Of a DNA stretch of 64,000 nt, positions 1-64,000 are shown one piece after another. The stretch covers positions 47,610-111,609 of the forward strand of contig CAIOVX010000091.1 of NCBI GenBank assembly GCA_903861835.1. The letters run 5' to 3'. The notes under the pieces are model-generated. The model had not been told where the DNA came from. It saw nothing but the letters and a program-made list of their open reading frames with translations, and did not search any database. Source of the stretch: Candidatus Firestoneibacteriota bacterium. GTDB lineage: Bacteria > Oederibacteriota > D2-FULL-39-29 > CAIOVX01. The position numbers were made by a program, and so were the translations under genes. Position 1 is the stretch's first letter. Every line of letters starts with the position of its first letter.

Positions 1-9412: not shown

Positions 9413-10558
9413 TTACTCGTAGCGAAGGGCGTCAATCGGGTTCAGACCGGCAGCTCTGCTTGCAGGGTAAACACCAAAGAAAAGCCCTACAGTTACAGAG
9501 AATCCAAAGGAGAGTGCGACGGCACTGAAAGAAAGTTTTGGGGTTATATCCGGAAAAGTGGCAAACACCCTGATAATTATGACGCCAAATATAATACCAA
9601 GTATGCCCCCAACAATGCTGATAATGAAAGCTTCCGCAAGAAATTGTGAAAGAACATGAATTTTTTTTGCCCCTATCGCCCTCCTGACGCCTATTTCTCT
9701 CGTTCGTTCCGTCACTGACGCAAGCATAATATTCATAATTCCGAGTCCGCCAACAAGCAGCGAAATAAAACCAATTGCGCCCAGTATCATTGACCACATA
9801 TTAGTACTCTGCTGTATCTGCGCCATCTGCTCTTCCTTGGTATCAAACTTAAAGTCCTCTATATTGAAATGTTTCTTTAAAAGTATGTTGCGGACCTGCT
9901 GTATTGCGCCATCCATACGGTCCGTGTCTTTGACCTGGATATTAAGATAAGTTACCGAGTCATTGCCTGTGATACGATTCTGCATTGTTGTGATTGGGAT
10001 GAAAACCCAGTTATTTTTAAAATCTATCGCGTTTCTTTTGCCAAACCACATCTCATATTTTTTGAGCACGCCTACTACGAGAAAGTACTGCCCTTTGATG
10101 TAAATGTATTTGCCAAGTGGTTCCGCGTTCTTGAATAATTCGGAAACTACCCTGGGCCCGAGTACCGCGACTCTCGCGTTCCTGCGCAGGTCAAATCCGT
10201 TTACCCCCCTGCCGCGCGCCACCTCATATTTATTGATGGTGAAAAAATCTGGCGTGCCCCCGTAAACGCTGCATTTATACGCGCGCCTTTTATATTCCAG
10301 CCGAGTCCACAATTCAACCTCGGGAGAGACCACGGAAAGTGTATCGGCTTTTTCCTTGAGCGCTATGCCGTCTCCGGTAGTGCGCCCTTTTGAACGGTTC
10401 AGTTTGAGCCTGTCAGACTGGGGGACTTCCTGGTTAAGCACCGCTACCTTCTCCAGCCCCCCGACCTCTTTCATCCAGTTCATACTGCTCTGCTTGCCGC
10501 CGTCAACAATGGAAAAGAGACTGATAAGGGAACCCGTGCCCAGCACTATGCCAAGCAT
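9413..10558 (-). CDS. ABC transporter permease, MacB/FtsX family. The true N-terminus probably extends upstream to ~10639.
   Basis: FtsX-like 4-TM permease with a large periplasmic domain, ending in the C-terminal motif GLNPIDALRYE. The in-frame upstream sequence encodes the conserved cytoplasmic motif KLRSFLTMLG but has no ATG, GTG or TTG. Confidence 0.7.
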   Translation of the reverse strand: MLGIVLGTGSLISLFSIVDGGKQSSMNWMKEVGGLEKVAVLNQEVPQSDRLKLNRSKGRTTGDGIALKEKADTLSVVSPEVELWTRLEYKRRAYKCSVYGGTPDFFTINKYEVARGRGVNGFDLRRNARVAVLGPRVVSELFKNAEPLGKYIYIKGQYFLVVGVLKKYEMWFGKRNAIDFKNNWVFIPITTMQNRITGNDSVTYLNIQVKDTDRMDGAIQQVRNILLKKHFNIEDFKFDTKEEQMAQIQQSTNMWSMILGAIGFISLLVGGLGIMNIMLASVTERTREIGVRRAIGAKKIHVLSQFLAEAFIISIVGGILGIIFGVIIIRVFATFPDITPKLSFSAVALSFGFSVTVGLFFGVYPASRAAGLNPIDALRYE

Positions 10559-10635
10559 GGTGAGAAACGAACGGAGCTTGTGAGAGAAAAGCTCCTTCAG
10601 ACCGAGCTTGAGAACGGTAAAAGGAGAGATGAAGT

Positions 10636-11607
10636 TCAGAAACTCCTCCCGACATTGCCGCCCGGAATCCTTCTTACCTTGGAACGGTCGGTCACTTTCA
10701 GGGTTGTACCAAACCCAACGGGCTTAGAGACCGCGACTTTATCTTTCTCGGCGGCCCCTTCCAGTATTTCAATATTAGCGTCATCATAAAGTCCGGGCTT
10801 CACGCTCTTTCTTTCATACTGCTCAGGTCCCGTGCAAACATAGAGGACCTGTTCGTTTACGCCGGTCTCATCATCTTTCTCTTCAAAAACTGCCTCTATC
10901 GGAAGCACAAGTACATTCTTTCTCTCGTCAAGCTTAATCTCAACAACGGTCTTCATCCCGGGGCGAAGTTCCGGGACCTTGGTTATAACCTCAACTTCGG
11001 TATTGAACACATTTATCTTTCCGTCAGAACTCAGTTTTGCCATGGGAGAGATTCTGGTTACTTTGCCCTCTATCTGCTTGTCAGAAAAAGCTTCAACCCT
11101 TATCTTGGCGGCAAGCCCCACTTTTATTTTTCCGATATCGACTTCATTTATATCTACACGGACCAGCATCCTGCTCATATCCGCTATCGTCATCATAACT
11201 GAGCCGCCGGAGTATTCGGAAAGCCCTGAGGTTACCATATCTCCTTCCTCAACGGATTTATCTATTATCACGCCTGAAGCGGTTGCCCGCACTTCGGAGG
11301 ACTGATACTGCTCGGCTTCCCTGCCCGGCTGAATAACGGCGAGCAGCTGCCCTTTTTTCACGATATTCCCGTCATCCACAAGAAGCTTCTTAACAGTGCC
11401 TGTCACATTTGACTTAACCTTCACGGAACTTAAGGGTTCCAGTTTGCCGACCTCTGACAGTTTTTCTATTATGTCTCCGCGTTTGACTTCTTTGAGTTTT
11501 ATCTCAACCGGCGAGCTGCCTGACTGGGCCGGGTTTTTCTGCTGGCCGCAGCCGCCCGATAACAACGCCGCTGCGCAAACACAAATAAAAAGCTTCCTAA
11601 TATTCAT
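10636..11607 (-). CDS. Efflux transporter periplasmic adaptor subunit (HlyD/MacA family)
   Basis: Lipoprotein signal (LLSGGCG), biotinyl-lipoyl-like and beta-barrel segments. It is positioned between the TolC-like gene and the permease. Confidence 0.8.
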   Translation of the reverse strand: MNIRKLFICVCAAALLSGGCGQQKNPAQSGSSPVEIKLKEVKRGDIIEKLSEVGKLEPLSSVKVKSNVTGTVKKLLVDDGNIVKKGQLLAVIQPGREAEQYQSSEVRATASGVIIDKSVEEGDMVTSGLSEYSGGSVMMTIADMSRMLVRVDINEVDIGKIKVGLAAKIRVEAFSDKQIEGKVTRISPMAKLSSDGKINVFNTEVEVITKVPELRPGMKTVVEIKLDERKNVLVLPIEAVFEEKDDETGVNEQVLYVCTGPEQYERKSVKPGLYDDANIEILEGAAEKDKVAVSKPVGFGTTLKVTDRSKVRRIPGGNVGRSF

Positions 11608-11608
11608 T

Positions 11609-12925
11609 TTACTCCTCTTTGTAAAGCTTGGCTCCCATCGACCTCATAAGATCTGCGGTCTGGGATTTATAGTCATAGATGGACTGGTACCAATTTATCT
11701 GCGACGAACTGTAATTAACTTCCGCCCCGACTAATTCAAGGAAGGAAGCAGTCCCCTCCCTGTACTTGCTGCGGGTTATTTCCATACTCTCTTTTGAAAG
11801 AAGCACCTGCTGTTCATAAACCGGGACGCTCTTGAATATTCTTTCCAGGTCGTACCATTCAAGATACACTTCTTTGTTTATGAAGCGCTTCAGCGAAGCC
11901 GTTTGAATATCTATTACCTGCAGGTCAAGCTTCGCATTATCAGCTTTCAGGGAATTTACCCCGCCGTCAAAGAGAGGATAATTCAGCGAGAGAGTTAGCC
12001 CCCAGCCGGAATTCTGGTCAAGCGCCCCCTTATGCGTCCACAAACTGCTGTCTCTCGCGTATTTGTCAAGGTATAAACCGTAAGAAGCGTCAAGGCTCAC
12101 CGAAGGAAGCAAATTAATCTCCGCCAGTCCCAGGCTGACCGAACTTTCCTCTCTTTGCTTCGCGAGTATAAGCCAGTCCGGTCTGCCGTTGAAAGCAGAT
12201 GAAAGCGACTGATCAAGGCTCTTTTCATATTTGGCAAACTTCAAATCGTCTTCCGGAATAGTCTCCGCGCCCGGAGCCAAACCAAGCAGCTCGTTCAGCG
12301 CTGCTTTTGAGGAAAGCAAAGAGTTCTTCCCGCTGATAACCGCTATATTGCTGTTCGCGAGCTGAATCTGCGCGTCAAGGAAATAACTTTTTGATTTAAT
12401 CCCCGCCTGATACAGGCTTTCCGTCAACTTAAGGTTCTCTTGTCTCTGCTTTAGGAGGATTTCCGAAACCATCAGGGATTTTTGGGCCTTAAGCACTTCA
12501 TAGAATGTCTTGATGCAGTTCCACGCGGCATCCTGTTTAGCGCTGGTAAGTTTAAGCTCCGCCTCTTCCTGTTTTTTCATGTAATAGGAACGCCTGGCGG
12601 AATCCTTTCCCATATTGAACAGGTTATAGTTCGCCTGTAAAGCAGCCGTATAGTTGTCCGGATAGAAAGTGAAAAGATTTACCGGATTTCCGTTCACATC
12701 ATAGCCGGCGAGAGTATCATTGAAACTCAATTCGAGTGACGGATAGAATGGAGCACCGTTAATACCCGCGTCATTAACCGCTTTACGCGCTTCCTGCGCA
12801 GCCTGTGAAACAGCGGTCGAGGAGGTCAGGGATTTACCGATGCAATCCTTAAGAGAGATTATGCCGGCATTGGGATTGAGCGAGAGAAAAAACACTAAGA
12901 GAACCGCACAGGAGGCTGTTTTCAT
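11609..12925 (-). CDS. TolC-family outer-membrane efflux protein
   Basis: Signal peptide and two repeated alpha/beta-barrel halves with long coiled-coil helices. It is the first gene of the efflux operon. Confidence 0.8.
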   Translation of the reverse strand: MKTASCAVLLVFFLSLNPNAGIISLKDCIGKSLTSSTAVSQAAQEARKAVNDAGINGAPFYPSLELSFNDTLAGYDVNGNPVNLFTFYPDNYTAALQANYNLFNMGKDSARRSYYMKKQEEAELKLTSAKQDAAWNCIKTFYEVLKAQKSLMVSEILLKQRQENLKLTESLYQAGIKSKSYFLDAQIQLANSNIAVISGKNSLLSSKAALNELLGLAPGAETIPEDDLKFAKYEKSLDQSLSSAFNGRPDWLILAKQREESSVSLGLAEINLLPSVSLDASYGLYLDKYARDSSLWTHKGALDQNSGWGLTLSLNYPLFDGGVNSLKADNAKLDLQVIDIQTASLKRFINKEVYLEWYDLERIFKSVPVYEQQVLLSKESMEITRSKYREGTASFLELVGAEVNYSSSQINWYQSIYDYKSQTADLMRSMGAKLYKEE

Positions 12926-13017
12926 TGTTTTAATTTTACTATATAACGATAAGCAAGTCAACCACGCTAAAAGAAAAGGGACCCCAAAGGGCCCCTTTTA
13001 CCCTGTATTTATTACAC

Positions 13018-13929
13018 TTACCTGTAGAGTACTTTCGCGCACTCCACCGTATTCTTGATAAGCATCGTCACGGTCAAAGGACCGACGCCTCCGGGAACCG
13101 GAGAGATCATTCCGGCCACTTCTTTTGCTTTCTCGAACTCAACGTCGCCTACCGTCTTCATTCTGGGCTTGCCGGTCTTCTCGTCAATAAGTTGTTTCCC
13201 GTCCGGACCAATGTTAGGCACTCTGTTTATTCCGATGTCAATTACTATTGCGCCGGGCTTTATCCAGTCACCCTTGACCAACCCCGCCTTTCCGACCGCT
13301 ACAAATACTATGTCAGCCCTCCTCACATGCGAAGGAGTATCTTTTGTTGCTATGTGGCAGACCGTAGGTGTCGCAGATTCCGTCAGCGACTGCAGCATCA
13401 GGAGCAGAATCGGTTTGCCTACTATTTCAGAATGACCTACTATCACAACTTCCTTGCCCTTCAGTTCAACTCCGGTACTCTTCAAAAGCTCTACCGCGCC
13501 CATTGCCGTGCAAGGCGCAACTACCTGTTTCCCGAATACCAGCAACCCCATATTGTGAGGGTTTAGTCCTTCTACATCCTTCGAAGGAGATATCTTTACC
13601 TGGACATTCCGCGCGTTAATGCCCTGCGGAAGCGGCATCTGGAGTATTATTCCCGTTACCGACTTGTCCTTATTGAGTTCCTCTACAAATTTCAAAAGTT
13701 CCGGCTCGGTCGTTGCCGCGGAAAGTTCTTTCAGACTATAAATTAGCCCCATCTCTTCGCAGGCCTTCTTCTGCTGATTGGTATAAACCTTTGAAGAAGG
13801 ATTCTCGCCGACCTGTACGGCGACGAGCTGCAACGGGCTGCCTTTAGCCTTGAAAGCTTCTATTTCAGCTTTCAATCCTTCCTTGATCTTTTTCGCAACA
13901 GCTTCACCGTCTATTATTATTGCGGGCAT
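13018..13929 (-). CDS. folD: Bifunctional methylenetetrahydrofolate dehydrogenase / methenyl-THF cyclohydrolase
   Basis: MPAIIIDGEAVAKKIKEGLKAEI plus the YTNQQKKACEEMG motif. The start is refined to the ATG at 13929, which has a GAAAGGAGG RBS. Confidence 0.9.
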   Translation of the reverse strand: MPAIIIDGEAVAKKIKEGLKAEIEAFKAKGSPLQLVAVQVGENPSSKVYTNQQKKACEEMGLIYSLKELSAATTEPELLKFVEELNKDKSVTGIILQMPLPQGINARNVQVKISPSKDVEGLNPHNMGLLVFGKQVVAPCTAMGAVELLKSTGVELKGKEVVIVGHSEIVGKPILLLMLQSLTESATPTVCHIATKDTPSHVRRADIVFVAVGKAGLVKGDWIKPGAIVIDIGINRVPNIGPDGKQLIDEKTGKPRMKTVGDVEFEKAKEVAGMISPVPGGVGPLTVTMLIKNTVECAKVLYR

Positions 13930-14031
13930 TATTAGTCCTCCTTTCATCTTGTAATCCAGCTTGCTTAGGAACTCAGATATTATACTTTTTGAGGGCTGCC
14001 TATTCAACACCATTATTTACCGGAAAAACAA

Positions 14032-14060
14032 GGGAGCCCTGCAGAGCAGGGCTCCCTTTT
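14032..14060. terminator. Bidirectional rho-independent terminator downstream of rubrerythrin
   Basis: A perfect 11-bp stem (GGGAGCCCTGC / GCAGGGCTCCC) with a 3-nt loop and T-runs on both sides. Confidence 0.55.
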
Positions 14061-14087
14061 ACTCGTATTAGTTTAACGCTTCTTTAT

Positions 14088-14666
14088 TTACACGTAACAC
14101 TCACAAGAAACTTCGAAATAGGCTTTGGGGTGCAGGCAAGCGGGACACTGTTCCGGCGCGTTCTCGCCGGTATGGATATGACCGCACTTCTTGCACTTCC
14201 ACTGCACTTTGCCGCTTCTCTTGAAAACCTTTCCTTTCTCTACGTTCTCAAGGAGCGCCCTGTATCTCTTCTCGTGATGCGCTTCTACCGCCGCTATCAG
14301 TTTAAAGGCAGCCGCAACATCATTGAAACCTTCCTGCTCGGCTATCTTTGCCGCTTCGGGATAGATTACCTTGGTCTCTTCGTGCTCGCCTTCGGCCGAA
14401 GCCTTGAGGTTTTCCGCAGTGGTTCCGACTTTTCCGGCAGGAAACTTCGCCGTTATTTCAAGCGCGCCGCCTTCCAGAAAATTAAAGAACCTTTTCGCGT
14501 GCTCTTTTTCGTTCTCCGCGGTATCAAGGAAGATTTCGGATATCTGCTCGTAGCCTTCCTTTTTCGCTTTGGATGCGAAGAAGGTGTACCTGTTCCTTGC
14601 CTGTGACTCACCCGCAAATGAAGCCAGCAGGTTTTTCTCTGTTTTAGATCCTTTCAAGCTTGCCAT
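14088..14666 (-). CDS. rbr: Rubrerythrin
   Basis: Ferritin-like di-iron domain followed by a C-terminal rubredoxin-like CxxC...CxxC domain (WKCKKCGHIH...CPACLHPK). The start is the ATG at 14666, which has a GGAGGA RBS. Confidence 0.9.
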   Translation of the reverse strand: MASLKGSKTEKNLLASFAGESQARNRYTFFASKAKKEGYEQISEIFLDTAENEKEHAKRFFNFLEGGALEITAKFPAGKVGTTAENLKASAEGEHEETKVIYPEAAKIAEQEGFNDVAAAFKLIAAVEAHHEKRYRALLENVEKGKVFKRSGKVQWKCKKCGHIHTGENAPEQCPACLHPKAYFEVSCECYV

Positions 14667-14694
14667 TGTATCCTCCTTTTGAGATCTAATCGCT

Positions 14695-14722
14695 ATAATC
14701 TCTTTTCTAATCTGCGTAATTA
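14695..14722 (-). promoter_or_regulatory. GATTA-array motif (sense: AATTACGCAGATTAGAAAAGAGATTATAGCGATTAG) in the 59-nt dfx-rbr spacer
   Basis: Same core as the sites at 3422, 29070 and 54586. It directly abuts the rbr RBS. Confidence 0.5.
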
Positions 14723-14725
14723 TTT

Positions 14726-15103
14726 TTATGCTTTCCACAATCCGTGCAGTGTGCAATACTCTCTCGCGGAAACCGCGGAGGCTTTGACGCAGAATATCGC
14801 TTCAGGAGCCTGGCCGGGTTTAAGGAATTCCCTGTAGGCCTTGCCGTCGGCTATTAATTCTATCCACTGGATATAGTGCTTGTCTTCCATCGGATGAGCA
14901 ACGCTTCCGACCTTCACCTTGTAACCTTCTGCCGTTTTTTCAATGACCGGGATATGCTTCTCTTTCGCCGCTTCTACACTGTTTTCGACAAGCAGGTCCA
15001 TATTCTGGCCGCAGCATACAAGCGTGCCTCCCGCGCCGTTCACAACCTCAACGATATTGCCGCACAAACCACATTTATAGATCCCTAACTGTTTTGCCGC
15101 CAT
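14726..15103 (-). CDS. dfx: Desulfoferrodoxin (2Fe superoxide reductase)
   Basis: N-terminal desulforedoxin-like motif [11 protein letters not shown]...CCGQNM, plus the C-terminal SOR centre II domain. Confidence 0.85.
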
Positions 15104-15160
15104 AATTTCCTCCTTTTAAACCTTCTCGCTGCTTGTTGATAATTGAAACTTTTCAGGGTT

Positions 15161-15724
15161 TTAGACGCCGAGTTTCTTCCCTATTCTATAGGCTTCGTCA
15201 AGACAGTCCTGCCTTCCAAGTATGGCCCCTTTTCCGTCAACTTTCTTGCAAAAAAGCTCTTCTGCGTATTCGGTATTTACTGTGGCAAAGAAGTTCTTTA
15301 CAACACCCTTAGCGTTAAGGAAAAATTCGTCTTTCTCGTTTCCCTGGGTAGATAAAAAAGCTCCTTTCTTCCGCATAAGTTGTTCCACGCTGTGGTGCAT
15401 ATACGTTCCCATCCAGTAGCACTGAAACCTGTCTATCATAGCTTTCGTCTGGGACGAAACACTTCCGAAAAATATCGGTGAAGCCACAATTATCACATCA
15501 GCAGCAAACACTTTTGGAAAGACGCTCTGCATATCATCTTCTATCTTGCAGTTCCCGTCAGTTCTCGCGTCAGGGCATTCCTGGCAGCCGCGGAAACTTA
15601 GTTTATTCAGAAAGAGCTTTTCCGTTTCTGCCCCGGCTGCCGCCGCCCCTTCTAACGCCTTTTCAAGCAGGAGATCGCAGTTTCCCTTAGGGCGCGGACT
15701 TCCGTTTATTCCGAGCACTTTCAC
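15161..15724 (-). CDS. Flavodoxin-like NAD(P)H-dependent FMN reductase / iron-sulfur flavoprotein-like protein
   Basis: GINGSPRPKGN flavodoxin-fold N-terminus, and a Cys cluster CQECx8C. I refined the start to the GTG at 15724 (MKVLGING), because the rubredoxin stop lies at 15726. Confidence 0.55.
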   Translation of the reverse strand: MKVLGINGSPRPKGNCDLLLEKALEGAAAAGAETEKLFLNKLSFRGCQECPDARTDGNCKIEDDMQSVFPKVFAADVIIVASPIFFGSVSSQTKAMIDRFQCYWMGTYMHHSVEQLMRKKGAFLSTQGNEKDEFFLNAKGVVKNFFATVNTEYAEELFCKKVDGKGAILGRQDCLDEAYRIGKKLGV

Positions 15725-15725
15725 C

Positions 15726-15884
15726 TTACGCCTTCTCAAACATATCTTTGCCTACCATACAGAGAGGGCAAACCCAATCATCCGGAAGATCCTCAAAAAC
15801 GGTTCCCGGAGCTGCCCAGTGTTCAGGATCTCCCTTAGCAGGATCATAAACATAGTCGCAAGCCGCGCATTTATACTTATCCAT
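15726..15884 (-). CDS. rub: Rubredoxin
   Basis: Not in the ORF track because it is only 52 aa. The translation is [52 protein letters not shown], with two CxxC pairs and the canonical rubredoxin signature. It has a GGAGG RBS. Confidence 0.85.
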
Positions 15885-16395
15885 TATTTGCCTCCGGTCT
15901 CACATAAGTAGGCGCGCCCGCCGGAGACTTCCCTTTTTTCACCTGCCTGTAGTACTCATAGGTGAGCGGCTCTTTTGAAGCGTCTATTACTTCGTCATTT
16001 ACAACTTTGCCTATAAAAATGCTGTGAGTGCCTACATCCGTAACGCTCTGCACCTCGCACTCAAACCAGCCTACGGCCCAGTCAAGCGCAACCGGCGCGC
16101 CCGTCTTTCCAAATTTTGACTTTACCGTGGAGAATTTATCAATATCTCTGCCTGATTTAAAACCCCAGGTGCCTATAAAGGTCATAGGCGTGTCTTTGTC
16201 AAGGATGGAAACGGAAAATGCGTTGCTTGCCGCGATATAATCGCAGGTCAGGTTATTTTTATTTATGCACACCGCCACTGATTGCGGCTCTGAGGTCACC
16301 TGAAAAACAGTGTTCACTATCTGGCCGTTGGACTTCCCGTTATTCGTAGAAGCAACCAGGTAAACACCGTAATTTATTTTTTGAACAGCCTTCAT
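15877..16395 (-). CDS. Flavin reductase-like domain protein (NADH:rubredoxin/flavin oxidoreductase type)
   Basis: Flavin reductase fold ([14 protein letters not shown]...SILDKDT). Its stop overlaps the rubredoxin start in ATGGATAA, which fits the split form of a high-molecular-weight rubredoxin arrangement. The likely start is M19 (MKAVQKIN). Confidence 0.65.
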
Positions 16396-16520
16396 GTTTC
16401 TGCTCTCCATCCCCCTCCCGGCCGCCTTTCCGTATTCCGCTGCCGACATGGAGCTTGCGCTGCATCAATATTTTAGGTTTTTTCCTGCCAGAGTAATATG
16501 TCATAAATCATATTGCTAAT

Positions 16521-17432
16521 TTATTGCTTCGCCGGCACCTTGTAATCTGCGATAAGGTCGCATTTGACGGAAAGCTCGCCTTCCGCCGTCTGGGTAGCCG
16601 TATAATCCTCAGTAAGACCGATTTCGTATTTCTTCTCGTCTATCGTGTATTTCTTGCCGGCCTCGGTTATCTTCCCCTTCACTTCCTTAACAGCTTCGGC
16701 TCGCGCGGACATTTTAAATTTATCGAGCGTTTCGTCCTTAAAGAAGAAGTTTATGAACTCGGACTGGGAAGCGTCCTCCGCCTTGTCTATTTTTAGTTTG
16801 GAAACCCCTTTTGAGAGTTGTATTTTGGACGAGGAACTATTGTTGGCGTCTGTAAGGATAGTGCTGCTCGCCACTTCCGAACCGTCGCTCTTATCTATCG
16901 CGGCGATGGCAGTAGCTCCGTAACTGACAGCCCTGTCAACTATCTCAAATATTTCGCCGATCTTCCTGTCTGACAGTCCGTTCATTATGACTGTTTTGCT
17001 GATCAGGTACTTGTATGCGGTTTGCGTTACCGGATTACCGTTTGAGTCTTTCACAACCAGCGAAGTGGGTGTGCCCAGCGTCTGCTGCTTCAGCTGCGCC
17101 GACGGCTGGAATATTTTAAAATCGTCCTTCTTCATGCGGTAAAGCGCCGAGAGCCGGCCAATGATAAAACTGATCTTGCCGTCCACATCCGCTTGCGCTG
17201 ACCGGAGCGAGGTCATTGAACCTGAGGAGACCGCGAGCTTTACATATACACCATCCGGCTTTCCGGTGGCTACTCCCGCCCCGCTGATCTTAAAGGCGGA
17301 GAGCGTGCCGTCGGCGCCCTTTTTTACATCTGCCATTGTCTCGTCTTCAGCCGTTTTGTTCAGGAAATCCTGCGCCCCTGCCGTAAAGACCGCTAAAAAC
17401 AATACTGACAGCACCAATAAAGCACGTTTCAT
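16521..17432 (-). CDS. Secreted SIMPL-domain (DUF541)-like protein
   Basis: Signal peptide. The motif ISGAGVATGKPDGVYVKLAV resembles the start of the SIMPL domain (VSGxGxVxxxPDxAxVxLGV). Confidence 0.4.
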   Translation of the reverse strand: MKRALLVLSVLFLAVFTAGAQDFLNKTAEDETMADVKKGADGTLSAFKISGAGVATGKPDGVYVKLAVSSGSMTSLRSAQADVDGKISFIIGRLSALYRMKKDDFKIFQPSAQLKQQTLGTPTSLVVKDSNGNPVTQTAYKYLISKTVIMNGLSDRKIGEIFEIVDRAVSYGATAIAAIDKSDGSEVASSTILTDANNSSSSKIQLSKGVSKLKIDKAEDASQSEFINFFFKDETLDKFKMSARAEAVKEVKGKITEAGKKYTIDEKKYEIGLTEDYTATQTAEGELSVKCDLIADYKVPAKQ

Positions 17433-17450
17433 TTTTGTCTCCGTGACGCC

Positions 17451-18527
17451 TCAGACGTTGAATCTGATTGAAAGTATGTCGCCGTCTTCAACTATATAGT
17501 CTTTCCCTTTAAGGTAGACCTTGCCGGTCTCATGCAGTTTCTTCTCGTCGCCTTCGGCCTCTGCCAAATCGCGATATTTCATCACCTCAGCCCTGATAAA
17601 ACCTTTCTCAAGGTCGGAGTGTATGGCTCCCGCCGCCTGAGGAGCCGAGGAGCCGCGGGGAATGGTCCACTGTTTCACTTCATCAGTGCCGACCCCGAAG
17701 AACGAAATCAAGTTCAGCGCCTCTATGCAGGTGCGTTTAAGCGTGTCAACCGCGGGTTCTTTTATGCCGAGTTCCGCGAGGAAGGTATTCCTGTCATCCG
17801 CGGATTCAAAAGCCGCTATCTCCGATTCTACCTTTACCGAGACCTGCATCCAGAAGATGCGCTGTTTTTCGTGTTCTTTTTTATAGGACTCAAGCTTCGA
17901 TGTATTCTTCAAATCCGCCTCCGAAACATTGAGGACCACTATAAGCTCTTTCAGCGTGAGCAGAGGATACGAAACCAGGTATTTCATATCCTCGGGCGTA
18001 AGCGTCAAAAGGCGCAGGGGCAGTTCGGCTTCAAGCTGGGCCTTCATCTTCGCGAGCACATCCCTCTCTTTCATCATCTTCTCTTCGCTCGTCCGTTTCA
18101 AGGTCTGGTTCAGGCGGTCAAGCCTCTTGTCAATAAAAGCCAGGTCATTGAAGATGAGCTCCGAATTGATCTCGTCTATGTCCCGCTTTGAGTCAACCGA
18201 CCCGTTTATGTGATAGACAGCTTCATCCTGAAAATCCCGGACAATGTGGCAGAGCACATCGGCTCCATCAAGCGCCTTCAGAACCTCTTCCTTCGCGAAC
18301 GAACCCTTTTCAAGTTTCGGGATAAACTCCACGTTTAGGCGCGCCCGCGCCTCGCTTTCCGGCTTATACAGTTCAACAAGCTTTTCGAATCTCGGATCTA
18401 TTATTTCCGCGAGCCCGGAAACCGGCTTGTTCGCGGCCAGTTCATTTTCCGTAAGCTTATGTTTCGTGATAAGTTCAAAGAGCGTCTTCTTGCCTGTCTG
18501 TGGCAGTCCAATTATTCCTATCTTCAT
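17451..18527 (-). CDS. ychF: Redox-regulated ribosome-binding ATPase YchF
   Basis: P-loop GLPQTGKKTLF, and a C-terminal TGS domain (KGFIRAEVMKY...YIVEDGDIL). Confidence 0.9.
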   Translation of the reverse strand: MKIGIIGLPQTGKKTLFELITKHKLTENELAANKPVSGLAEIIDPRFEKLVELYKPESEARARLNVEFIPKLEKGSFAKEEVLKALDGADVLCHIVRDFQDEAVYHINGSVDSKRDIDEINSELIFNDLAFIDKRLDRLNQTLKRTSEEKMMKERDVLAKMKAQLEAELPLRLLTLTPEDMKYLVSYPLLTLKELIVVLNVSEADLKNTSKLESYKKEHEKQRIFWMQVSVKVESEIAAFESADDRNTFLAELGIKEPAVDTLKRTCIEALNLISFFGVGTDEVKQWTIPRGSSAPQAAGAIHSDLEKGFIRAEVMKYRDLAEAEGDEKKLHETGKVYLKGKDYIVEDGDILSIRFNV

Positions 18528-18549
18528 TTCTCTCCTTTTGCGTTTCCCG

Positions 18550-20235
18550 TTATTTTCCGAGTTTTGCGAGCAGTTTTATGGTTTCCTCAGCTATTTTTCC
18601 GCGGTATTCGTCCTGTTTAAGGTAATCAACTCCCGGAGTATCCTTCTTATGGTTATAAGGAATGTACCCCATTATTAGATTTATCATATTGGAAGCTTCT
18701 TTTGTATCTATTCCTTTAGCTTCTGCCTCTTTCATAACTTCGCTTAGTGTGTAAATGTACCTGTAGTCATCCGCTCCCTCGCGTATCCTCTCGAACCTGA
18801 CGCTTGGGTGGGCTTTCTTATCGTAGTAATAGACCAACCCCTGCTCGCGAGGGTACATTACCCCCGGATCCAGGCACCACGGGCGCACGCCCCTGAAACC
18901 GAACTTCCACATATAAAAACCGTGCCCCATCCTCTGGTCAATTCCGACGAAGGTCATCAAAGAAGGCTTTACGCGCAGGCTCTTCTCCCATTCAGGAAAC
19001 ATCTCGCCGTTAAATCCGGTCCAGTCTATTGCGGGAAACCCGGCATGCAGCGCAAACTCCTCGTGCCTGTTGAAAGTGGCAAGCGTCTCAACGCCGGTAG
19101 CCTTTATTTCCGAATAGTACTCTTCGATGCTCTTCATAAGTATTGTGAAATCTTTCGTGCCGCCCTCGCCGAAAGTGCTTCCGAGTTCCGTGGAGAGATA
19201 AAAAACGGTTCTTAGCCATTTATTCTTATCCGCGTTCGCCTTGACCTTGGTCACCAGCGCGGCTGTTTTGGCATAGGATTCACTGTTAAACATATTCAGC
19301 CCGTGCCCGTTTGGTCCGTAGCTGTTCTCAAGACTCAATCCGCCCTGGCAATGCGTGTTTGTATGAATAAATATTCCCGGCAGGCCGGCTTTTTTTGCCA
19401 GCTCCATATAGCGGTTCGCCTTAGTGAAATCCTCGCCCTCGGGCGCAAGCGCGTTGGTTATCTCCCCGGTATAATTATGCTCTCTGATGCACCTAAACTC
19501 CTCCGCCTGGCGCTCAAAATCCCAGGAACCAGACATTATACCGAGCCAGTTCATCCTGTCGGGAGGCGGATTCCTAAGCTTATAGGAAAGCACCCTTACT
19601 TCGACATTAATTTCAGCAGAATTTTTTCCTTCGGGCGCCACATTTATTTTTCCGCGATAGAGCCCGGCAGCTGTCTCTTCAGGAGGATGAACATTGATCC
19701 AGACCGCCTTTGGCACCCCGGGCGTCAGAGAAGTTATACTGCAGGTAAGCTCTAAGAGTTCCCCTTTCACGGTAACAAAGGTTGTCCCTACCGGGCGCAT
19801 AAGCACATTATTAATCTCAAAAGCCGCGGCCGGGAGGATGGCGCCCTCGCTGCTCTTAAATTCCCCGCAGGTTATTTTGATATTCTTAAGCGTTTCAAAA
19901 GGGTAGATACCGATAACAAAAGGTTCATATTCTCCGGGTGCCGCAAATAGTTTCAGGCTCTTAACCCCAAACTCCTCCGTTAAAGGAACCGTAGAGGCAG
20001 AAATATCAAGGAGGTAATTTCTGGAAAAAAGCGCGAACCCTGAACCTGAAACCGGCGCGCCATTTTCCTCTGCTATATTGACTTTCCCTATCTTCGTTTC
20101 AAGTTTGAGACTAGTGTACTTATCCCCGGTGTAACCATCCTGCAGCAGAGCGGCGGAAGACTTTGAAGAGACAAAATCACCGTCGCAAAGCAGCGCCGCC
20201 GGTATCAGCACGAACAACAAAGAGAACTTTTTCAT
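18550..20235 (-). CDS. Secreted glycoside-hydrolase-like protein, paralog A (possibly GH123/DUF4091-like; catalytic Asp replaced by Thr)
   Basis: Signal peptide from MKKFSLLFVL (start refined to the ATG at 20235). It shares the blocks GLYRGKINV...VEVRVLSYKL and GADDYRYIYTL with the ORFs at 41988 and 46254. The central motif is TELG where the paralogs have IDEP. Confidence 0.4.
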   Translation of the reverse strand: MKKFSLLFVLIPAALLCDGDFVSSKSSAALLQDGYTGDKYTSLKLETKIGKVNIAEENGAPVSGSGFALFSRNYLLDISASTVPLTEEFGVKSLKLFAAPGEYEPFVIGIYPFETLKNIKITCGEFKSSEGAILPAAAFEINNVLMRPVGTTFVTVKGELLELTCSITSLTPGVPKAVWINVHPPEETAAGLYRGKINVAPEGKNSAEINVEVRVLSYKLRNPPPDRMNWLGIMSGSWDFERQAEEFRCIREHNYTGEITNALAPEGEDFTKANRYMELAKKAGLPGIFIHTNTHCQGGLSLENSYGPNGHGLNMFNSESYAKTAALVTKVKANADKNKWLRTVFYLSTELGSTFGEGGTKDFTILMKSIEEYYSEIKATGVETLATFNRHEEFALHAGFPAIDWTGFNGEMFPEWEKSLRVKPSLMTFVGIDQRMGHGFYMWKFGFRGVRPWCLDPGVMYPREQGLVYYYDKKAHPSVRFERIREGADDYRYIYTLSEVMKEAEAKGIDTKEASNMINLIMGYIPYNHKKDTPGVDYLKQDEYRGKIAEETIKLLAKLGK

Positions 20236-20236
20236 C

Positions 20237-21937
20237 TCACAGCTCCAGTCTTTCAAGCGCTTTCTTGCCCCGAAGCATTGGCAGCGCGAAGGCCGCCGCC
20301 TGAACCAGCAGAAAGGCAAGAACAGCGAGACAGGCCCAAAGCAGGCTTTCGGTTCCGGCGAACAAATAAATCCCGCGCGTGTAATACAGATGCATAGGGT
20401 AGGCAAGCAGGAATTCCGAGACGCCGATATACCCGATGGCGAATATCATGTAGAGGATGCCTCCGTAACTCGTGGCTATTTCTGCGGTGTTTGCCGCGTC
20501 AAATTTCGGAAAAATCGCTCCCATGCCTATCCCCATGGCGGTCAGGCAAACGCTGAAGAAGAGGCCCATAACCGCGGAGATTATTCCAGTGATGATATCT
20601 ATTTTTACGAATATTGCAGACAAAATCACGAGTATCTCCGAAAGAAAAAGCAGAGGCCAGAAATTTATCCAAAACTTCTCTTTCAGAAACTCCCCGGGCG
20701 TCATCGGCGCCATGCGCACCACCCAGAAGCTCTTGCCCTCGATGCTTATTGAAGAAAAAACAAATCTGGCCGCGATTGAGGCAATCACAAACCCGGCGAA
20801 CCCCATTATGACCAGGAAGAGAACATCCTTGATTATGATGGAATAACCGGCGGGAAGTTTGGAAAGGTCTATCATGGAAATATTTGCGACATAGATAATA
20901 TTAATCGCGACAATAATCATGAGCTGCGGCCACTGGGTGGAATCCCTGATAAATACCAGGACATCCTTTATCACCATCTCCCTCACCGCGGGAGCCAGCC
21001 TTCCTAAGTATTTCCTGTAATCTATCCTGTCAAAAAACTTTTTCCGGTAACGCATGAGCTGGTTTTCAGCGGAATTCCACCAGCCGCGAAGGAAGATATC
21101 GCCTGAGACTGAGAGCATCAGCGTGAAACTCACGCCGGCCGCGGCCGCAAGAAAGCCCAGATATTTGAGCGCGTTAAAATAAGCGCCTGAAAGGAAACCA
21201 AAGACCGCTTGCGAGGCCCAGAAACTCGGGAGATACGGCGCCGAGGGGGCCTGAAGGGACGCGAGAAAGTCCTTAAAAATCATCTGCTCGTTCGGATTGG
21301 TTAGTTTCTCCGGCTGGAGCAGGCGGATGAAAACGAGAAGGGCGCAGACAACGGCTACGCTCAAGAAGACAAAGAAATCCCTTATCCTCTTGGCCGGAAA
21401 GATCCTCATCATTAACACGGTTAGCGTCACGCCAAGCGAAGAGACTATAAGCAGGAAGAGGCCCAGAGCGGCGAAACTTGCAAGAAAACCTGCAAGGCCG
21501 GACTTTAAAACCGCTGCGTACGCGGCAAAGATAGGCAGTCCCATAAAAAACACCATCCAGGAACTGTTGATGGTGACCTTAGAGAACCTGGAAAGAAAAA
21601 GCGCCCGCCTGTTAACCGGCAGAGACAACTGCAAGGACATATCGTCTGAGAGATAATAGGTCGCGATAGAGATAATTATATTGGAAAAGAGCAGCATGAA
21701 AAGAAACGTGAGGAAGACCATCGCCAAAAGTTTTTCAATAAGAACGCTGCCGACCCCGGGAATGTTCATAAAGGCCGCAAGCACCCGCCCCAATCCCCTG
21801 TACGCCCCGAAAAGAAAGAGAAATCCTATTAACGCGAGTACTGCCCCTCTTATTGCGCCTCTGCTTCCGGCCTTGAAAAATGAGTTCTTGACGGTCCTTG
21901 AGGTTATCCTTAGCAGCGCGAGCAGGTCAGCGGTCAT
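20237..21937 (-). CDS. Putative ABC exporter permease (multi-TM)
   Basis: 566 aa with about 12 predicted TM helices. It is translationally coupled to the upstream ABC ATPase by a 4-nt overlap, and its stop sits 1 nt from the start of paralog A. Confidence 0.55.
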   Translation of the reverse strand: MTADLLALLRITSRTVKNSFFKAGSRGAIRGAVLALIGFLFLFGAYRGLGRVLAAFMNIPGVGSVLIEKLLAMVFLTFLFMLLFSNIIISIATYYLSDDMSLQLSLPVNRRALFLSRFSKVTINSSWMVFFMGLPIFAAYAAVLKSGLAGFLASFAALGLFLLIVSSLGVTLTVLMMRIFPAKRIRDFFVFLSVAVVCALLVFIRLLQPEKLTNPNEQMIFKDFLASLQAPSAPYLPSFWASQAVFGFLSGAYFNALKYLGFLAAAAGVSFTLMLSVSGDIFLRGWWNSAENQLMRYRKKFFDRIDYRKYLGRLAPAVREMVIKDVLVFIRDSTQWPQLMIIVAINIIYVANISMIDLSKLPAGYSIIIKDVLFLVIMGFAGFVIASIAARFVFSSISIEGKSFWVVRMAPMTPGEFLKEKFWINFWPLLFLSEILVILSAIFVKIDIITGIISAVMGLFFSVCLTAMGIGMGAIFPKFDAANTAEIATSYGGILYMIFAIGYIGVSEFLLAYPMHLYYTRGIYLFAGTESLLWACLAVLAFLLVQAAAFALPMLRGKKALERLEL

Positions 21938-22698
21938 TTTTCCCCGCTGATGTAATTAAGCACTCCGGCAAGATCCGGCGCTCCGGTCAAACTGAGGAAG
22001 ATATCCTCAAGGTTTCTGCTTCCGCTCTTTGAGGACGCGCGCAGTTCTTCCATACTGCCCTTGGCTATAAGACCGGCGTTTTGGATTATGCCTATCGTGT
22101 CGCAGAGACTTTCCACTATCTCAAGACTGTGCGTGGAAATAAAGAGGGTCTTTCCGGCCTTTTTCAGATCCAAAAACATTTCTCTTACTATTTTGGCGCT
22201 CTTAGGATCAAGCCCGACCATCGGTTCGTCAATGATATAGATTTCCGGATCGTGAAGTATATTGGAAGCCATAACAAGTTTTTGCTTCATTCCGTGGGAG
22301 TAGCTCTCTATGAGTTCATCCCCCCACTTGTCTATCTCGAAGAGCGCGAGCAGCTCCGCCGCCTTTCTTTTTGAAGAGGTTTTATCTAACTTGAATACGC
22401 CTGCGATAAAATCAAGGAATTCCTTGCCGGTGAGTTTTTCATAGATGTACGGGCGGTCTGGAATGAAGCCGATTATTTTTTTTACGGAGACCGGGTCTTT
22501 CTGTATATCAAAACCGCCGACCAGGGCTTCACCGGAGGTGGGCTTCAAAAGGCCTGTCATTATCTTGATTGTAGTGGTCTTTCCCGCTCCGTTTGGGCCG
22601 AGAAACCCGAAAATCTCGCCCTTTTTAACGGTAATGGAAAGATTTTCCACAGCGGTGAATTTGCCGTACTTTTTTACCAGGTTTTTTAACTCTATCAT
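21934..22698 (-). CDS. ABC transporter ATP-binding protein
   Basis: Walker A GPNGAGKTTT, the ABC signature, and Walker B IIDEP. Confidence 0.85.
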   Translation of the reverse strand: MIELKNLVKKYGKFTAVENLSITVKKGEIFGFLGPNGAGKTTTIKIMTGLLKPTSGEALVGGFDIQKDPVSVKKIIGFIPDRPYIYEKLTGKEFLDFIAGVFKLDKTSSKRKAAELLALFEIDKWGDELIESYSHGMKQKLVMASNILHDPEIYIIDEPMVGLDPKSAKIVREMFLDLKKAGKTLFISTHSLEIVESLCDTIGIIQNAGLIAKGSMEELRASSKSGSRNLEDIFLSLTGAPDLAGVLNYISGEK

Positions 22699-22757
22699 AT
22701 AAAGATTTTAACACCGCCGCAGGGCCAATTCAAGGGGATAAGCTTTTGCTAAAGGAA

Positions 22758-23789
22758 TTATTGAATCGGCTTCTCGATTTTTGACTTGGCGGCGTTGTGC
22801 TGTTCGAGAGTTTCGCTGAACTCGTGAGTGCCGTCTCCTTTTGAGACAAAGAATAAATATTTTGTCCCGGCCGGCTCAAGGGCTGCGAGTATTGAGGGCA
22901 GGCCCGGGTTACAAATGGGGGCCGGAGGCAGGCCGTAATATTTATAGGTGTTATAGCGGGATTCAACCTCAAGATCGCTTAGACTCAGCCGCGCCTTCCC
23001 CTTGACCCTGTCGCCAAGCACAAAAGAAACGGTGGCGCAGGATTCAAGGCGCATCCTGGCTTTCAGTCGGTTCATAAAGACCCCGGCGATGAGAGCCCGC
23101 TCGGAGGGTTTCTCGGCCTCTTTTTCCACTATTGAAGCAAGCCGCAGAACGTCGTAAAAACGGATTTTTTTAGCCTCGCACTTTTTGTAAACGCCGTTCT
23201 TTTCCATAACCGCTTTGAAATTGGCGTGCATCATCCCGATTATTTCTTCTTCTTTCATATTCACGTTAAAAAGATAGGTCTCCGGGAAAAGATAGCCCTC
23301 AAAGTTGTTGCCTTCCAGTTTCTTCTTCCTTACAAGCTCTGGATCGGCGCACTTCTTCAGAAAGGCGGCGTCCGAAGATACATGCTGGGCCGCAAGCAGT
23401 CTCGCTATTTGCTTTGTGGAGTAGCCCTCAGGAACGGTTATTTTGTATTGCTTGACCTTGCCGGCAGAGAGCATTGAAATAATCTTCCAGTTGCTCATCG
23501 AAGGCGAGAGTTCGTAATCCCCAGCCTTAAACTTTGCCCTGCGAAACGACCTCGCGGCCTTAAAGGAAAATACGTCTCCAATTATTCCTTCTTTTTTCAG
23601 GAGCTCGGCAACCTTGCCCGCAGGCATCCCGCGGTCAAGGCTCACCAGTTTAGGCGTGTTGCCCAGGCGGTGCGGAATTAGCGTTATCCACGAGAAAAGA
23701 GCGAGTACCGCAAGCAGCGCGAGCAAAAGCTTCTTAAAGTTAGGCGGGATTCCGCCGGCATTACTTTTTGTCATTTTCTTTCCTCTCAT
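22758..23789 (-). CDS. mltG: Endolytic murein transglycosylase MltG (YceG-like)
   Basis: N-terminal TM, and the YceG-like domain blocks KITVPEGYSTKQIARLL and NFEGYLFPETY. Confidence 0.8.
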   Translation of the reverse strand: MRGKKMTKSNAGGIPPNFKKLLLALLAVLALFSWITLIPHRLGNTPKLVSLDRGMPAGKVAELLKKEGIIGDVFSFKAARSFRRAKFKAGDYELSPSMSNWKIISMLSAGKVKQYKITVPEGYSTKQIARLLAAQHVSSDAAFLKKCADPELVRKKKLEGNNFEGYLFPETYLFNVNMKEEEIIGMMHANFKAVMEKNGVYKKCEAKKIRFYDVLRLASIVEKEAEKPSERALIAGVFMNRLKARMRLESCATVSFVLGDRVKGKARLSLSDLEVESRYNTYKYYGLPPAPICNPGLPSILAALEPAGTKYLFFVSKGDGTHEFSETLEQHNAAKSKIEKPIQ

Positions 23790-24177
23790 TCAGGTATCCC
23801 TGAAGTATGTTTGCGGCGGCAAGCTTGTCTATCACCTCATCGCGCCTTTTTCTGCTGACATCCGCGGCAATCAGATCTTCTTTGGCGGAGAAAGTCGTAA
23901 ACCTCTCGTCATAAGTTTCAATAGGCACGGCTACGGCCGTTTTAAGTTCTTCCAGCCATTCAAGCACCTGCTTTGCCTTAAAAGCTATCTCGCCTTTATT
24001 GTTATAGGGCATTCCTACGACAATGAGGCTTACTTCGTACTCTTTAACAACGGCAAGGATGTCCCGAAACGCCGTGGAACGCGGGATTGTCTTTAAAGCG
24101 TGAGCGAGCACGCAGCCCTCATCGGTCACGGCCAGCCCCACTCGCTTATCTCCGTAATCTACGCCGAGTATTCTCAT
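23761..24177 (-). CDS. ruvX: Holliday-junction resolvase-like RNase RuvX (YqgF)
   Basis: MRILGVDYGDKRVGLAVTD. The start is refined to the ATG at 24177, which overlaps the ubiB stop in ATGA. Confidence 0.85.
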   Translation of the reverse strand: MRILGVDYGDKRVGLAVTDEGCVLAHALKTIPRSTAFRDILAVVKEYEVSLIVVGMPYNNKGEIAFKAKQVLEWLEELKTAVAVPIETYDERFTTFSAKEDLIAADVSRKRRDEVIDKLAAANILQGYLNERKENDKK

Positions 24178-25841
24178 AGCTTCCCTGAACGAAAAATTGA
24201 AATGACCAGCCACAAGCCGAAGATAGCGGCTACGACAAAACCGATTATTCCGTACACCGGAACATCATAAAGCTTAGGCCCTGCGCCAGAATGTATCACG
24301 AGAGCTGAACCCATTACCAGTGCCCCGATGATGAGCCCGAAGGTAATGCGGTTGGAAGCGCGGTCTATTTCGTTTATAAGCGGTTCGAGCCCCACATGTT
24401 CGAATTCCATCTTAAGGGTGCCTTTCTTGATTAGCCTTACAATATTAAGTATTTCCGAAGGCAAAGCCCGGAAAAGATTATAAATCGCGGCAGTATGCTT
24501 TTCCAGCTCGCGGAGCAGTTTCTTCGCGCTGAGATTGGCCCCAATGTATTTTCTCGCGTGCGGCTTTGCGTTCGAGACAAAATCGAAATCCGGAACTAGA
24601 TCACGGATAATGCGCTCCACCGTGTACATTGTCTTTGCCAGCAGCGTAAATTCCTTTTCAAACTTAACTCCATAGCTTCTCGCGAGTTCAGAGAGTTCCG
24701 AAAGCGCCATACCGATATCTATCTTTTCGAGCGGGAAACCCTTGTAGCGTTCCAGCAAAACTATGGCTTCCTTCTGGAACTCCGGGTTCTCTTCGTACTC
24801 GCTCACCAGCCCGACATTCGCAAGTTTTTCAGCAGAAAACTCATCGTCTGCGAAGGAAAGCAGCATAAAGGCAAGGCGCTTCAGCATATATTCATCAAGC
24901 CGCCCGGCCATGCCGAAATCCACGATACCCACGGCGCCATCCTTTTTTATTATGATATTTCCGGGATGAGGGTCGGCGTGGAAGAAACCAAGTTCAAATA
25001 TCATTGTATAGTAAATATCAATCAGGCGTTCCGCAACTTTCCTTTTTTCCGCCTGCGGGGCTTTGGAGCGTATGTAGGAAGATATCTTCATCCCTTCTAT
25101 ATTTTCCATAACTATTACTTTCTTGCCGGAGAAATCGAAATTGATCTTAGGGATGTGGACTGAATTATTCCCTGCGAAAGCTCTTCTGAATCTGTCGGCG
25201 TTGCTCACTTCATAGGTAAAATCCAGTTCCTTCTTTATTGCTTTTGAAAATTCATCAACAATTCCGGACGGATTGTAGACTTTAAGTTCCGGAGCGTATT
25301 TTTCTATAAGCCGGGCGAGATAAAAAAGTATATCCAGATCCCTCTCGACTTCTTTTTCAATATGCGGTCTCTGAACTTTAGCCACTACGCGCTCTTTAGC
25401 GCCTTTAAGCATTGCGGAATGCACCTGCGCGATGGAGGCCGAGGCCACCGGTTTTTCGTCAATACTAAAAAAGACGTCATACAGCGGTTTTTTGTACTCG
25501 CTTTCCAGTATTTTTTTGACTTCGGCAAAAGGAAAAGGTTTTACGGAATCCTGCAGTTTTGAAAGTTCCCTCGTGAATTTCAACGGAAGGATGTCTGTCC
25601 GCATGCTCATGAGCTGCCCGAACTTCACGAAGGTGGGCCCGAGTTCCTCGCACGCTTTTCTGACTTCCTGTTCCACGAGCCGGTGCTCGCTGTCCTTGAA
25701 AATCCTTCTCTTCAAATGGAGAAGATGCCCTAGGTTCAGCTTGTGCACCAGGTAGCCGAGACTATGCCGGGCAAGCACGTTAACAATCTCGCCCAGCCGT
25801 CTGACATTATTGCCGGTTCTGCCGATTCTCAAAATAGACAT
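24174..25841 (-). CDS. ubiB: ABC1/UbiB-family atypical kinase
   Basis: ABC1 kinase motifs (ASIAQVHSA...VAVKVQRP, HADPHPGN, DFG), and C-terminal TM helices. Confidence 0.8.
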   Translation of the reverse strand: MSILRIGRTGNNVRRLGEIVNVLARHSLGYLVHKLNLGHLLHLKRRIFKDSEHRLVEQEVRKACEELGPTFVKFGQLMSMRTDILPLKFTRELSKLQDSVKPFPFAEVKKILESEYKKPLYDVFFSIDEKPVASASIAQVHSAMLKGAKERVVAKVQRPHIEKEVERDLDILFYLARLIEKYAPELKVYNPSGIVDEFSKAIKKELDFTYEVSNADRFRRAFAGNNSVHIPKINFDFSGKKVIVMENIEGMKISSYIRSKAPQAEKRKVAERLIDIYYTMIFELGFFHADPHPGNIIIKKDGAVGIVDFGMAGRLDEYMLKRLAFMLLSFADDEFSAEKLANVGLVSEYEENPEFQKEAIVLLERYKGFPLEKIDIGMALSELSELARSYGVKFEKEFTLLAKTMYTVERIIRDLVPDFDFVSNAKPHARKYIGANLSAKKLLRELEKHTAAIYNLFRALPSEILNIVRLIKKGTLKMEFEHVGLEPLINEIDRASNRITFGLIIGALVMGSALVIHSGAGPKLYDVPVYGIIGFVVAAIFGLWLVISIFRSGKL

Positions 25842-25920
25842 TATTCTCCGGAAGACTCACCATTAACTGCCCTCATTGGCGTACAGAGGGCAGAGGGCTG
25901 AAGACCGTAAAATCCCGCTA

Positions 25921-26214
25921 CTATCTCTTCCCTGTTTTCTTTGCTTTCAGCTTCTTTTCAAGCGCTGCAAGGTCTTCGACGGTCGCGAGATGAAGCCTTT
26001 TCAGGCCTTTTACGAGCTCCGCTTCGGCTGATTTCGCAACTTCCGCCTGTCTCTTCTTCGCTTTTGCGGCAAAATCTTTGTACATCTTCCTCGCTTTCGC
26101 TTCCGGGAGTTCACCTTTCTTCATCACTTCCTTAAGCAGTTTTTGCCCTCTCTCTTCCGCATATGCCGCCAGACCGAAACCGGCGGTCACCAGGTCCTTT
26201 AATGTTTTGTTCAT
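25921..26214 (-). CDS. Phasin-family (PHA granule-associated)-like small protein
   Basis: 97 aa, helical and Lys/Ala/Glu-rich, with the N-terminal LKDLVTAGFGLAAYA phasin-like motif. The call is weak. Confidence 0.35.
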   Translation of the reverse strand: MNKTLKDLVTAGFGLAAYAEERGQKLLKEVMKKGELPEAKARKMYKDFAAKAKKRQAEVAKSAEAELVKGLKRLHLATVEDLAALEKKLKAKKTGKR

Positions 26215-26322
26215 ATATCCCCCTTGGCGCTGCTCGCGCCTTACGAGCGCAATTCACTTATTCTTCCATATTCAGTATAACCAATCGCCCATATAATGTC
26301 TATGCCGGCAGGCGCAAAAGGA

Positions 26323-26357
26323 AAGGGCGCGCCGTCAAGACGCGCCCTTGTTTTTTT
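26323..26357. terminator. Rho-independent terminator between alaS and the phasin-like gene
   Basis: A perfect 9-bp stem (AAGGGCGCG / CGCGCCCTT) with a 9-nt loop, followed by GTTTTTTT. Confidence 0.55.
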
Positions 26358-26364
26358 CTGCGTG

Positions 26365-28968
26365 CTAAATCAGCTGCTCGGTTTTCTTAACTAGCGCGTC
26401 AAGGTCATCAACTTTTTTGCAGCCGCCTTGCGCCATATCAGGCCTTCCGCCGCCGCTGCCGCCGGTCAAGTTTGCTATCTCCTTGATAATATTTCCGGCG
26501 TTTACCTTATCTGTCAGATCCTTTGTCACCATACAGAGGTACGAAGTCTTCTCTTCATTTGACGCGAAAAGAACGATTACGCCGCTTTGCAATTTATCTC
26601 TCAGCTTGTCCCCAATATCTCTCATATCCTTAGCTTCAACGCCTTCAAGCTTGGCGGCGATTACCTTCATGCCCTTTATTTCTTTGGCGCTGCCGGCAAG
26701 GTCCGTAGTCTTTACCGCGCCTTCCCCGCGTTTAAGCTTAACTATCTCTTTCTCGAGCGTTTTTATCTCTTCCGCCATCTTTCCGACACGCTCAACCACC
26801 TTTGCCGGATCTACCTTAAGGCTGTTCGCGAGTTCGGTAACTATCCTTTCTTTATCTTTGATCAGCTTAAAAGCGCCGACGCCGGAAACCGCTTCAATTC
26901 TTCTGATTCCCGAAGCAACGCTGCTCTCTGAGACAATCTTCACGACTCCGATCTTGCCGATATTATTGACATGCGTGCCGCCGCAGAACTCCTTGCTCAC
27001 GCCTTCTATATTTACGACTCTTACCTTATCTCCGTACTTTTCTCCAAAAAAGGCCAGCGCGCCGGTCTTTTTTGCTTCCGCTGCGTCCAGCTCATCCATC
27101 GTGACGTTCAAACTCTCCAGAATCCTTTCATTGACCGCGTTCTCAATCTTGTCCAGTTCATCCTTAGTTACGGACTTAAAATGCGTAAAGTCAAACCTGA
27201 AATAGTCCGGCCCGACAAAAGAGCCGGATTGGCGCACGTGATCTCCCAGTACCGCGCGCAGCGCCGCCTGGAGCAGGTGGGTCGCGGTGTGGTTCCTCAT
27301 TATCGCTTTGCGCCGCCTGACATCAATGGAGGCGGTAACAGCATCTCCCGGGGAAGCAATTCCTTGAAGTATTTTAACCCTGTGAACGAAAACCTTCTGC
27401 TGAAATTTCTCCGTGTCTATTACTTCTGCCTCAAATTTATCGCCCAAAATCCTTCCGAAATCGCCCAGCTGACCGCCGGACTCGCCGTAAAAAGGCGTCC
27501 GGTCAAGGACCATAAGGACTTCATCGTCTTTCTTCGCGGACTTGAGGGCGGCAGAAGCCGCTATAAGCCCTAGAATCTTGGCTTTGCCCGAGTATCTCTC
27601 TTCCCCGGAATAGCCGGTGAAGACTGTCTTCGGGAACTCCGCAAGAATGCCCGGCAGTTCCTTCTCGCCTGAGCCCTTCCAAGCGCCTCTTGCCCGCTCC
27701 TGCTGTTCCGCGAGCGCGGCAGTAAAACCTTTTTCGTCGACTTTGAGGTTTCTCTCGGCGGCGATTTCTTTAGTCAGTTCAAGCGGAAAGCCGTAGGTGT
27801 CGTGAAGTTTGAAGGCCTCAGCGCCCGGAATCACTCCCTTGCTCTTCGCCATCACTTCTTCCAGCAGATTAATACCCTGGTTCAGCGTTTCGCGGAACCG
27901 GTCCTCTTCCTGCTTGATGACATCGGCTATCTGCACCCGGCGCTCGTTCAGTTCCGGATAGGCCTCTTTCATAAGGTCAATAACCGTTCCGGAAAGTTTA
28001 TAAAGAAAAGAATTATCCTGACCGAGAAGTTTGCCATACCTGACCGCGCGCCTTATAATGCGGCGCAGCACATACCCGCGCCCTTCATTTAACGGGTGAA
28101 TGCCGTCGCTGATGAGGAAGGTGGAAGCGCGGACGTGGTCAGTGATAATTTTTAGCCAGACATCCCGCTTGGCGTCTTTCTTGTATTCCGAGCCCGTAAG
28201 TTTTGCAGCTTCCAAAACTATCGGCTTTATTATGTCTATATCATAATTATTCTTGGTATTCTGAAGTATTGAAGCCAACCGCTCCAGCCCCATCCCGGTA
28301 TCAACGCCGCGCCTTGCCAGCGGCAGCATAGTTCCGTCAGGCTGCGCGTCAAAACTCGGGAAAACATTGTTCCAGAATTCTTCAAACCTGTCGCAATCGC
28401 AGCCGGGTTTGCAATCCGGCTTGCCGCAGCCGAACTCGACCCCAAAATCAATGTAGATCTCGCTGCAAGGCCCGCACGGCCCCGTGCCGCCAACCGGACC
28501 CCAAAAATTATCCTTTTTGCCGAGTTTTACAATTCGTTCTTTCGGCAGGCCAATATGCTCGTGCCAGATTTCGCCCGCTTCGTCATCACTTTCAAATATC
28601 GTTACCCACAGCAAATCTTTGGGAAGTTTTAAAACATTAACAGAAAAATCCCAGGCGTATTCAATGGCTTCCTTCTTGAAATAATCTCCGAAGGAGAAGT
28701 TGCCGAGCATCTCGAAGAAAGTATGATGGCGCGGTGTCAGCCCGACTCTTTCAAGATCCGGAGTCCTGAAACATTTCTGGCAGCTGGTTGCGGTGTTATA
28801 GGGAATCGGCCCTTTGGTTACATAAAGCGGCTTAAACTGGACCATTCCAGCCGAGGAAAAAAGGAGCGTCGGATCATTGGACGGAATCAGCGAGTCGCTC
28901 GCCACCAAGGTGTGCCCTTTGCTTTTAAAATAATCTATGTATAATTTTCTGATCTCGTTCGTCTTCAT
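26365..28968 (-). CDS. alaS: Alanine--tRNA ligase
   Basis: 867 aa. It has the class II catalytic core, an editing domain with the HTATHLL motif, and a C-terminal DHHA1 domain. Confidence 0.95.
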   Translation of the reverse strand: MKTNEIRKLYIDYFKSKGHTLVASDSLIPSNDPTLLFSSAGMVQFKPLYVTKGPIPYNTATSCQKCFRTPDLERVGLTPRHHTFFEMLGNFSFGDYFKKEAIEYAWDFSVNVLKLPKDLLWVTIFESDDEAGEIWHEHIGLPKERIVKLGKKDNFWGPVGGTGPCGPCSEIYIDFGVEFGCGKPDCKPGCDCDRFEEFWNNVFPSFDAQPDGTMLPLARRGVDTGMGLERLASILQNTKNNYDIDIIKPIVLEAAKLTGSEYKKDAKRDVWLKIITDHVRASTFLISDGIHPLNEGRGYVLRRIIRRAVRYGKLLGQDNSFLYKLSGTVIDLMKEAYPELNERRVQIADVIKQEEDRFRETLNQGINLLEEVMAKSKGVIPGAEAFKLHDTYGFPLELTKEIAAERNLKVDEKGFTAALAEQQERARGAWKGSGEKELPGILAEFPKTVFTGYSGEERYSGKAKILGLIAASAALKSAKKDDEVLMVLDRTPFYGESGGQLGDFGRILGDKFEAEVIDTEKFQQKVFVHRVKILQGIASPGDAVTASIDVRRRKAIMRNHTATHLLQAALRAVLGDHVRQSGSFVGPDYFRFDFTHFKSVTKDELDKIENAVNERILESLNVTMDELDAAEAKKTGALAFFGEKYGDKVRVVNIEGVSKEFCGGTHVNNIGKIGVVKIVSESSVASGIRRIEAVSGVGAFKLIKDKERIVTELANSLKVDPAKVVERVGKMAEEIKTLEKEIVKLKRGEGAVKTTDLAGSAKEIKGMKVIAAKLEGVEAKDMRDIGDKLRDKLQSGVIVLFASNEEKTSYLCMVTKDLTDKVNAGNIIKEIANLTGGSGGGRPDMAQGGCKKVDDLDALVKKTEQLI

Positions 28969-29019
28969 TTTTTTCCTTTACCAGCCGGATTTTTTTGCAA
29001 AACAACAGAAACTTTTGTT

Positions 29020-29106
29020 GATTACGCGGATTACTTAAACCGATTACTCAGATTAAACAATGTTTACCTTAATCCGTGTAATCTCTTTTCTAATCAGCGT
29101 AATCAC
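29020..29106 (-). promoter_or_regulatory. Extended GATTA/TAATC inverted array upstream of alaS (sense: GATTACGCTGATTAGAAAAGAGATTACACGGATTAAGG...TAATCtgagTAATCggtttaagTAATCcgcgTAATC)
   Basis: 4 GATTA units followed by 4 TAATC units, 50-140 nt upstream of the alaS start. Confidence 0.5.
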
Positions 29107-29138
29107 TTTTGATATTTTAGCAGTTTACCCGAAAACTC

Positions 29139-29624
29139 TCAACCTTCATCGTATACCGTTCCGCTCAATACCTTCTTGACCACTTTAATTATTACGTCAA
29201 TATTATAACCTTTTCTCGCGAGATAACCCTGCAGCCGCCGGGCAGCCGCCGGTTTTTCAAGTCTTTGCAGGCTCCTCATTCTCTTTGAAGCAAGTTCCAG
29301 AGCCATCTCGTACTCGTCAACGCCTTCGTAGGCCTTCTCAACCGCGCTCTCTATTATATCCCGGTCTACACCCTTGCGCGCCAGCTTCATCCGGACCAGC
29401 CTTTTACCGACGCGGTTAAAGGTCTTGCTGTCTGCGGCAAAAGCCCGGGCATAGCGCCTGTCGTTGAGCCAGCCCTCCTCTTCAAACTCTTTAACTACCG
29501 CGCCTATTACTTCCTCTTCGTAAAGCTTGCGCTTCAAGCGGTCAATTATTTCTTTTTTGGTGTAAGATTTTTTGGAGAGCAGCATATAGATATAATTGCG
29601 GGCTTTGGGTTTAGGGTCTCGCAT
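29139..29624 (-). CDS. recX: Recombination regulator RecX
   Basis: 161 aa three-repeat helical protein, with ARNYIYMLLSKKSYTKKEI and a WLNDRRYARAF-type motif. Confidence 0.75.
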   Translation of the reverse strand: MRDPKPKARNYIYMLLSKKSYTKKEIIDRLKRKLYEEEVIGAVVKEFEEEGWLNDRRYARAFAADSKTFNRVGKRLVRMKLARKGVDRDIIESAVEKAYEGVDEYEMALELASKRMRSLQRLEKPAAARRLQGYLARKGYNIDVIIKVVKKVLSGTVYDEG

Positions 29625-30489
29625 TGTAATTTAGGTCCTTCGAGATGAACTCGGCGAGCGCTTCTTCCCACGGCTTCATCGTATCGCCTATGGTGGCCTC
29701 CAGCTTTTTATTCAGCAGGGCAGAAAAGAGCGGCCGGGGCGCGGCTGAAATAAGAGTTGCTGACTTTATCGGCGCAATTGAAGCCTGAAGCCCGGCCAGG
29801 GCGCAGATCTTCTTAGCCCAGTCAAAGCGCGAGCACCAGCCCTTATTGACCGTATGGTAAATACCCGGTTCCCCCCGGTCAATGAGCCGTTCAATTATTC
29901 TCGCCAGCTCAAGAGAATACGTAGGCGAACCTATCATATCGTCCGGCACCGTAATTGGAAGTTTTTTTTCGGCGCGCTCCAGGATTTTTTTGACAAAGTT
30001 TATCTTTTGCCTGCCGTAAAGGAGAGCCGTCCTGGCGACCACCGAATTCTTCGCGAGAGCTCTTACCTTCTTTTCACCTTCAAGTTTTGACTTGCCGTAA
30101 ATGCCGAGAGGATTGACCGTGTCACTTTCAGAATGCGGCTTTCCGTCTAACCCGTCAAAGACATAATCTGTGCTCACATGAACCAGTTTGCAGTTTGGGA
30201 GTTCATTCGCGCAGAAGGCTATATTTCCGGCTCCATCTGCATTGACGGCATAAGCCAGCTCAGGATTAGTTTCGCAAGCATCAACATCTGTATAGGCTGA
30301 GGCATTAACAACGGCTTCAGGCTTAAAATCCTTAAAGAGCTTTCGGAGGGAAATCAGGTCGGTTATATCCGCTGTCGCGCTGTTTTTTCCTTCAATTTTC
30401 AAATCTGAAAGCAGCAGCTCGCGCCCGGAGAATACCCTCGCAAGGTCAAAACCCAGCATCCCTGACGCGCCTAAGATCAAAACTCTCAT
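29611..30489 (-). CDS. rfbD: dTDP-4-dehydrorhamnose reductase
   Basis: MRVLILGASGMLG Rossmann N-terminus. RmlD length, in an rfb cluster. Confidence 0.85.
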   Translation of the reverse strand: MRVLILGASGMLGFDLARVFSGRELLLSDLKIEGKNSATADITDLISLRKLFKDFKPEAVVNASAYTDVDACETNPELAYAVNADGAGNIAFCANELPNCKLVHVSTDYVFDGLDGKPHSESDTVNPLGIYGKSKLEGEKKVRALAKNSVVARTALLYGRQKINFVKKILERAEKKLPITVPDDMIGSPTYSLELARIIERLIDRGEPGIYHTVNKGWCSRFDWAKKICALAGLQASIAPIKSATLISAAPRPLFSALLNKKLEATIGDTMKPWEEALAEFISKDLNYNARP

Positions 30490-30511
30490 ATAACTCCGCT
30501 TTACAAACAGG

Positions 30512-31465
30512 TTACTTCAATTTCTTCCACCACCATTTATTCTCCAGATACCACTGGACCGTCTTTTCCATCGCGGTCTCAAAATCATAGCGGGGAGTAA
30601 AACCAAGACCCTGCGACTTCTTTGAGGAAATTGAATACCTGAAGTCATGGCCGAGCCGGTCCTTAACGTGGGTTATCAACGCTTCCGGCCTGTCTATGAG
30701 TTTCAGTATGAGTTTAGTGATATAAATATTCTGCTTTTCGTTGCCGCCGCCGAGGTTATAGACCTCTCCCGGCTTGCCTTTGTGCAGCGCAAGGTCCACG
30801 CCCGCGCAATTATCTTCCACATAGATCCAGTCGCGGACATTCTTGCCCTCGCCGTAGACAGGGACCTTAAGCTTCTCAGACGCGTTCGTGATGAAGAGCG
30901 GGATGAGTTTCTCGGGATATTGAAAGGGCCCAAAGTTATTTGAACTTCTCGTAATTATTACCGGCATGCCGTAGGTTGTAAAATATGAGAGAGCGAGAAG
31001 ATCTCCCGCGGCCTTGCTGGAAGAATAGGGGCTGCTTGGAGAAAGTTTATCTGTTTCCTTGAAAGAACCGGTCTTTCTGCTCCCGTAAACCTCGTCAGTG
31101 CTTATCTGGAGGAATCTCTTTACTCCCGCCCTCCTCGCCGCTTCTAACAATGTGTAGACGCCGAAATAGTTAGTGCGTATGAAGGCTTCCGGATCGTCAA
31201 TCGACCGGTCAACATGCGATTCCGCCGCGAAATTCACCACCAGATCAACGCCCTTCATAATCCGGGAAGCGAGTTTAGCGTCACAAATATCGCCCTTCAC
31301 AAAAGAATAATTCTTGTTTCCGGCCAGTTCCTTCAGATTGTCGAGGTTGCCGGCATAGGTGATTTTGTCAAGGTTGATTACCCTGTATGAAGGATGCTTC
31401 TTGAGCACATACCTGACGTAGTTACTGCCTATGAAACCGGCGCCGCCGGTGACAAGGATTTTCAT
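30512..31465 (-). CDS. rfbB: dTDP-glucose 4,6-dehydratase
   Basis: MKILVTGGAGFIGSNYV and the YSSSKAA catalytic motif. Confidence 0.9.
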   Translation of the reverse strand: MKILVTGGAGFIGSNYVRYVLKKHPSYRVINLDKITYAGNLDNLKELAGNKNYSFVKGDICDAKLASRIMKGVDLVVNFAAESHVDRSIDDPEAFIRTNYFGVYTLLEAARRAGVKRFLQISTDEVYGSRKTGSFKETDKLSPSSPYSSSKAAGDLLALSYFTTYGMPVIITRSSNNFGPFQYPEKLIPLFITNASEKLKVPVYGEGKNVRDWIYVEDNCAGVDLALHKGKPGEVYNLGGGNEKQNIYITKLILKLIDRPEALITHVKDRLGHDFRYSISSKKSQGLGFTPRYDFETAMEKTVQWYLENKWWWKKLK

Positions 31466-31917
31466 CCGTCCTTCCTCGCCCAGTTGTATTTAATTTTTTT
31501 TGTGTGCGCGGGCAGACGGTATTCGTCCGGTTTCTTGTAATTGAAAAGTTCCGTAGGGCAATTGATTATCATGCTCTCGGTCTCGCTGACGCATTTGAAA
31601 CCGTGAAAGACATTATTTGGTATTTGCAAAAGGATGGGGTTGTGCTCTCCCATATAAAACTCATTTATCTCCCCCTTCGTGGAAGAGCCTTTTCTGGAGT
31701 CAAAGAGCACGACCTTTGCCATTCCTTTTATGCAGCAAAAGTTATCGGTCTGTATTTTGTGGTAGTGCCAGGCCTTAACCACCCCGGGATAGGTAGTTGT
31801 GATGTACATCTGCCCGAATTTCTTAAACTCCGGATCATCCGAGCGCATTATCTCCATAAGCCTTCCCCTTTCATCCGGGAAAACTTTCAGTCTTTTTACC
31901 TTCACCCCGTTTATCAT
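31462..31917 (-). CDS. rfbC: dTDP-4-dehydrorhamnose 3,5-epimerase
   Basis: Cupin-fold RmlC motifs (FPDERG, KAWHYHK). Confidence 0.9.
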   Translation of the reverse strand: MINGVKVKRLKVFPDERGRLMEIMRSDDPEFKKFGQMYITTTYPGVVKAWHYHKIQTDNFCCIKGMAKVVLFDSRKGSSTKGEINEFYMGEHNPILLQIPNNVFHGFKCVSETESMIINCPTELFNYKKPDEYRLPAHTKKIKYNWARKDG

Positions 31918-31936
31918 ATTGCCAACCTCCGCACCT

Positions 31937-31983
31937 TACGTTTTACGTTATAAACGTTATGAACGTTAAGAACGTTAAGAACG
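31937..31983 (-). promoter_or_regulatory. Intercistronic TAACGTT repeat array (about 5 units with 9-nt period) between the rfbA-like stop and the rfbC start
   Basis: Sense strand reads cgttcTTAACGTTcTTAACGTTcaTAACGTTtaTAACGTaaAACGTaagg, followed by a GGAGG RBS. Confidence 0.45.
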
Positions 31984-31990
31984 ACCAATT

Positions 31991-32722
31991 TTATTTTTTA
32001 TTCGCGCCGTAGAGTGAAACCATCTTATTCGTCTCAAACCAGCCCTCTATCGACGAACCTGCATCCGCCCACCACCCGTCAAGTATATCATAACCCAGCT
32101 TGCCTTTCTTGAGGTACATATTATTAAGGTCTGTAATTTCCAACTCGCCCCTCTGAGAGGGTTTGAGCTTCCTTATCAACTTAAAGGCCTCGGCGTCGTA
32201 CATATAGATGCCCACTACAGCAAAATTTGACGGCGGGTTCTTCGGTTTTTCTATTATGCGTTTAATTTTATCGCCTGAGAACTCCGGCACGCCGTAATGC
32301 CTCGGTTCGCTTACTTCCTTAAGCAAAATCATTCCGCCGCTCTTCATTTTCGCGAACTTCTCAACGGATTTTTTAATGCTCCCGCCGATGATATTGTCTC
32401 CCAGAATAACAACCACCTTATCATTCTTCGCGAAATGCTCGCAGAGCGAAAGCGCTTCGGCTATGCCTCCCTCGCCTTTCTGGTACGCGTAGTTCATGTG
32501 CTTGAGCCCAAAATCCTTGCCGTTTCCGAGAAGCCGCAGGAAATCACCGGCGTTGTTCCCGCCGGTTACTACCATTATATCGTCTATCCCGGCGTTGACC
32601 AGCGTCTGCATCGGGTAAAATATCATCGGCTTGTCATAGACAGGCAGCAGATGCTTATTTGTGATATTTGTGAGCGGGGAAAGCCTTGTGCCGAGCCCTC
32701 CTGCGAGTATTATTCCTTTCAT
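31991..32722 (-). CDS. rfbA: Glucose-1-phosphate thymidylyltransferase-like sugar nucleotidyltransferase (short form)
   Basis: MKGIILAGGLGTRLSPLT. The start is refined to the ATG at 32722. It is the first gene of the rfbACBD operon. Confidence 0.7.
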   Translation of the reverse strand: MKGIILAGGLGTRLSPLTNITNKHLLPVYDKPMIFYPMQTLVNAGIDDIMVVTGGNNAGDFLRLLGNGKDFGLKHMNYAYQKGEGGIAEALSLCEHFAKNDKVVVILGDNIIGGSIKKSVEKFAKMKSGGMILLKEVSEPRHYGVPEFSGDKIKRIIEKPKNPPSNFAVVGIYMYDAEAFKLIRKLKPSQRGELEITDLNNMYLKKGKLGYDILDGWWADAGSSIEGWFETNKMVSLYGANKK

Positions 32723-32744
32723 AACTGCCTCCGGGTTGCTGATT

Positions 32745-34424
32745 TTACTTTGAAATAACCGTCTTGCTCCTGTATTTCTGCTCGCCTTCAGGCACAAACC
32801 ACTTCTCTGAATTATAGCCGATGCCTATGGGCGCGGGTTTTATCCCGTGAATTCTCCTGTCAACTGCCGTCAGCGCGTCCGGAACAAAAAGGAAAGCGTA
32901 AGGCTGGTCTTCCGCTACGAGCCGGTGGATGCGGTTGTAGATTTCTTTTCTTTTATTTAGGTCAAAAGTCTCCTGCCCTTCAAGCAGCAGACGGTCAACT
33001 TCCGGGTTAGAGTAAGAGACAAAGTTATACTCCCCTTCTTTAATCTTTGAGGAATGAAATATGTCGTAGCAGTCGGGATCCAGCGTCAGGCTCCAGCCCA
33101 GCACTACCGCGTCAAACTTCTTTTTATCAACATACTCGTTTATAAACACCGGCCACGCAAGGACGCGGAGCTCAACTTTTATGCCGAGTTTTTTTAATTG
33201 CGACTGAATGATGGTCGCGACGCTCTCCCTGGCCTTGTTTCCCTGATTTGTCATCAGCATGAAGCTGAACTTTTGTCCGTTTTTTTCCAGAAGTCCGTCT
33301 TTCCCTGGCAGCCAGCCCGCCTCTTTCAAAAGTTTCCTTGAAAGTTCAAGGTCGTAGGAATACCCCTTAACAGACTTGTCGCACGCCCAGGAGTCAGGCG
33401 GAAAAGGTCCCGTCGCCTCGCTGCCGTACCCGAAAAGAATAAAATCAATTATTTCTTTTCTGTTTATGGCGTGTGAAACCGCTTGCCTTACTTTTTTATC
33501 GGAGAAAAATGGAGACTTGTTGTTAAACCCTAAATAAGTGTAAGCAAAAGCCCTGTATTTGTACTTGTTGAACTTTGCTTCAAAATCAGGAGCCGCGGCC
33601 TGTTTCTTAAACATATCCGGGGTCAAGGCCATTGAATCTATCCCGCCGGATTTCAGCTCCATAAACTGCACAGACTGATCAGGTATTATCCTGTAGACAT
33701 AATTATCTATGAAAGCCCTGCCGTCAAAATACGCAGGAAAAGACGAAAGCGTGAGTTCCCTCTGCCGTTTCCAGTCCTTAAAAATATACGGCCCGGTGCC
33801 GACCGGAGAATAATTAGCTTTCGCGGTATTCACATCAAGGCCCTGATAAATATGTTTCGGCAGTATACCCATCCCCCATCTTTCAAGAGCCGGGGCAAAG
33901 GGTTTGCCGTAAACAACCCTGACCGTGTAGGCGTCTAAAACCTCGAACTTTTTCACCAGTTCAAAAGCGCTTTTGTAAGGGCTCTTTGTCAGCGGGTCAA
34001 TAAGTTTCTTGAAAGTGAACTCTACATCCGCGGCGGTAAAAGGCGCGCCGTCCTGCCACTGCACATTCTTCCTGAGCTTGAAGGTTATCACCAGACCGTC
34101 TTTTGAAACTGTCCAGGATTCCGCGAGGTCTCCCGTGAGCTTCAAGTCCTTATCGTACTTAACCAGTCCGTTGTAGACTCTCTGAATAATGTCATTGCTG
34201 GCTGAATCCCCGGAAAGTATGGGATTCAATATTGAAGCGTCTCCGATGGAGGCGTCAACAAAGGTGTCGCCATAAGCCGGCTTTTCTGCTCCAAAAAAAG
34301 AAGGCGCACCGCTTCCTTCACGGTACGCCTTCATGTCTTTATTAAGCTTTAAAATCAGAGCTGCAAATCCCGCGACAAGTATCACCGCGGCAGCCGTCAG
34401 GACTATGGCTGTGTTTCTTTTCAT
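32745..34424 (-). CDS. ABC transporter substrate-binding protein, family 5 (OppA/DppA-like)
   Basis: N-terminal TM/signal region. SBP_bac_5 blocks LVKYDKDLKL...LAESW and WQDGAPFTAADV. 559 aa. Confidence 0.8.
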   Translation of the reverse strand: MKRNTAIVLTAAAVILVAGFAALILKLNKDMKAYREGSGAPSFFGAEKPAYGDTFVDASIGDASILNPILSGDSASNDIIQRVYNGLVKYDKDLKLTGDLAESWTVSKDGLVITFKLRKNVQWQDGAPFTAADVEFTFKKLIDPLTKSPYKSAFELVKKFEVLDAYTVRVVYGKPFAPALERWGMGILPKHIYQGLDVNTAKANYSPVGTGPYIFKDWKRQRELTLSSFPAYFDGRAFIDNYVYRIIPDQSVQFMELKSGGIDSMALTPDMFKKQAAAPDFEAKFNKYKYRAFAYTYLGFNNKSPFFSDKKVRQAVSHAINRKEIIDFILFGYGSEATGPFPPDSWACDKSVKGYSYDLELSRKLLKEAGWLPGKDGLLEKNGQKFSFMLMTNQGNKARESVATIIQSQLKKLGIKVELRVLAWPVFINEYVDKKKFDAVVLGWSLTLDPDCYDIFHSSKIKEGEYNFVSYSNPEVDRLLLEGQETFDLNKRKEIYNRIHRLVAEDQPYAFLFVPDALTAVDRRIHGIKPAPIGIGYNSEKWFVPEGEQKYRSKTVISK

Positions 34425-34430
34425 CCTGCC

Positions 34431-34856
34431 TTACTTGCCCTTCGGCGTTGACTGCGCCGGCGCTGCCGGTACAGCTGAAGGAGCAGAAGTTCCTTTCGCA
34501 GGAGCCGCAGCGGTGCCGGCCTGCTCACTCTGGGCATTCTGCTGGTTCGAAGCGCCGGGCATAGAAGCCCTTGCCTTGTCCTCAGCCGCCATTTCCCTTT
34601 GCATCGCGCCTCCGGCAGAACCCAGTTTGGTAGGCAGAGTTGCAAGAAGTATCGAGGTAAGCATAAAAGCTATCGCCAACCCGGTGGTAATCTTCCCGAG
34701 CGCCGACTGCCCGCCTGTCGCCCCGAAGAGCGCCTGGCCTGAACCTCCGCCAAAAATCGAGGAGAGGTCGCCTGCTTTGCCTGACTGCAAGAGCACTATC
34801 AAAATCAGCAGCACGCAAATCACTACATGTAGTATTGTCAATATCCCGATTATCAT
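34431..34856 (-). CDS. secG: Preprotein translocase subunit SecG (with an extended Ala/Pro-rich C-terminus)
   Basis: Two TM helices with the LLQSGKAGDLSSIFGGG SecG signature. It lies downstream of tpiA, which is conserved synteny. Confidence 0.75.
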   Translation of the reverse strand: MIIGILTILHVVICVLLILIVLLQSGKAGDLSSIFGGGSGQALFGATGGQSALGKITTGLAIAFMLTSILLATLPTKLGSAGGAMQREMAAEDKARASMPGASNQQNAQSEQAGTAAAPAKGTSAPSAVPAAPAQSTPKGK

Positions 34857-34890
34857 CTGTCCTCCGGCCGCCTGAGGCGGCTTTAAACTG

Positions 34891-35649
34891 TTACTTCTTT
34901 TCGAACTTTACTAGTTTAACGAAAGAATCGGCTTCCAGCGCAGCTCCGCCGACCAGCGCGCCGTCAATATCCGGCTCGTTCATAAGGATTGAAACATTGT
35001 CCGGCTTAACGCTGCCGCCGTACTGTATACGTACCGCGTCCGCTGTCTTCTGGCTATAGAGTTTCGAGATGAGATCCCTGATGAATTTATGGACTTCCTG
35101 CGCCTGCTCTTTACTCGCGGTCTTGCCCGTGCCGATTGCCCAGACAGGTTCGTACGCAATCACCATCTTAAGCATTTCGTCTTCGGTAAAGCCCTTGAGG
35201 CCGCCGGTAAGCTGTCTTTTTATGACTTCGTTGGTGACGTTCTTTTCTCTCTCTTCCAGTGTTTCTCCGCAACAGAGTATCGGAAGCATCTCTTCGGAGA
35301 GGACTGCCCTTATCTTCCTGTTTATCAGCTCATCAGATTCCTTAAAGATCTGCCTTCTCTCGGAATGGCCGAGGATGACATAAGTGCAGCCCGCTTCCTT
35401 CAGCATTGACGGAGAAACTTCACCCGTAAACGCGCCCTTCTTTTCAAAGTAGCAGTTCTGCGCGCCGACCTTAATGTTTGAACCCTTGAGAAACTGATAA
35501 ACAGAGTAGAGGGCGGTAAACGGAGGGCAAACAACAACCTCCACATCACTCACATCCGCAAGTTTAAAACGGAGGTCCTTTACCAACTCCAGCGACTCCG
35601 TGACGTTCTTGTTCATCTTCCAATTTCCTGCGATTATCGGCTTTCTCAT
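34891..35649 (-). CDS. tpiA: Triosephosphate isomerase
   Basis: IAGNWKMNK, ILGHSERR, and the AYEPVWAIGTGK active-site loop. Confidence 0.9.
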   Translation of the reverse strand: MRKPIIAGNWKMNKNVTESLELVKDLRFKLADVSDVEVVVCPPFTALYSVYQFLKGSNIKVGAQNCYFEKKGAFTGEVSPSMLKEAGCTYVILGHSERRQIFKESDELINRKIRAVLSEEMLPILCCGETLEEREKNVTNEVIKRQLTGGLKGFTEDEMLKMVIAYEPVWAIGTGKTASKEQAQEVHKFIRDLISKLYSQKTADAVRIQYGGSVKPDNVSILMNEPDIDGALVGGAALEADSFVKLVKFEKK

Positions 35650-36542
35650 TTAGTGTTTCTCCTTTCTACCATTTTTTTTATTTGAGCTATATGAACGGGG
35701 GTAGTCCCGCAGCATCCGCCTATAATATTCGCGCCTGCATCTATAAGTTCCTCAACCCGGGAAGCCATTATCTCAGGCGATCCGTCGTAAGTGACCACTC
35801 CGTCTTTCATGACCGGAAGCCCGGCGTTCGGTTCGGCAATAATTAACCTGTTCGTGTGTTTCTTTATCGCCCTAACAATTTCTATCATTGAATCAATACC
35901 GTAGCCGCAGTTTGCGCCGATAATATCGGCACCCGCGGCTTCCAGTTGTTTAGCCATAGTTTCTGTATCAACGCCCATAACGGTCCGAACATCGCCGTTA
36001 TTGATCTTAAAGGTCATAAGAGCCATAACCGGCAGCTTAGTTACACTCTTCGCCGCTTTCACGGCGAGCGCAGTCTCTTCTATCGCTATCATCGTCTCGA
36101 CGATAATAAAATCTGCGCCGGCTCCCGCGAGAATCTTTGCTTGCTCCGAAAAAGCCGCGAACGCCTTTTCAGCGGTCATAGTGCCGTACGGCTCTAGCAT
36201 CTCGCCGGTGGGGCCGATATCTCCGCCCACATAGACCGGACTGTTTCCCGCAGCCGTCTTCGCGTTTTTTACCCCGGCTTCGTTTATCTCCCTAAGCTTG
36301 CCGTCGAGGTTAAACTTCTCAAGTTTCAAGCGGTTCGCGCCGAACGTATTGCTGAGCACCATATCAGCGCCCGCTTCAATATATTTCTTATGTATGCCGG
36401 TGACGCTCTCCGGTTTTGTCAGATTCCAAAGCTCCGGGCATTCCCCTGCCGCTAAGCCTTCCGCCTGCAGCATGGTTCCCATAGCGCCGTCGCACAACAG
36501 TACCCTGCTCTTTATGGAATCCAGCAGGTCTTTGTTCTTCAT
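35646..36542 (-). CDS. Homocysteine S-methyltransferase-domain protein (MetH N-terminal Hcy-binding-domain type)
   Basis: LLCDGAMGTMLQ, and a C-terminal GGCCGTTP Zn-binding motif. 298 aa, standalone. Confidence 0.65.
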   Translation of the reverse strand: MKNKDLLDSIKSRVLLCDGAMGTMLQAEGLAAGECPELWNLTKPESVTGIHKKYIEAGADMVLSNTFGANRLKLEKFNLDGKLREINEAGVKNAKTAAGNSPVYVGGDIGPTGEMLEPYGTMTAEKAFAAFSEQAKILAGAGADFIIVETMIAIEETALAVKAAKSVTKLPVMALMTFKINNGDVRTVMGVDTETMAKQLEAAGADIIGANCGYGIDSMIEIVRAIKKHTNRLIIAEPNAGLPVMKDGVVTYDGSPEIMASRVEELIDAGANIIGGCCGTTPVHIAQIKKMVERRNTK

Positions 36543-37927
36543 TTTTTCTTCCTGAGTTCCTTAAGCAGTTCCGGAAGACACTGTTCAACCTGCTGCCACA
36601 TCTCCTGCTCGGAGATGCCGGTAGTCCGTCCGTTGACATACTGCTCGTCAACCCACGTCTTAATGAAAGTTACCGCGTGATGGTGCTTGTCAACTTTGCC
36701 GTCGCCAACAAGTTCCAGACGGCTGTTAAGCCAGTAGGCTATTCCCGCCACACCCGATTTATCTGTGATACCGACATCAACATGGCGCTTAAGTATTTTG
36801 TTCGTGTCAAAAATATTATAGATTTCTTCGTCTTTCATCATGCCGTCGGCGTGGATTCCTGCCTTAGTCACGTTGAAATTAGCCCCTACAAAAGGCTGGT
36901 TCTCGGGAATTTTGTATCCGATGTCCTTTTCAAAATATCTGGCGACATCCGTGATGACAGTCGTGTCCATACCGTTGTCAACTCCCCTTATACCGATATA
37001 CTCAAGCATCAACGCTTCCACCGGACTGTTGCCTGTGCGCTCGCCGATACCCATCAGAGACCCGTTCGCGGCGCAGCAGCCGTAGAACCAGGCCGTCGCG
37101 GCGTTTATCACGCCCTTGTAGAAATCATTGTGCCCGTGCCACTCAAGCCACTCGCTCGGAACACCGGCGTGCTTGTGCAGTCCGTAGCAGATGCCCTTCA
37201 CGCTTCTCGGCATTGAAGCGCCGGGATAAGTTACCCCGTAGCCGAGAGTGTCGCAAGCCCTTATCTTTACGGGAATCTTTGCCTCGCGGGCAAGTTTCAT
37301 CAGTTCCTGAGCAAAAGGAACAACAAAGCCGTAGAAATCGGCCCTTGTTATATCTTCAAAATGGCAGCGCGGAGAAATCCCGAATTCCAGCGCAGACTTC
37401 GCGATGGCAAGATAATCTTCCAGCGCCTGCTTGCGCGTTTTTTTCAATTTTAGGAAGATATGGTAATCCGAGACCGAGGTAAGAATACCCGTCTCTTTCA
37501 GCCCCATCTCTTTCACAAGTTTGAAGTCTTCCTTGACAGCGCGTATCCAGCCGGTAATTTCAGGATAGCGCAAACCGAGTTCACGGCACTTGTCAACAGC
37601 CTCGCGGTCCTTCTTCGTGTAAAGGAAGAACTCCGTCTGGCGTATCATTCCGTTCTTGCCTGAAAGCTGGCTTAACATCTTGTACAGGTCAACTATCTGC
37701 TTAACGCTGAAAGGCGGCAAGCTCTGCTGACCGTCCCGAAAGGTTGTATCTGTGATCCAGATATCTTCGGGCGGTTCCATTGGGACTATTCTGTGGTTAA
37801 AAGGAACCTTCGGCACGTCGCCATAGGAAAAGATATTTCTGTAGAGGTTTGGGGTCTCCACATCCTGCAGGTCGTACTTATAGTCGTCCTGCTCTAACGT
37901 CCGTTTTTCCTTATTATATCTAAGCAT
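36539..37927 (-). CDS. HMGL-like 2-isopropylmalate / homocitrate / Re-citrate synthase family protein (no LeuA regulatory domain)
   Basis: DRE-TIM barrel motifs ITDTTFRDGQQS, HGHNDF and GIGERTGNSPVEAL. The whole ORF is 462 aa with no C-terminal LeuA-dimer domain. Confidence 0.55.
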   Translation of the reverse strand: MLRYNKEKRTLEQDDYKYDLQDVETPNLYRNIFSYGDVPKVPFNHRIVPMEPPEDIWITDTTFRDGQQSLPPFSVKQIVDLYKMLSQLSGKNGMIRQTEFFLYTKKDREAVDKCRELGLRYPEITGWIRAVKEDFKLVKEMGLKETGILTSVSDYHIFLKLKKTRKQALEDYLAIAKSALEFGISPRCHFEDITRADFYGFVVPFAQELMKLAREAKIPVKIRACDTLGYGVTYPGASMPRSVKGICYGLHKHAGVPSEWLEWHGHNDFYKGVINAATAWFYGCCAANGSLMGIGERTGNSPVEALMLEYIGIRGVDNGMDTTVITDVARYFEKDIGYKIPENQPFVGANFNVTKAGIHADGMMKDEEIYNIFDTNKILKRHVDVGITDKSGVAGIAYWLNSRLELVGDGKVDKHHHAVTFIKTWVDEQYVNGRTTGISEQEMWQQVEQCLPELLKELRKKK

Positions 37928-38220
37928 ACGGCTCCTTGCGCTAGAATGGGTTTACCCTATAAAAGGGTTACCGATTTGCTATATTATCAAATTTAGGAGG
38001 GGTTTTAAAGCACTTTTTGAGTTGGAAAAGCGCATATACCAAATTCGCAACAATCTGCACCAAAGACAAGTTCTAAATGCTAAATTCTAAACAGAAGCAA
38101 CACGATTCCGCGGTTATTGCTATTTGCCTTATTGCTTTTTGTTTAAAATTTAGTGCTTAGAGCCGCTCCGCGGATTGCTAATTACTAATTAAAGACTCAA
38201 AGGTCTGAAGCGCATCGGTC

Positions 38221-38440
38221 ATCTGTCCTCCGTCTTCAGTCTTCTGTCTTCCGTCTTCTGTCTTCAGTCCTCCAGTCATTTAAGCCCTTAAGCATCTAAC
38301 CATCTAACCATCTAACCATCTAACCATCCAACCATCCAACCATCCAACCTTCCAAACATCCAACCTTCCAACCCTCTGACCTTCCGTCCTCAGTCCTCAG
38401 TCCTCTGTCTTCTGTCCTCCGCTATACTGCGCATCATTAC
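38221..38440. repeat. Composite tandem-repeat element, copy 1: a 7-mer array (tcYgtcY), then cccttaagcatc, then an 8-mer array (ccatcYaa / ccNtccaa), then a second 7-mer array
   Basis: Direct tandem 7-nt and 8-nt units are visible in the sequence. It is one of 3 copies in 6.4 kb and lies in the 5' region of the HMGL-like gene. Confidence 0.8.
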
Positions 38441-38492
38441 TGCCTTACTGAGCATCCGAGCCTCTGACCCGCTGAGCCTCACCTCTCCGCCG

Positions 38493-39590
38493 TTATCTTT
38501 TTCCTTTCGGGGTGAATACCGGCTCAGCAGTTCTGAAAATACACCCCGTGTCGGCTTTAATGTCAATCACCGTGCAATACATCCTGCCGTCGACGGGATT
38601 ATAGGCAAGCCAGCTGGCCCTGTATTGAGGGGGAATGCCGTCTGTAAAAGCGCTCCAGGTACTCCCGCCGTCAGTCGACCTGGCAAAAACAGGCGTCTTT
38701 AGCCAGTCAACGCCGTTACCCGCATACAAGTACCCGTTCGGATCCTTTCTTAAAGCGCCCAGACCTTTCGAAGAACAACCTGAATCGTAAACCAGCTGCC
38801 ATGTCGCGCCGCGGTCGTTGGTCCTGTAAACACCCTGTATCATCTGATAGAACACATCTCCCTTGTCGTTGAACGCGATGTGCATCGCATCTGCTATCTG
38901 CGACCTTAATCCGGTCTTGGTCGGCACATGCTTCCAGGATCGCCCATTGTCAGTTGAAATAAAAACACTATTGCCGTCCACTTCAGACCCCATCCAGCAA
39001 TCGCCGGTAACCGGATTATATCCAAAACAGAACTCTGCCTGCCCGTGACCGATGCCTTCTCCGGCAAGCGAGCAGGAAACTCCGTGATCCGAGGAATAAT
39101 ACGGCCCCTCTCCCCAGCAAACGCCGAACAAAATATCTCCGTTGGGGAGAAAACCGGCGCCGTCAATGGCAGTGCGCGGATGCCCCCCCTTGAAGCCTTC
39201 GATCTTATTCCAGTTCCTGCCGCCGTCAACGGAACGGTAATAATAGGATACATTCTTTTTGGGAACGGTGCAGTCTATCTGGGACGCAATCAGGTATCCC
39301 GTATTCGGGTCGGCCTGGATGGTTGAAGCATGCCATTTATTGCCGGGATTTACGGCAAGGCCTGAGCCGTTAATGGAGGTCCAGGTCTTTCCGAAATCTT
39401 TGGAAACAAAAAAACCTGCTTCGGAGGAACAGGTGTAGAGATTACCCGAGACGTCGCATTCAATGCATCTTGTTTTCTTAACGCCGCCGGGAGCAGTCAC
39501 AGGCTCCCAGATGGCCGCTTTCACGAATAAAGCCGTGAATACAAACAGCATTACAAGTATCGCTCTAGGAATCACCATAAGATTTTTCAT
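38493..39590 (-). CDS. Secreted BNR/Asp-box repeat protein (sialidase-like beta-propeller)
   Basis: Signal peptide and at least 5 Asp-box repeats of the SxDxGxTW form (SKDFGKTW, SVDGGRNW, STDNGRSW, TNDRGATW, STDGGSTW). Confidence 0.7.
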   Translation of the reverse strand: MKNLMVIPRAILVMLFVFTALFVKAAIWEPVTAPGGVKKTRCIECDVSGNLYTCSSEAGFFVSKDFGKTWTSINGSGLAVNPGNKWHASTIQADPNTGYLIASQIDCTVPKKNVSYYYRSVDGGRNWNKIEGFKGGHPRTAIDGAGFLPNGDILFGVCWGEGPYYSSDHGVSCSLAGEGIGHGQAEFCFGYNPVTGDCWMGSEVDGNSVFISTDNGRSWKHVPTKTGLRSQIADAMHIAFNDKGDVFYQMIQGVYRTNDRGATWQLVYDSGCSSKGLGALRKDPNGYLYAGNGVDWLKTPVFARSTDGGSTWSAFTDGIPPQYRASWLAYNPVDGRMYCTVIDIKADTGCIFRTAEPVFTPKGKR

Positions 39591-39600
39591 TCAGCTCCGG

Positions 39601-39785
39601 GATATAGTTAAGACCTTAAGCTTCTGCCCTTCTGTCTTCCGTCTTCAGTCTTCTTCCTCCATCCACGCAGGCCCTTAACCATCTAACCATCCAACCATCC
39701 AACCCTCCAACCCTCCAACCCTCTAACCTTCCAACCATCCAACCCTCCAACCCTCCAACCCTCCAACCCTCTAACCTTCCAACCC
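39601..39785. repeat. Composite tandem-repeat element, copy 2: a 7-mer array, the core catccacgcaggcccttaaccatc, and an 8-mer array (ccaaccct / ccaaccat, about 14 units)
   Basis: It fills the whole spacer between the heparinase-like stop at 39786 and the BNR gene start at 39590. Confidence 0.8.
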
Positions 39786-41789
39786 TCATTTCTCAAACCT
39801 TCCCGCCACCACCTCATTCTTCATGTCACTCTTAACGCCGTTCACGAGGATATACCCGCCGGTATCTCCTTCAAAGAGCACCTCGTTGCCGTCAATACTC
39901 ACGCCTATGCCCTTGCCTTTCTGTATAAGCACCGGTTTTTTCTCTCCTGCGGTCGACAGCACATTCAGGAATACATCCTCGGCCTTTCCGACGCCGGGCT
40001 TTATCTCCACCCTCCACAAGTCTGCCTCGGGAGTCAGCTTGCTTTCCTTTTCCGGATAATTCTTGCCGCCGTAAGTGTACCCTTCCACCTTGTTTATAAC
40101 CGACTTTTCAGGCAGCAGCGCGTAGCAGTTCAGCGTTCCTTCTCCGTTCTTTACCGCGAATTCAGCGTTCTTTATTTCCGGCTCATTCTTGCAATGCAGC
40201 AGCCAGGTTTTCGCGTAATCCTTGTTCAGCGCCTCAACCCTGTCATAGATCACGAAGATTCCGGGGCGCAAAAACACTATCCGGCGTATATACTTGCTTA
40301 CTTTCCTGGAACTGTAGGCCTTTGTGCAGTCTCCCGTGAGATACATAAAGCCCGGGGTGTTTTCATAAGCGGTTATCTTGCCGCGGGAGAAAGTTTCCTT
40401 TTTGGCTTCCCATTCAGGCAGCGTCCCGACCACAGTCTCCCATTTCTTGGCCTGGCCGCCGTCATTCTCAAGTTCCTTCACGCCGCGGTAATTCTTCCAT
40501 TCCTCTCCCGGCATTAATACGAGCATGCAGTTGTGAGCGACAGTGCGCGTCAGCCAGTTTACCGCGTGAGGAGAACTCCAGGCGATATATTCCCCGCTCT
40601 CGGTCGCCAGCTGTTCTTTGCAGAAAATCTCAAAGTTCCCGGCCTCAAAATGCTGGTGCTGGTTCCAGTAGTCGGAACATTCAAACCTGAACCAGGTTGC
40701 GTCATCACCCCAACCGTCCCTTGCGTAGACCTTCCCGATGTCCTTCGTAATGTGAGCCAGAGGGAAGTCAGACAGGCCTTTGGGGGCGTCAGCAGGCCCT
40801 CCGTACAGAAAATCAAAAGCCCTCGACATCAGGTTAGAACCCGCGCGGTTCTTGCCCGCCGTGTATTTTGAAAGTTCCGAGCCCCCGAAGTATCTCGCGA
40901 TAACATTTCTCATATGGCGCGGGTATTCCCTGGCGCCGCTGTAGATATTTGCCCCGTCGCCTTCCATAGGGTAATTCTCGGCGCCGTAATCGGCGAATCC
41001 CGGATACGGCTGGAGCAGTTCGAAGGCAAGACGCTGATAAAAGAATTTTTGGCATTTCTTGAACCCGTCATAACCCTCTGCCATCCGCGCGAGTTCAAGC
41101 GCCTGTGTCAGGTGCCAGACAGAATGCCTCTGGTACCAGCCGCACTCCGTCCAGCCCCCTCCCGCCCCGTATTTATTGAGGACGGGAATGAGCTTGCTCT
41201 CGTAAAGCTCTAAAATGGCTTTGTCCCTGAAAGTTTTTGCTTTCGGGTTGTCATTCCAGGTCGCGTAGGCAATCCTAAGATAGGTAAGCATTTTTGACAT
41301 CGTAGAATTGTGAAACGCATTCTCGTCGTCGCGGTAGGAATCGTAGGTGGCATTCATCCAGTCAATTATTTTTTTGCGGTTTGAGTCTCCCAGCTCGTTA
41401 TAAAAAAAGTCAAAGACAAAAGCCGCGTTCGTAAGTTCTATCCAGGTATCCTGATGTTTATTGGAAGGACCTTTGTTTACAAGGTTCATCGTTTCGGCAA
41501 TAGTTTTATCTATTTTAGACTTGTCCAACCCCTCTACTGCCTGAGTGATACAGCGGAATTCAAGCGCGCTCGCGTTCCGGATCTCGCCGTAAACCCGCGG
41601 GTTCTCTTTAGCGAGAGCTTTAAGACGCTCTTTTGAGCCATAAAGGATTGGGTGCTTCCCGAGATCCTTAGACCACGCACCTGTCTCCACAACCGGATTT
41701 CCGGCCGGAATTTCCTGGGCAAAGAGCGGTCCGCTGAGAATACAGGCAAACGCGAGAAATTTTAGGACACTCTTAGATTTAAAGAGCAT
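39786..41789 (-). CDS. Heparinase II/III-like polysaccharide lyase family protein
   Basis: Signal peptide. It has an alpha/alpha-toroid N-terminal domain (WYQRHSVWHL...) and a beta-sandwich C-terminus containing the NQHQHFEAGNFEIF motif. 667 aa. Confidence 0.6.
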   Translation of the reverse strand: MLFKSKSVLKFLAFACILSGPLFAQEIPAGNPVVETGAWSKDLGKHPILYGSKERLKALAKENPRVYGEIRNASALEFRCITQAVEGLDKSKIDKTIAETMNLVNKGPSNKHQDTWIELTNAAFVFDFFYNELGDSNRKKIIDWMNATYDSYRDDENAFHNSTMSKMLTYLRIAYATWNDNPKAKTFRDKAILELYESKLIPVLNKYGAGGGWTECGWYQRHSVWHLTQALELARMAEGYDGFKKCQKFFYQRLAFELLQPYPGFADYGAENYPMEGDGANIYSGAREYPRHMRNVIARYFGGSELSKYTAGKNRAGSNLMSRAFDFLYGGPADAPKGLSDFPLAHITKDIGKVYARDGWGDDATWFRFECSDYWNQHQHFEAGNFEIFCKEQLATESGEYIAWSSPHAVNWLTRTVAHNCMLVLMPGEEWKNYRGVKELENDGGQAKKWETVVGTLPEWEAKKETFSRGKITAYENTPGFMYLTGDCTKAYSSRKVSKYIRRIVFLRPGIFVIYDRVEALNKDYAKTWLLHCKNEPEIKNAEFAVKNGEGTLNCYALLPEKSVINKVEGYTYGGKNYPEKESKLTPEADLWRVEIKPGVGKAEDVFLNVLSTAGEKKPVLIQKGKGIGVSIDGNEVLFEGDTGGYILVNGVKSDMKNEVVAGRFEK

Positions 41790-41987
41790 TGAGCCTCCTG
41801 TTTACTATTTACTGTCAAATCTGAACGGCACCGCAGACAGGCCTTCCGAACGGCAAAAAGGTTCCTCCGGTAATCCGCTGGTCACTGCGCCCGCAGTTGT
41901 ACTTTAGGCCTTGTTGCTTGATACAACAATGATACTGGAATGGTCAGCGTCTGCAGCAAAAATAATTTCGGTGTGCAAGCGAAGTCC

Positions 41988-43733
41988 CTACTTTTCCGCT
42001 GCCTCGAGTTCTATTATCTTATTGGCGACTTCCATCTTAAACACTTCCAGTTTCTCAAACGAGATAACCTCCTGCTTTAAAGCCGCGAGCGTGGTCCTGG
42101 TATCGGGTATAAGCGCGCCAAAGGACTCGAGCAGTTTTTTTGCAGCTCCTGCTTTTCCGGCGAGTTCAGGATTGGACTTCGCTTTTTCTATGAGTTGTTC
42201 AAGCGTCACAACATACCGCCGGTCATCAATCCCCTTTCTCATTGCTTCATAATTCACGGACGGCATAATGTCCTCGGTGTCATTTTCGCAAGGCCCGGTC
42301 AGGCACCAGTCAGGATCTCCTCCGTCAAGGTCATTCAAGGGGTCTCCGCTGTATGAATTGAAAGACCACATTTTCAAAGAAGAATAATTATTTTTCCAGG
42401 GAAAGAGCCCCGGCTCAAGCCTTGCGTGCAGAATACTTCCGCTGTCTATCCAGACATTGAGGCTGAGTCTTTTTCCATTGCCCAAGAGAAAAGCCTTGTC
42501 CAATTCCGGCCACAACGCGTAACTCCAGTTCACATCGGTATGTTGCGCGTAAAGCTTGTAAACATCCGGCCCGTTAAGAGTTTCCACGACTGTAACTCCC
42601 TCAATGGTCTTTAGCCACTTGATGAGCGGAGTCAGCTCCCGGCGCCGTTCTTCGCTGTTGCCGGGTTCATCGATTCCAAAATAAAATATTTCCACTTTTT
42701 CGCCGTACTTATCCTTAACCTGCTTGTTAAAGCGCTCTATCATCTTGCGCCCTTCGGAAACAAAGACAGGAGAATGCAATTTTGTTTTCAGCGCCGCGGC
42801 TATCGCATGCGAGAGCGGCTGCGCGTAGATCAAAAAGCTGCCATTCAGCCCTTTACTTAAAGCCAACTCGGCATCTTCTTCAAACCCCTTAAAATCTATT
42901 CCCTCCGCGGACACCTGCAGGTTCCTTAAACCTATATCGTAGCCGTAGACCCCGTGCTCTTTAAGGCTTTTTACGAAATTATCGTTCCTGATATTCGGAT
43001 CATCAAAAAACCACATATTGAATTTCTTCGGGGAAACGAGTTTTATCGGAAGGACTTCTATTTCTACCGGCACGCTTGCCGCCGCGCTGTTCGCCGGAGC
43101 AAACTCTATCGTGCCCTTGTAAAGGCCGGGCTTGGCGTCTTCAGGAATCTTTACGGTTATCCACCACTGGCGCGTCGGGCCGGCCTTTACCGCGCCCCAG
43201 AGTATTTTCTCCCCGGCAGGAATATCCATAGTATCCTTCTTCTCCATAAGCCAGGGGTTCAAACGGAAGATATGCGGACCGGTCCTTTTCGGCATATGCC
43301 AGACAGTCCGAGCTTCAAAGTTCTCAGGACCTATATTGTCCTTCCCGGAAGAAAGGCCGGAAGAGGAAACCTTTGCCGCTTTAAGATCTTTCAAAGGATA
43401 AACCGAGAATGTGAGGGGGATATACTCTCCCGGGCTGCCGAAAGACGCGCATTTCAGCCCGCTCTTTTCGGTAGGCACAGAGTTATGAAATATTTGTGCG
43501 GAATAATCATTGGAGAACAGGATGTAACCCCTTTCCTTCTCCCCGGCGGTTGCCGCTCTTATAGTGTCGTTCGCCTCGCGCACATCTTCTACAAATTTAC
43601 CGGTCTTGAGTATTATCTTTGTGGTTGTGTCCCGATCTTTTCTCTTCTTGTCTATCACTTCCTGTGACACGGCAGCGGAATAAGAAAGGCAGGCGAATGA
43701 CAGCAGAAGCGCGCAGATCAATACTCTTTTCAT
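41988..43733 (-). CDS. Secreted glycoside-hydrolase-like protein, paralog B (possibly GH123/DUF4091-like; contains the adjacent Asp-Glu motif IDEP)
   Basis: Signal peptide. It shares the blocks GLYKGTIEF...VEIEVLPIKL, FGIDEPGNS and GIDDRRYVVTL with the ORFs at 18550 and 46254. Confidence 0.4.
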   Translation of the reverse strand: MKRVLICALLLSFACLSYSAAVSQEVIDKKRKDRDTTTKIILKTGKFVEDVREANDTIRAATAGEKERGYILFSNDYSAQIFHNSVPTEKSGLKCASFGSPGEYIPLTFSVYPLKDLKAAKVSSSGLSSGKDNIGPENFEARTVWHMPKRTGPHIFRLNPWLMEKKDTMDIPAGEKILWGAVKAGPTRQWWITVKIPEDAKPGLYKGTIEFAPANSAAASVPVEIEVLPIKLVSPKKFNMWFFDDPNIRNDNFVKSLKEHGVYGYDIGLRNLQVSAEGIDFKGFEEDAELALSKGLNGSFLIYAQPLSHAIAAALKTKLHSPVFVSEGRKMIERFNKQVKDKYGEKVEIFYFGIDEPGNSEERRRELTPLIKWLKTIEGVTVVETLNGPDVYKLYAQHTDVNWSYALWPELDKAFLLGNGKRLSLNVWIDSGSILHARLEPGLFPWKNNYSSLKMWSFNSYSGDPLNDLDGGDPDWCLTGPCENDTEDIMPSVNYEAMRKGIDDRRYVVTLEQLIEKAKSNPELAGKAGAAKKLLESFGALIPDTRTTLAALKQEVISFEKLEVFKMEVANKIIELEAAEK

Positions 43734-44317
43734 TTCAGCTCCTTTTTGAAAAGAGACACTTTCAGTTTATCGGCATCTACAAGAACAGTTTCCTCGGAGA
43801 ATAGTTTGGCTTCAATTATGCGGGAAGCTCTTATCCAGCACGCTTCCTGAAATGAATCCCCGGACATTACCATCTTACCTTCATATTCCTCGTCTTCCGC
43901 GTATTTCTTAAGCTCCCCGACCCAGAGCGGATTAGGGGCGCCGCCGTCAAGGCTGGCGTAGATTCCGAAGATGGTATTGCCGTCGGATGATATGCCTGCC
44001 GAAATATAATACATAATTTTGTCCTGCGGCCCGAGGCTGTATTGTTTTAGCTCCTTATCCGCCGTATTCAACAGAAAAAGCCGCCCTCTTTTTATGAACA
44101 AAATCTTTGAAAATGCGGCGTCAGCGGTTACGCTCTTGATAAAATCTTCTTCCGCGCCGTCATATAGGGCCGTGGTCTTCCCTGTTGCATTATCCTTCAG
44201 TTCTATTTTGGACCCGCTCGCAATAAGCGTCTTACTGCCGCCGGAGTTCTCCTTCGCCGCTGCAGGCAGCGCCAAAACAGCAGAAAACGCGACAAACAGG
44301 AAAAAACATTTTATCAT
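43730..44317 (-). CDS. Secreted hypothetical protein, co-operonic with paralog B
   Basis: Signal peptide from MIKCFFLFVAF. The start is the ATG at 44317, which has a GGGAG RBS. There is a 4-nt overlap with the downstream gene. No recognisable domain. Confidence 0.4.
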   Translation of the reverse strand: MIKCFFLFVAFSAVLALPAAAKENSGGSKTLIASGSKIELKDNATGKTTALYDGAEEDFIKSVTADAAFSKILFIKRGRLFLLNTADKELKQYSLGPQDKIMYYISAGISSDGNTIFGIYASLDGGAPNPLWVGELKKYAEDEEYEGKMVMSGDSFQEACWIRASRIIEAKLFSEETVLVDADKLKVSLFKKELK

Positions 44318-44395
44318 CCTTATTCTCCCGGCGGGACTGCCCCGCTTAATGAATTTCTTTACGCACAAAAGTATCTTTCTTTAATACTTCCGGAA

Positions 44396-44620
44396 ACACA
44401 CCTTCTGTCCTCCACCTTACTGCGCATCCGCGCATCACTTCTGACTTCTGACTTCAGTCTTCCGTCCTTTGTCTTCCGTATTCAGGCCTCTTCATCCATC
44501 CACGCAGGCTCTTAATCATCCAAACATCCAACCTTCCAACCAGCCGCCATTCTGTCTTCTTGCCTCATCCCTTGCCGGCCCTTAAACATCCAACCCTCCA
44601 ACCCTCTGAACCTCCAAATC
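44396..44620. repeat. Composite tandem-repeat element, copy 3: cttactgcgcatc, a 7-mer array, the core catccatccacgcaggctcttaatcatc, and an 8-mer array
   Basis: It shares the core and both arrays with copies 1 and 2. It lies in the 5' region of the operon at 43730-44317 and 41988. Confidence 0.75.
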
Positions 44621-44996
44621 ATTGTTTCAGCAAATCCCCCATTTCCTTTTGCATTTGCGCGTTGAATTCACCGGCGATACCCACCATAAACTTGATGGAG
44701 ATTATGAGCAGAACAATTCCTATCCAAAACGAGATCCAGACCCAGAGTTTCGCTTTCTTTGAACTGACTTTAGCCTTTTCATGCAAACCAGCATTGAAGA
44801 ATGCATTTACCTTCAGGCCATATATAAAGGAAACAATCCCGGTTGGAATCAGAGAAAGTATCATGAGTACGGAGAGCCAGATGTAGGTTTTGGGTTTTAC
44901 AGGTTTTACGGTAAGATTCAGGAGGTCGCTTCCGCAGTACCGGCACTTGATGGCTTCATCCTGGATCTCTTCAGCGCAATACGGGCACTTCTTCAT
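44619..44996 (-). CDS. Zinc-ribbon membrane protein, hypothetical
   Basis: N-terminal CPYCx12CRYC zinc ribbon, then two TM helices. Confidence 0.4.
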
Positions 44997-45127
44997 TTGG
45001 GCTCCAGAGTTGAAACGGGTCTCCTATTATTGTACCACAATTTCCTCTGGCCGGAAAACTGCGGCAAACATTTATCCTGCAACACATATAGGCGCCCGCG
45101 CGTTTCAGCAAAAGAATCCTCTTCCGT

Positions 45128-46189
45128 TTATTTTTCTGGAGGCCATTTGTGCTCTCTTACCGCCTCGCACATTGCGACATAACCTTCTGCCGGGACGTAA
45201 TCAGGAATGGAATTACCGCAGCCTATCGCCAGTCCGCGGGCGTTTGACGCCGAATCTATTACTTCATTGACATATTTTTTTATCCTGTCAGGGCTTTCAA
45301 GACAGATAATGTTCATATCAATGCCGCCAAAGAGTCCGATTCTGTCTCCGTAAGTATCGGACCATTTCGAGAAAGGAGCTATGGCATCCTCATTTGAATG
45401 CTTCGCGTCTATGCCGGCTACCGATATTATTTCGTCCATAACCTCAAATATGCAACCGCAGGAATGAAGCAGGAAAGGCTTGTTATGCTTGTGAACAAGG
45501 CTTACTATTTTTTTGTACTCCGGTATTACGAGTTCTCTGATATCCGCGGGATCAAGCAGAGGGCCGCTCTTAAACCCCAGGTCGTCCCCGAACCTGCAAA
45601 CCGCGTACGAATCAGAGTGCTTTTCAAGAAACTCGGACCAGATCTTAGAGAGCATCTCGCCGGTTCTAGAAAACAACGCCTTGTACGTTTCAGGGTCATC
45701 CGCCTTCAGGTAAACGAGGTCCGTGTAAGGCACGAAATCCTGAACGCATTCAAAAATCCCGTTTCCGACACCGCCGACGGCTTTCATCCCATCAGGCAAA
45801 GTTTCTTTAAGCGCTTCATAAAACCCAGCCGACTTTTCACGGAACTTCCTAACCGGCTCATTCCAGTCGTAACTCTGCAGGTCCCGCATATTCCGGATAA
45901 GCGGCTTGCCTTTCCCTATAAGCCCCTTCCCGCCCTGAATAAACTCCGTGACGCAGCATTCAAAAGGATAGATATCATACCCCAGTTTTATTGAGCAGGC
46001 GAAAGCGTTGCGGAGGAACTCCTTGATGTCTTGCTTGTCTCCTGAGATAAGGCCGGCAAACTTCTTATTAATAATATTTTCCTGTACTCGGGCGCTTATT
46101 GAGTGGTCATAGATAGGGAGGCGCATCGGCCTTTTATTTCCGGCGGCGTCAAGAATATTTCTGTAATCCGGCGCAAACACTTTTGGCAT
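45128..46189 (-). CDS. Uroporphyrinogen decarboxylase (URO-D)-family protein
   Basis: 353 aa TIM-barrel URO-D-like blocks (FGDDLG...PLL, LHSCG). Its function here is unknown. Confidence 0.5.
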   Translation of the reverse strand: MPKVFAPDYRNILDAAGNKRPMRLPIYDHSISARVQENIINKKFAGLISGDKQDIKEFLRNAFACSIKLGYDIYPFECCVTEFIQGGKGLIGKGKPLIRNMRDLQSYDWNEPVRKFREKSAGFYEALKETLPDGMKAVGGVGNGIFECVQDFVPYTDLVYLKADDPETYKALFSRTGEMLSKIWSEFLEKHSDSYAVCRFGDDLGFKSGPLLDPADIRELVIPEYKKIVSLVHKHNKPFLLHSCGCIFEVMDEIISVAGIDAKHSNEDAIAPFSKWSDTYGDRIGLFGGIDMNIICLESPDRIKKYVNEVIDSASNARGLAIGCGNSIPDYVPAEGYVAMCEAVREHKWPPEK

Positions 46190-46253
46190 ATGGCCTTCTC
46201 CCGGGGACGGTATCGCCTCCCGCGTGTATTATTCAAACCTTTATGGATTTATG

Positions 46254-48035
46254 CTATTTCATATTATCTATCGCAATAATCAACGCGGCCAGCTTCTCCC
46301 TCATTTTGTCAAGTTTTTCGCCGCCGTATTTTTTCAGTGTTTCCTCTCCGACAGTCTCGGCTTCCCTGACATCGCCGTTATCATTTCCAAAAGCGAAAGA
46401 CTTTATGCTCTCGAGGTAGCGCGCCGCGGCTATTACCTCCGGAGCGGTTTTATTCGCGGCATTTTCCACCTTTTTTGACAGCGTGTAGATATATCTAAAA
46501 TCATTCACGCCCTCGGAACTTCTCAGCCATCTTAGAGTAGGGATGTAAGGCCCTTCCTTGGAAAGTATTACGGCGTAGTTTACGGGAAATTGCGCCATTG
46601 TGTTGAACTTGTCCCCGCTAAAATACCAGAACTGAACGTGTCCTTTCGCGCTTAACTGGAATACCTGAAGCCCGAATTGATACCGGCCGTAGCCGTCATT
46701 ATACAGATAGACCATATTACCGTTCTTCAGAGTTTCTCTCGTCAGCTTCTCCGAGAGGGATATGCCGTGGGTCATAATCATAGGAGTCTTTGAGCCCTGC
46801 TGCCAGTAAAGGGCCCTTTTTGTCTTGTCTTCAAACCTCGGCCCTCCGTCGTCTCTTTCATAGGAAGGAAGAGCCGGCAGCCCCGCCGCCGCATGCAGAG
46901 GGAAGAGGTTCTCAAGGTCCCAATAGGTCCTTGCCAGGGGCCTGGCGTTATCAGTGTCAATTTCTCTCGGCTCGTCTATCATTATCTGTATTTCCGGCCA
47001 GCCTCCTTTCTGCATCCTCTCTTTTATTTGAACCAACATATCTTTGTAAGCCTTATTAAAGCGCTGATCATAGTATTTACAGCCCATCCTGTCCACTAAA
47101 TCGTTCGGGAGACCGGTCATTTCTATAATCCATCTCTTATGCCCGTATTTCTTCAACAACTGCGCGTTCTTCTCTATATTGGTGAAGTCAATTTCCACTC
47201 CGGCCGGCGTAAACTTAAGCGCGGAGTTTATTTTGCCGTGCATTACATTCATTCCGCGCTCTTTCAGCTCCATAAGCATCTTCTCTAATGTATTTACGTC
47301 CTTTGAGCCGAAGTCATAATAATTGAATGAACCAAAATAATACTCATCTGAAAAAGTTTCGAATTTCACAGGAAGTACGTTTACTTCAAGCCCCATTTCC
47401 GAAGCCTTCTTGCCGCCTGACACGGAAATTGCGCCCTTGTACTTGCCGGGAACGGCGCCCTCCGGGACTGAGATTATCAGATAAAACAGGCGGGGCGTTT
47501 CTTTAAGGCAAACTGCCTCGTTTGCCGGCACTGCGTATTTCCCCTTACATATCCAGCTGATTCCTTCACGATCATAGTCGTATTTCACGGCATTTACCGA
47601 AATACTCTGCCCGGAAATAACTTTCCCTTCCGACCCGGTCAAATCACCGGCTATTGCCCTTATTTTCGCTATATCTTCAAGCGGATAGACCCCAAGGACT
47701 ACTATCCTTTTCTCGCCGGGAGAGGCCGCGCAGTTTATGCCTCCCTTAAGCATGCTTTTTGACGGAACAAAATTGGGATAAATATCATCGGTGCAATTGG
47801 ATTCAAAAATCGCATAGCCCCTTGACGTATCATTGGCAGAAGGAATAAACTTTTCGGAGAATTCCCTGAAAACTTCATATACTTTTCCGGTGCGCTTCAT
47901 TAATTTCAGCGTGGTCACCGAGTCTTTCGGCATATCAGCCCTGTAAATATCCATGGCCTTCTTCTCAAGATCTTCCTGCCCGAAGAGGGCTGCCGCAAAA
48001 CACAACGCAAGTAAAACAAGAATATTCTTTTTCAT
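46254..48035 (-). CDS. Secreted glycoside-hydrolase-like protein, paralog C (possibly GH123/DUF4091-like; contains the IDEP motif)
   Basis: Signal peptide. It shares the blocks KYKGAISV...LEVNVLPVKF, IMIDEPREID and GVNDFRYIYTL with the ORFs at 18550 and 41988. Confidence 0.4.
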   Translation of the reverse strand: MKKNILVLLALCFAAALFGQEDLEKKAMDIYRADMPKDSVTTLKLMKRTGKVYEVFREFSEKFIPSANDTSRGYAIFESNCTDDIYPNFVPSKSMLKGGINCAASPGEKRIVVLGVYPLEDIAKIRAIAGDLTGSEGKVISGQSISVNAVKYDYDREGISWICKGKYAVPANEAVCLKETPRLFYLIISVPEGAVPGKYKGAISVSGGKKASEMGLEVNVLPVKFETFSDEYYFGSFNYYDFGSKDVNTLEKMLMELKERGMNVMHGKINSALKFTPAGVEIDFTNIEKNAQLLKKYGHKRWIIEMTGLPNDLVDRMGCKYYDQRFNKAYKDMLVQIKERMQKGGWPEIQIMIDEPREIDTDNARPLARTYWDLENLFPLHAAAGLPALPSYERDDGGPRFEDKTKRALYWQQGSKTPMIMTHGISLSEKLTRETLKNGNMVYLYNDGYGRYQFGLQVFQLSAKGHVQFWYFSGDKFNTMAQFPVNYAVILSKEGPYIPTLRWLRSSEGVNDFRYIYTLSKKVENAANKTAPEVIAAARYLESIKSFAFGNDNGDVREAETVGEETLKKYGGEKLDKMREKLAALIIAIDNMK

Positions 48036-48096
48036 AACGCCTCCGAAACAAAAAGAAAGTAATTTTTCGCCTGTGCCGCTTCCGGGACCCGCCGCA

Positions 48097-49473
48097 TTAT
48101 AGCCTTCTGAACCTCGGGAGATACTGCTTCTGCGCCGCCAGCAGTTCCTTCCCCAGCCTTGCGGCCTGATCGATTGAGGTTACGGCCCCGTCAAGCACCA
48201 GCGCCTGTATGAACTTATCCCTGCTTCCCTCTATTGCCGACTCAACTATGGTCTCAACCCACTGAAACCTTGTAGCAAGCGTTCCCGCAACTCCCGCAGG
48301 AAGGGCCTTCTGAATTATGTGTTTTATTCCGGAAGAATCCACAAAAACAGGAGCTTCTATCACGGCATCATATGGCAGATTCGAAACCCGTCCCGCGTTA
48401 GGCAGGTTAGCGGAAAATACGGATACCTTATTTTCCCTGATATTCCGGATGATATCAATTACAACCTCACCGCCCCCTGAATTCTCCATAAATTTTTCGG
48501 GAAGAGGGTTTCTTGAGAAAGCTATCTTTCCGTGTTCAGCGAACTCCCTGTCACCCCATTTAATGGTATCTTCGAAACTGTACGCGTCAATACCCAGGGT
48601 TCTTCCGAAATATGCCTTTTTCCCTGAGAACATCCTTCCGAAAAACTCGCTAAGATGCCTGTCCCCCGGCACCGGGTAGGCCTTAAAGAGCTTGAAGAGC
48701 TGCCAGGCAAGAGGGTTAAGATTGTCTATATTCAAGTCGCTCTTCTTTGCAGTGCCTGCTTCTTCGAATTTCTTCCCGAGTTCCGGGCTTAACTTCGCCA
48801 TTTCAAGGCGTTTTGCGCCGATAAGCTCCAACTTTGGAAAAATATCTTCCTTGCCCAAAGTCATCCCAGTTATCCAGCACATATGATTGATGCCTACGGC
48901 CGAGTAGTTCAGCTCAGCGGCATTCACGCCAAGGAGCGGCGCAAGCCGGCTCACAGCGTTGTGTATCCCGTGGCAGAGCCCCACTATAGGAACCCCTGTC
49001 GCTTTCCTGACTGCCCTGCAAATAACGGACATTGGATTTGCATAATTAAAAAACAATGCGCGGGGACAGATATCCGCCGCATCCCGCGCGATATCTATCA
49101 TCGCTCCGGCCATGCGCAGAGCCCTGGAAGTCCCGCCGGGCATTACGGTATCTCCCACCGGCTGGTAAATACCGAATTTTCTCGGGATGAAAACATCCTT
49201 CTCCCAGGCGCGCCTGCCTCCAACACCTATGGTTGTGATAACAACCGTTGCGCCTCTTAAGGCCTTCTTTCGCTCGGTCGTCGCGGAAAGTCTGACAACA
49301 GACTTATTCTCGGCTATCATCTTCCTTCCGAGTTCAAATGTCATCTTCAGGGCTTTAGGATCAATATCAACAAGGCAGAGTTCTATCGCCTCTCCATTCC
49401 TTATGAAATCTGCAAGAAGCCCGCGTGTGAACACAACGCTCCCCGCCCCAATCAGAACTATTTTCTGGCTCAT
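48097..49473 (-). CDS. Glycoside hydrolase family 4 (NAD/Mn-dependent alpha-glucosidase / alpha-galactosidase type)
   Basis: Rossmann N-terminus KIVLIGAGSVVF, and the GH4 blocks FNYANPM, GLCHG and GINHMCW. Confidence 0.8.
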   Translation of the reverse strand: MSQKIVLIGAGSVVFTRGLLADFIRNGEAIELCLVDIDPKALKMTFELGRKMIAENKSVVRLSATTERKKALRGATVVITTIGVGGRRAWEKDVFIPRKFGIYQPVGDTVMPGGTSRALRMAGAMIDIARDAADICPRALFFNYANPMSVICRAVRKATGVPIVGLCHGIHNAVSRLAPLLGVNAAELNYSAVGINHMCWITGMTLGKEDIFPKLELIGAKRLEMAKLSPELGKKFEEAGTAKKSDLNIDNLNPLAWQLFKLFKAYPVPGDRHLSEFFGRMFSGKKAYFGRTLGIDAYSFEDTIKWGDREFAEHGKIAFSRNPLPEKFMENSGGGEVVIDIIRNIRENKVSVFSANLPNAGRVSNLPYDAVIEAPVFVDSSGIKHIIQKALPAGVAGTLATRFQWVETIVESAIEGSRDKFIQALVLDGAVTSIDQAARLGKELLAAQKQYLPRFRRL

Positions 49474-49671
49474 AGCACTCCTTTCTTCACGCGTATTTCC
49501 TTCGACTGCAATAAAAGACTGCGGCCTGAGGGCCGGAGTCTTTTATTTCGGGCCGTGCATAGGAATAAATTAACTTGCCTCTGCAGCCAGTATATTTTAT
49601 AATTTGACCGGTGTCAATTTAGCGCTGTTGTATAAAATCATCCGAGAATTGCATTTTTTCACGGGGTTAAA

Positions 49672-50550
49672 ATGGCAAGAAATCAGGATTTGGATTTAGG
49701 CCTTATTAACAGGCCGCAATATTCTCTCTCCGCAGAGAACCCTGTGCGGCTCAGCCTGACCGGCCACAAAGAGAAGATAACAGCGCGTTTCGATATGCAT
49801 TTTGAGATAGAGCTCGGCATCCTGGTCTCCGGAAGAATGAAAAGATTTTACCAGAACCACGAAATGGACTTGAAGCCCGGAGATGTTTGGGCCTGCGGGA
49901 TGTGGGAGCCGCACGGATTCAGCGTTAAGAAACTGCCCTGCAAGGTGATAGTGTTTACAGTCTACCCGCAACTGATCCTCGGCGCTAATTTCGAGGAACT
50001 CCCTGACTTCAAGCCAATTTCTTTCTTCACTGCGCCTCCTAAAAGAAGGCTCAGGCTGAACAAGGAAGAGCGGATTAAAGCACTGGGGCTGGGTAAACGC
50101 CTCGAGAATGCCTATAATTGCAAAGGCATGGAAAGGACCGCCCTTCTTCGTGTATGCCTGTATGATCTTCTGCTCATCATGTACGCGGCCAGGTCCAAAA
50201 GAAAGCAGAACATTGAGACCGCAGATCCCGGCTCAATAACTCTAATAAACGGCGCCATACAACTGGTATTGGATTCAAAGAAGCTTGTTGCCGAAGAGAA
50301 AGCCGCGAGAAGATGCGGATTAAGCAAAAACAGCTTTAATGCACTCTTCAAAAGAACCACAGGCTTGAGTTTTTATAAGTTTGCGCTGAAGTACAGGCTG
50401 AGCAATGTCGCCGGCCGCCTGCTCAGGACCAACGACCCGTTGAAAGCCATCGCGGCGGACTGGGGCTTCTTTGACGCGAGCCATTTACACCGGCTCTTCG
50501 TGCAGAACTACGGCTGTTCCCCGGGAGAGTACAAGAAAATACATTCCTGA
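49672..50550 (+). CDS. AraC-family transcriptional regulator (cupin sensor domain plus HTH)
   Basis: C-terminal AraC HTH signature (SHLHRLFVQNYGCSPGEY). It is divergent from the GH4 gene. Confidence 0.8.
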   Translation: MARNQDLDLGLINRPQYSLSAENPVRLSLTGHKEKITARFDMHFEIELGILVSGRMKRFYQNHEMDLKPGDVWACGMWEPHGFSVKKLPCKVIVFTVYPQLILGANFEELPDFKPISFFTAPPKRRLRLNKEERIKALGLGKRLENAYNCKGMERTALLRVCLYDLLLIMYAARSKRKQNIETADPGSITLINGAIQLVLDSKKLVAEEKAARRCGLSKNSFNALFKRTTGLSFYKFALKYRLSNVAGRLLRTNDPLKAIAADWGFFDASHLHRLFVQNYGCSPGEYKKIHS

Positions 50551-50903
50551 TAGGCGGCTCTAACAGGTCTCCTTGCTGAAATCATGGAGGTTGTTCCGCT
50601 GACGTCTTCAGGAATACTGATTATTTCCCTTACCTTAATTTCTTCTTTTTTTTCAGTGGCTTCTCGGGCGCGTTCTTGTGAATATCAAAAAGCGGCTGCA
50701 TGCTCGCAAAGCTGATGAAATCCTGCGCAGGTTTCGGCTCAACCTTTGTTTTACTAACCTTCTTCTTCATAGCGCACCGCTCCTATGAGAGTTCCCGATT
50801 CTTACAGGTATTATATAACTATATTTCAAATATGCAAAGAAGCCTTCTTTCGGAGCTTCAAACACCATATAACAGGTTACTGTTCAGCGCCACAACCCCG
50901 GAG

Positions 50904-51803
50904 CTAGAATGTAGCTGATATCCCTGCCGTCGGAGCAACGCCAAGCTTCAAACCGACAATGCCGGTGTCTTTCTCGGCGAGAAAGATATAGAGCTCCCCG
51001 CCGATGTTAAGATTGACATTCGAAGTAACGGCTAATTTCAGACCCGCGCCGAGGTCAATCGCGGCTGTGACCGTCTTTCCCTCCAACCCGGCATAGATAT
51101 ACGAGGGCAGAGTGGATACAATGCTCGTCTTGAAATCCTGGTAGAACGCGCCTACGCCGCCCGATACATAGAACATATCCGTGAGGTGATGGTAATAGTC
51201 CAGTTTTACGAGCACAACTGTGGAACTGACAGACTCAGCTGCCGTGTTCAAACCGCTTGTGTAGGAGTTTATCTGCTTGTTAGTCGTAAACGAGCCGATA
51301 GTGACCTTTATGCCCGGGTGAAATTGCGTGAATTCGCCGAAGGAGATATCCGCCTGCCAGCCGTAGCCGTCAAAAACTATGTTGCTATTCCAGGGGGCAA
51401 ACGCTCCGGAGGTAAAGAGCGCCGTGCCGTAAACGGAACTGAAAGAATAGTAGCCGTAGGAGAATCCCGCGCCGATTTTCTTGAAGGCGTCCAGGTTCAG
51501 GGGTTGTTCATTGCCGGGAAGAGCGGGAGCGTCACCTGCGGATGAAGACTGGTAATCATCCGTATCAATTTCTTCAAACTTAATCTCGTTCCCGTACTCA
51601 TCAAAGTATTTTTTGACCTTGCGGGTGATCTCTTTCTTTACTTCTACAGGAGGCTTGCCCTGTTCTTGTATCACCATCGTCCGGAATACTCCCGTCCCCT
51701 CTTCCACCCAGACCGCTTTGATATGCCTGTGGTGCGCGTCAAGCTGGGAAGCGGCAAAAAGCACCAACAACGCGGCCGAAACGGACAGAATGTTTAGTTT
51801 CAT
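50904..51803 (-). CDS. Outer-membrane beta-barrel protein, hypothetical
   Basis: Signal peptide, alternating amphipathic beta-strands, and a C-terminal aromatic residue (...ISATF). Confidence 0.45.
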   Translation of the reverse strand: MKLNILSVSAALLVLFAASQLDAHHRHIKAVWVEEGTGVFRTMVIQEQGKPPVEVKKEITRKVKKYFDEYGNEIKFEEIDTDDYQSSSAGDAPALPGNEQPLNLDAFKKIGAGFSYGYYSFSSVYGTALFTSGAFAPWNSNIVFDGYGWQADISFGEFTQFHPGIKVTIGSFTTNKQINSYTSGLNTAAESVSSTVVLVKLDYYHHLTDMFYVSGGVGAFYQDFKTSIVSTLPSYIYAGLEGKTVTAAIDLGAGLKLAVTSNVNLNIGGELYIFLAEKDTGIVGLKLGVAPTAGISATF

Positions 51804-51820
51804 TATTCCTCCGGGAAACT

Positions 51821-52420
51821 TTAGGCCTTTCCAAAGTATGCAATAATTCCGGTCAATATGAATCTTACGGCAATAGCCGCAAGCAGGATGTACATAACCT
51901 TCGCGAACACTTTTGAGCCGAGGTCACCGATAATCTTGTAGATTGGAGCGGATAAACGGAGCGTAGCCCAGAGCAGGAGCGAGTTAATGGCGATGATGAG
52001 CGCGGCGATAAACCACGGCTGGCGCTGAAATATCAGGAGTGAGGTGACGATGGAGCCCGGCCCGACCAGAAGCGGAAAGGCCAACGGAACTGCGGAGAGC
52101 TCTGCCGTGGAAACGCCGTGATGCTCGTTCTTTCCCTGATTCTTAATGATGCTGATGACGGATATGCAGAGAAGGACAATTCCACCGGCTATTTTGAGGT
52201 CGTTGAGCGTGATTTTAAACACTTTCTCAAGTATTACCTGGCCAAAAAATGAGAAGGCTAACAGTATTGCGGCGCCGGTCAGTGCCGTCGTTGTCGCGGC
52301 ATGATGCCTCGTCTTTGAATCGTGGTTCTTGGTTATCTCAAGAAAGAATGGTATACCCGAAATGGGGTTTACGATTGCGAAAAGTGTTACTGTATCTTCG
52401 ATTATGCTTCTCCAGTCCAT
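51821..52420 (-). CDS. MarC-family (UPF0056) integral membrane protein
   Basis: 199 aa with 6 TM helices and the NPISGIPFFL MarC motif. Confidence 0.75.
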   Translation of the reverse strand: MDWRSIIEDTVTLFAIVNPISGIPFFLEITKNHDSKTRHHAATTTALTGAAILLAFSFFGQVILEKVFKITLNDLKIAGGIVLLCISVISIIKNQGKNEHHGVSTAELSAVPLAFPLLVGPGSIVTSLLIFQRQPWFIAALIIAINSLLLWATLRLSAPIYKIIGDLGSKVFAKVMYILLAAIAVRFILTGIIAYFGKA

Positions 52421-52527
52421 TATGACTCCTTTTGAAATGTGTTAATTCATTCTATCAAACCCGAGGGGTTTTTCAAGTGGAAATACCCTGTTATCTTCGT
52501 TATAATGGGACTTCCTCAGGAGGAAAA

Positions 52528-53616
52528 ATGGCATATAACATAACATTGATAAAAGGCGACGGAATAGGGCCGGAACTCGCGCAGGCGGCAAAGATGTGCG
52601 TGGAAGCGACCGGCGTAAAGGTAGTCTGGGATGAGGTTGAAGCAGGAATAGATGTGATGGCAAAAGAGGGCACTCCCCTCCCGGAAAGAACCATAGAATC
52701 CGTCCGTAAAAACAAGCTGGCGCTCAAGGCGCCTGTTACCACGCCGGTCGGCACGGGATTTCGAAGCGTGAATGTGGCGCTCAGGCAGGTGCTCGGCCTT
52801 TACGCTTGCGTGCGCCCCTGTAAATCCTACGAGGGCGTTCGTTCCAAGTACAGGAATATTGACCTCGTTATAGTGCGCGAGAATACCGAGGACCTTTACG
52901 CCGGAATTGAATTCAAACAGGGCGAAGAAAAGACGAAGAAACTGATTGACGAGATTTCGGCTCTCGGCGGCAAGAAGATACTGCCGGATTCCGGCATCAG
53001 CATCAAACCTATTTCAATCCAGGGCACCGAAAAAATAGTTACTTACGCTTTTGAATACGCGCGCAAGCATAAAAGGAAGAAGGTCAGCGCCGTTCACAAA
53101 GCTAATATCATGAAGTTTACCGACGGGCTCTTTCTGGAAGTTGCCCGCAATGTTGCGAAGAAATACACTGATATAGAGTTTAATGATGTCATCGTCGACA
53201 ATATGTGCATGCAGCTGGTGCAAAAACCGGAACTCTATGATGTTCTTGTCCTTCCCAACCTCTACGGCGATATTATTTCAGATCTTTGCGCGGGGCTTGT
53301 AGGCGGTCTTGGCGTGGCGCCGGGAGCGAATATCGGAGCTGATTCGGCTGTCTTTGAAGCAACCCACGGCAGCGCTCCAAAATACAAGGGCTTAAACAAG
53401 GTAAATCCTACCGCGCTCATACTCTCTTCCGTGCTTATGCTTGAACATATGGGAGAACTTGAAGCGGCGCGCAAGCTGGAAGCCGCGGTCGCAGCCGTAA
53501 TAAAAGAAGGCAAGCGCGTGACCTATGATATGAAACCGGACAGGAACGATCCGACGGCGGTTGGGACCAGGGAGATGGCTGAGGAAATAGCGATAAAGGC
53601 AAATTCTAAATTCTAA
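52528..53616 (+). CDS. icd: Isocitrate dehydrogenase (NAD-dependent type, isocitrate/isopropylmalate dehydrogenase family)
   Basis: [30 protein letters not shown], and the NLYGDIISD metal-binding motif. The start is refined to the ATG at 52528, which has a GGAGGAAAA RBS. Confidence 0.75.
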
Positions 53617-53639
53617 ATTCGAAACCCAAAGGAGTTGTT

Positions 53640-54569
53640 ATGAAGAGGGCTAAGGTAGCTGTTATAGGCGCAGGGCAGGTAGGCGGCATAGTAGCGTTTC
53701 AGATTGCTCAGAAAGAGCTCGCCGATGTGGTATTGGTTGACATCGTAGAAGGAATGCCTCAGGGAAAAGCCCTGGATATGAGCCAGACAGCGGGAGTTGA
53801 GCATTTTGACGCAAAGGTAACCGGCACGAACAATTATGCCGATATAAAAGAGAGCGACATCGTAGTCATCACAGCCGGTGTTGCCAGGAAACCCGGAATG
53901 ACTCGCGAAGACCTCCTTAAGATCAACACGGATATAGTAAAAAAAGCCGCTGAGTCGGTAAAACTCTACGCTCCGGAAGCTTTTATAATATCTGTAACTA
54001 ACCCGCTGGATATTATGACCCAGCTGGTCTATAAAACTACCGGCTTCAAGAAGAATAAAGTGCTTGGAATGGCCGGAGTTCTTGATTCCGCGCGATTTGC
54101 ATTATTTATTGCCGAGGAACTCAAGGTTTCAATAAAAGACGTCTTTCCGATGCTGCTCGGCAGCCACGGAGACACGATGGTTCCTCTCCCCCGCTATACT
54201 ACGGTCTCCGGTATCCCACTTACCGAACTTCTTCCCGCTGAAAAGATAGCGAAGCTTTCGGAAAGGGCAAGGAACGGCGGTGCTGAAATCGTGGGGCTGC
54301 TTAAGACCGGAAGCGCGTATTTTGCCCCTGGCAGCTCGGCAGTCGCGATGGTTGAAAGCATTCTTAAGGACCAAAAGCGCATCCTCCCATCCTGTGTATA
54401 CCTTGAAGGTGAGTACGGAATAAAGGGCGTCTTCATCGGGGTACCGGTAAAGATTGGCAAGAACGGCGTTGAGCAAATTATTGAACTTAAACTGAATGCC
54501 GAAGAACTCGCGCTGCTGAAAAAGTCGGCGGCAGCGGTGGCAAAGGGAGTTGCGGAGCTGGGAATATAA
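53640..54569 (+). CDS. mdh: Malate dehydrogenase (LDH-like)
   Basis: KVAVIGAGQVGG, ITAGVARKPGMTR, the catalytic His region and SAYFAPGSSA. Confidence 0.9.
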   Translation: MKRAKVAVIGAGQVGGIVAFQIAQKELADVVLVDIVEGMPQGKALDMSQTAGVEHFDAKVTGTNNYADIKESDIVVITAGVARKPGMTREDLLKINTDIVKKAAESVKLYAPEAFIISVTNPLDIMTQLVYKTTGFKKNKVLGMAGVLDSARFALFIAEELKVSIKDVFPMLLGSHGDTMVPLPRYTTVSGIPLTELLPAEKIAKLSERARNGGAEIVGLLKTGSAYFAPGSSAVAMVESILKDQKRILPSCVYLEGEYGIKGVFIGVPVKIGKNGVEQIIELKLNAEELALLKKSAAAVAKGVAELGI

Positions 54570-54585
54570 CTTCGTTTGTTTTCAC

Positions 54586-54660
54586 GGATTACGAAATGCA
54601 ATTACGCAGATTACACCATTATCTAATCTCCGTAATCTGTTTTCCAAATCTGCGTAATCA
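54586..54660 (+). promoter_or_regulatory. Extended GATTA/TAATC inverted array upstream of fumA (GGATTACGAAATGCAATTACGCAGATTACAcc...cTAATCtccgTAATCtgttttccaaATCTGCGTAATca)
   Basis: Same core and same overall order (GATTA arm, then TAATC arm, then gene) as the alaS site. The arms AATTACGCAGATTAC and AATCTGCGTAATCA are near-perfect reverse complements. Confidence 0.5.
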
Positions 54661-54690
54661 AGAGATCCTTTTTTTCCACAAGAGGCAATT

Positions 54691-55533
54691 ATGATCACAT
54701 CCAAACAAATATCGTCTGCGGTAAGCGGCCTCTGCATTGATGCCAATCTGAAACTGCGGCCTGATGTCGTCAAAGCTCTCAAGGATTCCCTGAGGAAAGA
54801 AACCTCTTTGAAAAGCAGGAATCTCCTTTCAATCCTCCTCGAGAACTGCGCCATCGCAAAAAGCGAAAAAATACCACTCTGCCAGGATACGGGAATGACC
54901 GTGGTTTTCGCTGAGGTCGGGCAGGACGCAAGGATACAGGGAGATCTAACGACGGCGATAAATAAAGGAGTCGCGACCGGCTATAAAGAAGGTTTCCTTC
55001 GAAAATCAATAGTGGCGGACCCTCTCCTCAGGAAAAACACCGGCACAAATACCCCTGCGATGATCTATTATGACATCGTCCCGGGCAAGAAACTAAAACT
55101 TACAGTGCTCCCTAAGGGCTTTGGCTCTGAAAATAAGTCAAAACTTTATATGCTCAACCCGACGGCGGGATATGACGCTGTCGTGAACTCAATACTCAAG
55201 GCGATCAAGGAAGCAGGGCCTGACGCCTGCCCTCCCTATGTGGTTGGTGTCGGAATAGGCGGAGACGCGGCGAAGGCCTGTTACCTCGCGAAGAAAGCGC
55301 TGACTAAACCTGTAACTTTCCTTTCGGATAAAGCTCATTTCAGGAAGCTGGCGAAAGAATTGCTCGCGAAAGGAAACAAACTGAATATCGGCCCGCTCGG
55401 GGCCGGAGGCAAGACTACTCTCCTCGGCGTAAATATACTTTCTATGGCCACACATATCGCTGGCTTACCGGTGGCGGTGAATATAAGCTGTCATTCTTTG
55501 CGCTCCGCGCATAAAAACTTGCAAAGTTCGTAA
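54691..55533 (+). CDS. fumA: Fe-S hydro-lyase alpha subunit (class I fumarate hydratase / tartrate dehydratase alpha)
   Basis: CQDTGM motif, 280 aa. It is followed by the beta subunit. Confidence 0.85.
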   Translation: MITSKQISSAVSGLCIDANLKLRPDVVKALKDSLRKETSLKSRNLLSILLENCAIAKSEKIPLCQDTGMTVVFAEVGQDARIQGDLTTAINKGVATGYKEGFLRKSIVADPLLRKNTGTNTPAMIYYDIVPGKKLKLTVLPKGFGSENKSKLYMLNPTAGYDAVVNSILKAIKEAGPDACPPYVVGVGIGGDAAKACYLAKKALTKPVTFLSDKAHFRKLAKELLAKGNKLNIGPLGAGGKTTLLGVNILSMATHIAGLPVAVNISCHSLRSAHKNLQSS

Positions 55534-55556
55534 CGTTCTTAACGTTTGTAACGTAA
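55529..55556 (+). promoter_or_regulatory. Intercistronic TAACGTT repeat array (3 units with 9-nt period) between fumA and fumB; the first unit contains the fumA stop codon
   Basis: cgTAACGTTctTAACGTTtgTAACGTaaacc, 18 nt upstream of the fumB ATG. Same unit and same orientation as the array at 31937-31983. Confidence 0.45.
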
Positions 55557-55573
55557 ACCATGAACAAACACTT

Positions 55574-56092
55574 ATGAAAACCATACAATTGCCCATAGAT
55601 GAGAAGACCATCAAAACCCTTAAAGCGGGGGAGATGGCCCTACTGTCAGGCAAGCTTATAACGGGAAGAGACCAGGCGCATCTTAGATTTGCCGGGGCGA
55701 TAAAAAAGGGCAAGAAACTCCCCGTGAACATAAAAGGACAAACCATTTATTATGTCGGACCGACGCCGGCGAAAGCAGGCGAAGTTATCGGCTCCTGCGG
55801 ACCGACTACCAGCAGAAGAATGGATGCCTTCTCTCCTCTCCTTATAAAAAAAGGTCTGACTACTATGATAGGCAAGGGCGGCAGGAGCAAGGAGACAATT
55901 GCGGCAATAAAGAAACATAAAGGCATCTACTTTATGACCCTCGGCGGCGCGGGAGCATATCTCTCGAAACGCGTAATATCGGCAAAAGTCATCGCCTACC
56001 CGGAACTCGGGCCCGAAGCGGTATTTGAACTTGAGGTGCGGGACTTTCCGGTCATTACCGCAATAGACAGTAAAGGTAAAAACATTTTTTAA
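55574..56092 (+). CDS. fumB: Fe-S hydro-lyase beta subunit (class I fumarate hydratase beta)
   Basis: 172 aa swivel beta/beta/alpha domain (LSGKLITGRDQAHL...YYVGPTP). Confidence 0.85.
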   Translation: MKTIQLPIDEKTIKTLKAGEMALLSGKLITGRDQAHLRFAGAIKKGKKLPVNIKGQTIYYVGPTPAKAGEVIGSCGPTTSRRMDAFSPLLIKKGLTTMIGKGGRSKETIAAIKKHKGIYFMTLGGAGAYLSKRVISAKVIAYPELGPEAVFELEVRDFPVITAIDSKGKNIF

Positions 56093-56114
56093 CAACTAAG
56101 CGAGTGAGGAAACC

Positions 56115-57527
56115 ATGAAGATTCCCTGGAACCGCGTCAAGATAGTGGCAACAGCCGGACCCGCGAGCAACAACTATGAAATTCTGAAAGCAATGATTTG
56201 CTCGGGCCTTGACATAGTCCGCATTAACTTCTCACACGGCAAGCACGCCGAGTACAGAAAGACCATTTCGCTCGTCAGGAAAATAGAAACAGAACTCGGG
56301 CGCCCTATCGGGATTCTCGCGGATATGCCGGGCCCCAAACTCAGGGTCAGAGGCCTTCCGGGCGGCATTCCTATAGAAGCGGCAACAGGCAGCCTGGTTA
56401 AGATTTCAAGCGGAAAGATATCTCTGCCAAATGAGCTAAACATCTCACATCCGGTCCTGCTGAAAGCGCTGAGACCGGGCGCCATGATCTTTATTTCAGA
56501 CGGCAAGATACGGATTAAGGTTCTGAAAGCGGATAGGCGCTCCGCGCTTTGCAAAGTGGTCGCCGGCGGGCAGATAAAACTTGGCGCGGGCCTGAATTTT
56601 CCTGACATCGACCTTCCCATTCCCTCGGTTACATCAGAGGACTACAAGAATATTAAGTTCTGCGCGGCGCTTGGCGTTGATTTTATAGGCCTTTCTTTCG
56701 TAAAGAACGCGAGCGATGTAAAAAGAGTAAAATCCTTCATAAAAAACTTCGCGCACAAACCTTTCCTTATCTCAAAGATCGAACGGCGTTTTGCCATTGA
56801 TAATCTTAAGGAGATAATTGAAGCGACCGACGGAGTAATGGTGGCCAGAGGAGACCTTGGCGTGGAGATGCCGATTGAGCGCATTTCAATCATGCAAAAG
56901 GATATTATCCGCAAATGCAACGCCGCGGGTAAACCGGTTATCACCGCCACACAAATGCTTGAATCAATGATAGAAAACCCCTCACCGACCAGAGCCGAGG
57001 TTTCCGATGTCGCAAACGCTATTTTTGACGGAACTGACGCGATAATGCTCTCCGGTGAAACGGCCATTGGTAAATACCCGGTAGAATCCGTGCTAATGAT
57101 GGAAAAGATTGCCGCTCAGGTAGAGAGGAAGTACGAATTTGATGTTCATACACGCGAGGCTGACAAAAGGGATATTACCGACATTATCAGCCAGAGCGTG
57201 GCTGACATCGCCATGGATTATTCCGTCACCGCAATTGTCATTCCGACTCTCTCCGGCAAGACCGCGAGGGTAGTTTCCAGACACCGCCCCTCCGCAATGA
57301 TTATCGCGCTTGCGGCCGGGAGAGAGGTTCAAAGACAACTCACGATATCGTGGGGCGTATATCCCGTGCTTTCGGCAAGACAGCACCCGTCTATTGTTAT
57401 GGATACAGCTTCAAAGTTCATAAAATCCTCGAAACTCTTTAAGAAAGGCGACAGAGTGATAATAGCGGCGGGGACGATAGATAAGGGAGGGGATCTCAGT
57501 AATATTATAAAAATAGCACAGGTCTAA
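56115..57527 (+). CDS. pyk: Pyruvate kinase
   Basis: KIVATAGPAS, MVARGDLGVEMP, and the K+/Mg2+ site motifs. 470 aa. Confidence 0.9.
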   Translation: MKIPWNRVKIVATAGPASNNYEILKAMICSGLDIVRINFSHGKHAEYRKTISLVRKIETELGRPIGILADMPGPKLRVRGLPGGIPIEAATGSLVKISSGKISLPNELNISHPVLLKALRPGAMIFISDGKIRIKVLKADRRSALCKVVAGGQIKLGAGLNFPDIDLPIPSVTSEDYKNIKFCAALGVDFIGLSFVKNASDVKRVKSFIKNFAHKPFLISKIERRFAIDNLKEIIEATDGVMVARGDLGVEMPIERISIMQKDIIRKCNAAGKPVITATQMLESMIENPSPTRAEVSDVANAIFDGTDAIMLSGETAIGKYPVESVLMMEKIAAQVERKYEFDVHTREADKRDITDIISQSVADIAMDYSVTAIVIPTLSGKTARVVSRHRPSAMIIALAAGREVQRQLTISWGVYPVLSARQHPSIVMDTASKFIKSSKLFKKGDRVIIAAGTIDKGGDLSNIIKIAQV

Positions 57528-57577
57528 AAGTTTTTAAGGTTCATAAGGTTTATAAAGTTTATAAGGTAAGCGCAAAC

Positions 57578-57607
57578 GCAAAACCCCGGTAAAGACCGGG
57601 GTTTTGC
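57578..57607. terminator. Bidirectional rho-independent terminator shared by pyk (+) and the sialate esterase gene (-)
   Basis: A perfect 12-bp stem (GCAAAACCCCGG / CCGGGGTTTTGC) with a 6-nt loop. The A/T runs inside the stem give U-tracts in both orientations. Confidence 0.65.
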
Positions 57608-57628
57608 GTTACTATTGACTGCTAAAAG

Positions 57629-64000: not shown

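What the first reader, a model, noticed from the sequence alone, without database searches (positions are those of the whole stretch)
14088..16395. Five-gene oxygen/ROS-detoxification operon with an untracked 52-aa rubredoxin overlapping the flavin reductase stop
The minus-strand order is flavin reductase, rubredoxin, flavodoxin-like FMN reductase, desulfoferrodoxin, rubrerythrin. Together these form a complete electron chain from NAD(P)H through flavin and rubredoxin to superoxide reductase and rubrerythrin peroxidase, typical of strict anaerobes. The rubredoxin (15726-15884) falls below the ORF-track size cutoff. Its start overlaps the flavin reductase stop in ATGGATAA, a translational-coupling signature. 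This looks like a split version of the fused high-molecular-weight rubredoxin. A GATTA motif copy sits between dfx and rbr, so rbr may have its own internal promoter or operator.
Basis: seen in the sequence. Interest (0 to 1): 0.5.

Follow-up and report, generated by a model that had tools for sequence, protein, structure and literature searches.

The report
Oxygen-defence operon with split rubredoxin reductase
A Firestonebacteria genome carries an ordinary five-gene cluster for disarming superoxide and peroxide, in which a flavin-reductase/rubredoxin protein that is usually fused is encoded as two overlapping genes; this is real but a common and unsurprising variant.

Summary
On the minus strand of 14088-16410 lie five tightly packed genes: a flavin reductase (PF01613), a 52-aa rubredoxin overlapping it in ATGGATAA, a cysteine-rich FMN_red flavoprotein, desulfoferrodoxin and rubrerythrin. 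One strong terminator hairpin follows rubrerythrin. The rubredoxin ORF is real. It is intact and under purifying selection in four related species, has a conserved internal Shine-Dalgarno, and is already called in public annotations.

"Split high-molecular-weight rubredoxin" is well supported. The two window proteins joined end to end align with a fused 231-aa homologue at 64% identity. A syntenic relative carries the fused gene at the same position. The rubredoxin shares a rare C-[K/M]-V-G-K-D signature with exactly the fused proteins of its own reductase clade. The split is not rare: 15 of 82 metagenomic copies are split, with varied junctions.

The electron chain NAD(P)H to flavin to rubredoxin to SOR/Rbr is inferred, not shown.

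The "GATTA" copy is one of four copies in the window of a 35-nt intergenic repeat array. The array is conserved in Firestonebacteria MAGs but absent from this spacer in all three relatives checked, so a dedicated rbr promoter is unproven.

Verdict: a new member of a known kind, of low interest. The GATTA array is the only unexplained item.

The parts
16495..16514 (.). Conserved palindrome AATATG-N8-CATATT just downstream of the preceding gene's stop. It is a candidate operator overlapping the position where a -35 element would lie.
   Evidence: It occurs once in the window (about 0.15 expected by chance). The block CAATATGAyTTAnGrCATATTAC is kept in three relatives (L009, L026, L029) while the rest of the spacer diverges. 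Its function is inferred only.
16470..16475 (-). TAAAAT, a candidate -10 element of the operon promoter (weak call).
   Evidence: Relatives have TATAAT (L026) or TATAAG (L029) about 20 nt downstream of the palindrome. The consensus scan did not report it because there is no good -35. This is an inference.
15877..16410 (-). Flavin reductase (FMN-binding split-barrel, PF01613), 177 aa. It is the N-terminal 'half' of a high-molecular-weight-rubredoxin-type protein.
   Evidence: Pfam E 1.2e-33. The best solved relative is 1i0r, E 6.8e-45. 95 of the 120 nearest homologues carry a C-terminal rubredoxin domain. The start at 16410 is conserved in relatives.
15726..15884 (-). Rubredoxin, 52 aa, with cysteines C6, C9, C39 and C42. 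Its ATG overlaps the reductase stop (ATGGATAA), and a GGAGG Shine-Dalgarno lies 7 nt upstream inside the reductase gene.
   Evidence: PF00301 E 2.8e-22; NF045768 90.9 bits against a cutoff of 90. The ORF is intact in L009, L026, L029 and L005 with 11-18 synonymous codon differences each. The SD is conserved. The exact protein is on many public contigs and is called as a gene there.
15161..15724 (-). FMN_red-family flavoprotein, 187 aa, GTG start one base after the rubredoxin stop. It carries five near-invariant cysteines (C47, C50, C59, C102, C159).
   Evidence: PF03358 E 1.7e-24. Cysteine conservation was measured in 120 homologues. The AlphaFold model has pLDDT 94; its best PDB fold matches are flavone reductase 7d38, NAD(P)H:quinone oxidoreductases and azoreductases. 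The family lies in oxidative-stress clusters in L111 and L113.
15136..15154 (-). Conserved spacer motif GAAAAGTTTCAATTATCAA between the FMN_red gene and dfx.
   Evidence: The core TTTCAATTATCAA is identical in the window, L026 and L029 while the flanks differ. Its function is unknown.
14726..15103 (-). Desulfoferrodoxin (2Fe superoxide reductase), 125 aa, with an AAAGGAGG Shine-Dalgarno.
   Evidence: TIGR00320 206 bits against a cutoff of 147. Both PF06397 and PF01880 domains are present.
14687..14721 (-). GATTA array: AATTACGCAGATTAGAAAAGAGATTATAGCGATTA. It begins 4 nt after the dfx stop and ends 20 nt before the rbr ATG.
   Evidence: It is one of four array sites in the window. 12 of 13 half-units are intergenic, although only 6.8% of the window is intergenic. 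It is absent from this spacer in L005, L026 and L029.
14088..14666 (-). Rubrerythrin, 192 aa (diiron four-helix bundle plus a C-terminal rubredoxin-like domain).
   Evidence: NF045767 295 bits against a cutoff of 200; PF02915 plus PF21349.
14030..14058 (-). Intrinsic terminator hairpin (13 pairs, 9 of them G-C, followed by a T run) that ends the operon.
   Evidence: It is the only minus-strand terminator-like site between 13500 and 17600. folD downstream has its own TTGAAT-17-TATAAT promoter, which is conserved in L026.

Best explanation
This is a rubredoxin-centred oxidative-stress operon of an anaerobic Candidatus Firestonebacteria bacterium.

Proposed mechanism:
1. The five genes are most likely transcribed from one promoter upstream of the flavin reductase, and transcription stops at the hairpin after rubrerythrin.
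2. The FMN flavin reductase takes electrons from NAD(P)H and passes them to the small rubredoxin.
3. Reduced rubredoxin feeds desulfoferrodoxin, which converts superoxide to H2O2.
4. Reduced rubredoxin also feeds rubrerythrin, which converts H2O2 to water.
5. The third gene encodes a cysteine-rich FMN flavoprotein of an uncharacterised family tied to oxidative-stress clusters. It probably acts as a second reductase or scavenger in the same defence.

The reductase and the rubredoxin are the two halves of a protein that in most relatives is a single fused polypeptide (the high-molecular-weight rubredoxin architecture). In this lineage the linker was interrupted. The rubredoxin is now made from its own start codon, coupled to termination of the reductase gene.

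Shown here: gene identities, colinearity with the fusions, conservation of the split and of its ribosome-binding site, the terminator, and synteny. Inferred: co-transcription, the electron path, and the role of the third gene.
For: Family assignments:
- All are above curated cutoffs for rubredoxin, desulfoferrodoxin and rubrerythrin.

Packing of the genes:
- The junctions are an 8-nt overlap, a 1-nt gap, and spacers of 57 nt and 59 nt. There is a single terminator after rbr.

Split of a fused protein:
- 95 of 120 nearest homologues are fused in the order reductase then rubredoxin.
- The concatenated window proteins align with fused P0013 over 227 residues at 64% identity with 4 gap positions. 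The fused protein has a Met exactly where the window rubredoxin starts.
- A syntenic relative, L008, has the fused gene followed by FMN_red, dfx, rbr and folD.
- The rubredoxin's unusual C-P-x-C-[K/M]-V-G-K-D motif occurs among fused proteins only in the 8 that form the window's own reductase clade. 106 of 120 free rubredoxins have Gly at that position.

The split is real and maintained:
- The same overlapping arrangement is found in L001, L009, L026-28, L029 and L005-7, at 69-100% identity to the window.
- These loci keep a conserved GGAGG, show synonymous drift (for example ATGGACAAATATAA in L009) and have intact ORFs.

Functional linkage:
- Dfx and/or Rbr lie within about 4 kb of the reductase in 22 of 51 metagenomic loci that have enough flank.
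- The one related lineage that lost the rubredoxin (L002-4) also lacks dfx.
- The FMN_red family sits in clusters with Fur-family, rubredoxin, FDP, SOR, rubrerythrin and thioredoxin-reductase genes in L113, and with ferritin, desulforedoxin, Rbr and SOR in L111.

Biochemistry:
- Hrb is described as an FMN plus [Fe(SCys)4] NAD(P)H dehydrogenase, and rubredoxin as an electron donor to rubrerythrin, in the review PMC12288474.
- Rubredoxin as donor to SOR is established knowledge for Desulfovibrio and Clostridium.
Against: - There are no transcript, protein or activity data.
- The known partner of Moorella Hrb is a flavodiiron protein. No FDP-like motif (H-x-E-x-D-H) occurs in any window ORF.
- The closest solved relative of the reductase is an unfused archaeal enzyme (1i0r; I recall it as A. 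fulgidus ferric reductase). A rubredoxin-independent job is therefore possible.
- The 120 best database hits of the rubredoxin are all free rubredoxins at 52-81% identity. Its descent from a fused domain rests on one signature and on synteny, not on a resolved tree.
- In relatives L002 and L008 the genes are separated by 150-460-nt gaps, so single-transcript organisation is not universal.
- A repeat array sits in front of rbr and could uncouple its expression.
- The direction of change (fission rather than fusion) rests on an unbootstrapped NJ tree and on counts.
Confidence: 0.8

Rival explanations
1. The flavin reductase is a general NAD(P)H:flavin or ferric-iron reductase, like the unfused archaeal homologue. 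It does not serve the neighbouring rubredoxin, which is reduced by some other enzyme encoded elsewhere. On this view the adjacency is only a relic of an old fusion.
For: The best solved relative is the unfused 169-aa protein 1i0r (E 6.8e-45). 25 of the 120 closest homologues, and 4 of 82 metagenomic copies, have no rubredoxin at all. L002-4 keep the reductase without a rubredoxin.
Against: The overlap, the conserved internal Shine-Dalgarno and purifying selection on the rubredoxin across species at 69-88% identity argue for maintained co-expression. Most of the family keeps the two domains physically fused.
Confidence: 0.1
2. The split is an assembly or sequencing frameshift in what is really a single fused gene.
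For: The two frames differ by one base at the junction. One metagenomic 'split' (L093) does look like a frameshifted copy without a usable start.
Against: The same two-gene arrangement appears in independent assemblies of at least five related populations (L001, L009, L026-28, L029, L005-7). Their junction sequences differ (ATGGATAA, ATGGACAAATATAA, TTGGATAA) and all keep a Shine-Dalgarno.
Confidence: 0.01
3. The cluster is not one operon. Rubrerythrin (and perhaps dfx) is transcribed or regulated separately, with the GATTA array acting as a promoter-proximal operator or as an RNA-level element in front of rbr.
For: The array is a non-random, strictly intergenic element. Single copies elsewhere point toward a gene start 20-95 nt downstream, some directly after a terminator or tRNA where a promoter is needed (window aroC; L017, L018, L019, L021, L025). 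Orthologous copies are retained across species at 76-88% nucleotide identity (L021, L014, L022). dfx and rbr have their own strong AAAGGAGG ribosome-binding sites.
Against: The array is absent from the dfx-rbr spacer in L005, L026 and L029. It matches no sigma-70 consensus, although the genome uses canonical ones (folD). There is no terminator between dfx and rbr. The spacer RNA is not unusually structured (z -1.0). Many copies also abut the 3' end of the upstream gene, as selfish REP-like repeats do.
Confidence: 0.3
4. The cysteine-rich FMN_red protein, not the flavin reductase, is the main NAD(P)H entry point or the terminal O2/H2O2 reductase of the cluster. It would functionally replace the flavodiiron protein that accompanies Hrb in Moorella.
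For: It follows the reductase/rubredoxin unit in every Firestonebacteria-type locus, whether fused, split or without rubredoxin. No FDP-like motif (H-x-E-x-D-H) is encoded in the window. The family lies in oxidative-stress clusters in two other lineages. Its fold relatives are NAD(P)H-dependent quinone reductases, azoreductases and flavone reductase. Five cysteines are near-invariant.
Against: No biochemical data exist for this family. It is not adjacent to the reductase in the 79 other metagenomic loci. In L109 it sits among housekeeping genes. It fails the Isf cysteine-motif test.
Confidence: 0.2

Closest known systems
High-molecular-weight rubredoxin (Hrb) of Moorella thermoacetica and its rbr-fprA-hrb / rbo-rub five-gene cluster (Das et al. 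2001; Silaghi-Dumitrescu et al. 2003, as cited in PMC12288474)
   Same: The parts list overlaps: an FMN flavin-reductase module plus a [Fe(SCys)4] rubredoxin module, superoxide reductase, rubredoxin and rubrerythrin clustered together. The window's two proteins are colinear with fused 229-231-aa homologues.
   Different: Here the reductase and rubredoxin are two overlapping genes, not one polypeptide. No flavodiiron protein is present; a cysteine-rich FMN_red protein occupies the next slot. All five genes are on one strand rather than in two divergent operons.
Desulfovibrio vulgaris rbo-rub-roo operon and the Clostridium acetobutylicum NROR-rubredoxin-desulfoferrodoxin / reverse-rubrerythrin system (established knowledge; reviewed in PMC12288474)
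   Same: The logic is the same: NAD(P)H to a flavoprotein reductase, to rubredoxin, to SOR and rubrerythrin. The Dfx is of the 2Fe type with an N-terminal desulforedoxin-like domain.
   Different: The rubredoxin reductase here is a PF01613 split-barrel FMN protein, not a pyridine-nucleotide-disulfide-type NROR. The gene order differs. No PerR/Fur gene was found in the window with a simple motif scan.
PDB 1i0r/1i0s, an unfused archaeal flavin reductase-like protein (deposited as 'conserved hypothetical protein'; I recall it as Archaeoglobus fulgidus ferric reductase)
   Same: It is the closest solved relative of the reductase gene (E 6.8e-45 over residues 19-183). It is also a stand-alone protein of about 170 aa.
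   Different: No rubredoxin partner is known to me for it. The window protein's nearest neighbours are overwhelmingly rubredoxin fusions.
Iron-sulfur flavoprotein (Isf) of Methanosarcina thermophila
   Same: Both have an FMN_red/flavodoxin-like fold, a cysteine cluster in the loop after the second beta-strand, and an association with oxidative stress.
   Different: The Isf motif is CX2CX2CX5-7C (PMC3164229). The window family has CX2CX8C plus two distant invariant cysteines. There is no sequence hit to Isf structures at E<=0.001, and Isf is not among the top 50 fold matches.
REP/BIME-type intergenic repeats, and tandem operator arrays of response-regulator or ribbon-helix-helix proteins (comparison for the GATTA array only; from general knowledge)
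   Same: The array is short, multi-copy and strictly intergenic. It often occurs as inverted pairs between co-directional genes. Its direct-repeat boxes have an average spacing of 10.5 nt.
   Different: Single arrays are not palindromic and do not fold (z -0.5 to -1.0). No associated transposase or regulator was identified. There is no match in Rfam or in the searched literature.

Membership tests
High-molecular-weight rubredoxin (Hrb) | N-terminal flavin-reductase-like FMN domain (PF01613 type) | tested here: met
   PF01613 E 1.2e-33. The nearest homologues are PF01613+PF00301 fusions of 224-242 aa.
High-molecular-weight rubredoxin (Hrb) | C-terminal rubredoxin domain on the same polypeptide | tested here: not met
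   The reductase ends at TAA 15879-15877. The rubredoxin is a separate ORF in another frame with its own ATG and Shine-Dalgarno. It is colinear with the fusions, so this is a split homologue, not a member in the strict single-chain sense.
High-molecular-weight rubredoxin (Hrb) | Sequence relationship to the characterised Moorella thermoacetica Hrb itself | not testable with these tools
   The Moorella sequence and the Das 2001 paper were not available. No database name 'Hrb' is attached to any hit.
High-molecular-weight rubredoxin (Hrb) | NAD(P)H-dependent reduction of a flavodiiron protein partner encoded nearby | tested here: not met
   No ORF with the FDP diiron motif H-x-E-x-D-H occurs in the 64-kb window. 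Enzyme activity itself is not testable here.
Rubredoxin | About 50-aa protein with CxxC...CxxC and a family model score above cutoff | tested here: met
   C6/C9/C39/C42 are present. PF00301 scores 78.9 bits against 23; NF045768 scores 90.9 against 90.
Desulfoferrodoxin (2Fe-SOR) | N-terminal desulforedoxin-like FeS4 domain plus a C-terminal ferrous SOR domain | tested here: met
   PF06397 E 1.1e-15 and PF01880 E 1.8e-21. The TIGR00320 equivalog scores 206 bits against 146.9.
Rubrerythrin | Diiron four-helix-bundle domain plus a C-terminal rubredoxin-like domain | tested here: met
   PF02915 E 2.6e-31 and PF21349 E 1.2e-13. The NF045767 equivalog scores 295 bits against 200.
Iron-sulfur flavoprotein (Isf) | Compact cysteine motif CX2CX2CX5-7C ligating a [4Fe-4S] cluster | tested here: not met
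   The window and 120 homologues have C47-X2-C50-X8-C59 without the third cysteine. C102 and C159 are also near-invariant. The motif definition is taken from PMC3164229.
Iron-sulfur flavoprotein (Isf) | Flavodoxin-like FMN_red fold | tested here: met
   PF03358 E 1.7e-24. The AlphaFold model has pLDDT 94 and matches FMN-dependent NAD(P)H oxidoreductases.
Single five-gene operon | Co-transcription of all five genes | not testable with these tools
   Only indirect evidence exists: overlaps or short spacers, and one terminator after rbr.

The most novel reading that the evidence does not exclude
The 35-nt GATTA array in front of rbr may be a copy of a previously undescribed cis-acting element. 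The array has four GATTA boxes at offsets 0, 9, 21 and 30, with consensus GATTACGCnGATTAGAAAAGAGATTACrCnGATTA. It would be an operator or promoter array read by an unknown DNA-binding factor, conserved in Firestonebacteria and also seen in Omnitrophica, FCPU426, Planctomycetales and Clostridia MAGs. In this species it would have been newly recruited to control rubrerythrin independently of the rest of the oxidative-stress operon.
Probability: 0.2. Interest if true: 0.55.

Novelty: new member of a known kind. Interest (0 to 1): 0.2.

Why it matters
The finding adds little new biology. Rubredoxin-dependent superoxide and peroxide detoxification is textbook for anaerobes, and the fused reductase-rubredoxin is characterised.

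What is useful:
1. It documents, for the barely studied candidate phylum Firestonebacteria, the likely oxygen-defence module.
2. It gives a clean natural series of fused, split and rubredoxin-lost versions of the same gene in the same genomic slot. This series shows that the split form is a maintained, translationally coupled two-gene unit and that fission has happened repeatedly.
3. It warns annotators that the 52-aa rubredoxin is sometimes missed, especially where it has a TTG start.
4. It points to an uncharacterised five-cysteine FMN flavoprotein family that travels with oxidative-stress genes.
5. It points to an unexplained, widely conserved intergenic repeat.

Tried and rejected
- **Frameshift artefact:** rejected, because independent assemblies and species share the split with different junction sequences.
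- **Programmed +1 frameshifting to remake a fused protein:** considered, because a Shine-Dalgarno lies upstream of a stop, as in prfB. Rejected because tRNA-Gly at GGA cannot re-pair in the +1 frame, and because the stop position is not conserved (in L009 it lies 6 nt later).
- **The GATTA array as a sigma-70 promoter:** rejected. No acceptable -10 element is present in the copies.
- **The GATTA array as a known RNA family:** no Rfam hit in the operon region.
- **Literature on the array:** no paper holds the 14-mers.
- **Phage origin of the array:** no match in IMG/VR.
- **The third gene as an Isf:** there is no PDB sequence hit to Isf, Isf is not among the top fold matches, and the cysteine motif differs.
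- **A Fur/PerR regulator or a flavodiiron protein in the window:** simple motif scans found none. These scans are crude, so absence is not proven.
- **Das et al. 2001 (PMC95040):** could not be read.
- **Database names of fused homologues:** never say 'Hrb'.
- **A conserved Hrb + FMN_red module beyond this lineage:** not found. Only 1 of 80 metagenomic loci has it, and that locus is a close relative.


Full report
**What is in the sequence**

The minus strand between 14088 and about 16410 carries five close-packed ORFs.

| Gene | Coordinates | Evidence |
|---|---|---|
| Flavin reductase | 15877-16410 | PF01613, E 1.2e-33 |
| Rubredoxin, 52 aa | 15726-15884 | PF00301, E 2.8e-22; NCBIfam rubredoxin equivalog 90.9 bits vs cutoff 90 |
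| FMN_red flavoprotein, 187 aa | 15161-15724 | PF03358, E 1.7e-24 |
| Desulfoferrodoxin | 14726-15103 | Both domains; TIGR00320 206 bits vs 147 |
| Rubrerythrin | 14088-14666 | NF045767, 295 bits vs 200 |

- The reductase stop and the rubredoxin start overlap in ATGGATAA at 15884-15877.
- The rubredoxin stop is followed after one base by the GTG start of the FMN_red gene.
- The last two spacers are 57 and 59 nt. Both dfx and rbr carry AAAGGAGG ribosome-binding sites.
- The only minus-strand terminator-like hairpin in 13500-17600 is at 14058-14030, directly after rbr (13 pairs, 9 of them G-C).
- The next gene, folD, has its own TTGAAT-17-TATAAT promoter.

Three details need correction: the reductase start is more likely 16410 than 16395, the FMN_red gene starts with GTG, and rubrerythrin starts at 14666.

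**Source organism**

- The closest named proteins are from Candidatus Firestonebacteria MAGs.
- Kilobase stretches of the window match Firestonebacteria contigs at 76-88% nucleotide identity.
- The identical locus occurs in public metagenome contigs, for example JGI 3300022555 (L001). There the 52-aa rubredoxin is already a called gene.

**Is the rubredoxin gene real?**

Yes. The ORF is intact in four related populations: L009 and L029 (reductase about 88% identical), L026-28 (FMN_red 85%) and L005-7 (69%).
- Each shows 11-18 synonymous codon differences, and all four cysteines are kept.
- A GGAGG or GAGGAG lies 6-8 nt upstream of its start, inside the reductase coding sequence, in the window, L009 and L005.
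- The junction itself drifts: ATGGATAA in the window and L005, ATGGACAAATATAA in L009, and TTGGATAA in L026 and L029.
- Where the start is TTG, two of three public gene calls miss the gene.

This variation rules out a sequencing frameshift and shows a maintained, translationally coupled pair.

**Is it a split high-molecular-weight rubredoxin?**

- *Domain order.* Of the 120 nearest homologues of the reductase, 95 carry a C-terminal CxxC...CxxC rubredoxin domain, giving about 224-242 aa in total. The order is always reductase then rubredoxin.
- *Colinearity.* The window's two proteins joined end to end align with the fused protein P0013 over 227 residues at 64% identity with four gap positions. 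P0013 has a Met exactly where the window rubredoxin begins. P0086 gives 62%.
- *Synteny.* This gives a natural series, in which every version is followed by folD:

| Loci | Reductase/rubredoxin unit | Genes that follow |
|---|---|---|
| L008 | Fused, 228 aa | FMN_red, a short rubrerythrin-like gene, dfx, rbr |
| Window, L005, L009, L026, L029 | Split | FMN_red, dfx, rbr |
| L002-4 | Reductase alone, then 237 non-coding bases | No rubredoxin and no dfx |

- *Shared signature.* The window rubredoxin has M (K in L005) instead of the usual G after the second CxxC, in the motif C-P-x-C-[K/M]-V-G-K-D-x-F-E-K. Among fused proteins, K at this position occurs in 8. Those 8 are exactly the fused members of the reductase-domain clade that holds the window protein. 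106 of 120 free rubredoxins have G there. The two halves have therefore evolved together.
- *Caveat.* The best 120 database hits of the rubredoxin are all free rubredoxins, and the tree is a simple NJ tree without support values.

**How unusual is the split?**

It is not unusual. In 80 metagenomic loci anchored on the reductase (82 copies):

| State | Copies |
|---|---|
| Fused | 61 |
| Split (separate rubredoxin ORF within 250 nt on the same strand) | 15 |
| No rubredoxin | 4 |
| At a contig end | 2 |

The split junctions are of several kinds:
- ATGA overlaps.
- One-base gaps.
- In-frame stops followed by a Shine-Dalgarno and ATG.
- Spacers of 19-123 nt.

One of the split copies looks like a damaged gene. 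Unfused forms are scattered through the tree. This points to repeated fission, or less parsimoniously to repeated fusion. Dfx and/or Rbr lie within about 4 kb in 22 of 51 loci that have enough flank.

**The third gene**

- The family has near-invariant cysteines at C47, C50, C59, C102 and C159 in 120 homologues.
- The Isf motif is CX2CX2CX5-7C (PMC3164229). Here it is CX2CX8C, so this is not an Isf in the strict sense.
- A confident model (pLDDT 94) most resembles flavone reductase 7d38, NAD(P)H:quinone oxidoreductases and azoreductases.
- The gene follows the reductase unit in all Firestonebacteria-type loci, but in none of the 79 other metagenomic loci.
- In two of three other lineages sampled it sits in oxidative-stress clusters. 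L113 has a Fur-family gene, rubredoxin, FDP, rubrerythrins, ferritin, SOR and thioredoxin reductase. L111 has ferritin, an FNR-like reductase, desulforedoxin, Rbr and SOR.
- Its role in defence is inferred by association only.

**Mechanism**

From the known biochemistry of the families, the most likely flow is NAD(P)H to reductase-FMN to rubredoxin, and from rubredoxin to Dfx and Rbr.
- Hrb as an FMN/[Fe(SCys)4] NAD(P)H dehydrogenase, and rubredoxin as donor to rubrerythrin, are summarised in PMC12288474.
- Rubredoxin as donor to SOR comes from general knowledge.
- The joint absence of rubredoxin and dfx in L002-4 fits this path (a single case).
- No FDP-like motif (H-x-E-x-D-H) occurs in any window ORF.
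- None of this has been shown experimentally.

**Regulatory sequence**

- A palindrome AATATG-N8-CATATT at 16495-16514 is conserved in L009, L026 and L029 within otherwise divergent spacer. A TAAAAT/TATAAT/TATAAG element follows it.
- TTTCAATTATCAA in the FMN_red-dfx spacer is also conserved.
- Both are candidate operator or promoter elements without an assigned factor.

**The GATTA motif**

- The dfx-rbr spacer holds a 35-nt array at 14687-14721. It has four boxes at offsets 0, 9, 21 and 30.
- Near-identical arrays lie between a secretin gene and aroC (3413-3448), between recX and alaS (inverted pair, 29020-29104), and between mdh and fumarase (inverted pair, 54590-54659).
- Of 13 half-units, 12 are intergenic, although only 6.8% of the window is intergenic.
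- The array recurs in three Firestonebacteria MAGs, often near contig ends, and in single MAGs of four other phyla. In one locus it is tandemly extended.
- Orthologous copies upstream of aroC and alaS are retained in relatives.
- The dfx-rbr spacer of L026 and L029 instead carries a CCGT(T/G)TA heptamer repeat, and L005 has neither repeat.
- The array does not resemble a sigma-70 promoter and single copies do not fold as RNA.
- It has no Rfam, literature or viral match.
- It is real and unexplained. Its presence here is a species-specific addition, so a dedicated rbr promoter or operator remains possible but unproven.

**Verdict**

This is an ordinary rubredoxin-based oxidative-stress operon of an anaerobe. 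The reductase-rubredoxin fusion is split into two coupled genes, which is a recurrent natural variant. It is a new member of a known kind and of low interest. The GATTA array and the five-cysteine flavoprotein family are the only items that might repay further work.

Noticed in passing
window 3413-3448 (-), 14687-14721 (-), 29020-29055 (+) with 29070-29104 (-), 54590-54625 (+) with 54624-54659 (-); also L012, L014-L025: A 35-nt array of four GATTA boxes (consensus GATTACGCnGATTAGAAAAGAGATTACrCnGATTA, unit period 21-22 nt) occurs only in intergenic spacers, singly or as inverted pairs. It is conserved in three Firestonebacteria MAGs and seen in Omnitrophica, FCPU426, Planctomycetales and Clostridia MAGs. 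It has no Rfam, literature or viral match, and its function is unknown.
   Followed up: partly
window 16495-16514: The palindrome AATATG-N8-CATATT upstream of the flavin reductase gene is conserved in three related species (L009, L026, L029) within otherwise divergent spacer. It is a candidate operator of the operon.
   Followed up: partly
window 15136-15154: GAAAAGTTTCAATTATCAA lies in the FMN_red-dfx spacer. The core TTTCAATTATCAA is identical in L026 and L029. It contains a Fur-box-like half-site (TGATAAT on the other strand). It was not tested further.
   Followed up: no
L026 about 7005-7035 and L029 about 3418-3436 (dfx-rbr spacer of relatives): Where the window has the GATTA array, the sister species carry a tandem heptamer repeat CCGT(T/G)TA (about 4 copies in L026, 2-3 in L029). 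This spacer seems to collect different short repeats in different species.
   Followed up: no
L002-L004 (Candidatus Firestonebacteria RIFOXYC2-type contigs), 5513-5750 in L002: In this relative the reductase stands alone, followed by 237 non-coding bases. Both the rubredoxin and desulfoferrodoxin are absent, while two rubrerythrin-type genes remain. This looks like joint loss of the donor and its acceptor.
   Followed up: partly
L027 and L028, 5841-5999: The rubredoxin ORF starts with TTG in this relative. It is not called as a gene in two of three public assemblies, a small systematic annotation gap.
   Followed up: yes
L057 (1057-2422) and L097 (3305-4675): Two fused reductase-rubredoxin genes lie in tandem in these metagenomic contigs, indicating a local duplication of the Hrb-type gene.
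   Followed up: no
L113 319-8579 and L111 3774-8387: The five-cysteine FMN_red family sits inside large oxidative-stress clusters in other lineages. L113 has a Fur-family regulator, rubredoxin, flavodiiron protein, rubrerythrins, ferritin, neelaredoxin-type SOR, glutaredoxin and thioredoxin reductase. L111 has NifU, ferritin, an FNR-like reductase, desulforedoxin, Rbr and SOR.
   Followed up: partly
window 16521-17432 (-): A 303-aa protein with an N-terminal signal-like segment has no Pfam or NCBIfam hit. It is conserved immediately upstream of the operon in L005, L009, L026 and L029, between ychF and the reductase gene.
   Followed up: no
window 13920-14606 (+) and 15546-15911 (+): Long antisense ORFs (228 and 121 aa) lie opposite rbr and opposite the rubredoxin/reductase genes. 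I took them as by-products of the coding strand and did not examine them.
   Followed up: no

What the first reader, a model, noticed from the sequence alone, without database searches (positions are those of the whole stretch)
18550..48035. Three paralogous secreted ~560-590-aa proteins (possibly GH123/DUF4091-like) in different operon contexts; two keep an Asp-Glu (IDEP) motif and one has TEL
The ORFs at 18550-20235, 41988-43733 and 46254-48035 share a signal peptide and conserved blocks. One is a beta-sandwich-like G(L/K)Y(K/R)G.I...VxVLxxK(L/F) segment. Another is a central hydrophobic strand followed by (D/T)E(P/L). The third is a C-terminal G(A/I/V)(D/N)D(Y/R/F)RY(I/V)(Y/V)TL segment. 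Paralogs B and C carry adjacent Asp-Glu residues (FGIDEP, MIDEP). That is the arrangement of the catalytic dyad in GH123 beta-N-acetylgalactosaminidases, a family I recall as containing DUF4091. Paralog A has TELG at that position, so it may be catalytically divergent or repurposed.

B and C sit in a glycan-catabolic island with a heparinase II/III-like lyase, a BNR sialidase-like propeller, a GH4 enzyme, a URO-D-family protein and an AraC regulator. A sialate O-acetylesterase lies at 57629. Paralog A is instead the last gene of an operon with an ABC ATPase and a putative 12-TM ABC exporter permease. Together this points to host-glycan or mucin-type glycoconjugate foraging by an uncultured anaerobe.
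Basis: partly seen in the sequence, partly recalled or inferred. Interest (0 to 1): 0.6.

Follow-up and report, generated by a model that had tools for sequence, protein, structure and literature searches.

The report
Three divergent GH123-like secreted glycosidases
A freshwater Candidatus Firestonebacteria genome encodes three very distantly related exported enzymes with the GH123 beta-N-acetylgalactosaminidase fold: two keep that family's Asp-Glu catalytic pair, and the third belongs to a conserved branch that replaced the Asp with Thr/Ser and changed other pocket residues, so it probably does different chemistry.

Summary
Three minus-strand ORFs (A 18550-20235, B 41988-43733, C 46254-48035) are homologous at 23-27% identity (E 3e-30 to 3e-15). 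All start with signal-peptide-like N-termini and carry every quoted motif.

B and C are probably exported, substrate-assisted beta-HexNAc-ases of new distant GH123 subfamilies.

A is not a one-off mutant. T/S-E defines a clade of 27 representatives. Glu is invariant, Asp and a pocket Tyr are lost, and an Arg is gained at beta8. dN/dS is 0.08. That points to changed chemistry, not decay.

The organism is an environmental Candidatus Firestonebacteria, so mucin or host foraging is unsupported. The ABC-operon link of A holds only in orthologs of 85% identity or more. One B-ortholog locus suggests glycosphingolipid-glycan breakdown.

The parts
18550..20235 (-). Paralog A: 561-aa exported GH123-like protein of the Asp-less T/S-E clade
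19186..19191 (-). Codons for T349-E350 of A, the position of the GH123 catalytic D-E
   Evidence: Translation LSTELG. The column aligns with BvGH123 'MDE' and NgaDssm 'LADEP'. It lies at the end of predicted strand 343-349. T or S occurs in 17 of 17 A-clade sequences and E in all.
18883..18885 (-). Codon for R451 of A, a clade-specific Arg two residues before the conserved pocket Trp (W453)
   Evidence: Translation GVRPW. A basic residue occurs here in 100% of 27 T/S-E sequences, 5% of 144 D-E sequences and 0% of 13 G/A-E sequences. It sits just after the short strand 449-450 of the model.
41988..43733 (-). Paralog B: 581-aa exported GH123-like protein with D355-E356
42666..42671 (-). Codons for D355-E356 of B
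   Evidence: Translation GIDEP. D-E is invariant in the B clade.
46254..48035 (-). Paralog C: 593-aa exported GH123-like protein with D354-E355
   Evidence: ORF. Pfam N-domain hits are below cutoff. The C-clade profile hits NgaCa at E 1.3e-9 and BvGH123 at E 1.6e-8. No structure was predicted for C.
46971..46976 (-). Codons for D354-E355 of C
   Evidence: Translation MIDEP. D-E is invariant in 12 of 12 C-clade sequences.
43730..44368 (-). Small secreted partner ORF whose stop overlaps the start of B. It is about 196 aa from the internal Met and 212 aa from the TTG.
   Evidence: It shares 38% identity (E 7e-31) with the 171-aa ORF directly upstream of the B ortholog in L007. No Pfam family matches.
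20237..22698 (-). ABC_tran_2 permease (20237-21937) and ABC ATPase (21934-22698) immediately upstream of A. The permease stop is 1 nt from A's ATG.
   Evidence: PF16949 at E 1e-96 and PF00005 at E 8e-27. The order is kept in L001, L015, L016 and L017 only.
38493..50550 (.). Glycan island around B and C. Minus strand: GH4 (48097-49473), C, URO-D-like (45128-46189), CD225/zinc-ribbon membrane protein (44619-44996), small partner, B, heparinase II/III-like (39786-41789), BNR/Sortilin-type propeller (38493-39590). Plus strand, divergent: AraC regulator (49672-50550).
   Evidence: Pfam. A sigma-70-like site matching 11 of 12 positions lies at 49617-49589 in the divergent intergenic region (consensus match only). 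The island is flanked by housekeeping genes.

Best explanation
All three genes encode exported two-domain proteins: an N-terminal beta-sandwich, a (beta/alpha)8 barrel and a C-terminal helical bundle. They are remote members of the GH123 beta-N-acetylgalactosaminidase superfamily, which CAZy now treats as one large family with distant subfamilies. They represent three old lineages of a very large and mostly unannotated branch of that superfamily. They are not recent duplicates.

B and C keep the consecutive Asp-Glu at the C-terminal end of barrel strand beta4. The most likely reading (inferred) is that they are extracellular or periplasmic retaining beta-N-acetylhexosaminidases, probably directed at beta-GalNAc, that use substrate-assisted catalysis. 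In that mechanism the Asp orients and polarises the substrate's own 2-acetamido group, which attacks C1 to form an oxazolinium intermediate. The Glu first protonates the leaving group and then activates water. Both genes lie in one same-strand gene string next to a divergently transcribed AraC-type regulator gene. The string also carries a GH4 enzyme, a heparinase II/III-like protein, a BNR propeller and a URO-D-like protein. This fits stepwise breakdown of a complex environmental glycoconjugate.

A belongs to a separate conserved clade with a coordinated change of pocket residues. The acid/base Glu is retained. The Asp is replaced by Thr or Ser, and the following Pro by Leu or Ile. The Tyr at the end of beta7, a substrate-contacting residue in characterised GH123 enzymes, is lost. 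An invariant Arg appears at the end of beta8. A is under strong purifying selection. It is therefore most likely still a functional glycan-processing protein. It cannot run the GH123 mechanism as known. My best guess, with low confidence, is a glycosidase acting on a sugar that lacks the participating acetamido group or carries an anionic group.

Shown here: homology, fold, motif alignment, clade structure, selection and gene order. Inferred: enzymatic activity, substrate and mechanism.

The confidence of 0.6 is for the whole statement. It is about 0.95 for GH123-superfamily homology and fold, about 0.6 for B and C as beta-HexNAc-ases, and about 0.4 for A as an active enzyme with changed chemistry.
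For: Homology:
- The family profile hits BvGH123 at E 1.6e-17, NgaDssm at E 3.6e-17 over nearly the full length, NgaCa at 1e-14 and CpNga123 at 3e-11.
- Each clade's own profile is also significant: A 1e-8, B 7e-5, C 1.3e-9.

Fold:
- Model A has pLDDT 91.7 and model B 89.3.
- Foldseek places all 22 top hits in GH123 and Groups 1-4 (E 1e-27 to 1e-21, TM 0.54-0.69); the next hits have E 1e-10 and TM below 0.36.

Catalytic pair:
- The xE column aligns on BvGH123 'MDE' and NgaDssm 'LADEP' and follows strand beta4 in both models.
- The roles of Asp (acetamido stabiliser) and Glu (acid/base), and the near-dead D-to-N/E mutants, come from PMC11087588.

Family breadth:
- The profile finds 11,223 cluster representatives at E<=1e-3 and 1,584 at E<=1e-30.
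- Of 58 close relatives, 58 hit PF22680 and 25 hit PF13320, and many are fused to CBMs.

A clade:
- T or S in 17 of 17 sequences and Glu invariant.
- One contiguous NJ clade of 27 T/S-E sequences sits next to a G/A-E group.
- Correlated changes: S/T348 93%, L/I351, loss of the beta7 Tyr, R451 100% against 5%.
- Clade members P0098 (48.9 bits) and P0067 (27.9 bits) pass the PF13320 cutoff.
- dN/dS is 0.08-0.10.

Context:
- Pfam on the island.
- The B ortholog in L007 sits beside GH42, a melibiase-like protein, Ceramidase_alk and GH116.
- Classical GH123 enzymes cut Gb4 and GA2 glycolipid glycans (PMC12856340).
Against: - PF13320 fails for A, B and C as single sequences.
- Only part of the nine residues reported as strictly conserved across GH123 and Groups 1-4 is kept. 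B lacks the equivalents of Y392, G427, Y466 and R478. C lacks Y466, and has Tyr for W115 and Phe for W431. A lacks D327 and Y392. D95 could not be mapped. So even B and C may differ in specificity or stability determinants.
- No model coordinates were available. Pocket geometry and the position of R451 are inferred from sequence register and secondary structure only.
- C was not modelled.
- The NJ tree has no support values and uses sequences of about 25% identity.
- The glycolipid context comes from one ortholog locus and is not reproduced in the window.
- No biochemical data exist for any member of these clades.
Confidence: 0.6

Rival explanations
1. A and its T/S-E clade are non-catalytic pseudo-enzymes. 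They would be glycan-binding proteins that kept the GH123 scaffold, as chitinase-like lectins kept the GH18 scaffold. B and C would be the only active hydrolases.
For: The Asp is essential in characterised relatives: D-to-N and D-to-E mutants show little or no activity (PMC11087588). A also lacks the substrate-contacting Tyr at beta7. No conserved carboxylate appears at the end of beta7 or elsewhere that could act as a classical nucleophile. The clade is expanded to at least 8 loci in one MAG, as is common for binding or surface proteins.
Against: The acid/base Glu is invariant in all 27 clade members and in 196 of 200 family sequences. Pseudo-glycosidases usually lose it. The lost residues are replaced by new invariant ones (R451, S/T348), which is not drift. 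dN/dS is 0.08, though binding proteins can also be constrained.
Confidence: 0.25
2. A is still a beta-N-acetylhexosaminidase. The Thr/Ser hydroxyl, or another residue reaching in from a different loop, would take over positioning of the acetamido group, as Asn does in GH85.
For: Other substitutions at this position, such as N-E (4 sequences), occur in the same broad family. From my own knowledge, GH85 enzymes work with Asn-Glu. E393 and D404 are enriched in the T/S-E clade and might reach the pocket.
Against: A hydroxyl cannot stabilise the oxazolinium charge. The Tyr that usually supports this chemistry is lost at the same time, and a cationic Arg is gained. That is the opposite of what an oxazolinium-forming site needs.
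Confidence: 0.12
3. B and/or C are glycosidases of the GH123 fold but are not specific for HexNAc. The D-E pair would be retained while the substrate differs, for example another 2-acylamido sugar or an endo-acting, oligosaccharide-releasing mode on a polysaccharide.
For: B lacks four and C lacks one to three of the nine residues conserved in all characterised groups, including substrate-contacting ones. The best structural matches are the cleft-type, oligosaccharide-releasing NgaDssm and NgaCa, not the exo-acting pocket types. Neighbours include a heparinase II/III-like protein and GH4.
Against: Every characterised enzyme with this fold and a D-E pair acts on beta-GalNAc or beta-HexNAc (PMC11087588). 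The D-E-P motif is strictly kept in both clades.
Confidence: 0.3
4. The resemblance to GH123 is only a generic TIM-barrel glycosidase resemblance, and the three proteins form an unrelated family.
For: PF13320 is below threshold for all three. Identity to solved structures is only 11-17%.
Against: Sequence profiles alone reach E 1e-17. The N-terminal sandwich, the barrel and the C-terminal GxxDY helix all align in order. There is a large score gap to every other GH family. Intermediate relatives pass PF13320.
Confidence: 0.03

Closest known systems
NgaDssm (Group 3 GH123, deep-sea metagenome; PDB 8K2J/8K2K), an oligosaccharide- and monosaccharide-releasing beta-N-acetylgalactosaminidase
   Different: Identity is only 13-16%. 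A has T-E. A and B lack the beta7 Tyr, and B and C lack the VYPG Tyr. The window proteins add an N-terminal helical segment of about 45 residues and an invariant R-x-x-x-G motif after beta7.
NgaCa (Group 1 GH123 'prototype', Cohnella abietis; PDB 8K2F/8K2G), an oligosaccharide-releasing beta-GalNAc-ase with an open cleft
   Different: Identity is 15-16%. The activity of the window proteins is untested.
Classical GH123: NgaP (Paenibacillus), CpNga123 (PDB 5FQE), BvGH123 (PDB 5L7R)
   Different: The classical enzymes are exo-acting pocket types with extra loops. The Pfam catalytic model built around them does not reach A, B or C.
GH85 endo-beta-N-acetylglucosaminidases and GH18 chitinase-like lectins, as mechanistic analogies for an altered assisting residue (from my own knowledge, not tested here)
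   Same: Both come from substrate-assisted families in which the catalytic set is altered. GH85 has Asn instead of Asp and remains active. Chi-lectins lost catalysis but still bind glycans.
   Different: Both have a different fold or clan. Chi-lectins lose the Glu, whereas the A clade keeps the Glu and loses the Asp. No precedent for Thr/Ser-Glu with a gained Arg was found.

Membership tests
GH123 superfamily (CAZy GH123 sensu lato, including Groups 1-4 of Sumida et al. 2024) | Architecture: an N-terminal beta-sandwich followed by a (beta/alpha)8 barrel that contains the DUF4091 region | tested here: met
GH123 superfamily | Pfam GH123 N-terminal domain (PF19543 or PF22680) above the gathering score | tested here: inconclusive
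   A passes PF19543 (39.3 bits against 22). B passes PF22680 (32.4 against 27). C fails both (18.3 and 21.1 bits). The C-clade profile still hits NgaCa and BvGH123 at E 1e-9 and 1e-8.
GH123 superfamily | Pfam PF13320 (DUF4091 / GH123_cat) above the gathering score of 23.1 bits | tested here: not met
   A scores 11.9 bits and B 11.2 bits, and C has no hit. Among relatives, 25 of 58 match at E<=1e-3. The T/S-E clade members P0098 (48.9 bits) and P0067 (27.9 bits) pass. The three proteins therefore lie at the edge of the model, not outside the homologous family.
GH123 superfamily | Consecutive catalytic Asp-Glu (DE motif) at the end of beta4 | tested here: met
   This row covers B (D355-E356) and C (D354-E355). 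The pair is invariant in their clades and aligns with the D-E of BvGH123 and NgaDssm.
GH123 superfamily | Consecutive catalytic Asp-Glu (DE motif), tested for paralog A | tested here: not met
   A has T349-E350. T or S occurs in 17 of 17 A-clade sequences and in all 27 members of the wider clade.
GH123 superfamily | The other seven residues strictly conserved across GH123 and Groups 1-4 (NgaLy D95, W115, Y392, G427, W431, Y466, R478) | tested here: inconclusive
   In the order W115 / Y392 / G427 / W431 / Y466 / R478, the profile alignment gives:
- A: W / V / G / W / Y / R
- B: W / I / S / W / G / N
- C: Y / Y / G / F / L / R

D95 could not be placed reliably; even BvGH123 is shifted by one column there. 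The mapping is by sequence only, with no structural superposition.
GH123 superfamily | Retaining beta-N-acetylgalactosaminidase or beta-hexosaminidase activity by substrate-assisted catalysis, with thiazoline inhibition | not testable with these tools
   This needs enzyme assays.
Clan GH-A type retaining glycosidases, considered for A | Acid/base Glu after beta4 plus a conserved nucleophile Glu after beta7 | tested here: not met

The most novel reading that the evidence does not exclude
The T/S-E clade, which includes paralog A and possibly the neighbouring G/A-E group, is a catalytically active lineage in which the GH123 scaffold has left substrate-assisted HexNAc chemistry. It would keep the acid/base Glu and use the gained beta8 Arg and the small hydroxyl residues to bind a different sugar, possibly an anionic one or one without an acetamido group. 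That would be a new activity and mechanism within GH123, or a new CAZy (sub)family, expanded to eight or more copies per genome in Candidatus Firestonebacteria.
Probability: 0.35. Interest if true: 0.7.

Novelty: new variant of a known kind. Interest (0 to 1): 0.5.

Why it matters
GH123 was recently widened from three exo-beta-GalNAc-ases to a large family found in all domains of life. Every characterised member still uses the Asp-Glu pair.

This locus adds two points. First, a branch with thousands of cluster representatives is largely invisible to the Pfam catalytic-domain model, so routine CAZyme annotation misses it. Second, inside that branch an old and strongly constrained clade has lost the assisting Asp, keeps the Glu and gains an Arg. 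If active, it would show how a substrate-assisted glycosidase scaffold is re-tooled for other chemistry. It would also point to an unknown glycan that Candidatus Firestonebacteria invest many paralogs in.

The B-ortholog gene set of ceramidase-like, GH116, GH42-like and alpha-galactosidase-like genes also suggests glycosphingolipid-glycan breakdown by an environmental candidate phylum. That idea can be tested directly.

B and C taken alone are ordinary: new distant members of a known enzyme family.

Tried and rejected
- **Single-sequence Pfam and PDB searches.** PF13320 was not significant. phmmer against PDB was marginal (E about 0.0025). This was resolved with profiles and folds.
- **Classical nucleophile after beta7, or another compensating carboxylate, in the A clade.** None is convincingly conserved. 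E393 and D404 are enriched, but their location is unknown.
- **Functional link between A and the ABC_tran_2 transporter.** The gene order is kept only in orthologs of 85% identity or more (L001, L015-L017). It is absent from loci with 41-50% orthologs, which instead show GH38, AP_endonuc_2 with GFO/IDH/MocA, GH42M or unannotated neighbours. ABC-2-type genes do recur near two other A-type genes (L002, L013). I treat this as unproven.
- **Host or mucin ecology.** Rejected on taxonomy.
- **Recent duplication of A, B and C.** Rejected. Each is as distant from the other two as from hundreds of other family members.
- **Taxonomy of the non-Firestonebacteria T/S-E proteins.** Cluster look-up returned no names, and the context of P0070 was uninformative.
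- **AFDB Foldseek.** The library was unavailable.
- **Literature on DUF4091, GH123 or Firestonebacteria glycoside hydrolases.** No report of an Asp-less GH123 was found.
- **Pfam on the small neighbouring proteins.** Nothing was significant.
- **Model coordinates.** They are not exposed, so no residue-level superposition or pocket analysis was possible.


Full report
**1. The observation**

Three ORFs lie on the minus strand at the stated coordinates. A (18550-20235) is 561 aa, B (41988-43733) is 581 aa and C (46254-48035) is 593 aa. For A a longer TTG-initiated ORF exists, but it would overlap the upstream permease gene. The ATG at 20235 gives a typical signal-peptide start, has a GGAG nine bases upstream, and is the start called for the 100%-identical database protein P0011.

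BLASTP shows real but remote homology:
- A-B: 26% identity over the full length, E 3e-30
- B-C: 23% identity over the full length, E 2e-24
- A-C: 27% identity over the N-terminal half, E 3e-15, plus the C-terminal motif

A six-frame profile search finds no fourth member in the window.

**2. What the proteins are**

Single-sequence Pfam is ambiguous. The GH123 N-terminal domain models pass their cutoffs for A (PF19543, 39.3 bits) and B (PF22680, 32.4 bits) but not for C. The catalytic-domain model PF13320 (formerly DUF4091) gives only 11-12 bits against a cutoff of 23.1. Single-sequence searches of PDB are marginal (E about 0.0025).

Deeper methods settle it:
- A profile of the three proteins plus 31 homologs (A1) hits BvGH123 (E 1.6e-17), NgaDssm (E 3.6e-17, nearly full length), NgaCa (1e-14) and CpNga123 (3e-11). 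It hits nothing else meaningful.
- Profiles of each clade alone are also significant: 1e-8, 7e-5 and 1.3e-9.
- AlphaFold2 models of A (pLDDT 91.7, pTM 0.91) and B (pLDDT 89.3, pTM 0.89) show an N-terminal helical segment, a beta-sandwich, an eight-stranded barrel and a C-terminal helical bundle.
- For A, the 22 best Foldseek hits in PDB are all GH123 or the Group 1-4 beta-N-acetylgalactosaminidases (E 1e-27 to 1e-21, TM 0.54-0.69). The next hits drop to E 1e-10 with TM below 0.36.

The proteins therefore have the GH123 fold and are homologous to GH123.

**3. The catalytic pair**

Sumida et al. 2024 (PMC11087588) describe the GH123 mechanism. The consecutive D-E motif comprises the stabiliser of the substrate's 2-acetamido group (Asp) and the acid/base (Glu). 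It is in the same structural position in all five groups. D-to-N and D-to-E mutants have little or no activity.

In the HMMER alignments the family's xE column falls on BvGH123 '...IAMDE' and NgaDssm '...LADEP'. In both models it directly follows the fourth barrel strand: 343-349 in A and 347-352 in B. The BvGH123 pair ends at chain residue 362, which matches D361/E362 as I recall them from the literature. I did not verify that numbering in a paper.

The Glu is invariant in all 34 aligned sequences (E350 in A). The preceding residue is Asp in all 5 B-clade and all 12 C-clade sequences, and Thr (14) or Ser (3) in all 17 A-clade sequences. I could not superpose coordinates because the models are not exposed.

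**4. Position in the family**

An exhaustive profile search finds 11,223 50%-identity cluster representatives at E<=1e-3 and 1,584 at E<=1e-30. Many are full-length matches at E 1e-70 to 1e-100. Of 58 such relatives, all match PF22680, 41 match PF19543 and 25 match PF13320 (best E 7.8e-13). Many carry CBM4/9, CBM9, CBM11, galactose-binding-like or laminin-G modules. A, B and C therefore sit in a large, carbohydrate-active branch that grades into DUF4091 but is poorly covered by its model.

[quoted passage not shown] A, B and C are each only about 25% identical to one another and to most other members. They are old lineages, not recent paralogs.

Sumida et al. report nine residues as strictly conserved across GH123 and Groups 1-4. 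The three proteins keep only part of this set:

| Residue (NgaLy numbering) | A | B | C |
|---|---|---|---|
| W115 | W | W | Y |
| D327 | T | D | D |
| E328 | E | E | E |
| Y392 | V | I | Y |
| G427 | G | S | G |
| W431 | W | W | F |
| Y466 | Y | G | L |
| R478 | R | N | R |

D95 could not be placed. Conversely, this branch has its own near-invariant signature: R435 and G439 after beta7, D490 and Y493 in the helix after beta8, and PGEYEP and GxYxG in the sandwich.

**5. The A clade is a remodelled lineage, not a one-off mutant**

Among 203 aligned family sequences the Glu is nearly universal. The preceding residue is Asp in 147, Thr in 21, Ser in 7, Gly in 11 and Asn in 4, with a few others.

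In a rough NJ tree without support values, all 27 T/S-E sequences form one contiguous group. It comprises 18 from the Firestonebacteria A clade (A itself, its identical database copy P0011 and 16 homologs) and 9 other metagenomic representatives, several of which are 930-980 aa. This group sits next to a group of about 14 G/A-E sequences.

Two members of the T/S-E group pass the PF13320 cutoff: P0098 at 48.9 bits and P0067 at 27.9 bits. The clade is thus formally inside DUF4091. It is probably part of the 6% of DUF4091 proteins that Sumida et al. noted as lacking the DE motif.

The substitution is accompanied by correlated changes:
- Ser or Thr at the preceding position in 93%
- Leu or Ile instead of the Pro after the Glu
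- loss of the Tyr at the end of beta7, which is present in 76% of D-E sequences and is one of the substrate-contacting residues of characterised enzymes
- Leu instead of Tyr two residues after the pocket Trp
- a basic residue, Arg451 in A, two residues before that Trp in 100% of T/S-E sequences, against 5% of D-E and 0% of G/A-E sequences

R451 lies at the C-terminal end of the short strand 449-450, which is the catalytic face of the barrel.

A is under strong purifying selection against its 85-87% orthologs (dN/dS 0.08-0.10 at dS about 1). No conserved carboxylate follows beta7, so a simple switch to a clan GH-A-type two-carboxylate mechanism is not evident. I read this as neofunctionalisation of the -1 site. 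The alternative, a non-catalytic glycan-binding protein, remains open.

**6. Organism and context**

All named homologs are from Candidatus Firestonebacteria MAGs. A scan of one genome per GTDB species with the A-clade alignment returns 12 loci. All are Candidatus Firestonebacteria, and eight of them are in the single MAG RIFOXYA2_FULL_40_8. From the record names (RIFOXY/GWA2, AM-lipid, BUCK21) I interpret the sources as groundwater and stratified lakes. I did not check metadata. A rubrerythrin, desulfoferrodoxin, rubredoxin and flavin-reductase cluster at 14.1-16.5 kb fits an anaerobe. Host-mucin foraging is not supported.

B and C lie in one minus-strand string: GH4, C, URO-D-like, CD225/zinc-ribbon membrane protein, small ORF, B, heparinase II/III-like, BNR/Sortilin-type propeller. 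This string is divergent from an AraC gene, with a strong sigma-70-like match in the shared intergenic region. Housekeeping genes flank it. The BNR protein does not pass the sialidase-type model. The SASA esterase at 57629 belongs to a PBP2-RodA-radical SAM string, not to the island.

A is translationally coupled to an ABC_tran_2 permease and ATPase, and ychF follows 22 nt downstream with no terminator-like site. This arrangement is conserved only among orthologs of 85% identity or more. More distant A-type genes sit next to GH38, sugar-phosphate isomerase-like and GFO/IDH/MocA genes, GH42M or unannotated secreted proteins.

**7. Leads from related loci**

The 51%-identical B ortholog P0004 (L007) is embedded in a cluster of these genes, in order: another GH123-like gene, a GH42-like gene, a small ORF, the B ortholog, a small ORF, a melibiase/GH31-like alpha-galactosidase, an amidohydrolase, a neutral-ceramidase-like protein (45 bits, N-terminal part of the model only) and GH116 (201 bits).

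Classical GH123 enzymes remove the terminal GalNAc of Gb4 (GalNAc-beta-1,3-Gal-alpha-1,4-Gal-beta-1,4-Glc-Cer) and of GA2. The L007 set would supply every later step of that pathway. This is one locus and is only suggestive.

The 212-aa ORF whose stop overlaps B's start (43730-44368) is homologous to the ORF directly upstream of P0004 (38% identity, E 7e-31), so the small-ORF/B pair is a conserved module. A second, unrelated family of secreted proteins of about 180-226 aa flanks A-, B- and C-type genes in L003, L007 and L008. Similar-sized unannotated ORFs lie next to them in L009 and L011; their homology was not tested. This family has no member in the window. Neither small family has a Pfam match.

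**8. Verdict**

The ecological reading and some context claims are not supported.

B and C are new distant members of a known enzyme family, and their activity is inferred, not shown. A represents an uncharacterised, conserved, Asp-less variant of that family with a remodelled active site. That is the part worth experimental follow-up. Overall interest is moderate.

Noticed in passing
window 43730-44368 (-); L007 4163-4678: A small secreted ORF overlaps the start of B. It is 212 aa from the TTG and about 196 aa from the internal Met. It shares 38% identity (E 7e-31) with the ORF directly upstream of the B ortholog in another Firestonebacteria contig. The small-ORF/B pair is therefore a conserved two-gene module of unknown role. 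No Pfam family matches.
   Followed up: partly
L003 6236-6772, 8694-9314, 9417-9947, 13829-15206; L007 6465-7094; L008 8820-10035 and 18333-18905; L009 9788-10342; L011 9793-10344: A second family of signal-peptide-bearing proteins of about 180-226 aa lies next to A-, B- and C-type GH123-like genes in several Firestonebacteria loci. Homology was shown by BLASTP only for the L003, L007 and L008 ORFs. The L009 and L011 ORFs are listed by size and position. The family has no member in this window. Pfam gives only weak hints (CBM_11, Ig-like). These proteins might be detached binding or anchoring subunits.
   Followed up: partly
L007 118-14141: This gene set surrounds the B ortholog: a GH123-like gene, a GH42-like gene, a melibiase/GH31-like gene, an amidohydrolase, a neutral-ceramidase-like gene and GH116. 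It matches the successive steps of globo-series glycosphingolipid breakdown. That is unexpected for an environmental candidate phylum.
   Followed up: partly
family-wide (proteins P0063, P0065, P0103, P0105, P0124, P0133, P0134, P0162, P0189, P0194 and others): Besides T/S-E, the broad family contains a G/A-E group of about 14 representatives that keeps the beta7 Tyr and lacks the Arg. Small N-E, E-E and Q-E groups also occur. The Glu is almost never lost, so the Asp position seems to be a recurrent site of change.
   Followed up: partly
window 38493-39590; L008 11892-14369; L011 about 12900-13600: BNR/Sortilin-Vps10-type propeller proteins recur next to C-type genes in other loci, at about 24% identity to the window's 365-aa protein. 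They fail the sialidase-type BNR_2 model.
   Followed up: partly
L026 9921-10565; L024 1582-2238; window 45128-46189 and 48097-49473: Homologs of the window's URO-D-like protein (40% identity) and GH4 enzyme (39% identity) also lie near A-type paralogs in RIFOXYA2_FULL_40_8. Both gene types recur with GH123-like genes across clades. The role of a URO-D-family protein in a glycan locus is unexplained.
   Followed up: no
window 57629-63903 (-): The SASA-family esterase (57629-59155) is the last gene of a tightly packed string: PBP2 transpeptidase, RodA/FtsW, a radical-SAM/B12/DUF2344 protein, then SASA. It may act on cell-envelope glycans and not on sialic acids.
   Followed up: no
window 14088-16449 (-): This is a cluster for oxygen detoxification in anaerobes: rubrerythrin, desulfoferrodoxin, an FMN reductase, rubredoxin and a flavin reductase. 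It supports an anaerobic lifestyle.
   Followed up: no
window 49589-49617 (-): A near-consensus sigma-70-like site (TTGACA, 17-nt spacer, TATACT; 11 of 12 positions) lies in the divergent intergenic region between the AraC gene and GH4. It could drive the whole string from GH4 to the BNR gene. This is a consensus match only.
   Followed up: no
L002 3130-4642; L013 1-2003; window 20237-22698: ABC-2-type permease and ATPase genes lie within a few kb of A-type genes in three otherwise unrelated contexts. The permeases belong to different Pfam families. This could be coincidence or a loose functional association.
   Followed up: partly

Follow-up and report, generated by a model that had tools for sequence, protein, structure and literature searches.

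Nonamer arrays at gene ends of a Candidatus Firestoneibacteriota bacterium are copies of a dispersed extragenic repeat anchored at stop codons

A 64,000-nucleotide stretch of DNA from a Candidatus Firestoneibacteriota bacterium (hereafter the window) contains two operons in which the motif TAACGTT recurs every 9 nt in the spacer between consecutive genes. The question raised by this locus is what these arrays are and, in particular, whether they constitute a control element shared by the rfb and fum operons, for example an array of RNA-binding-protein sites or an internal operator, as a sequence-only reading had proposed.

The period-9 repeats at the rfbA-rfbC and fumA-fumB junctions are real. 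TAACGTT occurs five times in the window, always within these two spacers (arrays 1 and 2 in Table 1), TRF delimits period-9 arrays at 31945-31983 and 55526-55554, and AACGTT-N3-AACGTT is matched three times against 0.01 expected in the window. Read on the mRNA strand, array 1 is composed of GTTCTTAAC, GTTCTTAAC, GTTCATAAC, GTTTATAAC, GTAAAAC and GTAAGG, that is, of four full and two truncated units; the five units counted earlier before rfbC correspond to its five ACGTT cores. Array 2 reads GTTCGTAAC, GTTCTTAAC, GTTTGTAAC and GTAA. A third array, of the TAAGGTT type, had been overlooked: it starts 2 nt past the pyk TAA, between this stop and a terminator, and is made of GTTTTTAAG, GTTCATAAG, GTTTATAAA, GTTTATAAG and GTAAG. 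As array 3 has G or A in place of C, the invariant part of the repeat is GTT..TAA at period 9, and not the AACGTT palindrome that had been taken for the unit. Specifically, the conserved unit is GTT-Y-R-TAA-N, repeated every 9 nt and closing with a truncated GTAA; a pattern of three GTTNNTAAN units followed by GTAA is matched exactly three times in the window and never in 100 shuffles. With a period of 9 and 3-4 full units, the arrays are short tandem direct repeats, the unit lying within 5-11 nt and the length being above chance. Arrays 1 and 2 are copies of one shared, non-chance element with the same orientation to transcription, and on this point the sequence-only reading was right.

The position of the arrays is closely tied to gene ends. 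The fumA stop (55531-55533) is, as already recognized, the TAA of the first unit of array 2, and array 1 starts 8 nt past the rfbA TAA; the rfbC and fumB start codons follow about 16-17 nt past the array ends. The rfbC Shine-Dalgarno sequence (GGAGG) comes after array 1, and no obvious Shine-Dalgarno sequence is found in the 17 nt between array 2 and the fumB ATG. Gene identities come from Pfam matches precomputed for these genes or their orthologues (NTP_transferase, dTDP_sugar_isom, Fumerase, Fumerase_C, PK) and agree with the rfbA, rfbC, fumA and fumB assignments made before; the likely start of the rfbA-like gene is the ATG at 32722, which gives 243 aa as in orthologues.

Table 1. Coordinates of the arrays, flanking genes and terminator in the window.
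Feature	Position	Strand	Basis and context
Array 1, C-type, rfbA-rfbC spacer	31934..31982	-	mRNA-strand reading and pattern match
Array 2, C-type, fumA-fumB spacer	55526..55556	+	mRNA-strand reading and pattern match
Array 3, G/A-type, pyk 3' UTR	57530..57570	+	mRNA-strand reading and pattern match
rfbA-like glucose-1-phosphate thymidylyltransferase gene	31991..32722	-	PF00483; upstream gene of array 1
rfbC-like dTDP-4-dehydrorhamnose 3,5-epimerase gene	31462..31917	-	PF00908; downstream of array 1
fumA, class I fumarate hydratase alpha subunit	54691..55533	+	PF05681; stop codon inside array 2
fumB, fumarate hydratase beta subunit	55574..56092	+	PF05683; downstream of array 2
pyk, pyruvate kinase gene	56115..57527	+	PF00224, PF02887; upstream gene of array 3
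Tail (CGCAAACGCAAAAC) following array 3, with a strong bidirectional terminator hairpin	57571..57610	+	Folding

Neither a promoter-like site in or beside the arrays nor a terminator inside the rfbA-rfbC and fumA-fumB junctions could be found, and array 3 lies upstream of a strong terminator hairpin (about 57575-57610, overlapping the tail; MFE -31.3 kcal/mol, z = -5.2); the arrays are therefore part of transcripts. As RNA, the window arrays, which are direct and not inverted repeats, fold no better than shuffles, with z-scores of -2.2 (weak) for array 1, +0.3 for array 2 and -0.3 for array 3. An intrinsic terminator was discarded as an explanation, as the arrays are without a hairpin and the pyk terminator is a separate element downstream of array 3. 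Moreover, the arrays match no Rfam family, the match to PyrR being weak, sub-threshold and driven by the terminator.

The sequence-only reading had made its case depend on further copies at gene junctions elsewhere, and hundreds exist. The nonamer array is present at no fewer than 118 loci in species-representative genomes and at least 119 loci in metagenomes, several metagenome contigs carrying more than one. Among the matches listed, the phyla are Bacteroidota, Ignavibacteriota, Patescibacteria and Firestonebacteria, with a single cyanobacterial locus (L109). Copies are plentiful in the window's own lineage, Candidatus Firestonebacteria, where all arrays are intergenic, and in Patescibacteria the arrays often form inverted pairs and potentially long hairpins. 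In the prokaryote arrays among the matches listed, positions 4-5 are mostly TA, CA, TG or CG and position 9 follows the order A>G>C; because the search patterns fixed GTT and TAA, these six bases are in part conserved by design of the search. In viral contigs, most matches belong to other kinds of repeat, GTTAATAAT repeats in coding sequence among them. Within the lineage, array 3 and its tail share 90% identity over 51 nt with a copy behind an unrelated flavoprotein gene in another Firestonebacteria assembly (L116). The array-carrying genomes also hold many unrelated short repeat motifs in similar positions, their intergenic regions being mosaics of several repeat modules, and loci from array-rich genomes contain hundreds of heptamer arrays too.

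Whether related genomes keep the array at the same junctions had been suggested as a check, and not all of them do. In other Firestonebacteria, fumA and fumB overlap by 4 nt or lie 8 nt apart without an array, and the rfbA-rfbC spacer is free of repeats. The array is dispensable in the relatives that are without it, and the rfb and fum operons do not need it. The sister species carries arrays at both junctions, of the A/G type and with a differing number of units, and AACGTT is absent from either junction. Given the occurrence of the arrays behind many unrelated genes, in several phyla, and their absence from relatives, the TAACGTT arrays are two of the three window copies of a dispersed extragenic repeat, with 3-5 imperfect nonamers and a truncated GTAA, and not a dedicated regulator of rfb and fum; a control element specific to the two operons is not supported. 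Stop-codon-anchored nonamer arrays form a large family that is apparently undescribed.

The anchoring at stop codons was quantified, in the genome and metagenome sets, by asking whether an ORF of at least 100 codons ends -25 to +7 nt from the 5' end of the array. Among the matches listed, the stop of a long same-strand ORF adjoins 60/106 metagenome arrays, against 5/106 in the mirrored arrangement (p = 1.6e-17), and the genome arrays behave alike (37/97 versus 8/97 mirrored, p = 1e-6, again among the matches listed). Where the upstream gene is on the same strand, its stop lies at a median distance of 6 nt, versus 126 nt for the next gene, and the nonamer families defined by TRF abut a stop in sense 68 times and in antisense twice. 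Of the 60 stop-abutting arrays among the matches listed, 18 have a unit TAA in phase with the stop codon (p = 6e-5), 27 have it in frame (p = 0.04) and 33 out of frame; in the window, the unit TAA of arrays 1 and 3 is not in frame with the upstream stop. A same-strand ORF starts within 200 nt downstream in 38 of the same 60 arrays, and within 23 nt in 12. Several convergent gene pairs (L048, L075, L095, L116) contain facing arrays within about 200 nt, and in a metagenome copy of the last region (L367), where both flanking genes are visible, each array adjoins the stop of its own gene; the orientation of the arrays therefore follows transcription and not replication. From 40 to 60% of the arrays among the matches listed are without an adjoining long ORF, and real antisense placements occur. 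Taken together, the polarity statistics favour an element working on the transcript or under selection through it.

Comparison of orthologous junctions reveals array gain, loss, change in copy number and swaps among C-, G- and A-types. Between relatives, the units number 3 versus 4 after pyk and 3 versus 5 at fumA-fumB, and at one locus (L122) the first-unit TAA has become CAA, fumA ending at the in-frame TAA of the next unit. Other repeats are exchanged as well, a GATTACG-type repeat being replaced by a CACCGAT-type one at both the mdh-fumA and the recX-alaS orthologous spacers. The pyk-SASA spacer, comprising array, tail and terminator, is 92-100% identical in three species, against 70-85% for the coding DNA on either side; recombination could be the source of this high conservation of the pyk 3' UTR. 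At positions 4-5, identity between neighbouring units is 0.25 versus 0.22 at random in metagenomes and 0.36 versus 0.20 in genomes, while control tandem repeats from viral contigs reach 0.75 versus 0.10; only 4/106 metagenome arrays among the matches listed are homogeneous at these positions, and position 9 is array-specific. Neighbouring units being no more alike than random, nothing points to recent slippage or duplication, and an ordinary slippage product was rejected, since adjacent units differ at positions 4-5 with an identity close to random. Mosaic tracts of 98-100% identity between the three species sharing the pyk-SASA spacer are also found elsewhere in the locus.

Our best guess, held with a confidence somewhat below even, is that the arrays may serve as an RNA-level platform for single-strand-binding proteins or ribosomes, a function that we infer. 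The array starts at, or a few bases from, the stop of the upstream gene on the sense strand, the unit TAA often being the stop codon itself, and is therefore transcribed as the first part of a 3' UTR or intercistronic spacer. Its RNA is an A/U-rich single strand without a stable fold, located in 3' UTRs upstream of the terminator hairpin, and could offer a multivalent single-strand platform, with the terminating ribosome on one side and the following start codon or terminator on the other. Candidate binders would be a general ssRNA-binding protein of the S1, cold-shock, RRM or KH type, or the 30S subunit, and the effect might be exerted on the stability of the mRNA 3' end or on de novo initiation at the next cistron. 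The evolution of the arrays resembles that of REP- or STRR-type extragenic repeats. An RNA-binding-protein site array, as put forward in the sequence-only reading, is a reasonable hypothesis for this candidate element. Against an RNA role stand the absence of the array from relatives, the evolutionary lability of the intra-operon arrays, the arrays in antisense or without an adjoining long ORF, and the circumstance that a generic repeat-generating or mobile process fits the swapped, unrelated motifs as well as a specific binder does. A more ambitious formulation, rather unlikely in our view, is that (GUU-Y-R-UAA-R)n would be a conserved stop-anchored cis RNA signal across Bacteroidota, Ignavibacteriota, Patescibacteria and Firestonebacteria, read by a conserved ssRNA-binding protein or by the post-termination ribosome, and would set how stable the mRNA 3' end is or whether the following cistron is re-initiated. 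If true, this would represent a new and widespread class of post-transcriptional element. To our knowledge, Bacteroidota, at least among these phyla, lack Hfq, ProQ and CsrA.

Nearly as likely as the RNA platform is a selfish or neutral extragenic repeat without host function, of REP/REPIN-, STRR- or MITE-like nature. It might spread, for example, by insertion at TAA, gene conversion between copies or gain and loss of units, and would survive only where harmless, directly after stops, the polarity deriving from the mechanism of insertion or from the tolerated orientation. Such behaviour would account for presence, absence and copy number that vary at orthologous junctions, for two intra-operon arrays that are both of the C-type in the window species but both of the G/A-type in its sister, and for the replacement in concert of other repeat families (GATTACG by CACCGAT), as with species-specific REP families. 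It also agrees with near-identical copies of array and tail behind unrelated genes, with intergenic regions built as mosaics of repeat modules, with no apparent association with gene function, and with stops that are often in phase with or supplied by the unit TAA, as if insertion targeted or regenerated TAA. Against this reading, the nonamer recurs with identical constrained positions in very distant phyla, its neighbouring units are no more alike than random, its local polarity is strict even in the facing arrays of convergent genes, and the pyk 3' UTR is more conserved than the coding DNA beside it; moreover, the window arrays are accompanied by neither a transposase nor terminal inverted repeats.

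The recurrence of TAA could also be read as a safeguard of translation termination or an insulator between cistrons, which we consider quite improbable. One frame would meet a strong UAA-purine stop at each 9-nt step and the terminal GUAA would close a second, halting read-through or slipped ribosomes at the gene end, and the downstream cistron would be freshly initiated on an unstructured A/U-rich leader. The fumA stop supplied by a unit, the resort to the next in-frame unit TAA after the change to CAA, the in-phase and in-frame fractions given above, the prevalence of purines at position 9 after TAA, the 12 of 60 listed arrays that end close to a start and the fumB gene devoid of a Shine-Dalgarno sequence are in line with this function. 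Yet the stop is out of frame in the majority of the listed stop-abutting arrays, including arrays 1 and 3, one extra stop would suffice where 3-16 units are present, relatives manage with overlapping fumA and fumB, and arrays far from any ORF or in antisense are left unexplained. Hardly to be expected, finally, is a protein-binding array at the DNA level, whether as an internal operator, as a nucleoid- or partition-type site or as clustered restriction-modification sites on the AACGTT palindromes. In its favour, AACGTT is palindromic and all five copies in the 64 kb lie inside two arrays (15.7 +/- 3.9 expected), ACGT is depleted in the window (54 versus 142 +/- 11) with 8/54 in arrays, and positions 4-5 form a pyrimidine-purine step, a dinucleotide class known for DNA flexibility. 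However, the depletion of AACGTT is unspecific, being shared by many other 6-nt palindromes, and AACGTT is missing from array 3 and most family members, which have A or G in place of C, as well as at both junctions of the sister species. In addition, no promoter-like sites are found nearby, and placement and strand are tied to the stop and to the direction of the adjacent gene, which a double-stranded DNA site does not need. The internal operator of the earlier reading is accordingly unlikely, and an operator or iteron array was rejected on these grounds and for the missing dyad symmetry of the family.

Among known systems, TRAP (GAG/UAG x 9-11) and HutP (UAG repeats) read transcripts as multimeric proteins through periodic ssRNA motifs with variable spacers, the kind of array envisaged in the sequence-only reading. 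Their sites, triplets at periods of 5-7 nt, lie in the 5' leaders of one or few specific operons and operate terminator/antiterminator switches. Unlike TRAP, HutP or PyrR sites, the nonamer arrays are found behind the stops of a wide range of unrelated genes, lack an alternative structure and match no Rfam family. REP/BIME/REPIN elements of proteobacteria are closer: many dispersed copies occupy 3' UTRs and operon intercistronic spacers, as species-specific families that are swapped at orthologous spacers and form mosaics with other modules, with secondary effects on mRNA stability and, near stop codons, on translation. The nonamer arrays are likewise extragenic, dispersed, located downstream of or between cistrons and of species-specific types. 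REPs, however, are imperfect palindromes that fold into hairpins and belong to lineage-specific families, whereas the window arrays are direct repeats without a significant fold and their unit is common to several phyla.

LSSR (Mrazek 2007; summarised in PMC4679880) are tandem repeats with units of 5-11 nt, above chance, mostly non-coding and present at many loci per genome. Replication slippage accounts for them, and their neighbouring units are near-identical. Cyanobacterial heptamer repeats are the STRR of earlier papers, and a study of those in Nostoc observed an influence on reporter expression and no binding partner. The nonamer arrays share with LSSR the non-coding location, the many loci and the whole-unit changes in length between relatives, but they are without the signature of slippage and possess a defined polarity and a defined end, GTAA. 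The TAACTGA heptamer repeats (MacGregor 2015) are short imperfect direct repeats that come in sets of between two and tens of units. Nearly all are intergenic, they lie on the sense strand of the neighbouring genes, and they are distributed across distant phyla, Bacteroidetes among them; relatives display unit-increment indels and repeat-free orthologous spacers, other short repeats are intermixed, and binding sites for S1, Csp or CsrA-type post-transcriptional factors have been proposed (MacGregor 2015). Their position in the genome studied most closely is immediately before start codons, and their units there are mostly identical (MacGregor 2015). The nonamer arrays differ from these heptamers in unit and period (GTTYRTAAN at 9 nt versus TAACTGA at 7 nt), in main carrier phyla, in their anchoring at the upstream stop and in neighbouring units that vary at positions 4-5; proximity to a start codon is seen in a minority of the listed arrays and in the two operon spacers of the window. 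Like the TAACTGA repeats, they are intergenic, lie on the sense strand, occur in several phyla, undergo unit indels and have empty orthologous spacers in relatives.

The TAACGTT repeats that the sequence-only reading placed at the rfbA-rfbC (dTDP-sugar genes) and fumA-fumB (fumarate hydratase subunits) junctions are present there by word counts and by Tandem Repeats Finder (TRF): all five TAACGTT words of the 64-kb window fall within these two period-9 arrays (arrays 1 and 2), and AACGTT-N3-AACGTT is observed three times in the window against 0.01 expected. A third array (array 3), overlooked in that reading and detected by TRF, follows the pyruvate kinase gene pyk and carries G or A in place of the C of arrays 1 and 2. 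Therefore, the conserved core is GTT..TAA at period 9 and not the AACGTT palindrome, which had been taken for the element and was rejected as functional core, as A or G is found there in array 3, at the sister-species junctions and in most of the family. In other words, the arrays are built of a nonamer unit, GTT-Y-R-TAA-N, and are closed by a truncated GTAA. Specifically, three copies of GTTNNTAAN followed by GTAA have three exact matches in the window and none in 100 shuffles, and each of the three arrays is in sense orientation relative to the upstream gene. The array begins 8 nt after the upstream stop in array 1, 2 nt after it in array 3 and at the stop itself in array 2, where the fumA TAA is that of the first unit, just as had been read.

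Location of the repeat arrays and related features (window coordinates unless a locus is named)
Feature	Position	Strand	Description
Array 1, after rfbA	31982..31934 (TRF 31945-31983)	minus	mRNA strand: GTTCTTAAC GTTCTTAAC GTTCATAAC GTTTATAAC GTAAAAC GTAAGG
Array 2, after fumA	55526-55556 (TRF 55526-55554)		mRNA strand: GTTCGTAAC GTTCTTAAC GTTTGTAAC GTAA
Array 3, after pyk	57530-57570 (TRF 57530-57567)		mRNA strand: GTTTTTAAG GTTCATAAG GTTTATAAA GTTTATAAG GTAAG
fumA stop-supplying unit, window	55526-55533		FumA of 280 aa
fumA stop-supplying unit, relative L122	6043-6059		FumA of 283 aa
fumA stop-supplying unit, sister species L120	9932-9939		FumA of 277 aa
GGTTGGAG / GTTGGATG (8 nt, up to 14 copies) and TGAAGAC / TGAGGAC (7 nt)	38218-38419, 39629-39787, 44437-44617		long arrays, sense units, directly after minus-strand stops
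GATTACGCAGATTAGAAAAGAGATTA-type repeats	about 3430-3510, 14640-14720, 29040-29130 (TRF 29070-29110), 54585-54660		downstream of four genes
Pyruvate kinase, sister-species assembly L121	10543-11954		called as two ORFs, 274 + 190 aa
Heptamer/octamer arrays, distant relative L248	8007-8180 (icd-mdh), 1186-1351 (opp-rfbA)		nonamer arrays absent

The two arrays had been regarded as one shared, oriented element not due to chance, and this holds. A scan for three consecutive GTTNNTAA units, with each species represented by a single genome, returned at least 118 loci; for the metagenome scan, the closing GTAA was additionally required. Counts from all collection scans are minimum values and do not amount to a census and, as GTT and TAA were fixed in the patterns searched for, conservation of these bases is partly by construction. 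Nearly all sources among the genome matches listed are Bacteroidota, Ignavibacteriota, Patescibacteria and Candidatus Firestonebacteria (the last with 9 loci in 5 assemblies), and the cultured carriers in Bacteroidota include Butyricimonas synergistica DSM 23225, B. muris GBG-M4 and Plebeiibacterium marinum D04. In a BLAST comparison of the window with the first 118 loci only the array was matched, with no shared genes. In another assembly, a flavoprotein gene unrelated to pyk is followed by an array and tail that match those of pyk at 90% identity over 51 nt. The nonamer array is a dispersed element untied to particular operons, and the idea that it belonged to the rfb and fum operons fails on the number of these loci and on their unrelated genes.

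Within the unit, positions 4-5 are TA, CA, TG or CG in most arrays listed, and position 9 follows the order A>G>C. Among the matches listed, positions 4-5 are heterogeneous in 113 of 133 genome arrays and uniform in just 4 of 106 metagenome arrays; adjacent units are identical there at a frequency of 0.25 (random 0.22), and position 9 tends to agree within an array (0.66 vs 0.33). Viral contigs with the identical pattern, which serve as control, show a broad spectrum at positions 4-5, and their tandem repeats reach a neighbour identity of 0.75 vs 0.10. Such low neighbour identity at positions 4-5 is not what recent slippage would leave. A phage origin was discarded, as the viral contigs hold mainly unrelated repeats, either AT-rich coding (for example, the GTTAATAAT coding repeats of giant viruses) or perfect, and few resemble the nonamer family.

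Many more arrays were found by the genome and metagenome scans, and their placement relative to gene boundaries, the check that had been suggested, shows anchoring at stop codons. With genes in the fetched loci called simply as longest ORFs, 121 of the 133 genome arrays listed are intergenic, as are all arrays in the examined Firestonebacteria sequence. Among the matches listed, the gap from the stop of a same-strand upstream gene to the array has a median of 6 nt (23 nt or less in 28 of 33), and that from the array to the next gene a median of 126 nt. Moreover, ORFs of 100 codons or more end between -25 and +7 nt of the array 5′ end in 37 of the 97 genome arrays listed, and the mirrored antisense test gives 8 of 97 (p = 1e-6). 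In the independent metagenome set, the corresponding counts among the matches listed are 60 and 5 of 106 (p = 1.6e-17), and TRF-defined nonamer families abut a stop in 68 sense and 2 antisense cases. The stop is in phase with a unit TAA in 18 of the 60 stop-abutting arrays listed (p = 6e-5). Downstream of these 60, a same-strand ORF starts within 200 nt in 38 (within 23 nt in 12 of them), while an inverted array is found in 14 and a strong hairpin in 6. Exceptions exist, some nonamer arrays being antisense or distant from genes. In several convergent gene pairs (L048, L075, L095, L116), facing arrays lie up to about 200 nt apart; those of L116 have a shared terminator between them and, in a metagenome copy of this region with both genes visible (L367), each array adjoins its own gene's stop. 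Therefore, orientation tracks the adjacent gene and not the replication strand, which is ruled out as its cause.

Among source-named homologues, FumB and RfbC of the window match Candidatus Firestonebacteria with 65-82% identity. An independent assembly of the same species (L119, 99.98% identity) carries arrays identical to those of the window. The relatives employed for the junction comparison are L122 (FumB 88% identical to the window), whose rfbA-rfbC junction was not recovered and lies outside the comparison, and the sister species of L120 and L126 (FumB 87%, RfbC 91%). At fumA-fumB, the window has three C-type units (C, G and A denoting unit variants); L122 has the same array with the first TAA changed to CAA, and its fumA runs three codons further to the in-frame TAA of the next unit. 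The sister species has five A/G-type units, and in distant Firestonebacteria the array is absent, with an 8-nt spacer in L123 and a 4-nt overlap in L124, L248 and L249. FumA length differs in close relatives because different array units supply the stop codon. At the pyk 3′ end, four units in the window correspond to three in L122, in the sister species and in L124, and to none in L123, L248 and L249. At rfbA-rfbC, the four C-type units plus two truncated ones of the window face a G-type array with tail plus one leftover C-type unit in the sister species, and no array in L124 and L248. As for whether relatives keep the arrays at the same junctions, these are gained, lost and changed in type at orthologous sites. 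The arrays at these junctions are lineage-specific additions, varying in unit number and type, and are dispensable for the fumAB and rfbAC operons, which work without them.

The pyk-SASA spacer, which comprises array, tail and terminator, is 92-100% identical in the three species against 70-85% for the flanking coding DNA, which points to purifying selection or recombination. Tracts of 98-100% identity occur elsewhere in the pyk-locus alignment, and therefore recombination takes place between the three species. Along 53600-59200, the window forms an identity mosaic with L120 and L122: across mdh, L120 and L122 share about 100% identity; across 55519-55746, the window shares 98-100% with L122; and elsewhere every pair is at 70-85%. 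This mosaic indicates recent recombination among these lineages. The split pyruvate kinase of L121 is possibly a frameshift or an assembly error.

As for the RNA, folding against shuffles gives z-scores of -2.2 for array 1, because of its AACGUU palindromes, +0.3 for array 2 and -0.3 for array 3; array folding being no better than shuffles, a structured RNA was rejected. Downstream of array 3, a hairpin forms a strong terminator (-31 kcal/mol, z = -5.2). Across the whole window, Rfam returned no family at the gathering threshold and weak terminator-driven matches near arrays 2 and 3 at E<=10, the tRNA/tmRNA scan detected none, and no promoter-like or terminator-like sites were found in the rfbA-rfbC and fumA-fumB junctions. 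By eye, some units seem to resemble the 3′ end of 16S rRNA, G-type units may be complementary to that end (anti-Shine-Dalgarno region), CA-type units may be complementary to start-codon regions, and there may be a resemblance to the RNase E consensus. In addition, ACGT is strongly depleted in the window (54 vs 142 +/- 11 expected), as is AACGTT (5 vs 15.7 +/- 3.9, none outside arrays 1 and 2), and many further 6-nt palindromes are scarce, among them GCTAGC (0), TAGCTA (0), TCTAGA (1) and CACGTG (1); this depletion could reflect restriction-modification pressure. C-type arrays are dense clusters of the otherwise avoided AACGTT.

These genomes abound in other intergenic repeats of short period. 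The window also holds GGTTGGAG/GTTGGATG 8-mers, TGAAGAC 7-mers and GATTACG-type inverted pairs. One of the 8-mer/7-mer arrays begins at the TGA stop of gene 39786-41789; L126 shares the distal part with the window and has GCGCAGAT-type units in place of the stop-proximal part. Two Bacteroidales loci, L022 and L058, likewise contain a G[CT]TGGATG array. The GATTACGCAGATTAGAAAAGAGATTA-type (GATTACG-type) repeats form inverted pairs at mdh-fumA and recX-alaS, a REPIN-like layout; at these sites L120/L122 and L126 have CACCGAT-type repeats (GATGACACCGAT / ATCGGTG) instead, with the layout kept. The change is the same at both sites, and the motif therefore changed in concert at separate loci, as in species-specific REP families. 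In 1.8 Mb of fetched prokaryotic loci, TRF rows with three or more copies number 282 for period 7 and 79 for period 8. Among non-nonamer stop-abutting arrays, the sense strand has more G than C in 62 cases vs 25, a real tendency; sense-strand C-poverty was rejected as a rule for all families, as coding strands in these loci are G-skewed anyway and C-type nonamers are not C-poor. The L248 arrays (CGATTGA, ACAATTG / TAAATCG, TCAATTG) form inverted pairs around two G+C-rich hairpins, a layout that looks MITE-like, with terminal inverted repeats built of short repeat arrays. Firestonebacteria-like metagenome contigs carry many nonamer arrays each, frequently interspersed with other repeat modules, and their intergenic regions are mosaics of several such modules. 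For example, modules recur beside C-type arrays in L021, L270, L280, L325, L365 and L366, with CTACGTCCGGCATAGCA(G/A)AATAA upstream and GTAAGCCGCACTTCGTGCGTCTTGTTCTGTAAGGAAGG downstream, and a CCTTTGGATTAAGCTA motif precedes some C-type arrays. GTTAAAA / GTTGAAA heptamer arrays (L107, L117 and others) abut stops in 4 sense and 0 antisense cases and frequently sit immediately 5′ of nonamer arrays; this heptamer may be related to the nonamer as a shortened form.

The nonamer family is dispersed across phyla, with strict sense polarity, stop-codon anchoring and unstructured RNA. Since the arrays follow the transcript and stop codon of the adjacent gene in strand and position, it is most likely at the level of RNA or translation that they matter or that selection filters them. 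A tentative candidate function, which we put forward with some reserve, is that the array RNA would offer a single-strand platform to a general ssRNA-binding protein or to the small ribosomal subunit, and that its occupancy would alter 3′-end stability or initiation on the next cistron. The same polarity might instead stem from an insertion mechanism or from transcript tolerance in a selfish or neutral REP/STRR-like repeat, a reading that is possible, if somewhat doubtful. Placement and turnover resemble those of REP/BIME elements, but the nonamer is not palindromic. Since the nonamer is present in cultured Bacteroidota, the choice between selfish DNA and RNA signal is directly testable.

A safeguard of termination is improbable. 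The stop is in frame with a unit TAA in 27 of the 60 arrays listed (p = 0.04), but this preference is weak and, in the window, only one array of the three is in frame, so that backup in-frame stops were rejected as a general rule. A DNA-level operator or restriction-site cluster is very improbable; a C-type array does repeat a palindrome, which most of the family lacks. Whichever the case, a unit common to very distant phyla, a strict strand rule, stop-codon anchoring, a GTAA end and adjacent units kept different provide handles for further study. If functional, the arrays would point to a layer of control after transcription that has gone unrecognised, in phyla where such control is poorly understood; if selfish, a new kind of extragenic repeat with a spreading mechanism that targets gene ends. 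For annotation, nonamer arrays can provide stop codons and thereby alter C-termini.

A full-text literature search for the nonamer sequence in both orientations returned unrelated primers only. In general, intergenic short tandem repeats (LSSR, cyanobacterial heptamers, TAACTGA) have been catalogued for decades with no established function or partner; in Nostoc, heptamer repeats affect a reporter and no partner was found. The TAACTGA heptamers, known from Beggiatoaceae, Cyanobacteria and five Bacteroidetes, lie between genes in sense orientation, have a patchy distribution over the phyla and occur together with other heptamers, and binding of S1, Csp or CsrA-type proteins was proposed for them without tests (PMC4679880). 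The nonamer arrays miss the defining features of TRAP/HutP-type sites, operators and terminators alike. The closest described elements are LSSR (5-11 nt units), cyanobacterial heptamers and TAACTGA heptamer direct repeats, from which the nonamer differs in period and sequence, in being anchored at the stop codon and not at the start codon, and in its defined GTAA end and non-identical adjacent units.

What the first reader, a model, noticed from the sequence alone, without database searches (positions are those of the whole stretch)
36539..37927. A LeuA-type synthase lacking the regulatory domain next to a complete icd-mdh-fumAB-pyk set: candidate Re-citrate synthase
The ORF has the HMGL-like DRE-TIM barrel with LeuA-family signatures (ITDTTFRDGQQS, HGHND, GIGERTGNSPVEAL). 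These features argue against carboxyltransferase (OadA/PycB)-type enzymes. It is 462 aa at most, or 413 aa from the internal Met, and it lacks the C-terminal LeuA regulatory/dimer domain. That size fits homocitrate synthase or the Re-face citrate synthase of strict anaerobes. The window encodes isocitrate dehydrogenase, malate dehydrogenase, two-subunit class I fumarase and pyruvate kinase, but no Si-citrate synthase (gltA). A Re-citrate synthase would therefore complete the oxidative TCA branch.
Basis: partly seen in the sequence, partly recalled or inferred. Interest (0 to 1): 0.55.

Follow-up and report, generated by a model that had tools for sequence, protein, structure and literature searches.

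The report
Ordinary Re-citrate synthase, mislabelled family

Summary
The ORF at 36539-37927 (-), 462 aa, is real and carries the quoted motifs. It has one Pfam domain (HMGL-like) and no LeuA regulatory domain. It falls far below every curated LeuA, NifV and CimA cutoff. BLASTP gives 59% full-length identity to the Syntrophus aciditrophicus Re-citrate synthase SYN_02536 and 54% to Clostridium kluyveri CKL_0973. Both are listed as known, isolated Re-CS in PMC12016533. Identity to LeuA, NifV, CimA and the second Re-CS lineage is only 24-28%. A bootstrapped NJ tree places the target inside the 100%-supported CKL_0973/SYN_02536 clade, and it shares all that clade's signature residues. Among 80 genomic homologs, 40 have an aconitase gene and 28 an Iso_dh-family (isocitrate dehydrogenase-type) gene within 6 kb. 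The window's icd-mdh-fumAB-pyk operon is real but lies 14.5 kb away on the other strand. In two Firestonebacteria-like relatives it sits head-to-head with this gene, so a 14.6-kb glycan-gene block separates them here. No aconitase and no gltA lie in the window. The family is known (KEGG K05942), widespread, and routinely mislabelled "2-isopropylmalate synthase". Interest is low.

The parts
36539..37927 (-). Re-citrate synthase gene (CKL_0973/SYN_02536 type, EC 2.3.3.3), 462 aa. N-terminal family-specific extension (residues 1-55), DRE-TIM/HMGL-like barrel (about 57-330), C-terminal helical region (about 331-462). No LeuA regulatory domain.
   Evidence: ORF, motifs, domain. (59%, 54% and 62% identity to SYN_02536, CKL_0973 and Clo1313_RS03665). 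(tree). (invariant and clade-specific residues). (fold).
37932..37937 (-). Shine-Dalgarno-like AAGGAG, 4 nt upstream of the ATG at 37927
   Evidence: Read directly from the sequence. It supports the 462-aa start.
52432..53616 (+). Isocitrate dehydrogenase-like gene (Iso_dh family). A pathway partner and the first gene of the icd-mdh-fumA-fumB-pyk string.
   Evidence: Pfam Iso_dh, 349 bits; the best NCBIfam models are ICDH (402 bits), but the score is below their cutoffs. In relatives it lies directly head-to-head with the Re-CS gene.
53640..54569 (+). Malate dehydrogenase. It interconverts malate and oxaloacetate, the Re-CS substrate (reductive-branch partner).
   Evidence: TIGR01763, 455 bits against a cutoff of 352.
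54691..56092 (+). Two-subunit class I (Fe-S) fumarate hydratase, alpha (54691-55533) and beta (55574-56092)
   Evidence: NF004885 scores 343 against a cutoff of 276. The beta subunit matches NF005310 with 224 bits against 238, just below the cutoff.
56115..57527 (+). Pyruvate kinase, the last gene of the same string
   Evidence: PK and PK_C domains.

Best explanation
The gene encodes a Re-face-specific citrate synthase (citrate (Re)-synthase, EC 2.3.3.3, KEGG K05942) of the Clostridium kluyveri / Syntrophus aciditrophicus type. It is a member of the LeuA/homocitrate-synthase (DRE-TIM metallolyase) superfamily and is unrelated to GltA. Inferred mechanism, by homology with LeuA, CimA and HCS structures: a divalent metal held by D65, H264 and H266 binds the 2-oxo and C1-carboxylate groups of oxaloacetate, with R64 and T227. 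Acetyl-CoA is enolised, with E191 and H359 of the GIHxDG motif as the candidate acid/base residues. The enolate attacks the carbonyl from the re face, and the citryl-CoA thioester is hydrolysed to citrate plus CoA. Physiologically it feeds acetyl-CoA and oxaloacetate into the oxidative branch (aconitase, then the icd product) to make 2-oxoglutarate and glutamate. The mdh and fumAB products serve the reductive branch. This is the split TCA cycle typical of strict anaerobes. Shown here: family membership, conserved catalytic residues and genomic association. Inferred only: substrate, stereochemistry, metal and oxygen sensitivity.
For:: full-length BLASTP identity is 59% to SYN_02536 (q1-455, E=0), 54% to CKL_0973, 62% to C. 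thermocellum Clo1313_RS03665 and 53% to CAC0970. Identity is 24-28% to H. modesticaldum LeuA, NifV and CimA and to the type-2 Re-CS. The reference sequences come from Table S1 of PMC12016533, which describes the C. kluyveri and S. aciditrophicus enzymes as known, isolated Re-CS. One search is a clean-sequence cross-check: Syntrophales loci 75% identical to SYN_02536, and an Acetivibrio locus 87% identical to Clo1313_RS03665, are 61-63% identical to the target. NJ tree with 100 bootstraps; the target lies in a 100%-supported long-stem clade with all four clade-1 references; the target shares every clade-1-specific residue (F63, Q67, F101, Y103, L149, Y155, R187, H189, T298, T354) and the superfamily catalytic set; it falls below all LeuA, NifV and CimA cutoffs (best 133 bits against 463); within 6 kb of the homolog there is an aconitase-family gene in 40 of 80 genomes (39 on the same strand, downstream; one checked passes the curated aconitate hydratase model with 966 bits against 612), Iso_dh in 28 of 80, and a GntR/FCD regulator in 34 of 80; in two Firestonebacteria-like relatives the gene is head-to-head with icd-mdh-fumAB-pyk; it lies beside glutamate synthase genes in an Armatimonadota genome. 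and PMC8027424: it lies beside succinate-CoA ligase in Brocadiaceae. The Kuenenia ortholog is 55% identical to CKL_0973, and in that paper flux data supported an oxidative TCA branch and the authors assigned it to this gene by inference. JGI names three homologs of 67-70% identity 'citrate (Re)-synthase'.
Against: There is no biochemical or labelling evidence for this protein or for any Firestonebacteria-like organism. Aconitase is not in the window, so the pathway cannot be closed from the window alone. The window's icd-like gene scores below the curated ICDH cutoffs (402 against 510). The immediate operon mates (homocysteine S-methyltransferase, tpiA, secG) are not TCA genes. The reference sequences were machine-read from a PDF and contain dropped or changed letters, so the identity values are approximate lower bounds. 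The tree is a simple NJ tree with few outgroups.
Confidence: 0.9

Rival explanations
1. It is a homocitrate synthase (NifV-, Lys- or AksA-like) that condenses acetyl-CoA with 2-oxoglutarate.
For: The best NCBIfam hit by score is nifV_homocitr (133 bits). The best PDB sequence and fold match is Sulfolobus homocitrate synthase 6ktq. The size and the lack of a LeuA regulatory domain also fit HCS.
Against: The 133 bits fall far short of the 463-bit cutoff. Identity is only 27% to H. modesticaldum NifV and 23% to 6ktq, against 54-62% to clade-1 Re-CS. The target lies outside the NifV branch in the tree. No nif, lysine-AAA or coenzyme-B genes are nearby. Pocket positions differ from NifV.
Confidence: 0.03
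2. It is a truncated 2-isopropylmalate synthase or citramalate synthase (LeuA or CimA) acting in branched-chain amino-acid synthesis. This is the name NCBI gives to most homologs.
For: NCBI names for many homologs are '2-isopropylmalate synthase'. The LeuA subfamily model scores 132 bits.
Against: The scores are 132 against 517 bits for LeuA and 84 against 950 bits for CimA. There is no LeuA_dimer domain. Identity is 27% to LeuA and 24% to CimA. No leuBCD or ilv genes are adjacent. The aconitase-family neighbour checked in one homolog locus (L036) is a true aconitate hydratase and not LeuC/D. The literature documents this exact mis-annotation (PMC12016533, PMC8027424).
Confidence: 0.02
3. It is a genuine clade-1 member, but in this lineage it has a shifted role or specificity. 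It might be promiscuous towards another 2-oxoacid, or work with the co-transcribed homocysteine S-methyltransferase and not in the TCA branch.
For: It is translationally coupled (4-bp overlaps) to a stand-alone homocysteine S-methyltransferase gene and to tpiA. That arrangement is conserved in the Firestonebacteria-like relatives. In this window the gene is detached from the icd operon.
Against: All clade-specific pocket residues are identical to those of the characterised enzymes. The HcyMT neighbour occurs in only 1 of 80 genomes sampled. In the relatives the icd operon is still the divergent neighbour. No known pathway links the two enzymes.
Confidence: 0.05

Closest known systems
Syntrophus aciditrophicus Re-citrate synthase SYN_02536 (Kim et al. 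2013, cited in PMC12016533)
   Same: 59% identity over target residues 1-455. Same N-terminal extension, same catalytic and clade-specific residues, same clade.
   Different: SYN_02536 is 622 aa, with a C-terminal extension of about 170 aa that is conserved in Syntrophales MAGs. The target lacks it.
Clostridium kluyveri Re-citrate synthase CKL_0973 (Li et al. 2007; founding member)
   Same: 54% identity over residues 18-461. Similar length (444 aa as transcribed, against 462). Same domain plan and signature residues. O2-sensitivity is reported for the enzyme (PMC6115520).
   Different: The clostridial homologs usually lie in a reCS-(gntR)-aconitase-icd cluster. The target is followed instead by HcyMT-tpiA-secG, and its icd partner is in a separate, divergently oriented operon.
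Type-2 Re-citrate synthases (Dehalococcoides CAI83711, H. modesticaldum HM1_2993, C. difficile AksA, Teth514_0415)
   Same: Same superfamily, same reported reaction and same physiological role (PMC12016533).
   Different: Only 27-28% identity. They branch with NifV and LeuA (D. mccartyi CAI83711 branches separately, outside the clade-1 clade) and not with the target. They lack the N-terminal extension and the clade-1 signature residues.
LeuA / CimA / NifV-HCS (DRE-TIM Claisen-condensing enzymes with solved structures: 6ktq, 3ble, 3rmj, 1sr9)
   Same: Same TIM-barrel fold and the same metal and catalytic residues: R64, D65, E191, T227, H264 and H266 align with LiCMS R16, D17, E146, T179, H207 and H209.
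   Different: At most 26% identity and below all curated cutoffs. No regulatory domain. RDGQQ replaces RDGEQ, EFFLY replaces E-x-G, and NVT-x-AGIH replaces (F/A)HESGIH.
Si-citrate synthase GltA (Pfam Citrate_synt)
   Same: Same overall reaction (acetyl-CoA + oxaloacetate to citrate).
   Different: Unrelated fold and sequence, opposite facial stereochemistry, and not O2-sensitive (PMC6115520). No such gene is in the window.

Membership tests
Re-citrate synthase, clade 1 (CKL_0973/SYN_02536 type; KEGG K05942; EC 2.3.3.3) | High full-length sequence identity to characterised members | tested here: met
   59% to SYN_02536, 54% to CKL_0973 and 62% to Clo1313_RS03665, with the alignment covering residues 1-455. 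Cross-checked with clean genomic sequences.
Re-citrate synthase, clade 1 (CKL_0973/SYN_02536 type; KEGG K05942; EC 2.3.3.3) | Phylogenetic placement inside the clade bracketed by characterised enzymes and apart from LeuA, NifV and CimA | tested here: met
   NJ tree with 100 bootstraps. The clade has 100% support and a long stem (0.23). CKL_0973/CAC0970 are basal and SYN_02536 is nested.
Re-citrate synthase, clade 1 (CKL_0973/SYN_02536 type; KEGG K05942; EC 2.3.3.3) | Architecture: N-terminal extension of about 55 aa, HMGL-like barrel and short C-terminal helical region, with no LeuA_dimer domain | tested here: met
Re-citrate synthase, clade 1 (CKL_0973/SYN_02536 type; KEGG K05942; EC 2.3.3.3) | Clade-specific signature residues (F63, Q67, F101, Y103, Y155, R187, H189, T298, T354) plus the superfamily catalytic set | tested here: met
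   All are invariant in 31 family members.
Re-citrate synthase, clade 1 (CKL_0973/SYN_02536 type; KEGG K05942; EC 2.3.3.3) | Genomic association with aconitase and isocitrate dehydrogenase | tested here: met
   Family level: aconitase in 40 of 80 loci and Iso_dh in 28 of 80 within 6 kb. This gene: the icd operon is 14.5 kb away in the window but directly adjacent in two relatives. Aconitase is not in the window.
Re-citrate synthase, clade 1 (CKL_0973/SYN_02536 type; KEGG K05942; EC 2.3.3.3) | Re-face stereospecificity, O2 sensitivity and dependence on a divalent metal | not testable with these tools
   Needs an anoxic enzyme assay and stereochemical analysis of labelled citrate.
2-isopropylmalate synthase (LeuA) | Score above the curated NCBIfam cutoff, C-terminal LeuA_dimer regulatory domain, and leuBCD context | tested here: not met
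   Best score 132 bits against a cutoff of 517. No LeuA_dimer domain. No leu genes nearby.
Homocitrate synthase (NifV / Lys / AksA) | Score above the curated cutoff, and nif, lysine or coenzyme-B context | tested here: not met
   133 bits against 463 (TIGR02660) and 102 against 414 (TIGR02146). No such context in the window.
Citramalate synthase (CimA) | Score above the curated cutoff | tested here: not met
   84 bits against 950 (NF042433) and 50 against 450 (TIGR00977). 24% identity to H. modesticaldum CimA.
Re-citrate synthase, clade 2 (Dehalococcoides / Heliomicrobium / C. difficile type) | Clusters with HM1_2993, Teth514_0415, AksA and CAI83711 | tested here: not met
   27-28% identity. 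Separate branches in the tree.
Si-citrate synthase (GltA) | Pfam Citrate_synt domain | tested here: not met
   The only Pfam domain found is HMGL-like.

The most novel reading that the evidence does not exclude
In this uncultured Firestonebacteria-like lineage the Re-citrate synthase could be the only citrate synthase. Its tight translational coupling to a stand-alone homocysteine S-methyltransferase and to tpiA-secG could reflect a functional link between central-carbon and methionine/C1 metabolism, or a shifted substrate range, and not mere synteny. Separately, no member of this clade has a solved structure. The clade-specific pocket residues (Q67, F101, Y103, Y155, R187, H189, T354) are therefore untested candidates for oxaloacetate selection and re-face attack.
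Probability: 0.05. Interest if true: 0.3.

Novelty: already known. Interest (0 to 1): 0.13.

Why it matters
The main value is as an annotation correction. NCBIfam has no model that captures this clade, so most NCBI records call it '2-isopropylmalate synthase'. Genomes that lack gltA then look as if they cannot make citrate. Recognising the gene closes the oxidative TCA branch to 2-oxoglutarate and glutamate in metabolic reconstructions of uncultured anaerobes, here a Firestonebacteria-like glycan degrader. No paper in the searched library mentions citrate synthase for that group. It adds nothing new to enzymology.

Tried and rejected
1. The two primary biochemical papers (Li et al. 2007; Kim et al. 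2013) are not held. Reference sequences were taken instead from Table S1 of PMC12016533. These are machine-read and have a few lost letters. For example, RDGQQ appears as RDQG or RDGGQ, so motif comparisons at positions 66-68 in the references are unreliable.
2. An Rfam scan of the whole window found no RNA family, so there is no known riboswitch or leader upstream of the gene.
3. The sigma-70 promoter and terminator scan of 34.3-38.6 kb found nothing on the gene's strand upstream and fewer sites than in shuffles. This is uninformative for this phylum.
4. A functional link to the downstream homocysteine S-methyltransferase was considered and rejected. The pairing occurs in 1 of 80 genomes, all in the same lineage.
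The absence of gltA rests on the Pfam scans of all ORFs.
6. Whether the rest of the genome has gltA, aconitase, leuA or nifV could not be tested. Only the window, out of a 192-kb contig, is available.
7. The AlphaFold model is of medium quality (pLDDT 72.8; residues 342-381 are below 50). It was used only for fold assignment and not for pocket geometry.
Full report
OBSERVATION. The ORF is real. It runs 36539..37927 on the minus strand, starts with ATG and encodes 462 aa. The three quoted motifs are present exactly as written. The alternative start is M50, which would give 413 aa, but the long form is correct for three reasons. Residues 1-55 align with the C. thermocellum and S. aciditrophicus proteins. 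Nine positions in that stretch are invariant across 31 family members. An AAGGAG lies 4 nt upstream of the ATG at 37927. Pfam finds one domain, HMGL-like (residues 57-330), and no LeuA_dimer regulatory domain.

The claimed TCA genes exist, all on the + strand: an icd-like gene at 52432-53616, mdh at 53640-54569, fumA at 54691-55533, fumB at 55574-56092 and pyk at 56115-57527. I scanned every non-shadow ORF of at least 140 aa against Pfam or NCBIfam. None is a Si-citrate synthase. Two corrections apply to the finding's title. The TCA string is not 'next to' the gene: it starts 14.5 kb away, on the other strand, with about 11 unrelated genes between. The set is also not complete, because the window holds no aconitase.

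WHAT IT IS. Against NCBIfam the protein matches LeuA, NifV, CimA and HCS models only weakly. The best score is 133 bits against a cutoff of 463 for NifV, and 132 against 517 for LeuA. No curated model captures it.

The protein database search returned 8,000 scored homologs, which is the search's candidate cap. The top 120 are 65-78% identical (plus one identical database entry) and 449-471 aa long. They come from Firestonebacteria, Omnitrophota, Elusimicrobia, Armatimonadota, Brocadiaceae and Thermodesulfobacteriota. NCBI names them '2-isopropylmalate synthase', while JGI names three of them 'citrate (Re)-synthase'. A scan of species-representative genomes found at least 598 genomes with a homolog.

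The direct test used the sequences printed in Table S1 of PMC12016533. BLASTP gave the following identities:
- 62% to C. thermocellum Clo1313_RS03665
- 59% to S. aciditrophicus SYN_02536 (target residues 1-455)
- 54% to C. kluyveri CKL_0973
- 53% to CAC0970
- 27-28% to the second Re-CS lineage (HM1_2993, Teth514_0415, C. difficile AksA, Dehalococcoides CAI83711)
- 24-27% to H. modesticaldum NifV, LeuA and CimA

PMC12016533 describes the C. kluyveri and S. aciditrophicus enzymes as known, isolated Re-CS. The table is machine-read, so these values are lower bounds. Clean genomic sequences agree with them. Syntrophales loci that are 75% identical to SYN_02536, and an Acetivibrio locus 87% identical to Clo1313_RS03665, are 61-63% identical to the target.

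An NJ tree with 100 bootstraps puts the target, sister to a Firestonebacteria protein, inside a 100%-supported, long-stemmed clade. That clade contains CKL_0973, CAC0970, Clo1313_RS03665 and SYN_02536. LeuA, NifV, CimA and the type-2 Re-CS lie outside it.

A column-by-column comparison shows two things. The superfamily catalytic set is present: R64, D65, E191, D192, D226, T227, H264, H266, GxGERxGN, and H359 in GIHxDG. Every clade-1-specific residue is also shared with the characterised enzymes: F63, Q67, F101, Y103, L149, Y155, R187, H189, T298 and T354. All are invariant in the 31-sequence alignment.

An AlphaFold2 model (pLDDT 72.8) shows the TIM barrel. Its best PDB matches are the catalytic domains of homocitrate synthase 6ktq, MAM synthase 6e1j, IPMS and citramalate synthase, at no more than 26% identity. 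No structure of this clade is in the PDB copy.

CONTEXT. In the window the gene heads a co-directional string: reCS, then a stand-alone homocysteine S-methyltransferase gene (35646-36542), then tpiA (34891-35649), then secG. The first two junctions overlap by 4 bp.

In a 76%-identical relative (P0005) the Iso_dh-Ldh-Fumerase-Fumerase_C-PK string lies immediately upstream and divergent, about 385 bp away. The same holds in a Firestonebacteria MAG (L005, 75% identity). Translated-DNA comparison shows that L005 positions 1-9677 are collinear with window 63657 to 52524. L005 positions 9998-13050 are collinear with window 37930 to 34894. Window 37.93-52.43 kb therefore corresponds to only about 320 bp in L005. 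It is a 14.6-kb block of glycan-utilisation genes that differs between the two genomes by insertion or deletion.

Across the 80 fetched genomes I clustered the neighbours without prior assumptions. Within 6 kb there is an aconitase-family gene in 40 genomes, 39 of them on the same strand and downstream. One that I checked passes the curated aconitate hydratase model (966 bits against 612), so it is not LeuC. There is a GntR/FCD regulator in 34 genomes, Iso_dh in 28 and a succinate-CoA-ligase beta subunit in 5. An Armatimonadota homolog sits beside glutamate synthase genes. A Brocadiaceae homolog is followed by a succinate-CoA-ligase-type gene. That is the same arrangement reported for Kuenenia KSMBR1_RS10820, which is 55% identical to CKL_0973. 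In that study, flux data supported an oxidative TCA branch and the authors assigned it to this gene by inference (PMC8027424).

HOW IT MOST LIKELY WORKS. The mechanism is inferred from the family. The enzyme is a metal-dependent Claisen condensation catalyst. D65, H264 and H266 hold the divalent metal. R64 and T227 help bind the 2-oxoacid. Acetyl-CoA is enolised and attacks oxaloacetate from the re face, and citryl-CoA is hydrolysed. These residues align with LiCMS R16, D17, E146, T179, H207 and H209 in the alignment. The roles assigned to the LiCMS residues come from my own recollection of the structural literature.

The clade-specific polar or aromatic residues (R187, H189, Y155, Q67) sit where CimA and LeuA have other residues. 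They are candidates for binding the C4-carboxylate of oxaloacetate, but this is speculation. Physiologically the enzyme would feed the oxidative branch to 2-oxoglutarate, while mdh and fumAB serve the reductive branch. The window also encodes rubrerythrin, a class I Fe-S fumarase and radical-SAM proteins. That content is consistent with an anaerobe in which an O2-sensitive Re-CS (PMC6115520) can function.

COMPARISON AND NOVELTY. The gene meets every sequence-level criterion for the clade-1 Re-citrate synthase family. It fails those for LeuA, NifV, CimA, the type-2 Re-CS and GltA (see the membership table). Stereochemistry, metal dependence and O2 sensitivity cannot be tested here.

The family was described in 2007 and has its own KEGG orthology, K05942 (PMC11964587). 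Its mis-annotation as IPMS or HCS is documented (PMC12016533). A gltA elsewhere would not refute the assignment, since C. thermocellum and C. kluyveri have both enzymes (PMC6115520).

The organism is probably Firestonebacteria-related. This is inferred from 75-82% protein identity and synteny with MAG L005, and the taxon label is that of the NCBI record. No paper in the searched library mentions citrate synthase for that group.

VERDICT. It is an ordinary ortholog of a known enzyme. Its only value is a correct annotation and a closed TCA branch for an uncultured lineage. Interest is low (0.13).

Noticed in passing
window 38218-38419 (intergenic region 37928-38492, upstream of the Re-CS gene): There are several short tandem arrays. 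An 8-bp unit (CATCCAAC) repeats about 10 times at 38293-38373. Seven-bp units occur at 38232-38269 and 38386-38419, and a 21-bp period spans 38218-38273. There is no Rfam match. Function unknown; possibly slippage-prone spacer DNA.
   Followed up: partly
window 35646-36542 (-): A stand-alone 298-aa homocysteine S-methyltransferase-domain protein, resembling the N-terminal half of YitJ or MetH. Its gene overlaps the Re-CS stop codon and the tpiA start codon by 4 bp each. The arrangement is conserved only in Firestonebacteria-like relatives (1 of 80 genomes sampled).
   Followed up: partly
window ~37930-52430 and 57629-59155: A 14.6-kb block is absent from the syntenic Firestonebacteria MAG L005. 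It holds a BNR/sortilin-like gene, a heparinase II/III-like gene, two GH123_N-like genes, a URO-D-like gene, GH4, an AraC regulator, MarC and hypotheticals. A sialate O-acetylesterase (SASA) gene is absent from L005 too. Both look like glycan-foraging gene gains, or losses in the relative.
   Followed up: partly
window 52432-53616 (+): The icd-like gene scores best with isocitrate dehydrogenase models but below all curated cutoffs (402 bits against 510). Homoisocitrate and isopropylmalate dehydrogenase models are not far behind. Its assignment as ICDH rests mainly on operon context.
   Followed up: partly
loci L019, L035, L047 (Syntrophales) versus the window gene: Syntrophales Re-citrate synthases, including SYN_02536, carry a conserved extra C-terminal region of about 170 aa (622 aa in total). 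The target and most other lineages lack it. The function of this region is unknown to me.
   Followed up: no
80 genome loci (L005-L084), directly downstream of the Re-CS homolog: A GntR/FCD-family regulator of about 220 aa lies between the Re-CS and aconitase genes in 34 of 80 genomes, mostly Clostridia. It is a likely dedicated regulator of the citrate-to-2-oxoglutarate operon. It is absent from the window.
   Followed up: partly
window 3510-9312 (-): A type IV pilus assembly cluster: secretin PilQ, PilO, PilN, PilM and a prepilin peptidase. It is flanked by chorismate synthase and shikimate kinase genes on one side and a MacB/HlyD/OEP efflux system on the other.
   Followed up: no
window 18550-20406 and 20237-21937 (-): Two long ORFs, one GH123_N-like (618 aa, TTG start) and one ABC_tran_2 (566 aa), overlap by about 170 bp as listed. 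The TTG start of the downstream ORF is probably called too far upstream.
   Followed up: no

What the first reader, a model, noticed from the sequence alone, without database searches (positions are those of the whole stretch)
38221..44620. A three-copy composite tandem-repeat element in the 5' regions of glycan-degradation genes
Three intergenic spacers carry the same modular element: 38221-38440, 39601-39785 and 44396-44620. Each starts with a 7-nt tandem array (tctgtcttccgtcttcagtc...). Copies 2 and 3 then have a conserved core (catccacgcaggcYcttaaYcatc), and copy 1 has cccttaagcatc at that position. Each ends with a long 8-nt tandem array (ccatctaa / ccatccaa / ccctccaa), reaching about 14 units in copy 2. 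All copies have the same orientation and all lie upstream of minus-strand genes: the BNR sialidase-like gene, the hypothetical-plus-paralog-B operon, and the HMGL-like synthase. On the sense strand the 8-mers read (GGTTGGAG / GGTTGGAT)n, which is a GGTTGG-type G-tract pattern that could form a G-quadruplex. Octanucleotide arrays in promoter spacers are classic substrates for slipped-strand phase variation. The element is not CRISPR: the units are only 7-8 bp and there are no spacers. Three copies in 6.4 kb, confined to the accessory glycan island, suggests a lineage-specific regulatory or contingency element.
Basis: seen in the sequence. Interest (0 to 1): 0.78.

Follow-up and report, generated by a model that had tools for sequence, protein, structure and literature searches.

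The report
Compound 7/8-base microsatellites between genes
Three spacers between glycan-degrading genes are filled with slippage-prone arrays of 7- and 8-base units that gain or lose whole units between populations, an example of a known but poorly understood kind of bacterial microsatellite rather than a demonstrated genetic switch.

Summary
Three intergenic gaps (38218-38492, 39629-39787, 44402-44617) carry the same modules, all in one orientation: 7-nt arrays, a short unique core and 8-nt arrays. The copies are homologous (72 nt at 88%, 27 nt at 89%). No further copy was found in about 79 kb of this genome.

Unit number varies. Nearly identical assemblies show three haplotypes: 14/10, 13/10 and 13/9 units in copies 2 and 1. 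Copy 3 did not vary. In a sister lineage, copy 1's arrays are absent, copy 2's distal array is replaced by (GCGCAGAT)n, and copy 3 is kept.

The arrays are not promoter spacers. They start at or next to the stop codon of the upstream co-directional gene and fill the spacer up to a conserved leader.

(CCAACCNT)n arrays occur in at least 120 loci across many phyla. Permuted octamers are also common, and other 7-9-nt arrays sit after stop codons elsewhere in the window.

My verdict is a new member of the known class of long-unit intergenic simple sequence repeats (STRR, TAACTGA and GGGNATC types). A regulatory "rheostat" role is possible but unshown, and G-quadruplex potential is only compositional.

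The parts
38150..38220 (-). Unique flank module of copy 1 (contains CTAATTAAAGACTCA and GCTCCGCGGAT). It is part of the ~264-nt segment that the sister lineage lacks.
   Evidence: An exact 15-mer is shared with a Candidatus Firestonebacteria MAG contig (L113), again next to 7-mer and 8-mer arrays in the same order. The segment is absent from L169.
38218..38273 (-). Copy 1, first 7-nt array (GTCTTCN on +, GAAGACN on the sense strand), about 8 units.
   Evidence: TRF (period 7 and 21); motif scan.
38274..38296 (-). Copy 1 degenerate core (…CCCTTAAGCATC).
   Evidence: family D2/D4.
38293..38373 (-). Copy 1, 8-nt array of 10.1 units (CCATCTAA / CCATCCAA / CCTTCCAA). It has one unit fewer in assembly L002.
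   Evidence: TRF; alignment A2; gap lengths.
38376..38419 (-). Copy 1, second 7-nt array (GTCCTCA type), about 5 units.
   Evidence: TRF (D3, D6).
38420..38492 (-). Copy 1, CTGCGCATC module plus a decayed period-8 tract (sense …TCAGCGGG TCAGAGGC TCGGATGC TCAGTAAG…). It runs to the BNR stop codon at 38493-38495.
   Evidence: D5, D9; this part is conserved in L169.
39591..39628 (-). Leader between copy 2 and the BNR start codon (SD GGAG, palindrome TTAAGGTCTTAA). It is identical in the sister lineage.
   Evidence: Alignment A4.
39629..39653 (-). Copy 2, 7-nt array of 3.6 units. The sister lineage has one unit fewer.
   Evidence: TRF.
39656..39683 (-). Copy 2 unique core (CCTCCATCCACGCAGGCCCTTAACCATC).
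   Evidence: D4, 88% to copy 3; one substitution in L169.
39677..39787 (-). Copy 2, 8-nt array of 13.9 units (sense GGGTTGGA / TGGTTGGA / AGGTTAGA). It starts on the TGA stop of the heparinase-like gene. There are 13 units in L002 and PRHKacUV. In the sister lineage only about 3-4 units remain, alongside (GCGCAGAT)n.
   Evidence: TRF; A1.
44402..44436 (-). Copy 3, 7-mer remnant plus CTGCGCATC module (89% to 38409-38435).
   Evidence: D9.
44437..44483 (-). Copy 3, 7-nt array (CTTCTGA / CTTCAGT / CTTCCGT).
   Evidence: TRF (D3). Unit changes in the sister lineage are shown.
44493..44520 (-). Copy 3 unique core (CATCCATCCACGCAGGCTCTTAATCATC).
   Evidence: D4. It is identical in sister lineage L168.
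44517..44542 (-). Copy 3, first 8-nt array of 3.2 units.
   Evidence: TRF.
44550..44588 (-). Copy 3, second 7-mer remnant and degenerate core (…GGCCCTTAAACATC).
   Evidence: D2, D6.
44589..44617 (-). Copy 3, second 8-nt array of 3.6 units. It ends 1 nt from the TGA stop of the CD225/zinc-ribbon gene (44619-44621). The sister lineage has one unit fewer.
   Evidence: TRF. Length is invariant in about 10 assemblies.

Best explanation
The element is a compound microsatellite. It consists of nested arrays of 7-nt and 8-nt units and fills the untranslated spacers between co-directional genes of a glycan-degradation island.

Shown:
- The three copies are homologous modules.
- The arrays gain and lose whole units, independently at different arrays.
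- The arrays begin at or next to the stop codon of the upstream gene and end before a short conserved leader of the downstream gene.
- They turn over quickly between sister lineages: one is present or absent, and one has its unit type replaced.
- The same kind of array is widespread in bacteria.

Inferred:
- The arrays arise and change by replication slippage.
- The three copies spread locally, by duplication or gene conversion inside the island, rather than by transposition.
- The arrays persist because this is the only unconstrained stretch of a compact intergenic region.
- No terminator was found in the spacers, so they are probably transcribed as part of the spacer RNA, with the purine- and G-rich strand as the sense strand.
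- Any effect on the downstream gene is probably small and graded, acting through spacer length or SD-like GGAGG content. It is not an on/off switch.

The element belongs to the known class of long-unit (5-11 nt) intergenic simple sequence repeats of free-living bacteria.
For: - Arrays and modules.
- Whole-unit indels are the only differences in 565-nt and 195-nt spacers that are otherwise 100% identical.
- In the nearly identical tract 36400-41200, L002 differs by 3 SNPs and these two 8-nt indels.
- Three haplotypes, 14/10, 13/10 and 13/9 units, are seen.
- The short arrays of copy 3 are invariant, as expected if slippage scales with tract length.
- Sister lineage: copy 1's arrays are absent (264 nt against 44 nt). 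Copy 2's distal array is replaced by (GCGCAGAT)n while the leader is kept. Copy 3 is kept minus one unit.
- There is no inverted partner, and no promoter or terminator consensus lies within the spacers themselves; the few consensus hits fall inside adjacent genes at about the rate seen in shuffles. No Rfam family matches.
- There are no further copies in 64 kb plus about 15 kb of flank. The core is found only at orthologous sites in metagenomes.
- (CCAACCNT)n occurs in at least 120 loci of many phyla. Permuted octamers are comparably frequent in viral contigs: 19, against 14 and 4.
- Other 7-mer arrays of many different units sit beside such arrays in other phyla.
- Arrays abut stop codons far more often than displaced control positions do: 22 plus 10 of 91, against 3-5.
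- The window holds further 7- and 9-nt arrays at stop codons outside the island.
- Published descriptions of the class report the same features: whole-unit indels, mosaics of different units, contig breaks in arrays, and location between aligned ORFs near stop codons (PMC4679880, PMC4692102).
Against: - The copy 3 spacer is more conserved between sister lineages than its flanking coding DNA: 93-100% against 79-93% per 100 nt. The core is also kept between paralogous copies. Together these hint at constraint on part of the element. The two lineages do show mosaic recombination, which could produce the same pattern.
- All copies, and the related L113 array, have the G-rich strand as the sense strand. 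This may reflect function, or only shared descent and strand skew.
- Copy 2 carries 6 GGAGG in 195 nt, against 1.3 per kb in the background, and genes here use GGAG(G) ribosome-binding sites. An influence on translation therefore cannot be excluded.
- No expression data or read-level data were available.
Confidence: 0.6

Rival explanations
1. Contingency or rheostat element. The arrays lie in the promoter or 5' leader of secreted glycan-degrading enzymes. Changes in unit number tune or switch expression, as the (ATCTTTC)n tract does in the hmw1A 5' UTR of Haemophilus influenzae.
For: - Unit number varies between nearly clonal populations, and independently at two arrays.
- The downstream genes encode exported glycan-active proteins. 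The N-terminal signal-peptide-like sequence was read directly.
- The core and leader are conserved in the sister lineage.
- The 8-nt unit shifts the frame of small ORFs that start at ATGA overlaps with the upstream stop codons: 57 aa with 14 units against 32 aa with 13 units. This could alter translational coupling.
- A published precedent exists for a 7-nt array acting as a graded regulator in a 5' UTR (PMC12721329).
Against: - Only plus or minus one unit was seen, and copy 3 is invariant.
- No promoter consensus lies in the spacers.
- The arrays adjoin the upstream stop codon, not the downstream start.
- The sister lineage lacks copy 1's arrays and swaps the unit type in copy 2.
- The small ORFs are not conserved.
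- There is no complementary arm that could form an hmw-like hairpin.
Confidence: 0.2
2. G-quadruplex element. The G-rich sense strand, (GGTTGGAG)n, which resembles the thrombin-aptamer motif GGTTGG, folds into quadruplexes in RNA or in the non-template DNA strand. These affect transcription, mRNA 3'-end stability or translation.
For: - The sense strands hold 6, 7 and 4 non-overlapping four-tract G2+ motifs, and copy 2 has one G3N1-7 x4 motif.
- Across phyla, arrays abut stop codons twice as often with the G-rich strand as the sense strand: 22 against 10 of 91.
- Rehm et al. showed G-quadruplex formation in vitro for GGGNATC repeats that have the same placement (PMC4692102).
Against: - Folding energy that allows quadruplexes is no lower than for shuffles of the same composition: copy 2 gives -40.5 against a mean of -41.4 kcal/mol.
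- Most tracts are only GG.
- The sister lineage has (GCGCAGAT)n at the same position.
- Orientation between co-directional genes in other phyla is unbiased, 12 against 10.
- Rehm et al. found no regulatory role.
Confidence: 0.1
3. Antisense Rho-loading site. The C-rich, G-poor, unstructured strand is antisense to the genes and acts as a rut site, stopping antisense transcription into the operon. In the same way, the C-poor sense strand would protect the long untranslated spacer from Rho.
For: The antisense strand of copy 2 is 45% C and 7% G, with a folding energy of only -11.8 kcal/mol over 198 nt. YC dinucleotides recur every 7-8 nt (read directly from the sequence). Rut-site properties are taken from established knowledge.
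Against: - There is no evidence of antisense promoters.
- The sister lineage's replacement array is not C-rich/G-poor in the same way.
- Orientation is unbiased in other phyla.
- The idea is untestable with the tools used here.
Confidence: 0.05
4. Non-autonomous mobile element, MITE- or BOX-like, that carries internal variable arrays and inserted three times.
For: - Its organisation is modular, with a variable internal repeat.
- Copy 1 is a 264-nt presence/absence difference between sister lineages.
- A 15-nt flank module is shared with a Firestonebacteria MAG, next to similar arrays.
Against: - There are no terminal inverted repeats and no inverted partner, and no target-site duplication is evident.
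- Only three local copies occur in about 79 kb.
- The metagenome scan of the core returned only orthologous sites.
- Module order differs among the copies.
Confidence: 0.05

Closest known systems
Long-unit (5-11 nt) simple sequence repeats of non-pathogenic prokaryotes (LSSRs, Mrazek et al. 2007, as summarised in PMC4679880), including cyanobacterial STRR heptamers (the latter recalled from memory)
   Same: Tandem units of 7-8 nt, an intergenic location, several unit types side by side, and whole-unit length changes between strains. No link to classic virulence phase variation. A slippage origin has been proposed.
   Different: The units here are GAAGACN and GGTTGGAN in the sense strand. The three copies also share a unique core. 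The host is an uncultured lake bacterium, not one of the surveyed taxa.
GGGNATC / GGGGAYT quadruplex-forming repeats of Xanthomonas and Nostoc (Rehm et al. 2015, PMC4692102)
   Same: [quoted passage not shown] They vary in unit number between close relatives and have no identified function.
   Different: Those are genome-wide, with hundreds of loci, and prefer four units. Here three local copies have 3-14 units, mostly with GG rather than GGG tracts, and no in vitro data exist.
TAACTGA heptamer repeats of Beggiatoaceae, cyanobacteria and Bacteroidetes (MacGregor 2015, PMC4679880)
   Same: Intergenic heptamer arrays, often mixed with other heptamers in larger assemblages. Indels occur in 7-nt steps between strains, contigs break inside the arrays, and the phyletic spread is puzzling.
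   Different: In the BOGUAY genome most TAACTGA arrays sit a few nucleotides upstream of start codons. Here the arrays are anchored at the upstream stop codon and separated from the next start by a conserved leader.
hmw1A/hmw2A (ATCTTTC)n 5'-UTR repeat of Haemophilus influenzae (PMC12721329)
   Same: A 7-nt array upstream of a gene for an exported protein. Unit number changes by slippage, and the array is transcribed.
   Different: In hmw the repeat pairs with a G-rich arm to form an RNase III-processed hairpin, and expression falls as unit number rises. Here no complementary arm exists and no expression effect is known.

Membership tests
Long-unit intergenic SSRs (LSSR / STRR / TAACTGA / GGGNATC class) | Head-to-tail arrays of a 5-11-nt unit, longer than chance would give | tested here: met
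   TRF scores of 113 and 159 for 10.1 and 13.9 copies. The motifs are essentially confined to these gaps.
Long-unit intergenic SSRs (LSSR / STRR / TAACTGA / GGGNATC class) | Intergenic location, preferentially between co-directional ORFs and close to a stop codon | tested here: met
   All three lie between minus-strand genes. Array 2 overlaps the stop codon and array 3 ends 1 nt from it.
Long-unit intergenic SSRs (LSSR / STRR / TAACTGA / GGGNATC class) | Length differences in whole units between close relatives | tested here: met
   8-nt indels in L002 and PRHKacUV. 7- and 8-nt differences in the sister lineage.
Long-unit intergenic SSRs (LSSR / STRR / TAACTGA / GGGNATC class) | Several loci per genome, with mosaics of different units | tested here: met
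   7-mers and 8-mers occur in each copy. Further 7- and 9-nt arrays lie at 31945, 53601, 55526 and 57530.
SSR-mediated phase-variable (contingency) locus | The repeat tract lies inside the reading frame, or between promoter elements, of the controlled gene | tested here: not met
   The arrays are outside the annotated genes and are 26-111 nt long, too long for a -35/-10 spacer. No promoter consensus was found in the spacers.
SSR-mediated phase-variable (contingency) locus | High-frequency, reversible change of unit number within a population | tested here: inconclusive
   Only consensus assemblies were available. They show plus or minus one unit at two arrays and none at copy 3. Read-level data could not be examined.
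SSR-mediated phase-variable (contingency) locus | Unit number changes expression of the gene | not testable with these tools
   This needs reporter or transcript measurements.
G-quadruplex-forming repeat | Four or more G-tracts separated by loops of 1-7 nt | tested here: met
   6, 7 and 4 G2+ motifs in the three copies, and one G3 motif in copy 2.
G-quadruplex-forming repeat | Quadruplex stability beyond that given by base composition, or demonstrated folding | tested here: inconclusive
   Quadruplex-aware folding energy equals that of shuffles. Biophysical assays were not possible.
CRISPR array | Repeats of about 23-50 nt separated by unique spacers of similar length | tested here: not met
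   The units are 7-8 nt and contiguous.
MITE / REP / BOX-type dispersed intergenic element | Many dispersed copies with conserved ends (inverted termini or target duplications) | tested here: not met
   No inverted arms. Three local copies only in about 79 kb. The core occurs only at orthologous sites in metagenomes.

The most novel reading that the evidence does not exclude
The arrays could be a length-tunable intercistronic leader. SD-like GGAGG units, with in-phase start codons, begin exactly at the upstream stop codon, and small ORFs start at ATGA overlaps with it. These would hold or re-engage terminating ribosomes. Because each 8-nt slip shifts the frame, it would reset how far ribosomes travel toward the next gene. 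That would tune translational coupling, or Rho polarity, of secreted glycan-degrading enzymes in a free-living lake bacterium. More broadly, stop-codon-anchored G-rich octamer arrays would then be a widespread post-transcriptional device.
Probability: 0.1. Interest if true: 0.65.

Novelty: new member of a known kind. Interest (0 to 1): 0.3.

Why it matters
If the arrays are only slippage-prone filler, the finding is a clean, well-documented example of long-unit microsatellites in an uncultured freshwater bacterium. It comes with direct evidence of unit gain and loss and of rapid turnover between sister lineages. That makes it useful as a strain marker and as a warning for assembly and gene calling, since spurious small ORFs are called inside the arrays.

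The function of this repeat class has been open since it was first described. A locus with natural 13- and 14-unit alleles, a 4-unit sister allele and an absent allele offers ready-made material for testing whether such arrays affect expression of the neighbouring genes.

Tried and rejected
- **Known RNA families:** Rfam found nothing at gathering threshold over the whole window. At E<=1 over the spacers it found only chance-level miRNA and snoRNA hits. No tRNA or tmRNA was found.
- **Promoters and terminators:** no sigma-70-like or intrinsic-terminator consensus lies within the spacers themselves; the hits returned fall inside adjacent genes at about the rate seen in shuffles.
- **Inverted partner arrays:** hairpin-forming pairs, as seen in Gemmatimonadales loci, are absent here.
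- **A conserved pan-bacterial GGTTGGAN element:** rejected. Permuted octamers are about as common in viral contigs (19, against 14 and 4). Orientation relative to genes is unbiased between co-directional genes. Neighbouring 7-mers differ from locus to locus.
- **Small proteins encoded by the arrays (57, 36 and 33 aa):** not conserved in the sister lineage, frame-shifted by the 8-nt indel, and either singleton clusters or absent from the protein collection.
- **Purifying selection on copy 3:** suggested but confounded by mosaic recombination between the lineages.
- **Taxonomic placement:** tblastn against the fetched loci gave nothing decisive. The only hint is a 15-nt module shared with a Firestonebacteria MAG.
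- **Failed look-ups:** two flank look-ups failed because the start codons I chose did not match the recorded genes.
- **A more distant BNR homologue (63% identity):** it has no arrays around it.
- **CsrA-type GGA binding:** considered, since there are 15-20 GGA per copy, but not tested.

Full report
**Observation**

Tandem Repeats Finder confirms the arrays at the stated places.
- 7-nt arrays lie at 38218-38273, 38386-38419, 39629-39653 and 44437-44455.
- 8-nt arrays lie at 38293-38373 (10.1 copies), 39677-39787 (13.9 copies), 44517-44542 and 44589-44617.

A degenerate motif scan of all 64 kb places every heptamer-family hit, and 21 of the 27 plus-strand octamer-family hits, in these three gaps, and all of those in-gap hits are on the + strand. 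The cores CATCCACGCAGGC (39659, 44496) and CCTTAANCMTC (38285, 39672, 44579) occur nowhere else.

The copies are homologous rather than merely similar in style. 39633-39704 and 44470-44541 are 88% identical over 72 nt, including non-repetitive sequence. 38409-38435 and 44402-44428 are 89% identical over 27 nt.

**Gene context**

All neighbouring genes are on the minus strand:
- HMGL-like, 36539-37927
- BNR/sialidase-like, 38493-39590
- heparinase II/III-like, 39786-41789
- GH123-like, 41988-43733
- a hypothetical gene ending at 44317 or 44368
- a CD225/zinc-ribbon gene, 44619-44996

Each element therefore lies between two co-directional genes. Read on the sense strand, array 2 begins on the TGA of the heparinase-like gene (39786-39788). 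It fills the 195-nt spacer down to a roughly 100-nt stretch (core, short 7-mer array, leader) before the BNR start. Array 3 ends 1 nt from the TGA of the CD225 gene. Copy 1 is joined to the BNR stop codon by a decayed period-8 tract.

The simple scans place no sigma-70-type promoter or intrinsic terminator within the spacers, and the few hits they return lie inside adjacent genes at about the rate seen in shuffles. There is no inverted partner and no Rfam family. A canonical hairpin-plus-T terminator does occur elsewhere in the window, after 57568, so the organism uses such terminators. The arrays are thus probably transcribed as spacer RNA; this is an inference.

**Variation within the species**

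Exact-protein look-ups recovered the locus in several independent assemblies.
- The spacer holding copy 2 is 195 nt in the window, L001/L128, L129 and one further contig. It is 187 nt in L002 and PRHKacUV.
- The spacer holding copy 1 is 565 nt everywhere except L002, where it is 557 nt.
- The spacer holding copy 3 is 301 nt in about ten assemblies.

Alignments show that L002 is identical to the window across both spacers except for exactly one missing 8-nt unit in each array. In the nearly identical tract 36400-41200, L002 differs by three SNPs and these two indels.

There are therefore three haplotypes: 14/10, 13/10 and 13/9 units. The two arrays changed independently, and both deletions fall within the 8-nt arrays. 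This is direct evidence of slippage. The amplitude is small, and no within-sample data could be examined.

**Sister lineage**

Both are orthologous regions of a lineage about 85-90% identical.
- **Copy 3** is retained, with one 8-nt unit fewer and altered 7-mers.
- **Copy 2** keeps the leader, the 7-mers (one unit fewer), the core (one substitution) and about 3-4 GGTTGGAN units. The rest of the spacer, up to the same stop codon, is made of a different octamer, (GCGCAGAT)n.
- **Copy 1's arrays** are absent. 264 nt in the window correspond to 44 unrelated nt in L169, flanked by GATGCGC motifs.

So the presence of an array at a stop codon is more stable than its sequence. This argues against functions that depend on the GGTTGGAG sequence itself.

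The copy 3 spacer is more conserved than its flanking genes: 93-100% against 79-93% per 100 nt. That could mean constraint. However, the two lineages are mosaics of 100%-identical and roughly 80%-identical patches, so I do not rely on it.

**Distribution**

No further copy occurs in the window or in about 15 kb of extra flank.

The phyla include Cyanobacteria, Chloroflexota, Gemmatimonadota, Bacteroidota, Verrucomicrobiota, Planctomycetota, Poribacteria, Cloacimonadota and Firestonebacteria. The hits are often at contig ends.

This is not a conserved element, for three reasons.
- In viral contigs the pattern gave 19 hits, against 14 and 4 for two permuted octamers.
- Orientation between co-directional genes is unbiased, 12 against 10. 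Convergent gaps outnumber divergent ones, 11 against 4. These figures rest on crude ORF calls.
- The 7-mer arrays that accompany these octamers differ from locus to locus.

One regularity does hold. Among 91 usable arrays, a long ORF stops at the array edge in 22 cases with the G-rich strand as sense and in 10 with the C-rich strand as sense. At positions displaced by 150 nt the counts are 3-5.

The window itself has other arrays placed the same way. These are 9-mers (GTTYNTAAS)n at 31945, 55526 and 57530, and a 7-mer at 53601, all at or on the upstream stop codon and in sense orientation.

**Mechanistic candidates**

*G-quadruplex.* The sense strands contain many GG tracts and one G3N1-7 x4 motif. 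However, quadruplex-aware folding energies equal those of shuffled sequences.

*SD-like content.* Copy 2 has six GGAGG in 195 nt, against 1.3 per kb in the background, and local genes use GGAG(G) ribosome-binding sites.

*Small ORFs.* Small ORFs begin at ATGA overlaps with the upstream stop codons. One is 57 aa in copy 2 and becomes 32 aa with 13 units. Another is 36 aa in copy 3. They are not conserved.

*Rut-like antisense strand.* The antisense strands are C-rich, G-poor and unstructured, which is rut-like.

None of these properties survives in the sister lineage's (GCGCAGAT)n replacement.

**Comparison with known systems**

The features match the published class of long-unit intergenic simple sequence repeats.
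- Mrazek et al. 2007, as summarised in PMC4679880, found 5-11-nt repeats in scattered non-pathogens, with heptamers most common, and proposed polymerase slippage as the origin.
- MacGregor 2015 (PMC4679880) described mosaics of heptamers, 7-nt indels between strains and contigs ending in arrays.
- Rehm et al. [quoted passage not shown] These vary between close relatives, and no function was found.

The closest functional analogue is the hmw1A (ATCTTTC)n 5'-UTR rheostat (PMC12721329). Its defining hairpin has no counterpart here.

**Verdict**

This is a real, slippage-active compound microsatellite in three homologous local copies. It is a new member of a known but functionally unresolved class.

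The phase-variation and G-quadruplex readings are not excluded, but they lack support. The promoter-spacer premise is not met.

Interest is modest at 0.3. The natural allele series (14, 13, about 4 and 0 units) would make a good test case for the open question of what such arrays do.

Noticed in passing
window 31945-31983, 55526-55554, 57530-57567: A second repeat family, 9-nt units (GTTYNTAAC/G)n, always read in the sense direction of the upstream gene and starting at or on its stop codon. At 55526 the first unit supplies the TAA stop. At 57530 a canonical terminator hairpin follows. The sister lineage has a longer, diverged 9-mer array at the site orthologous to 31945 (L169 9576-9666).
   Followed up: partly
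window 53601-53624: An (AAATTCT)x3.4 array overlaps the stop codon of the + strand gene 52432-53616, just before the ribosome-binding site of the next gene.
   Followed up: no
window 38060-38200: A/T-rich 7-nt quasi-arrays (TCTAAAT, TTATTGC, TTACTAA) lie between copy 1 and the HMGL-like gene. They are conserved in the sister lineage even though copy 1's arrays are missing there.
   Followed up: partly
window 36400-41700 vs L169; 36200-42300 vs L002: Mosaic pattern of divergence. Patches of 99-100% identity (e.g. 38700-38899, 39000-39499, 40400-41199) alternate with patches of 78-86%, indicating frequent homologous recombination between related lake populations in this island.
   Followed up: partly
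L009, L018, L020, L026, L035, L068 (Gemmatimonadales MAGs): Octamer arrays occur as inverted pairs, (GGTTGGAC)n … (GTCCAACC)n, around a short loop. These are long imperfect hairpins, unlike the one-sided arrays of the window.
   Followed up: no
L121 380-590 (Deltaproteobacteria bacterium ADurb.Bin026): A mosaic of the same two unit families as in the window, (CTTCTGA/T)n alternating with (CCAACCYT)n, in a distant phylum. It is the only one of 120 loci with this 7-mer.
   Followed up: partly
L113 60-215 (Candidatus Firestonebacteria MAG): This contig shares an exact 15-mer (CTAATTAAAGACTCA) and GCTCCGCGGAT with the flank of copy 1. These are followed by 7-mer and then 8-mer arrays that end on the stop codon of a 563-aa minus-strand gene. 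This hints at the taxon of the window and at a family of such spacers in that group.
   Followed up: partly
window 39616-39789 and 44512-44622 (minus strand): Gene callers in public assemblies call small ORFs (57, 36 and 32 aa) inside the arrays. Two of them start at ATGA overlaps with the upstream stop codon. Their length depends on unit number, and they are probably spurious.
   Followed up: yes
window ~50000-51000: Cumulative GC skew reaches its minimum here, and gene orientation switches to the + strand for 52.4-57.5 kb. The skew follows gene orientation, so the effects of replication and transcription on array strand cannot be separated.
   Followed up: no
window 31918-31945 (minus strand): The ribosome-binding site of gene 31462-31917 reads GGAGGTTGG, close to the octamer unit GGAGGGTTGG. 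This is a possible kind of seed sequence for such arrays.
   Followed up: no
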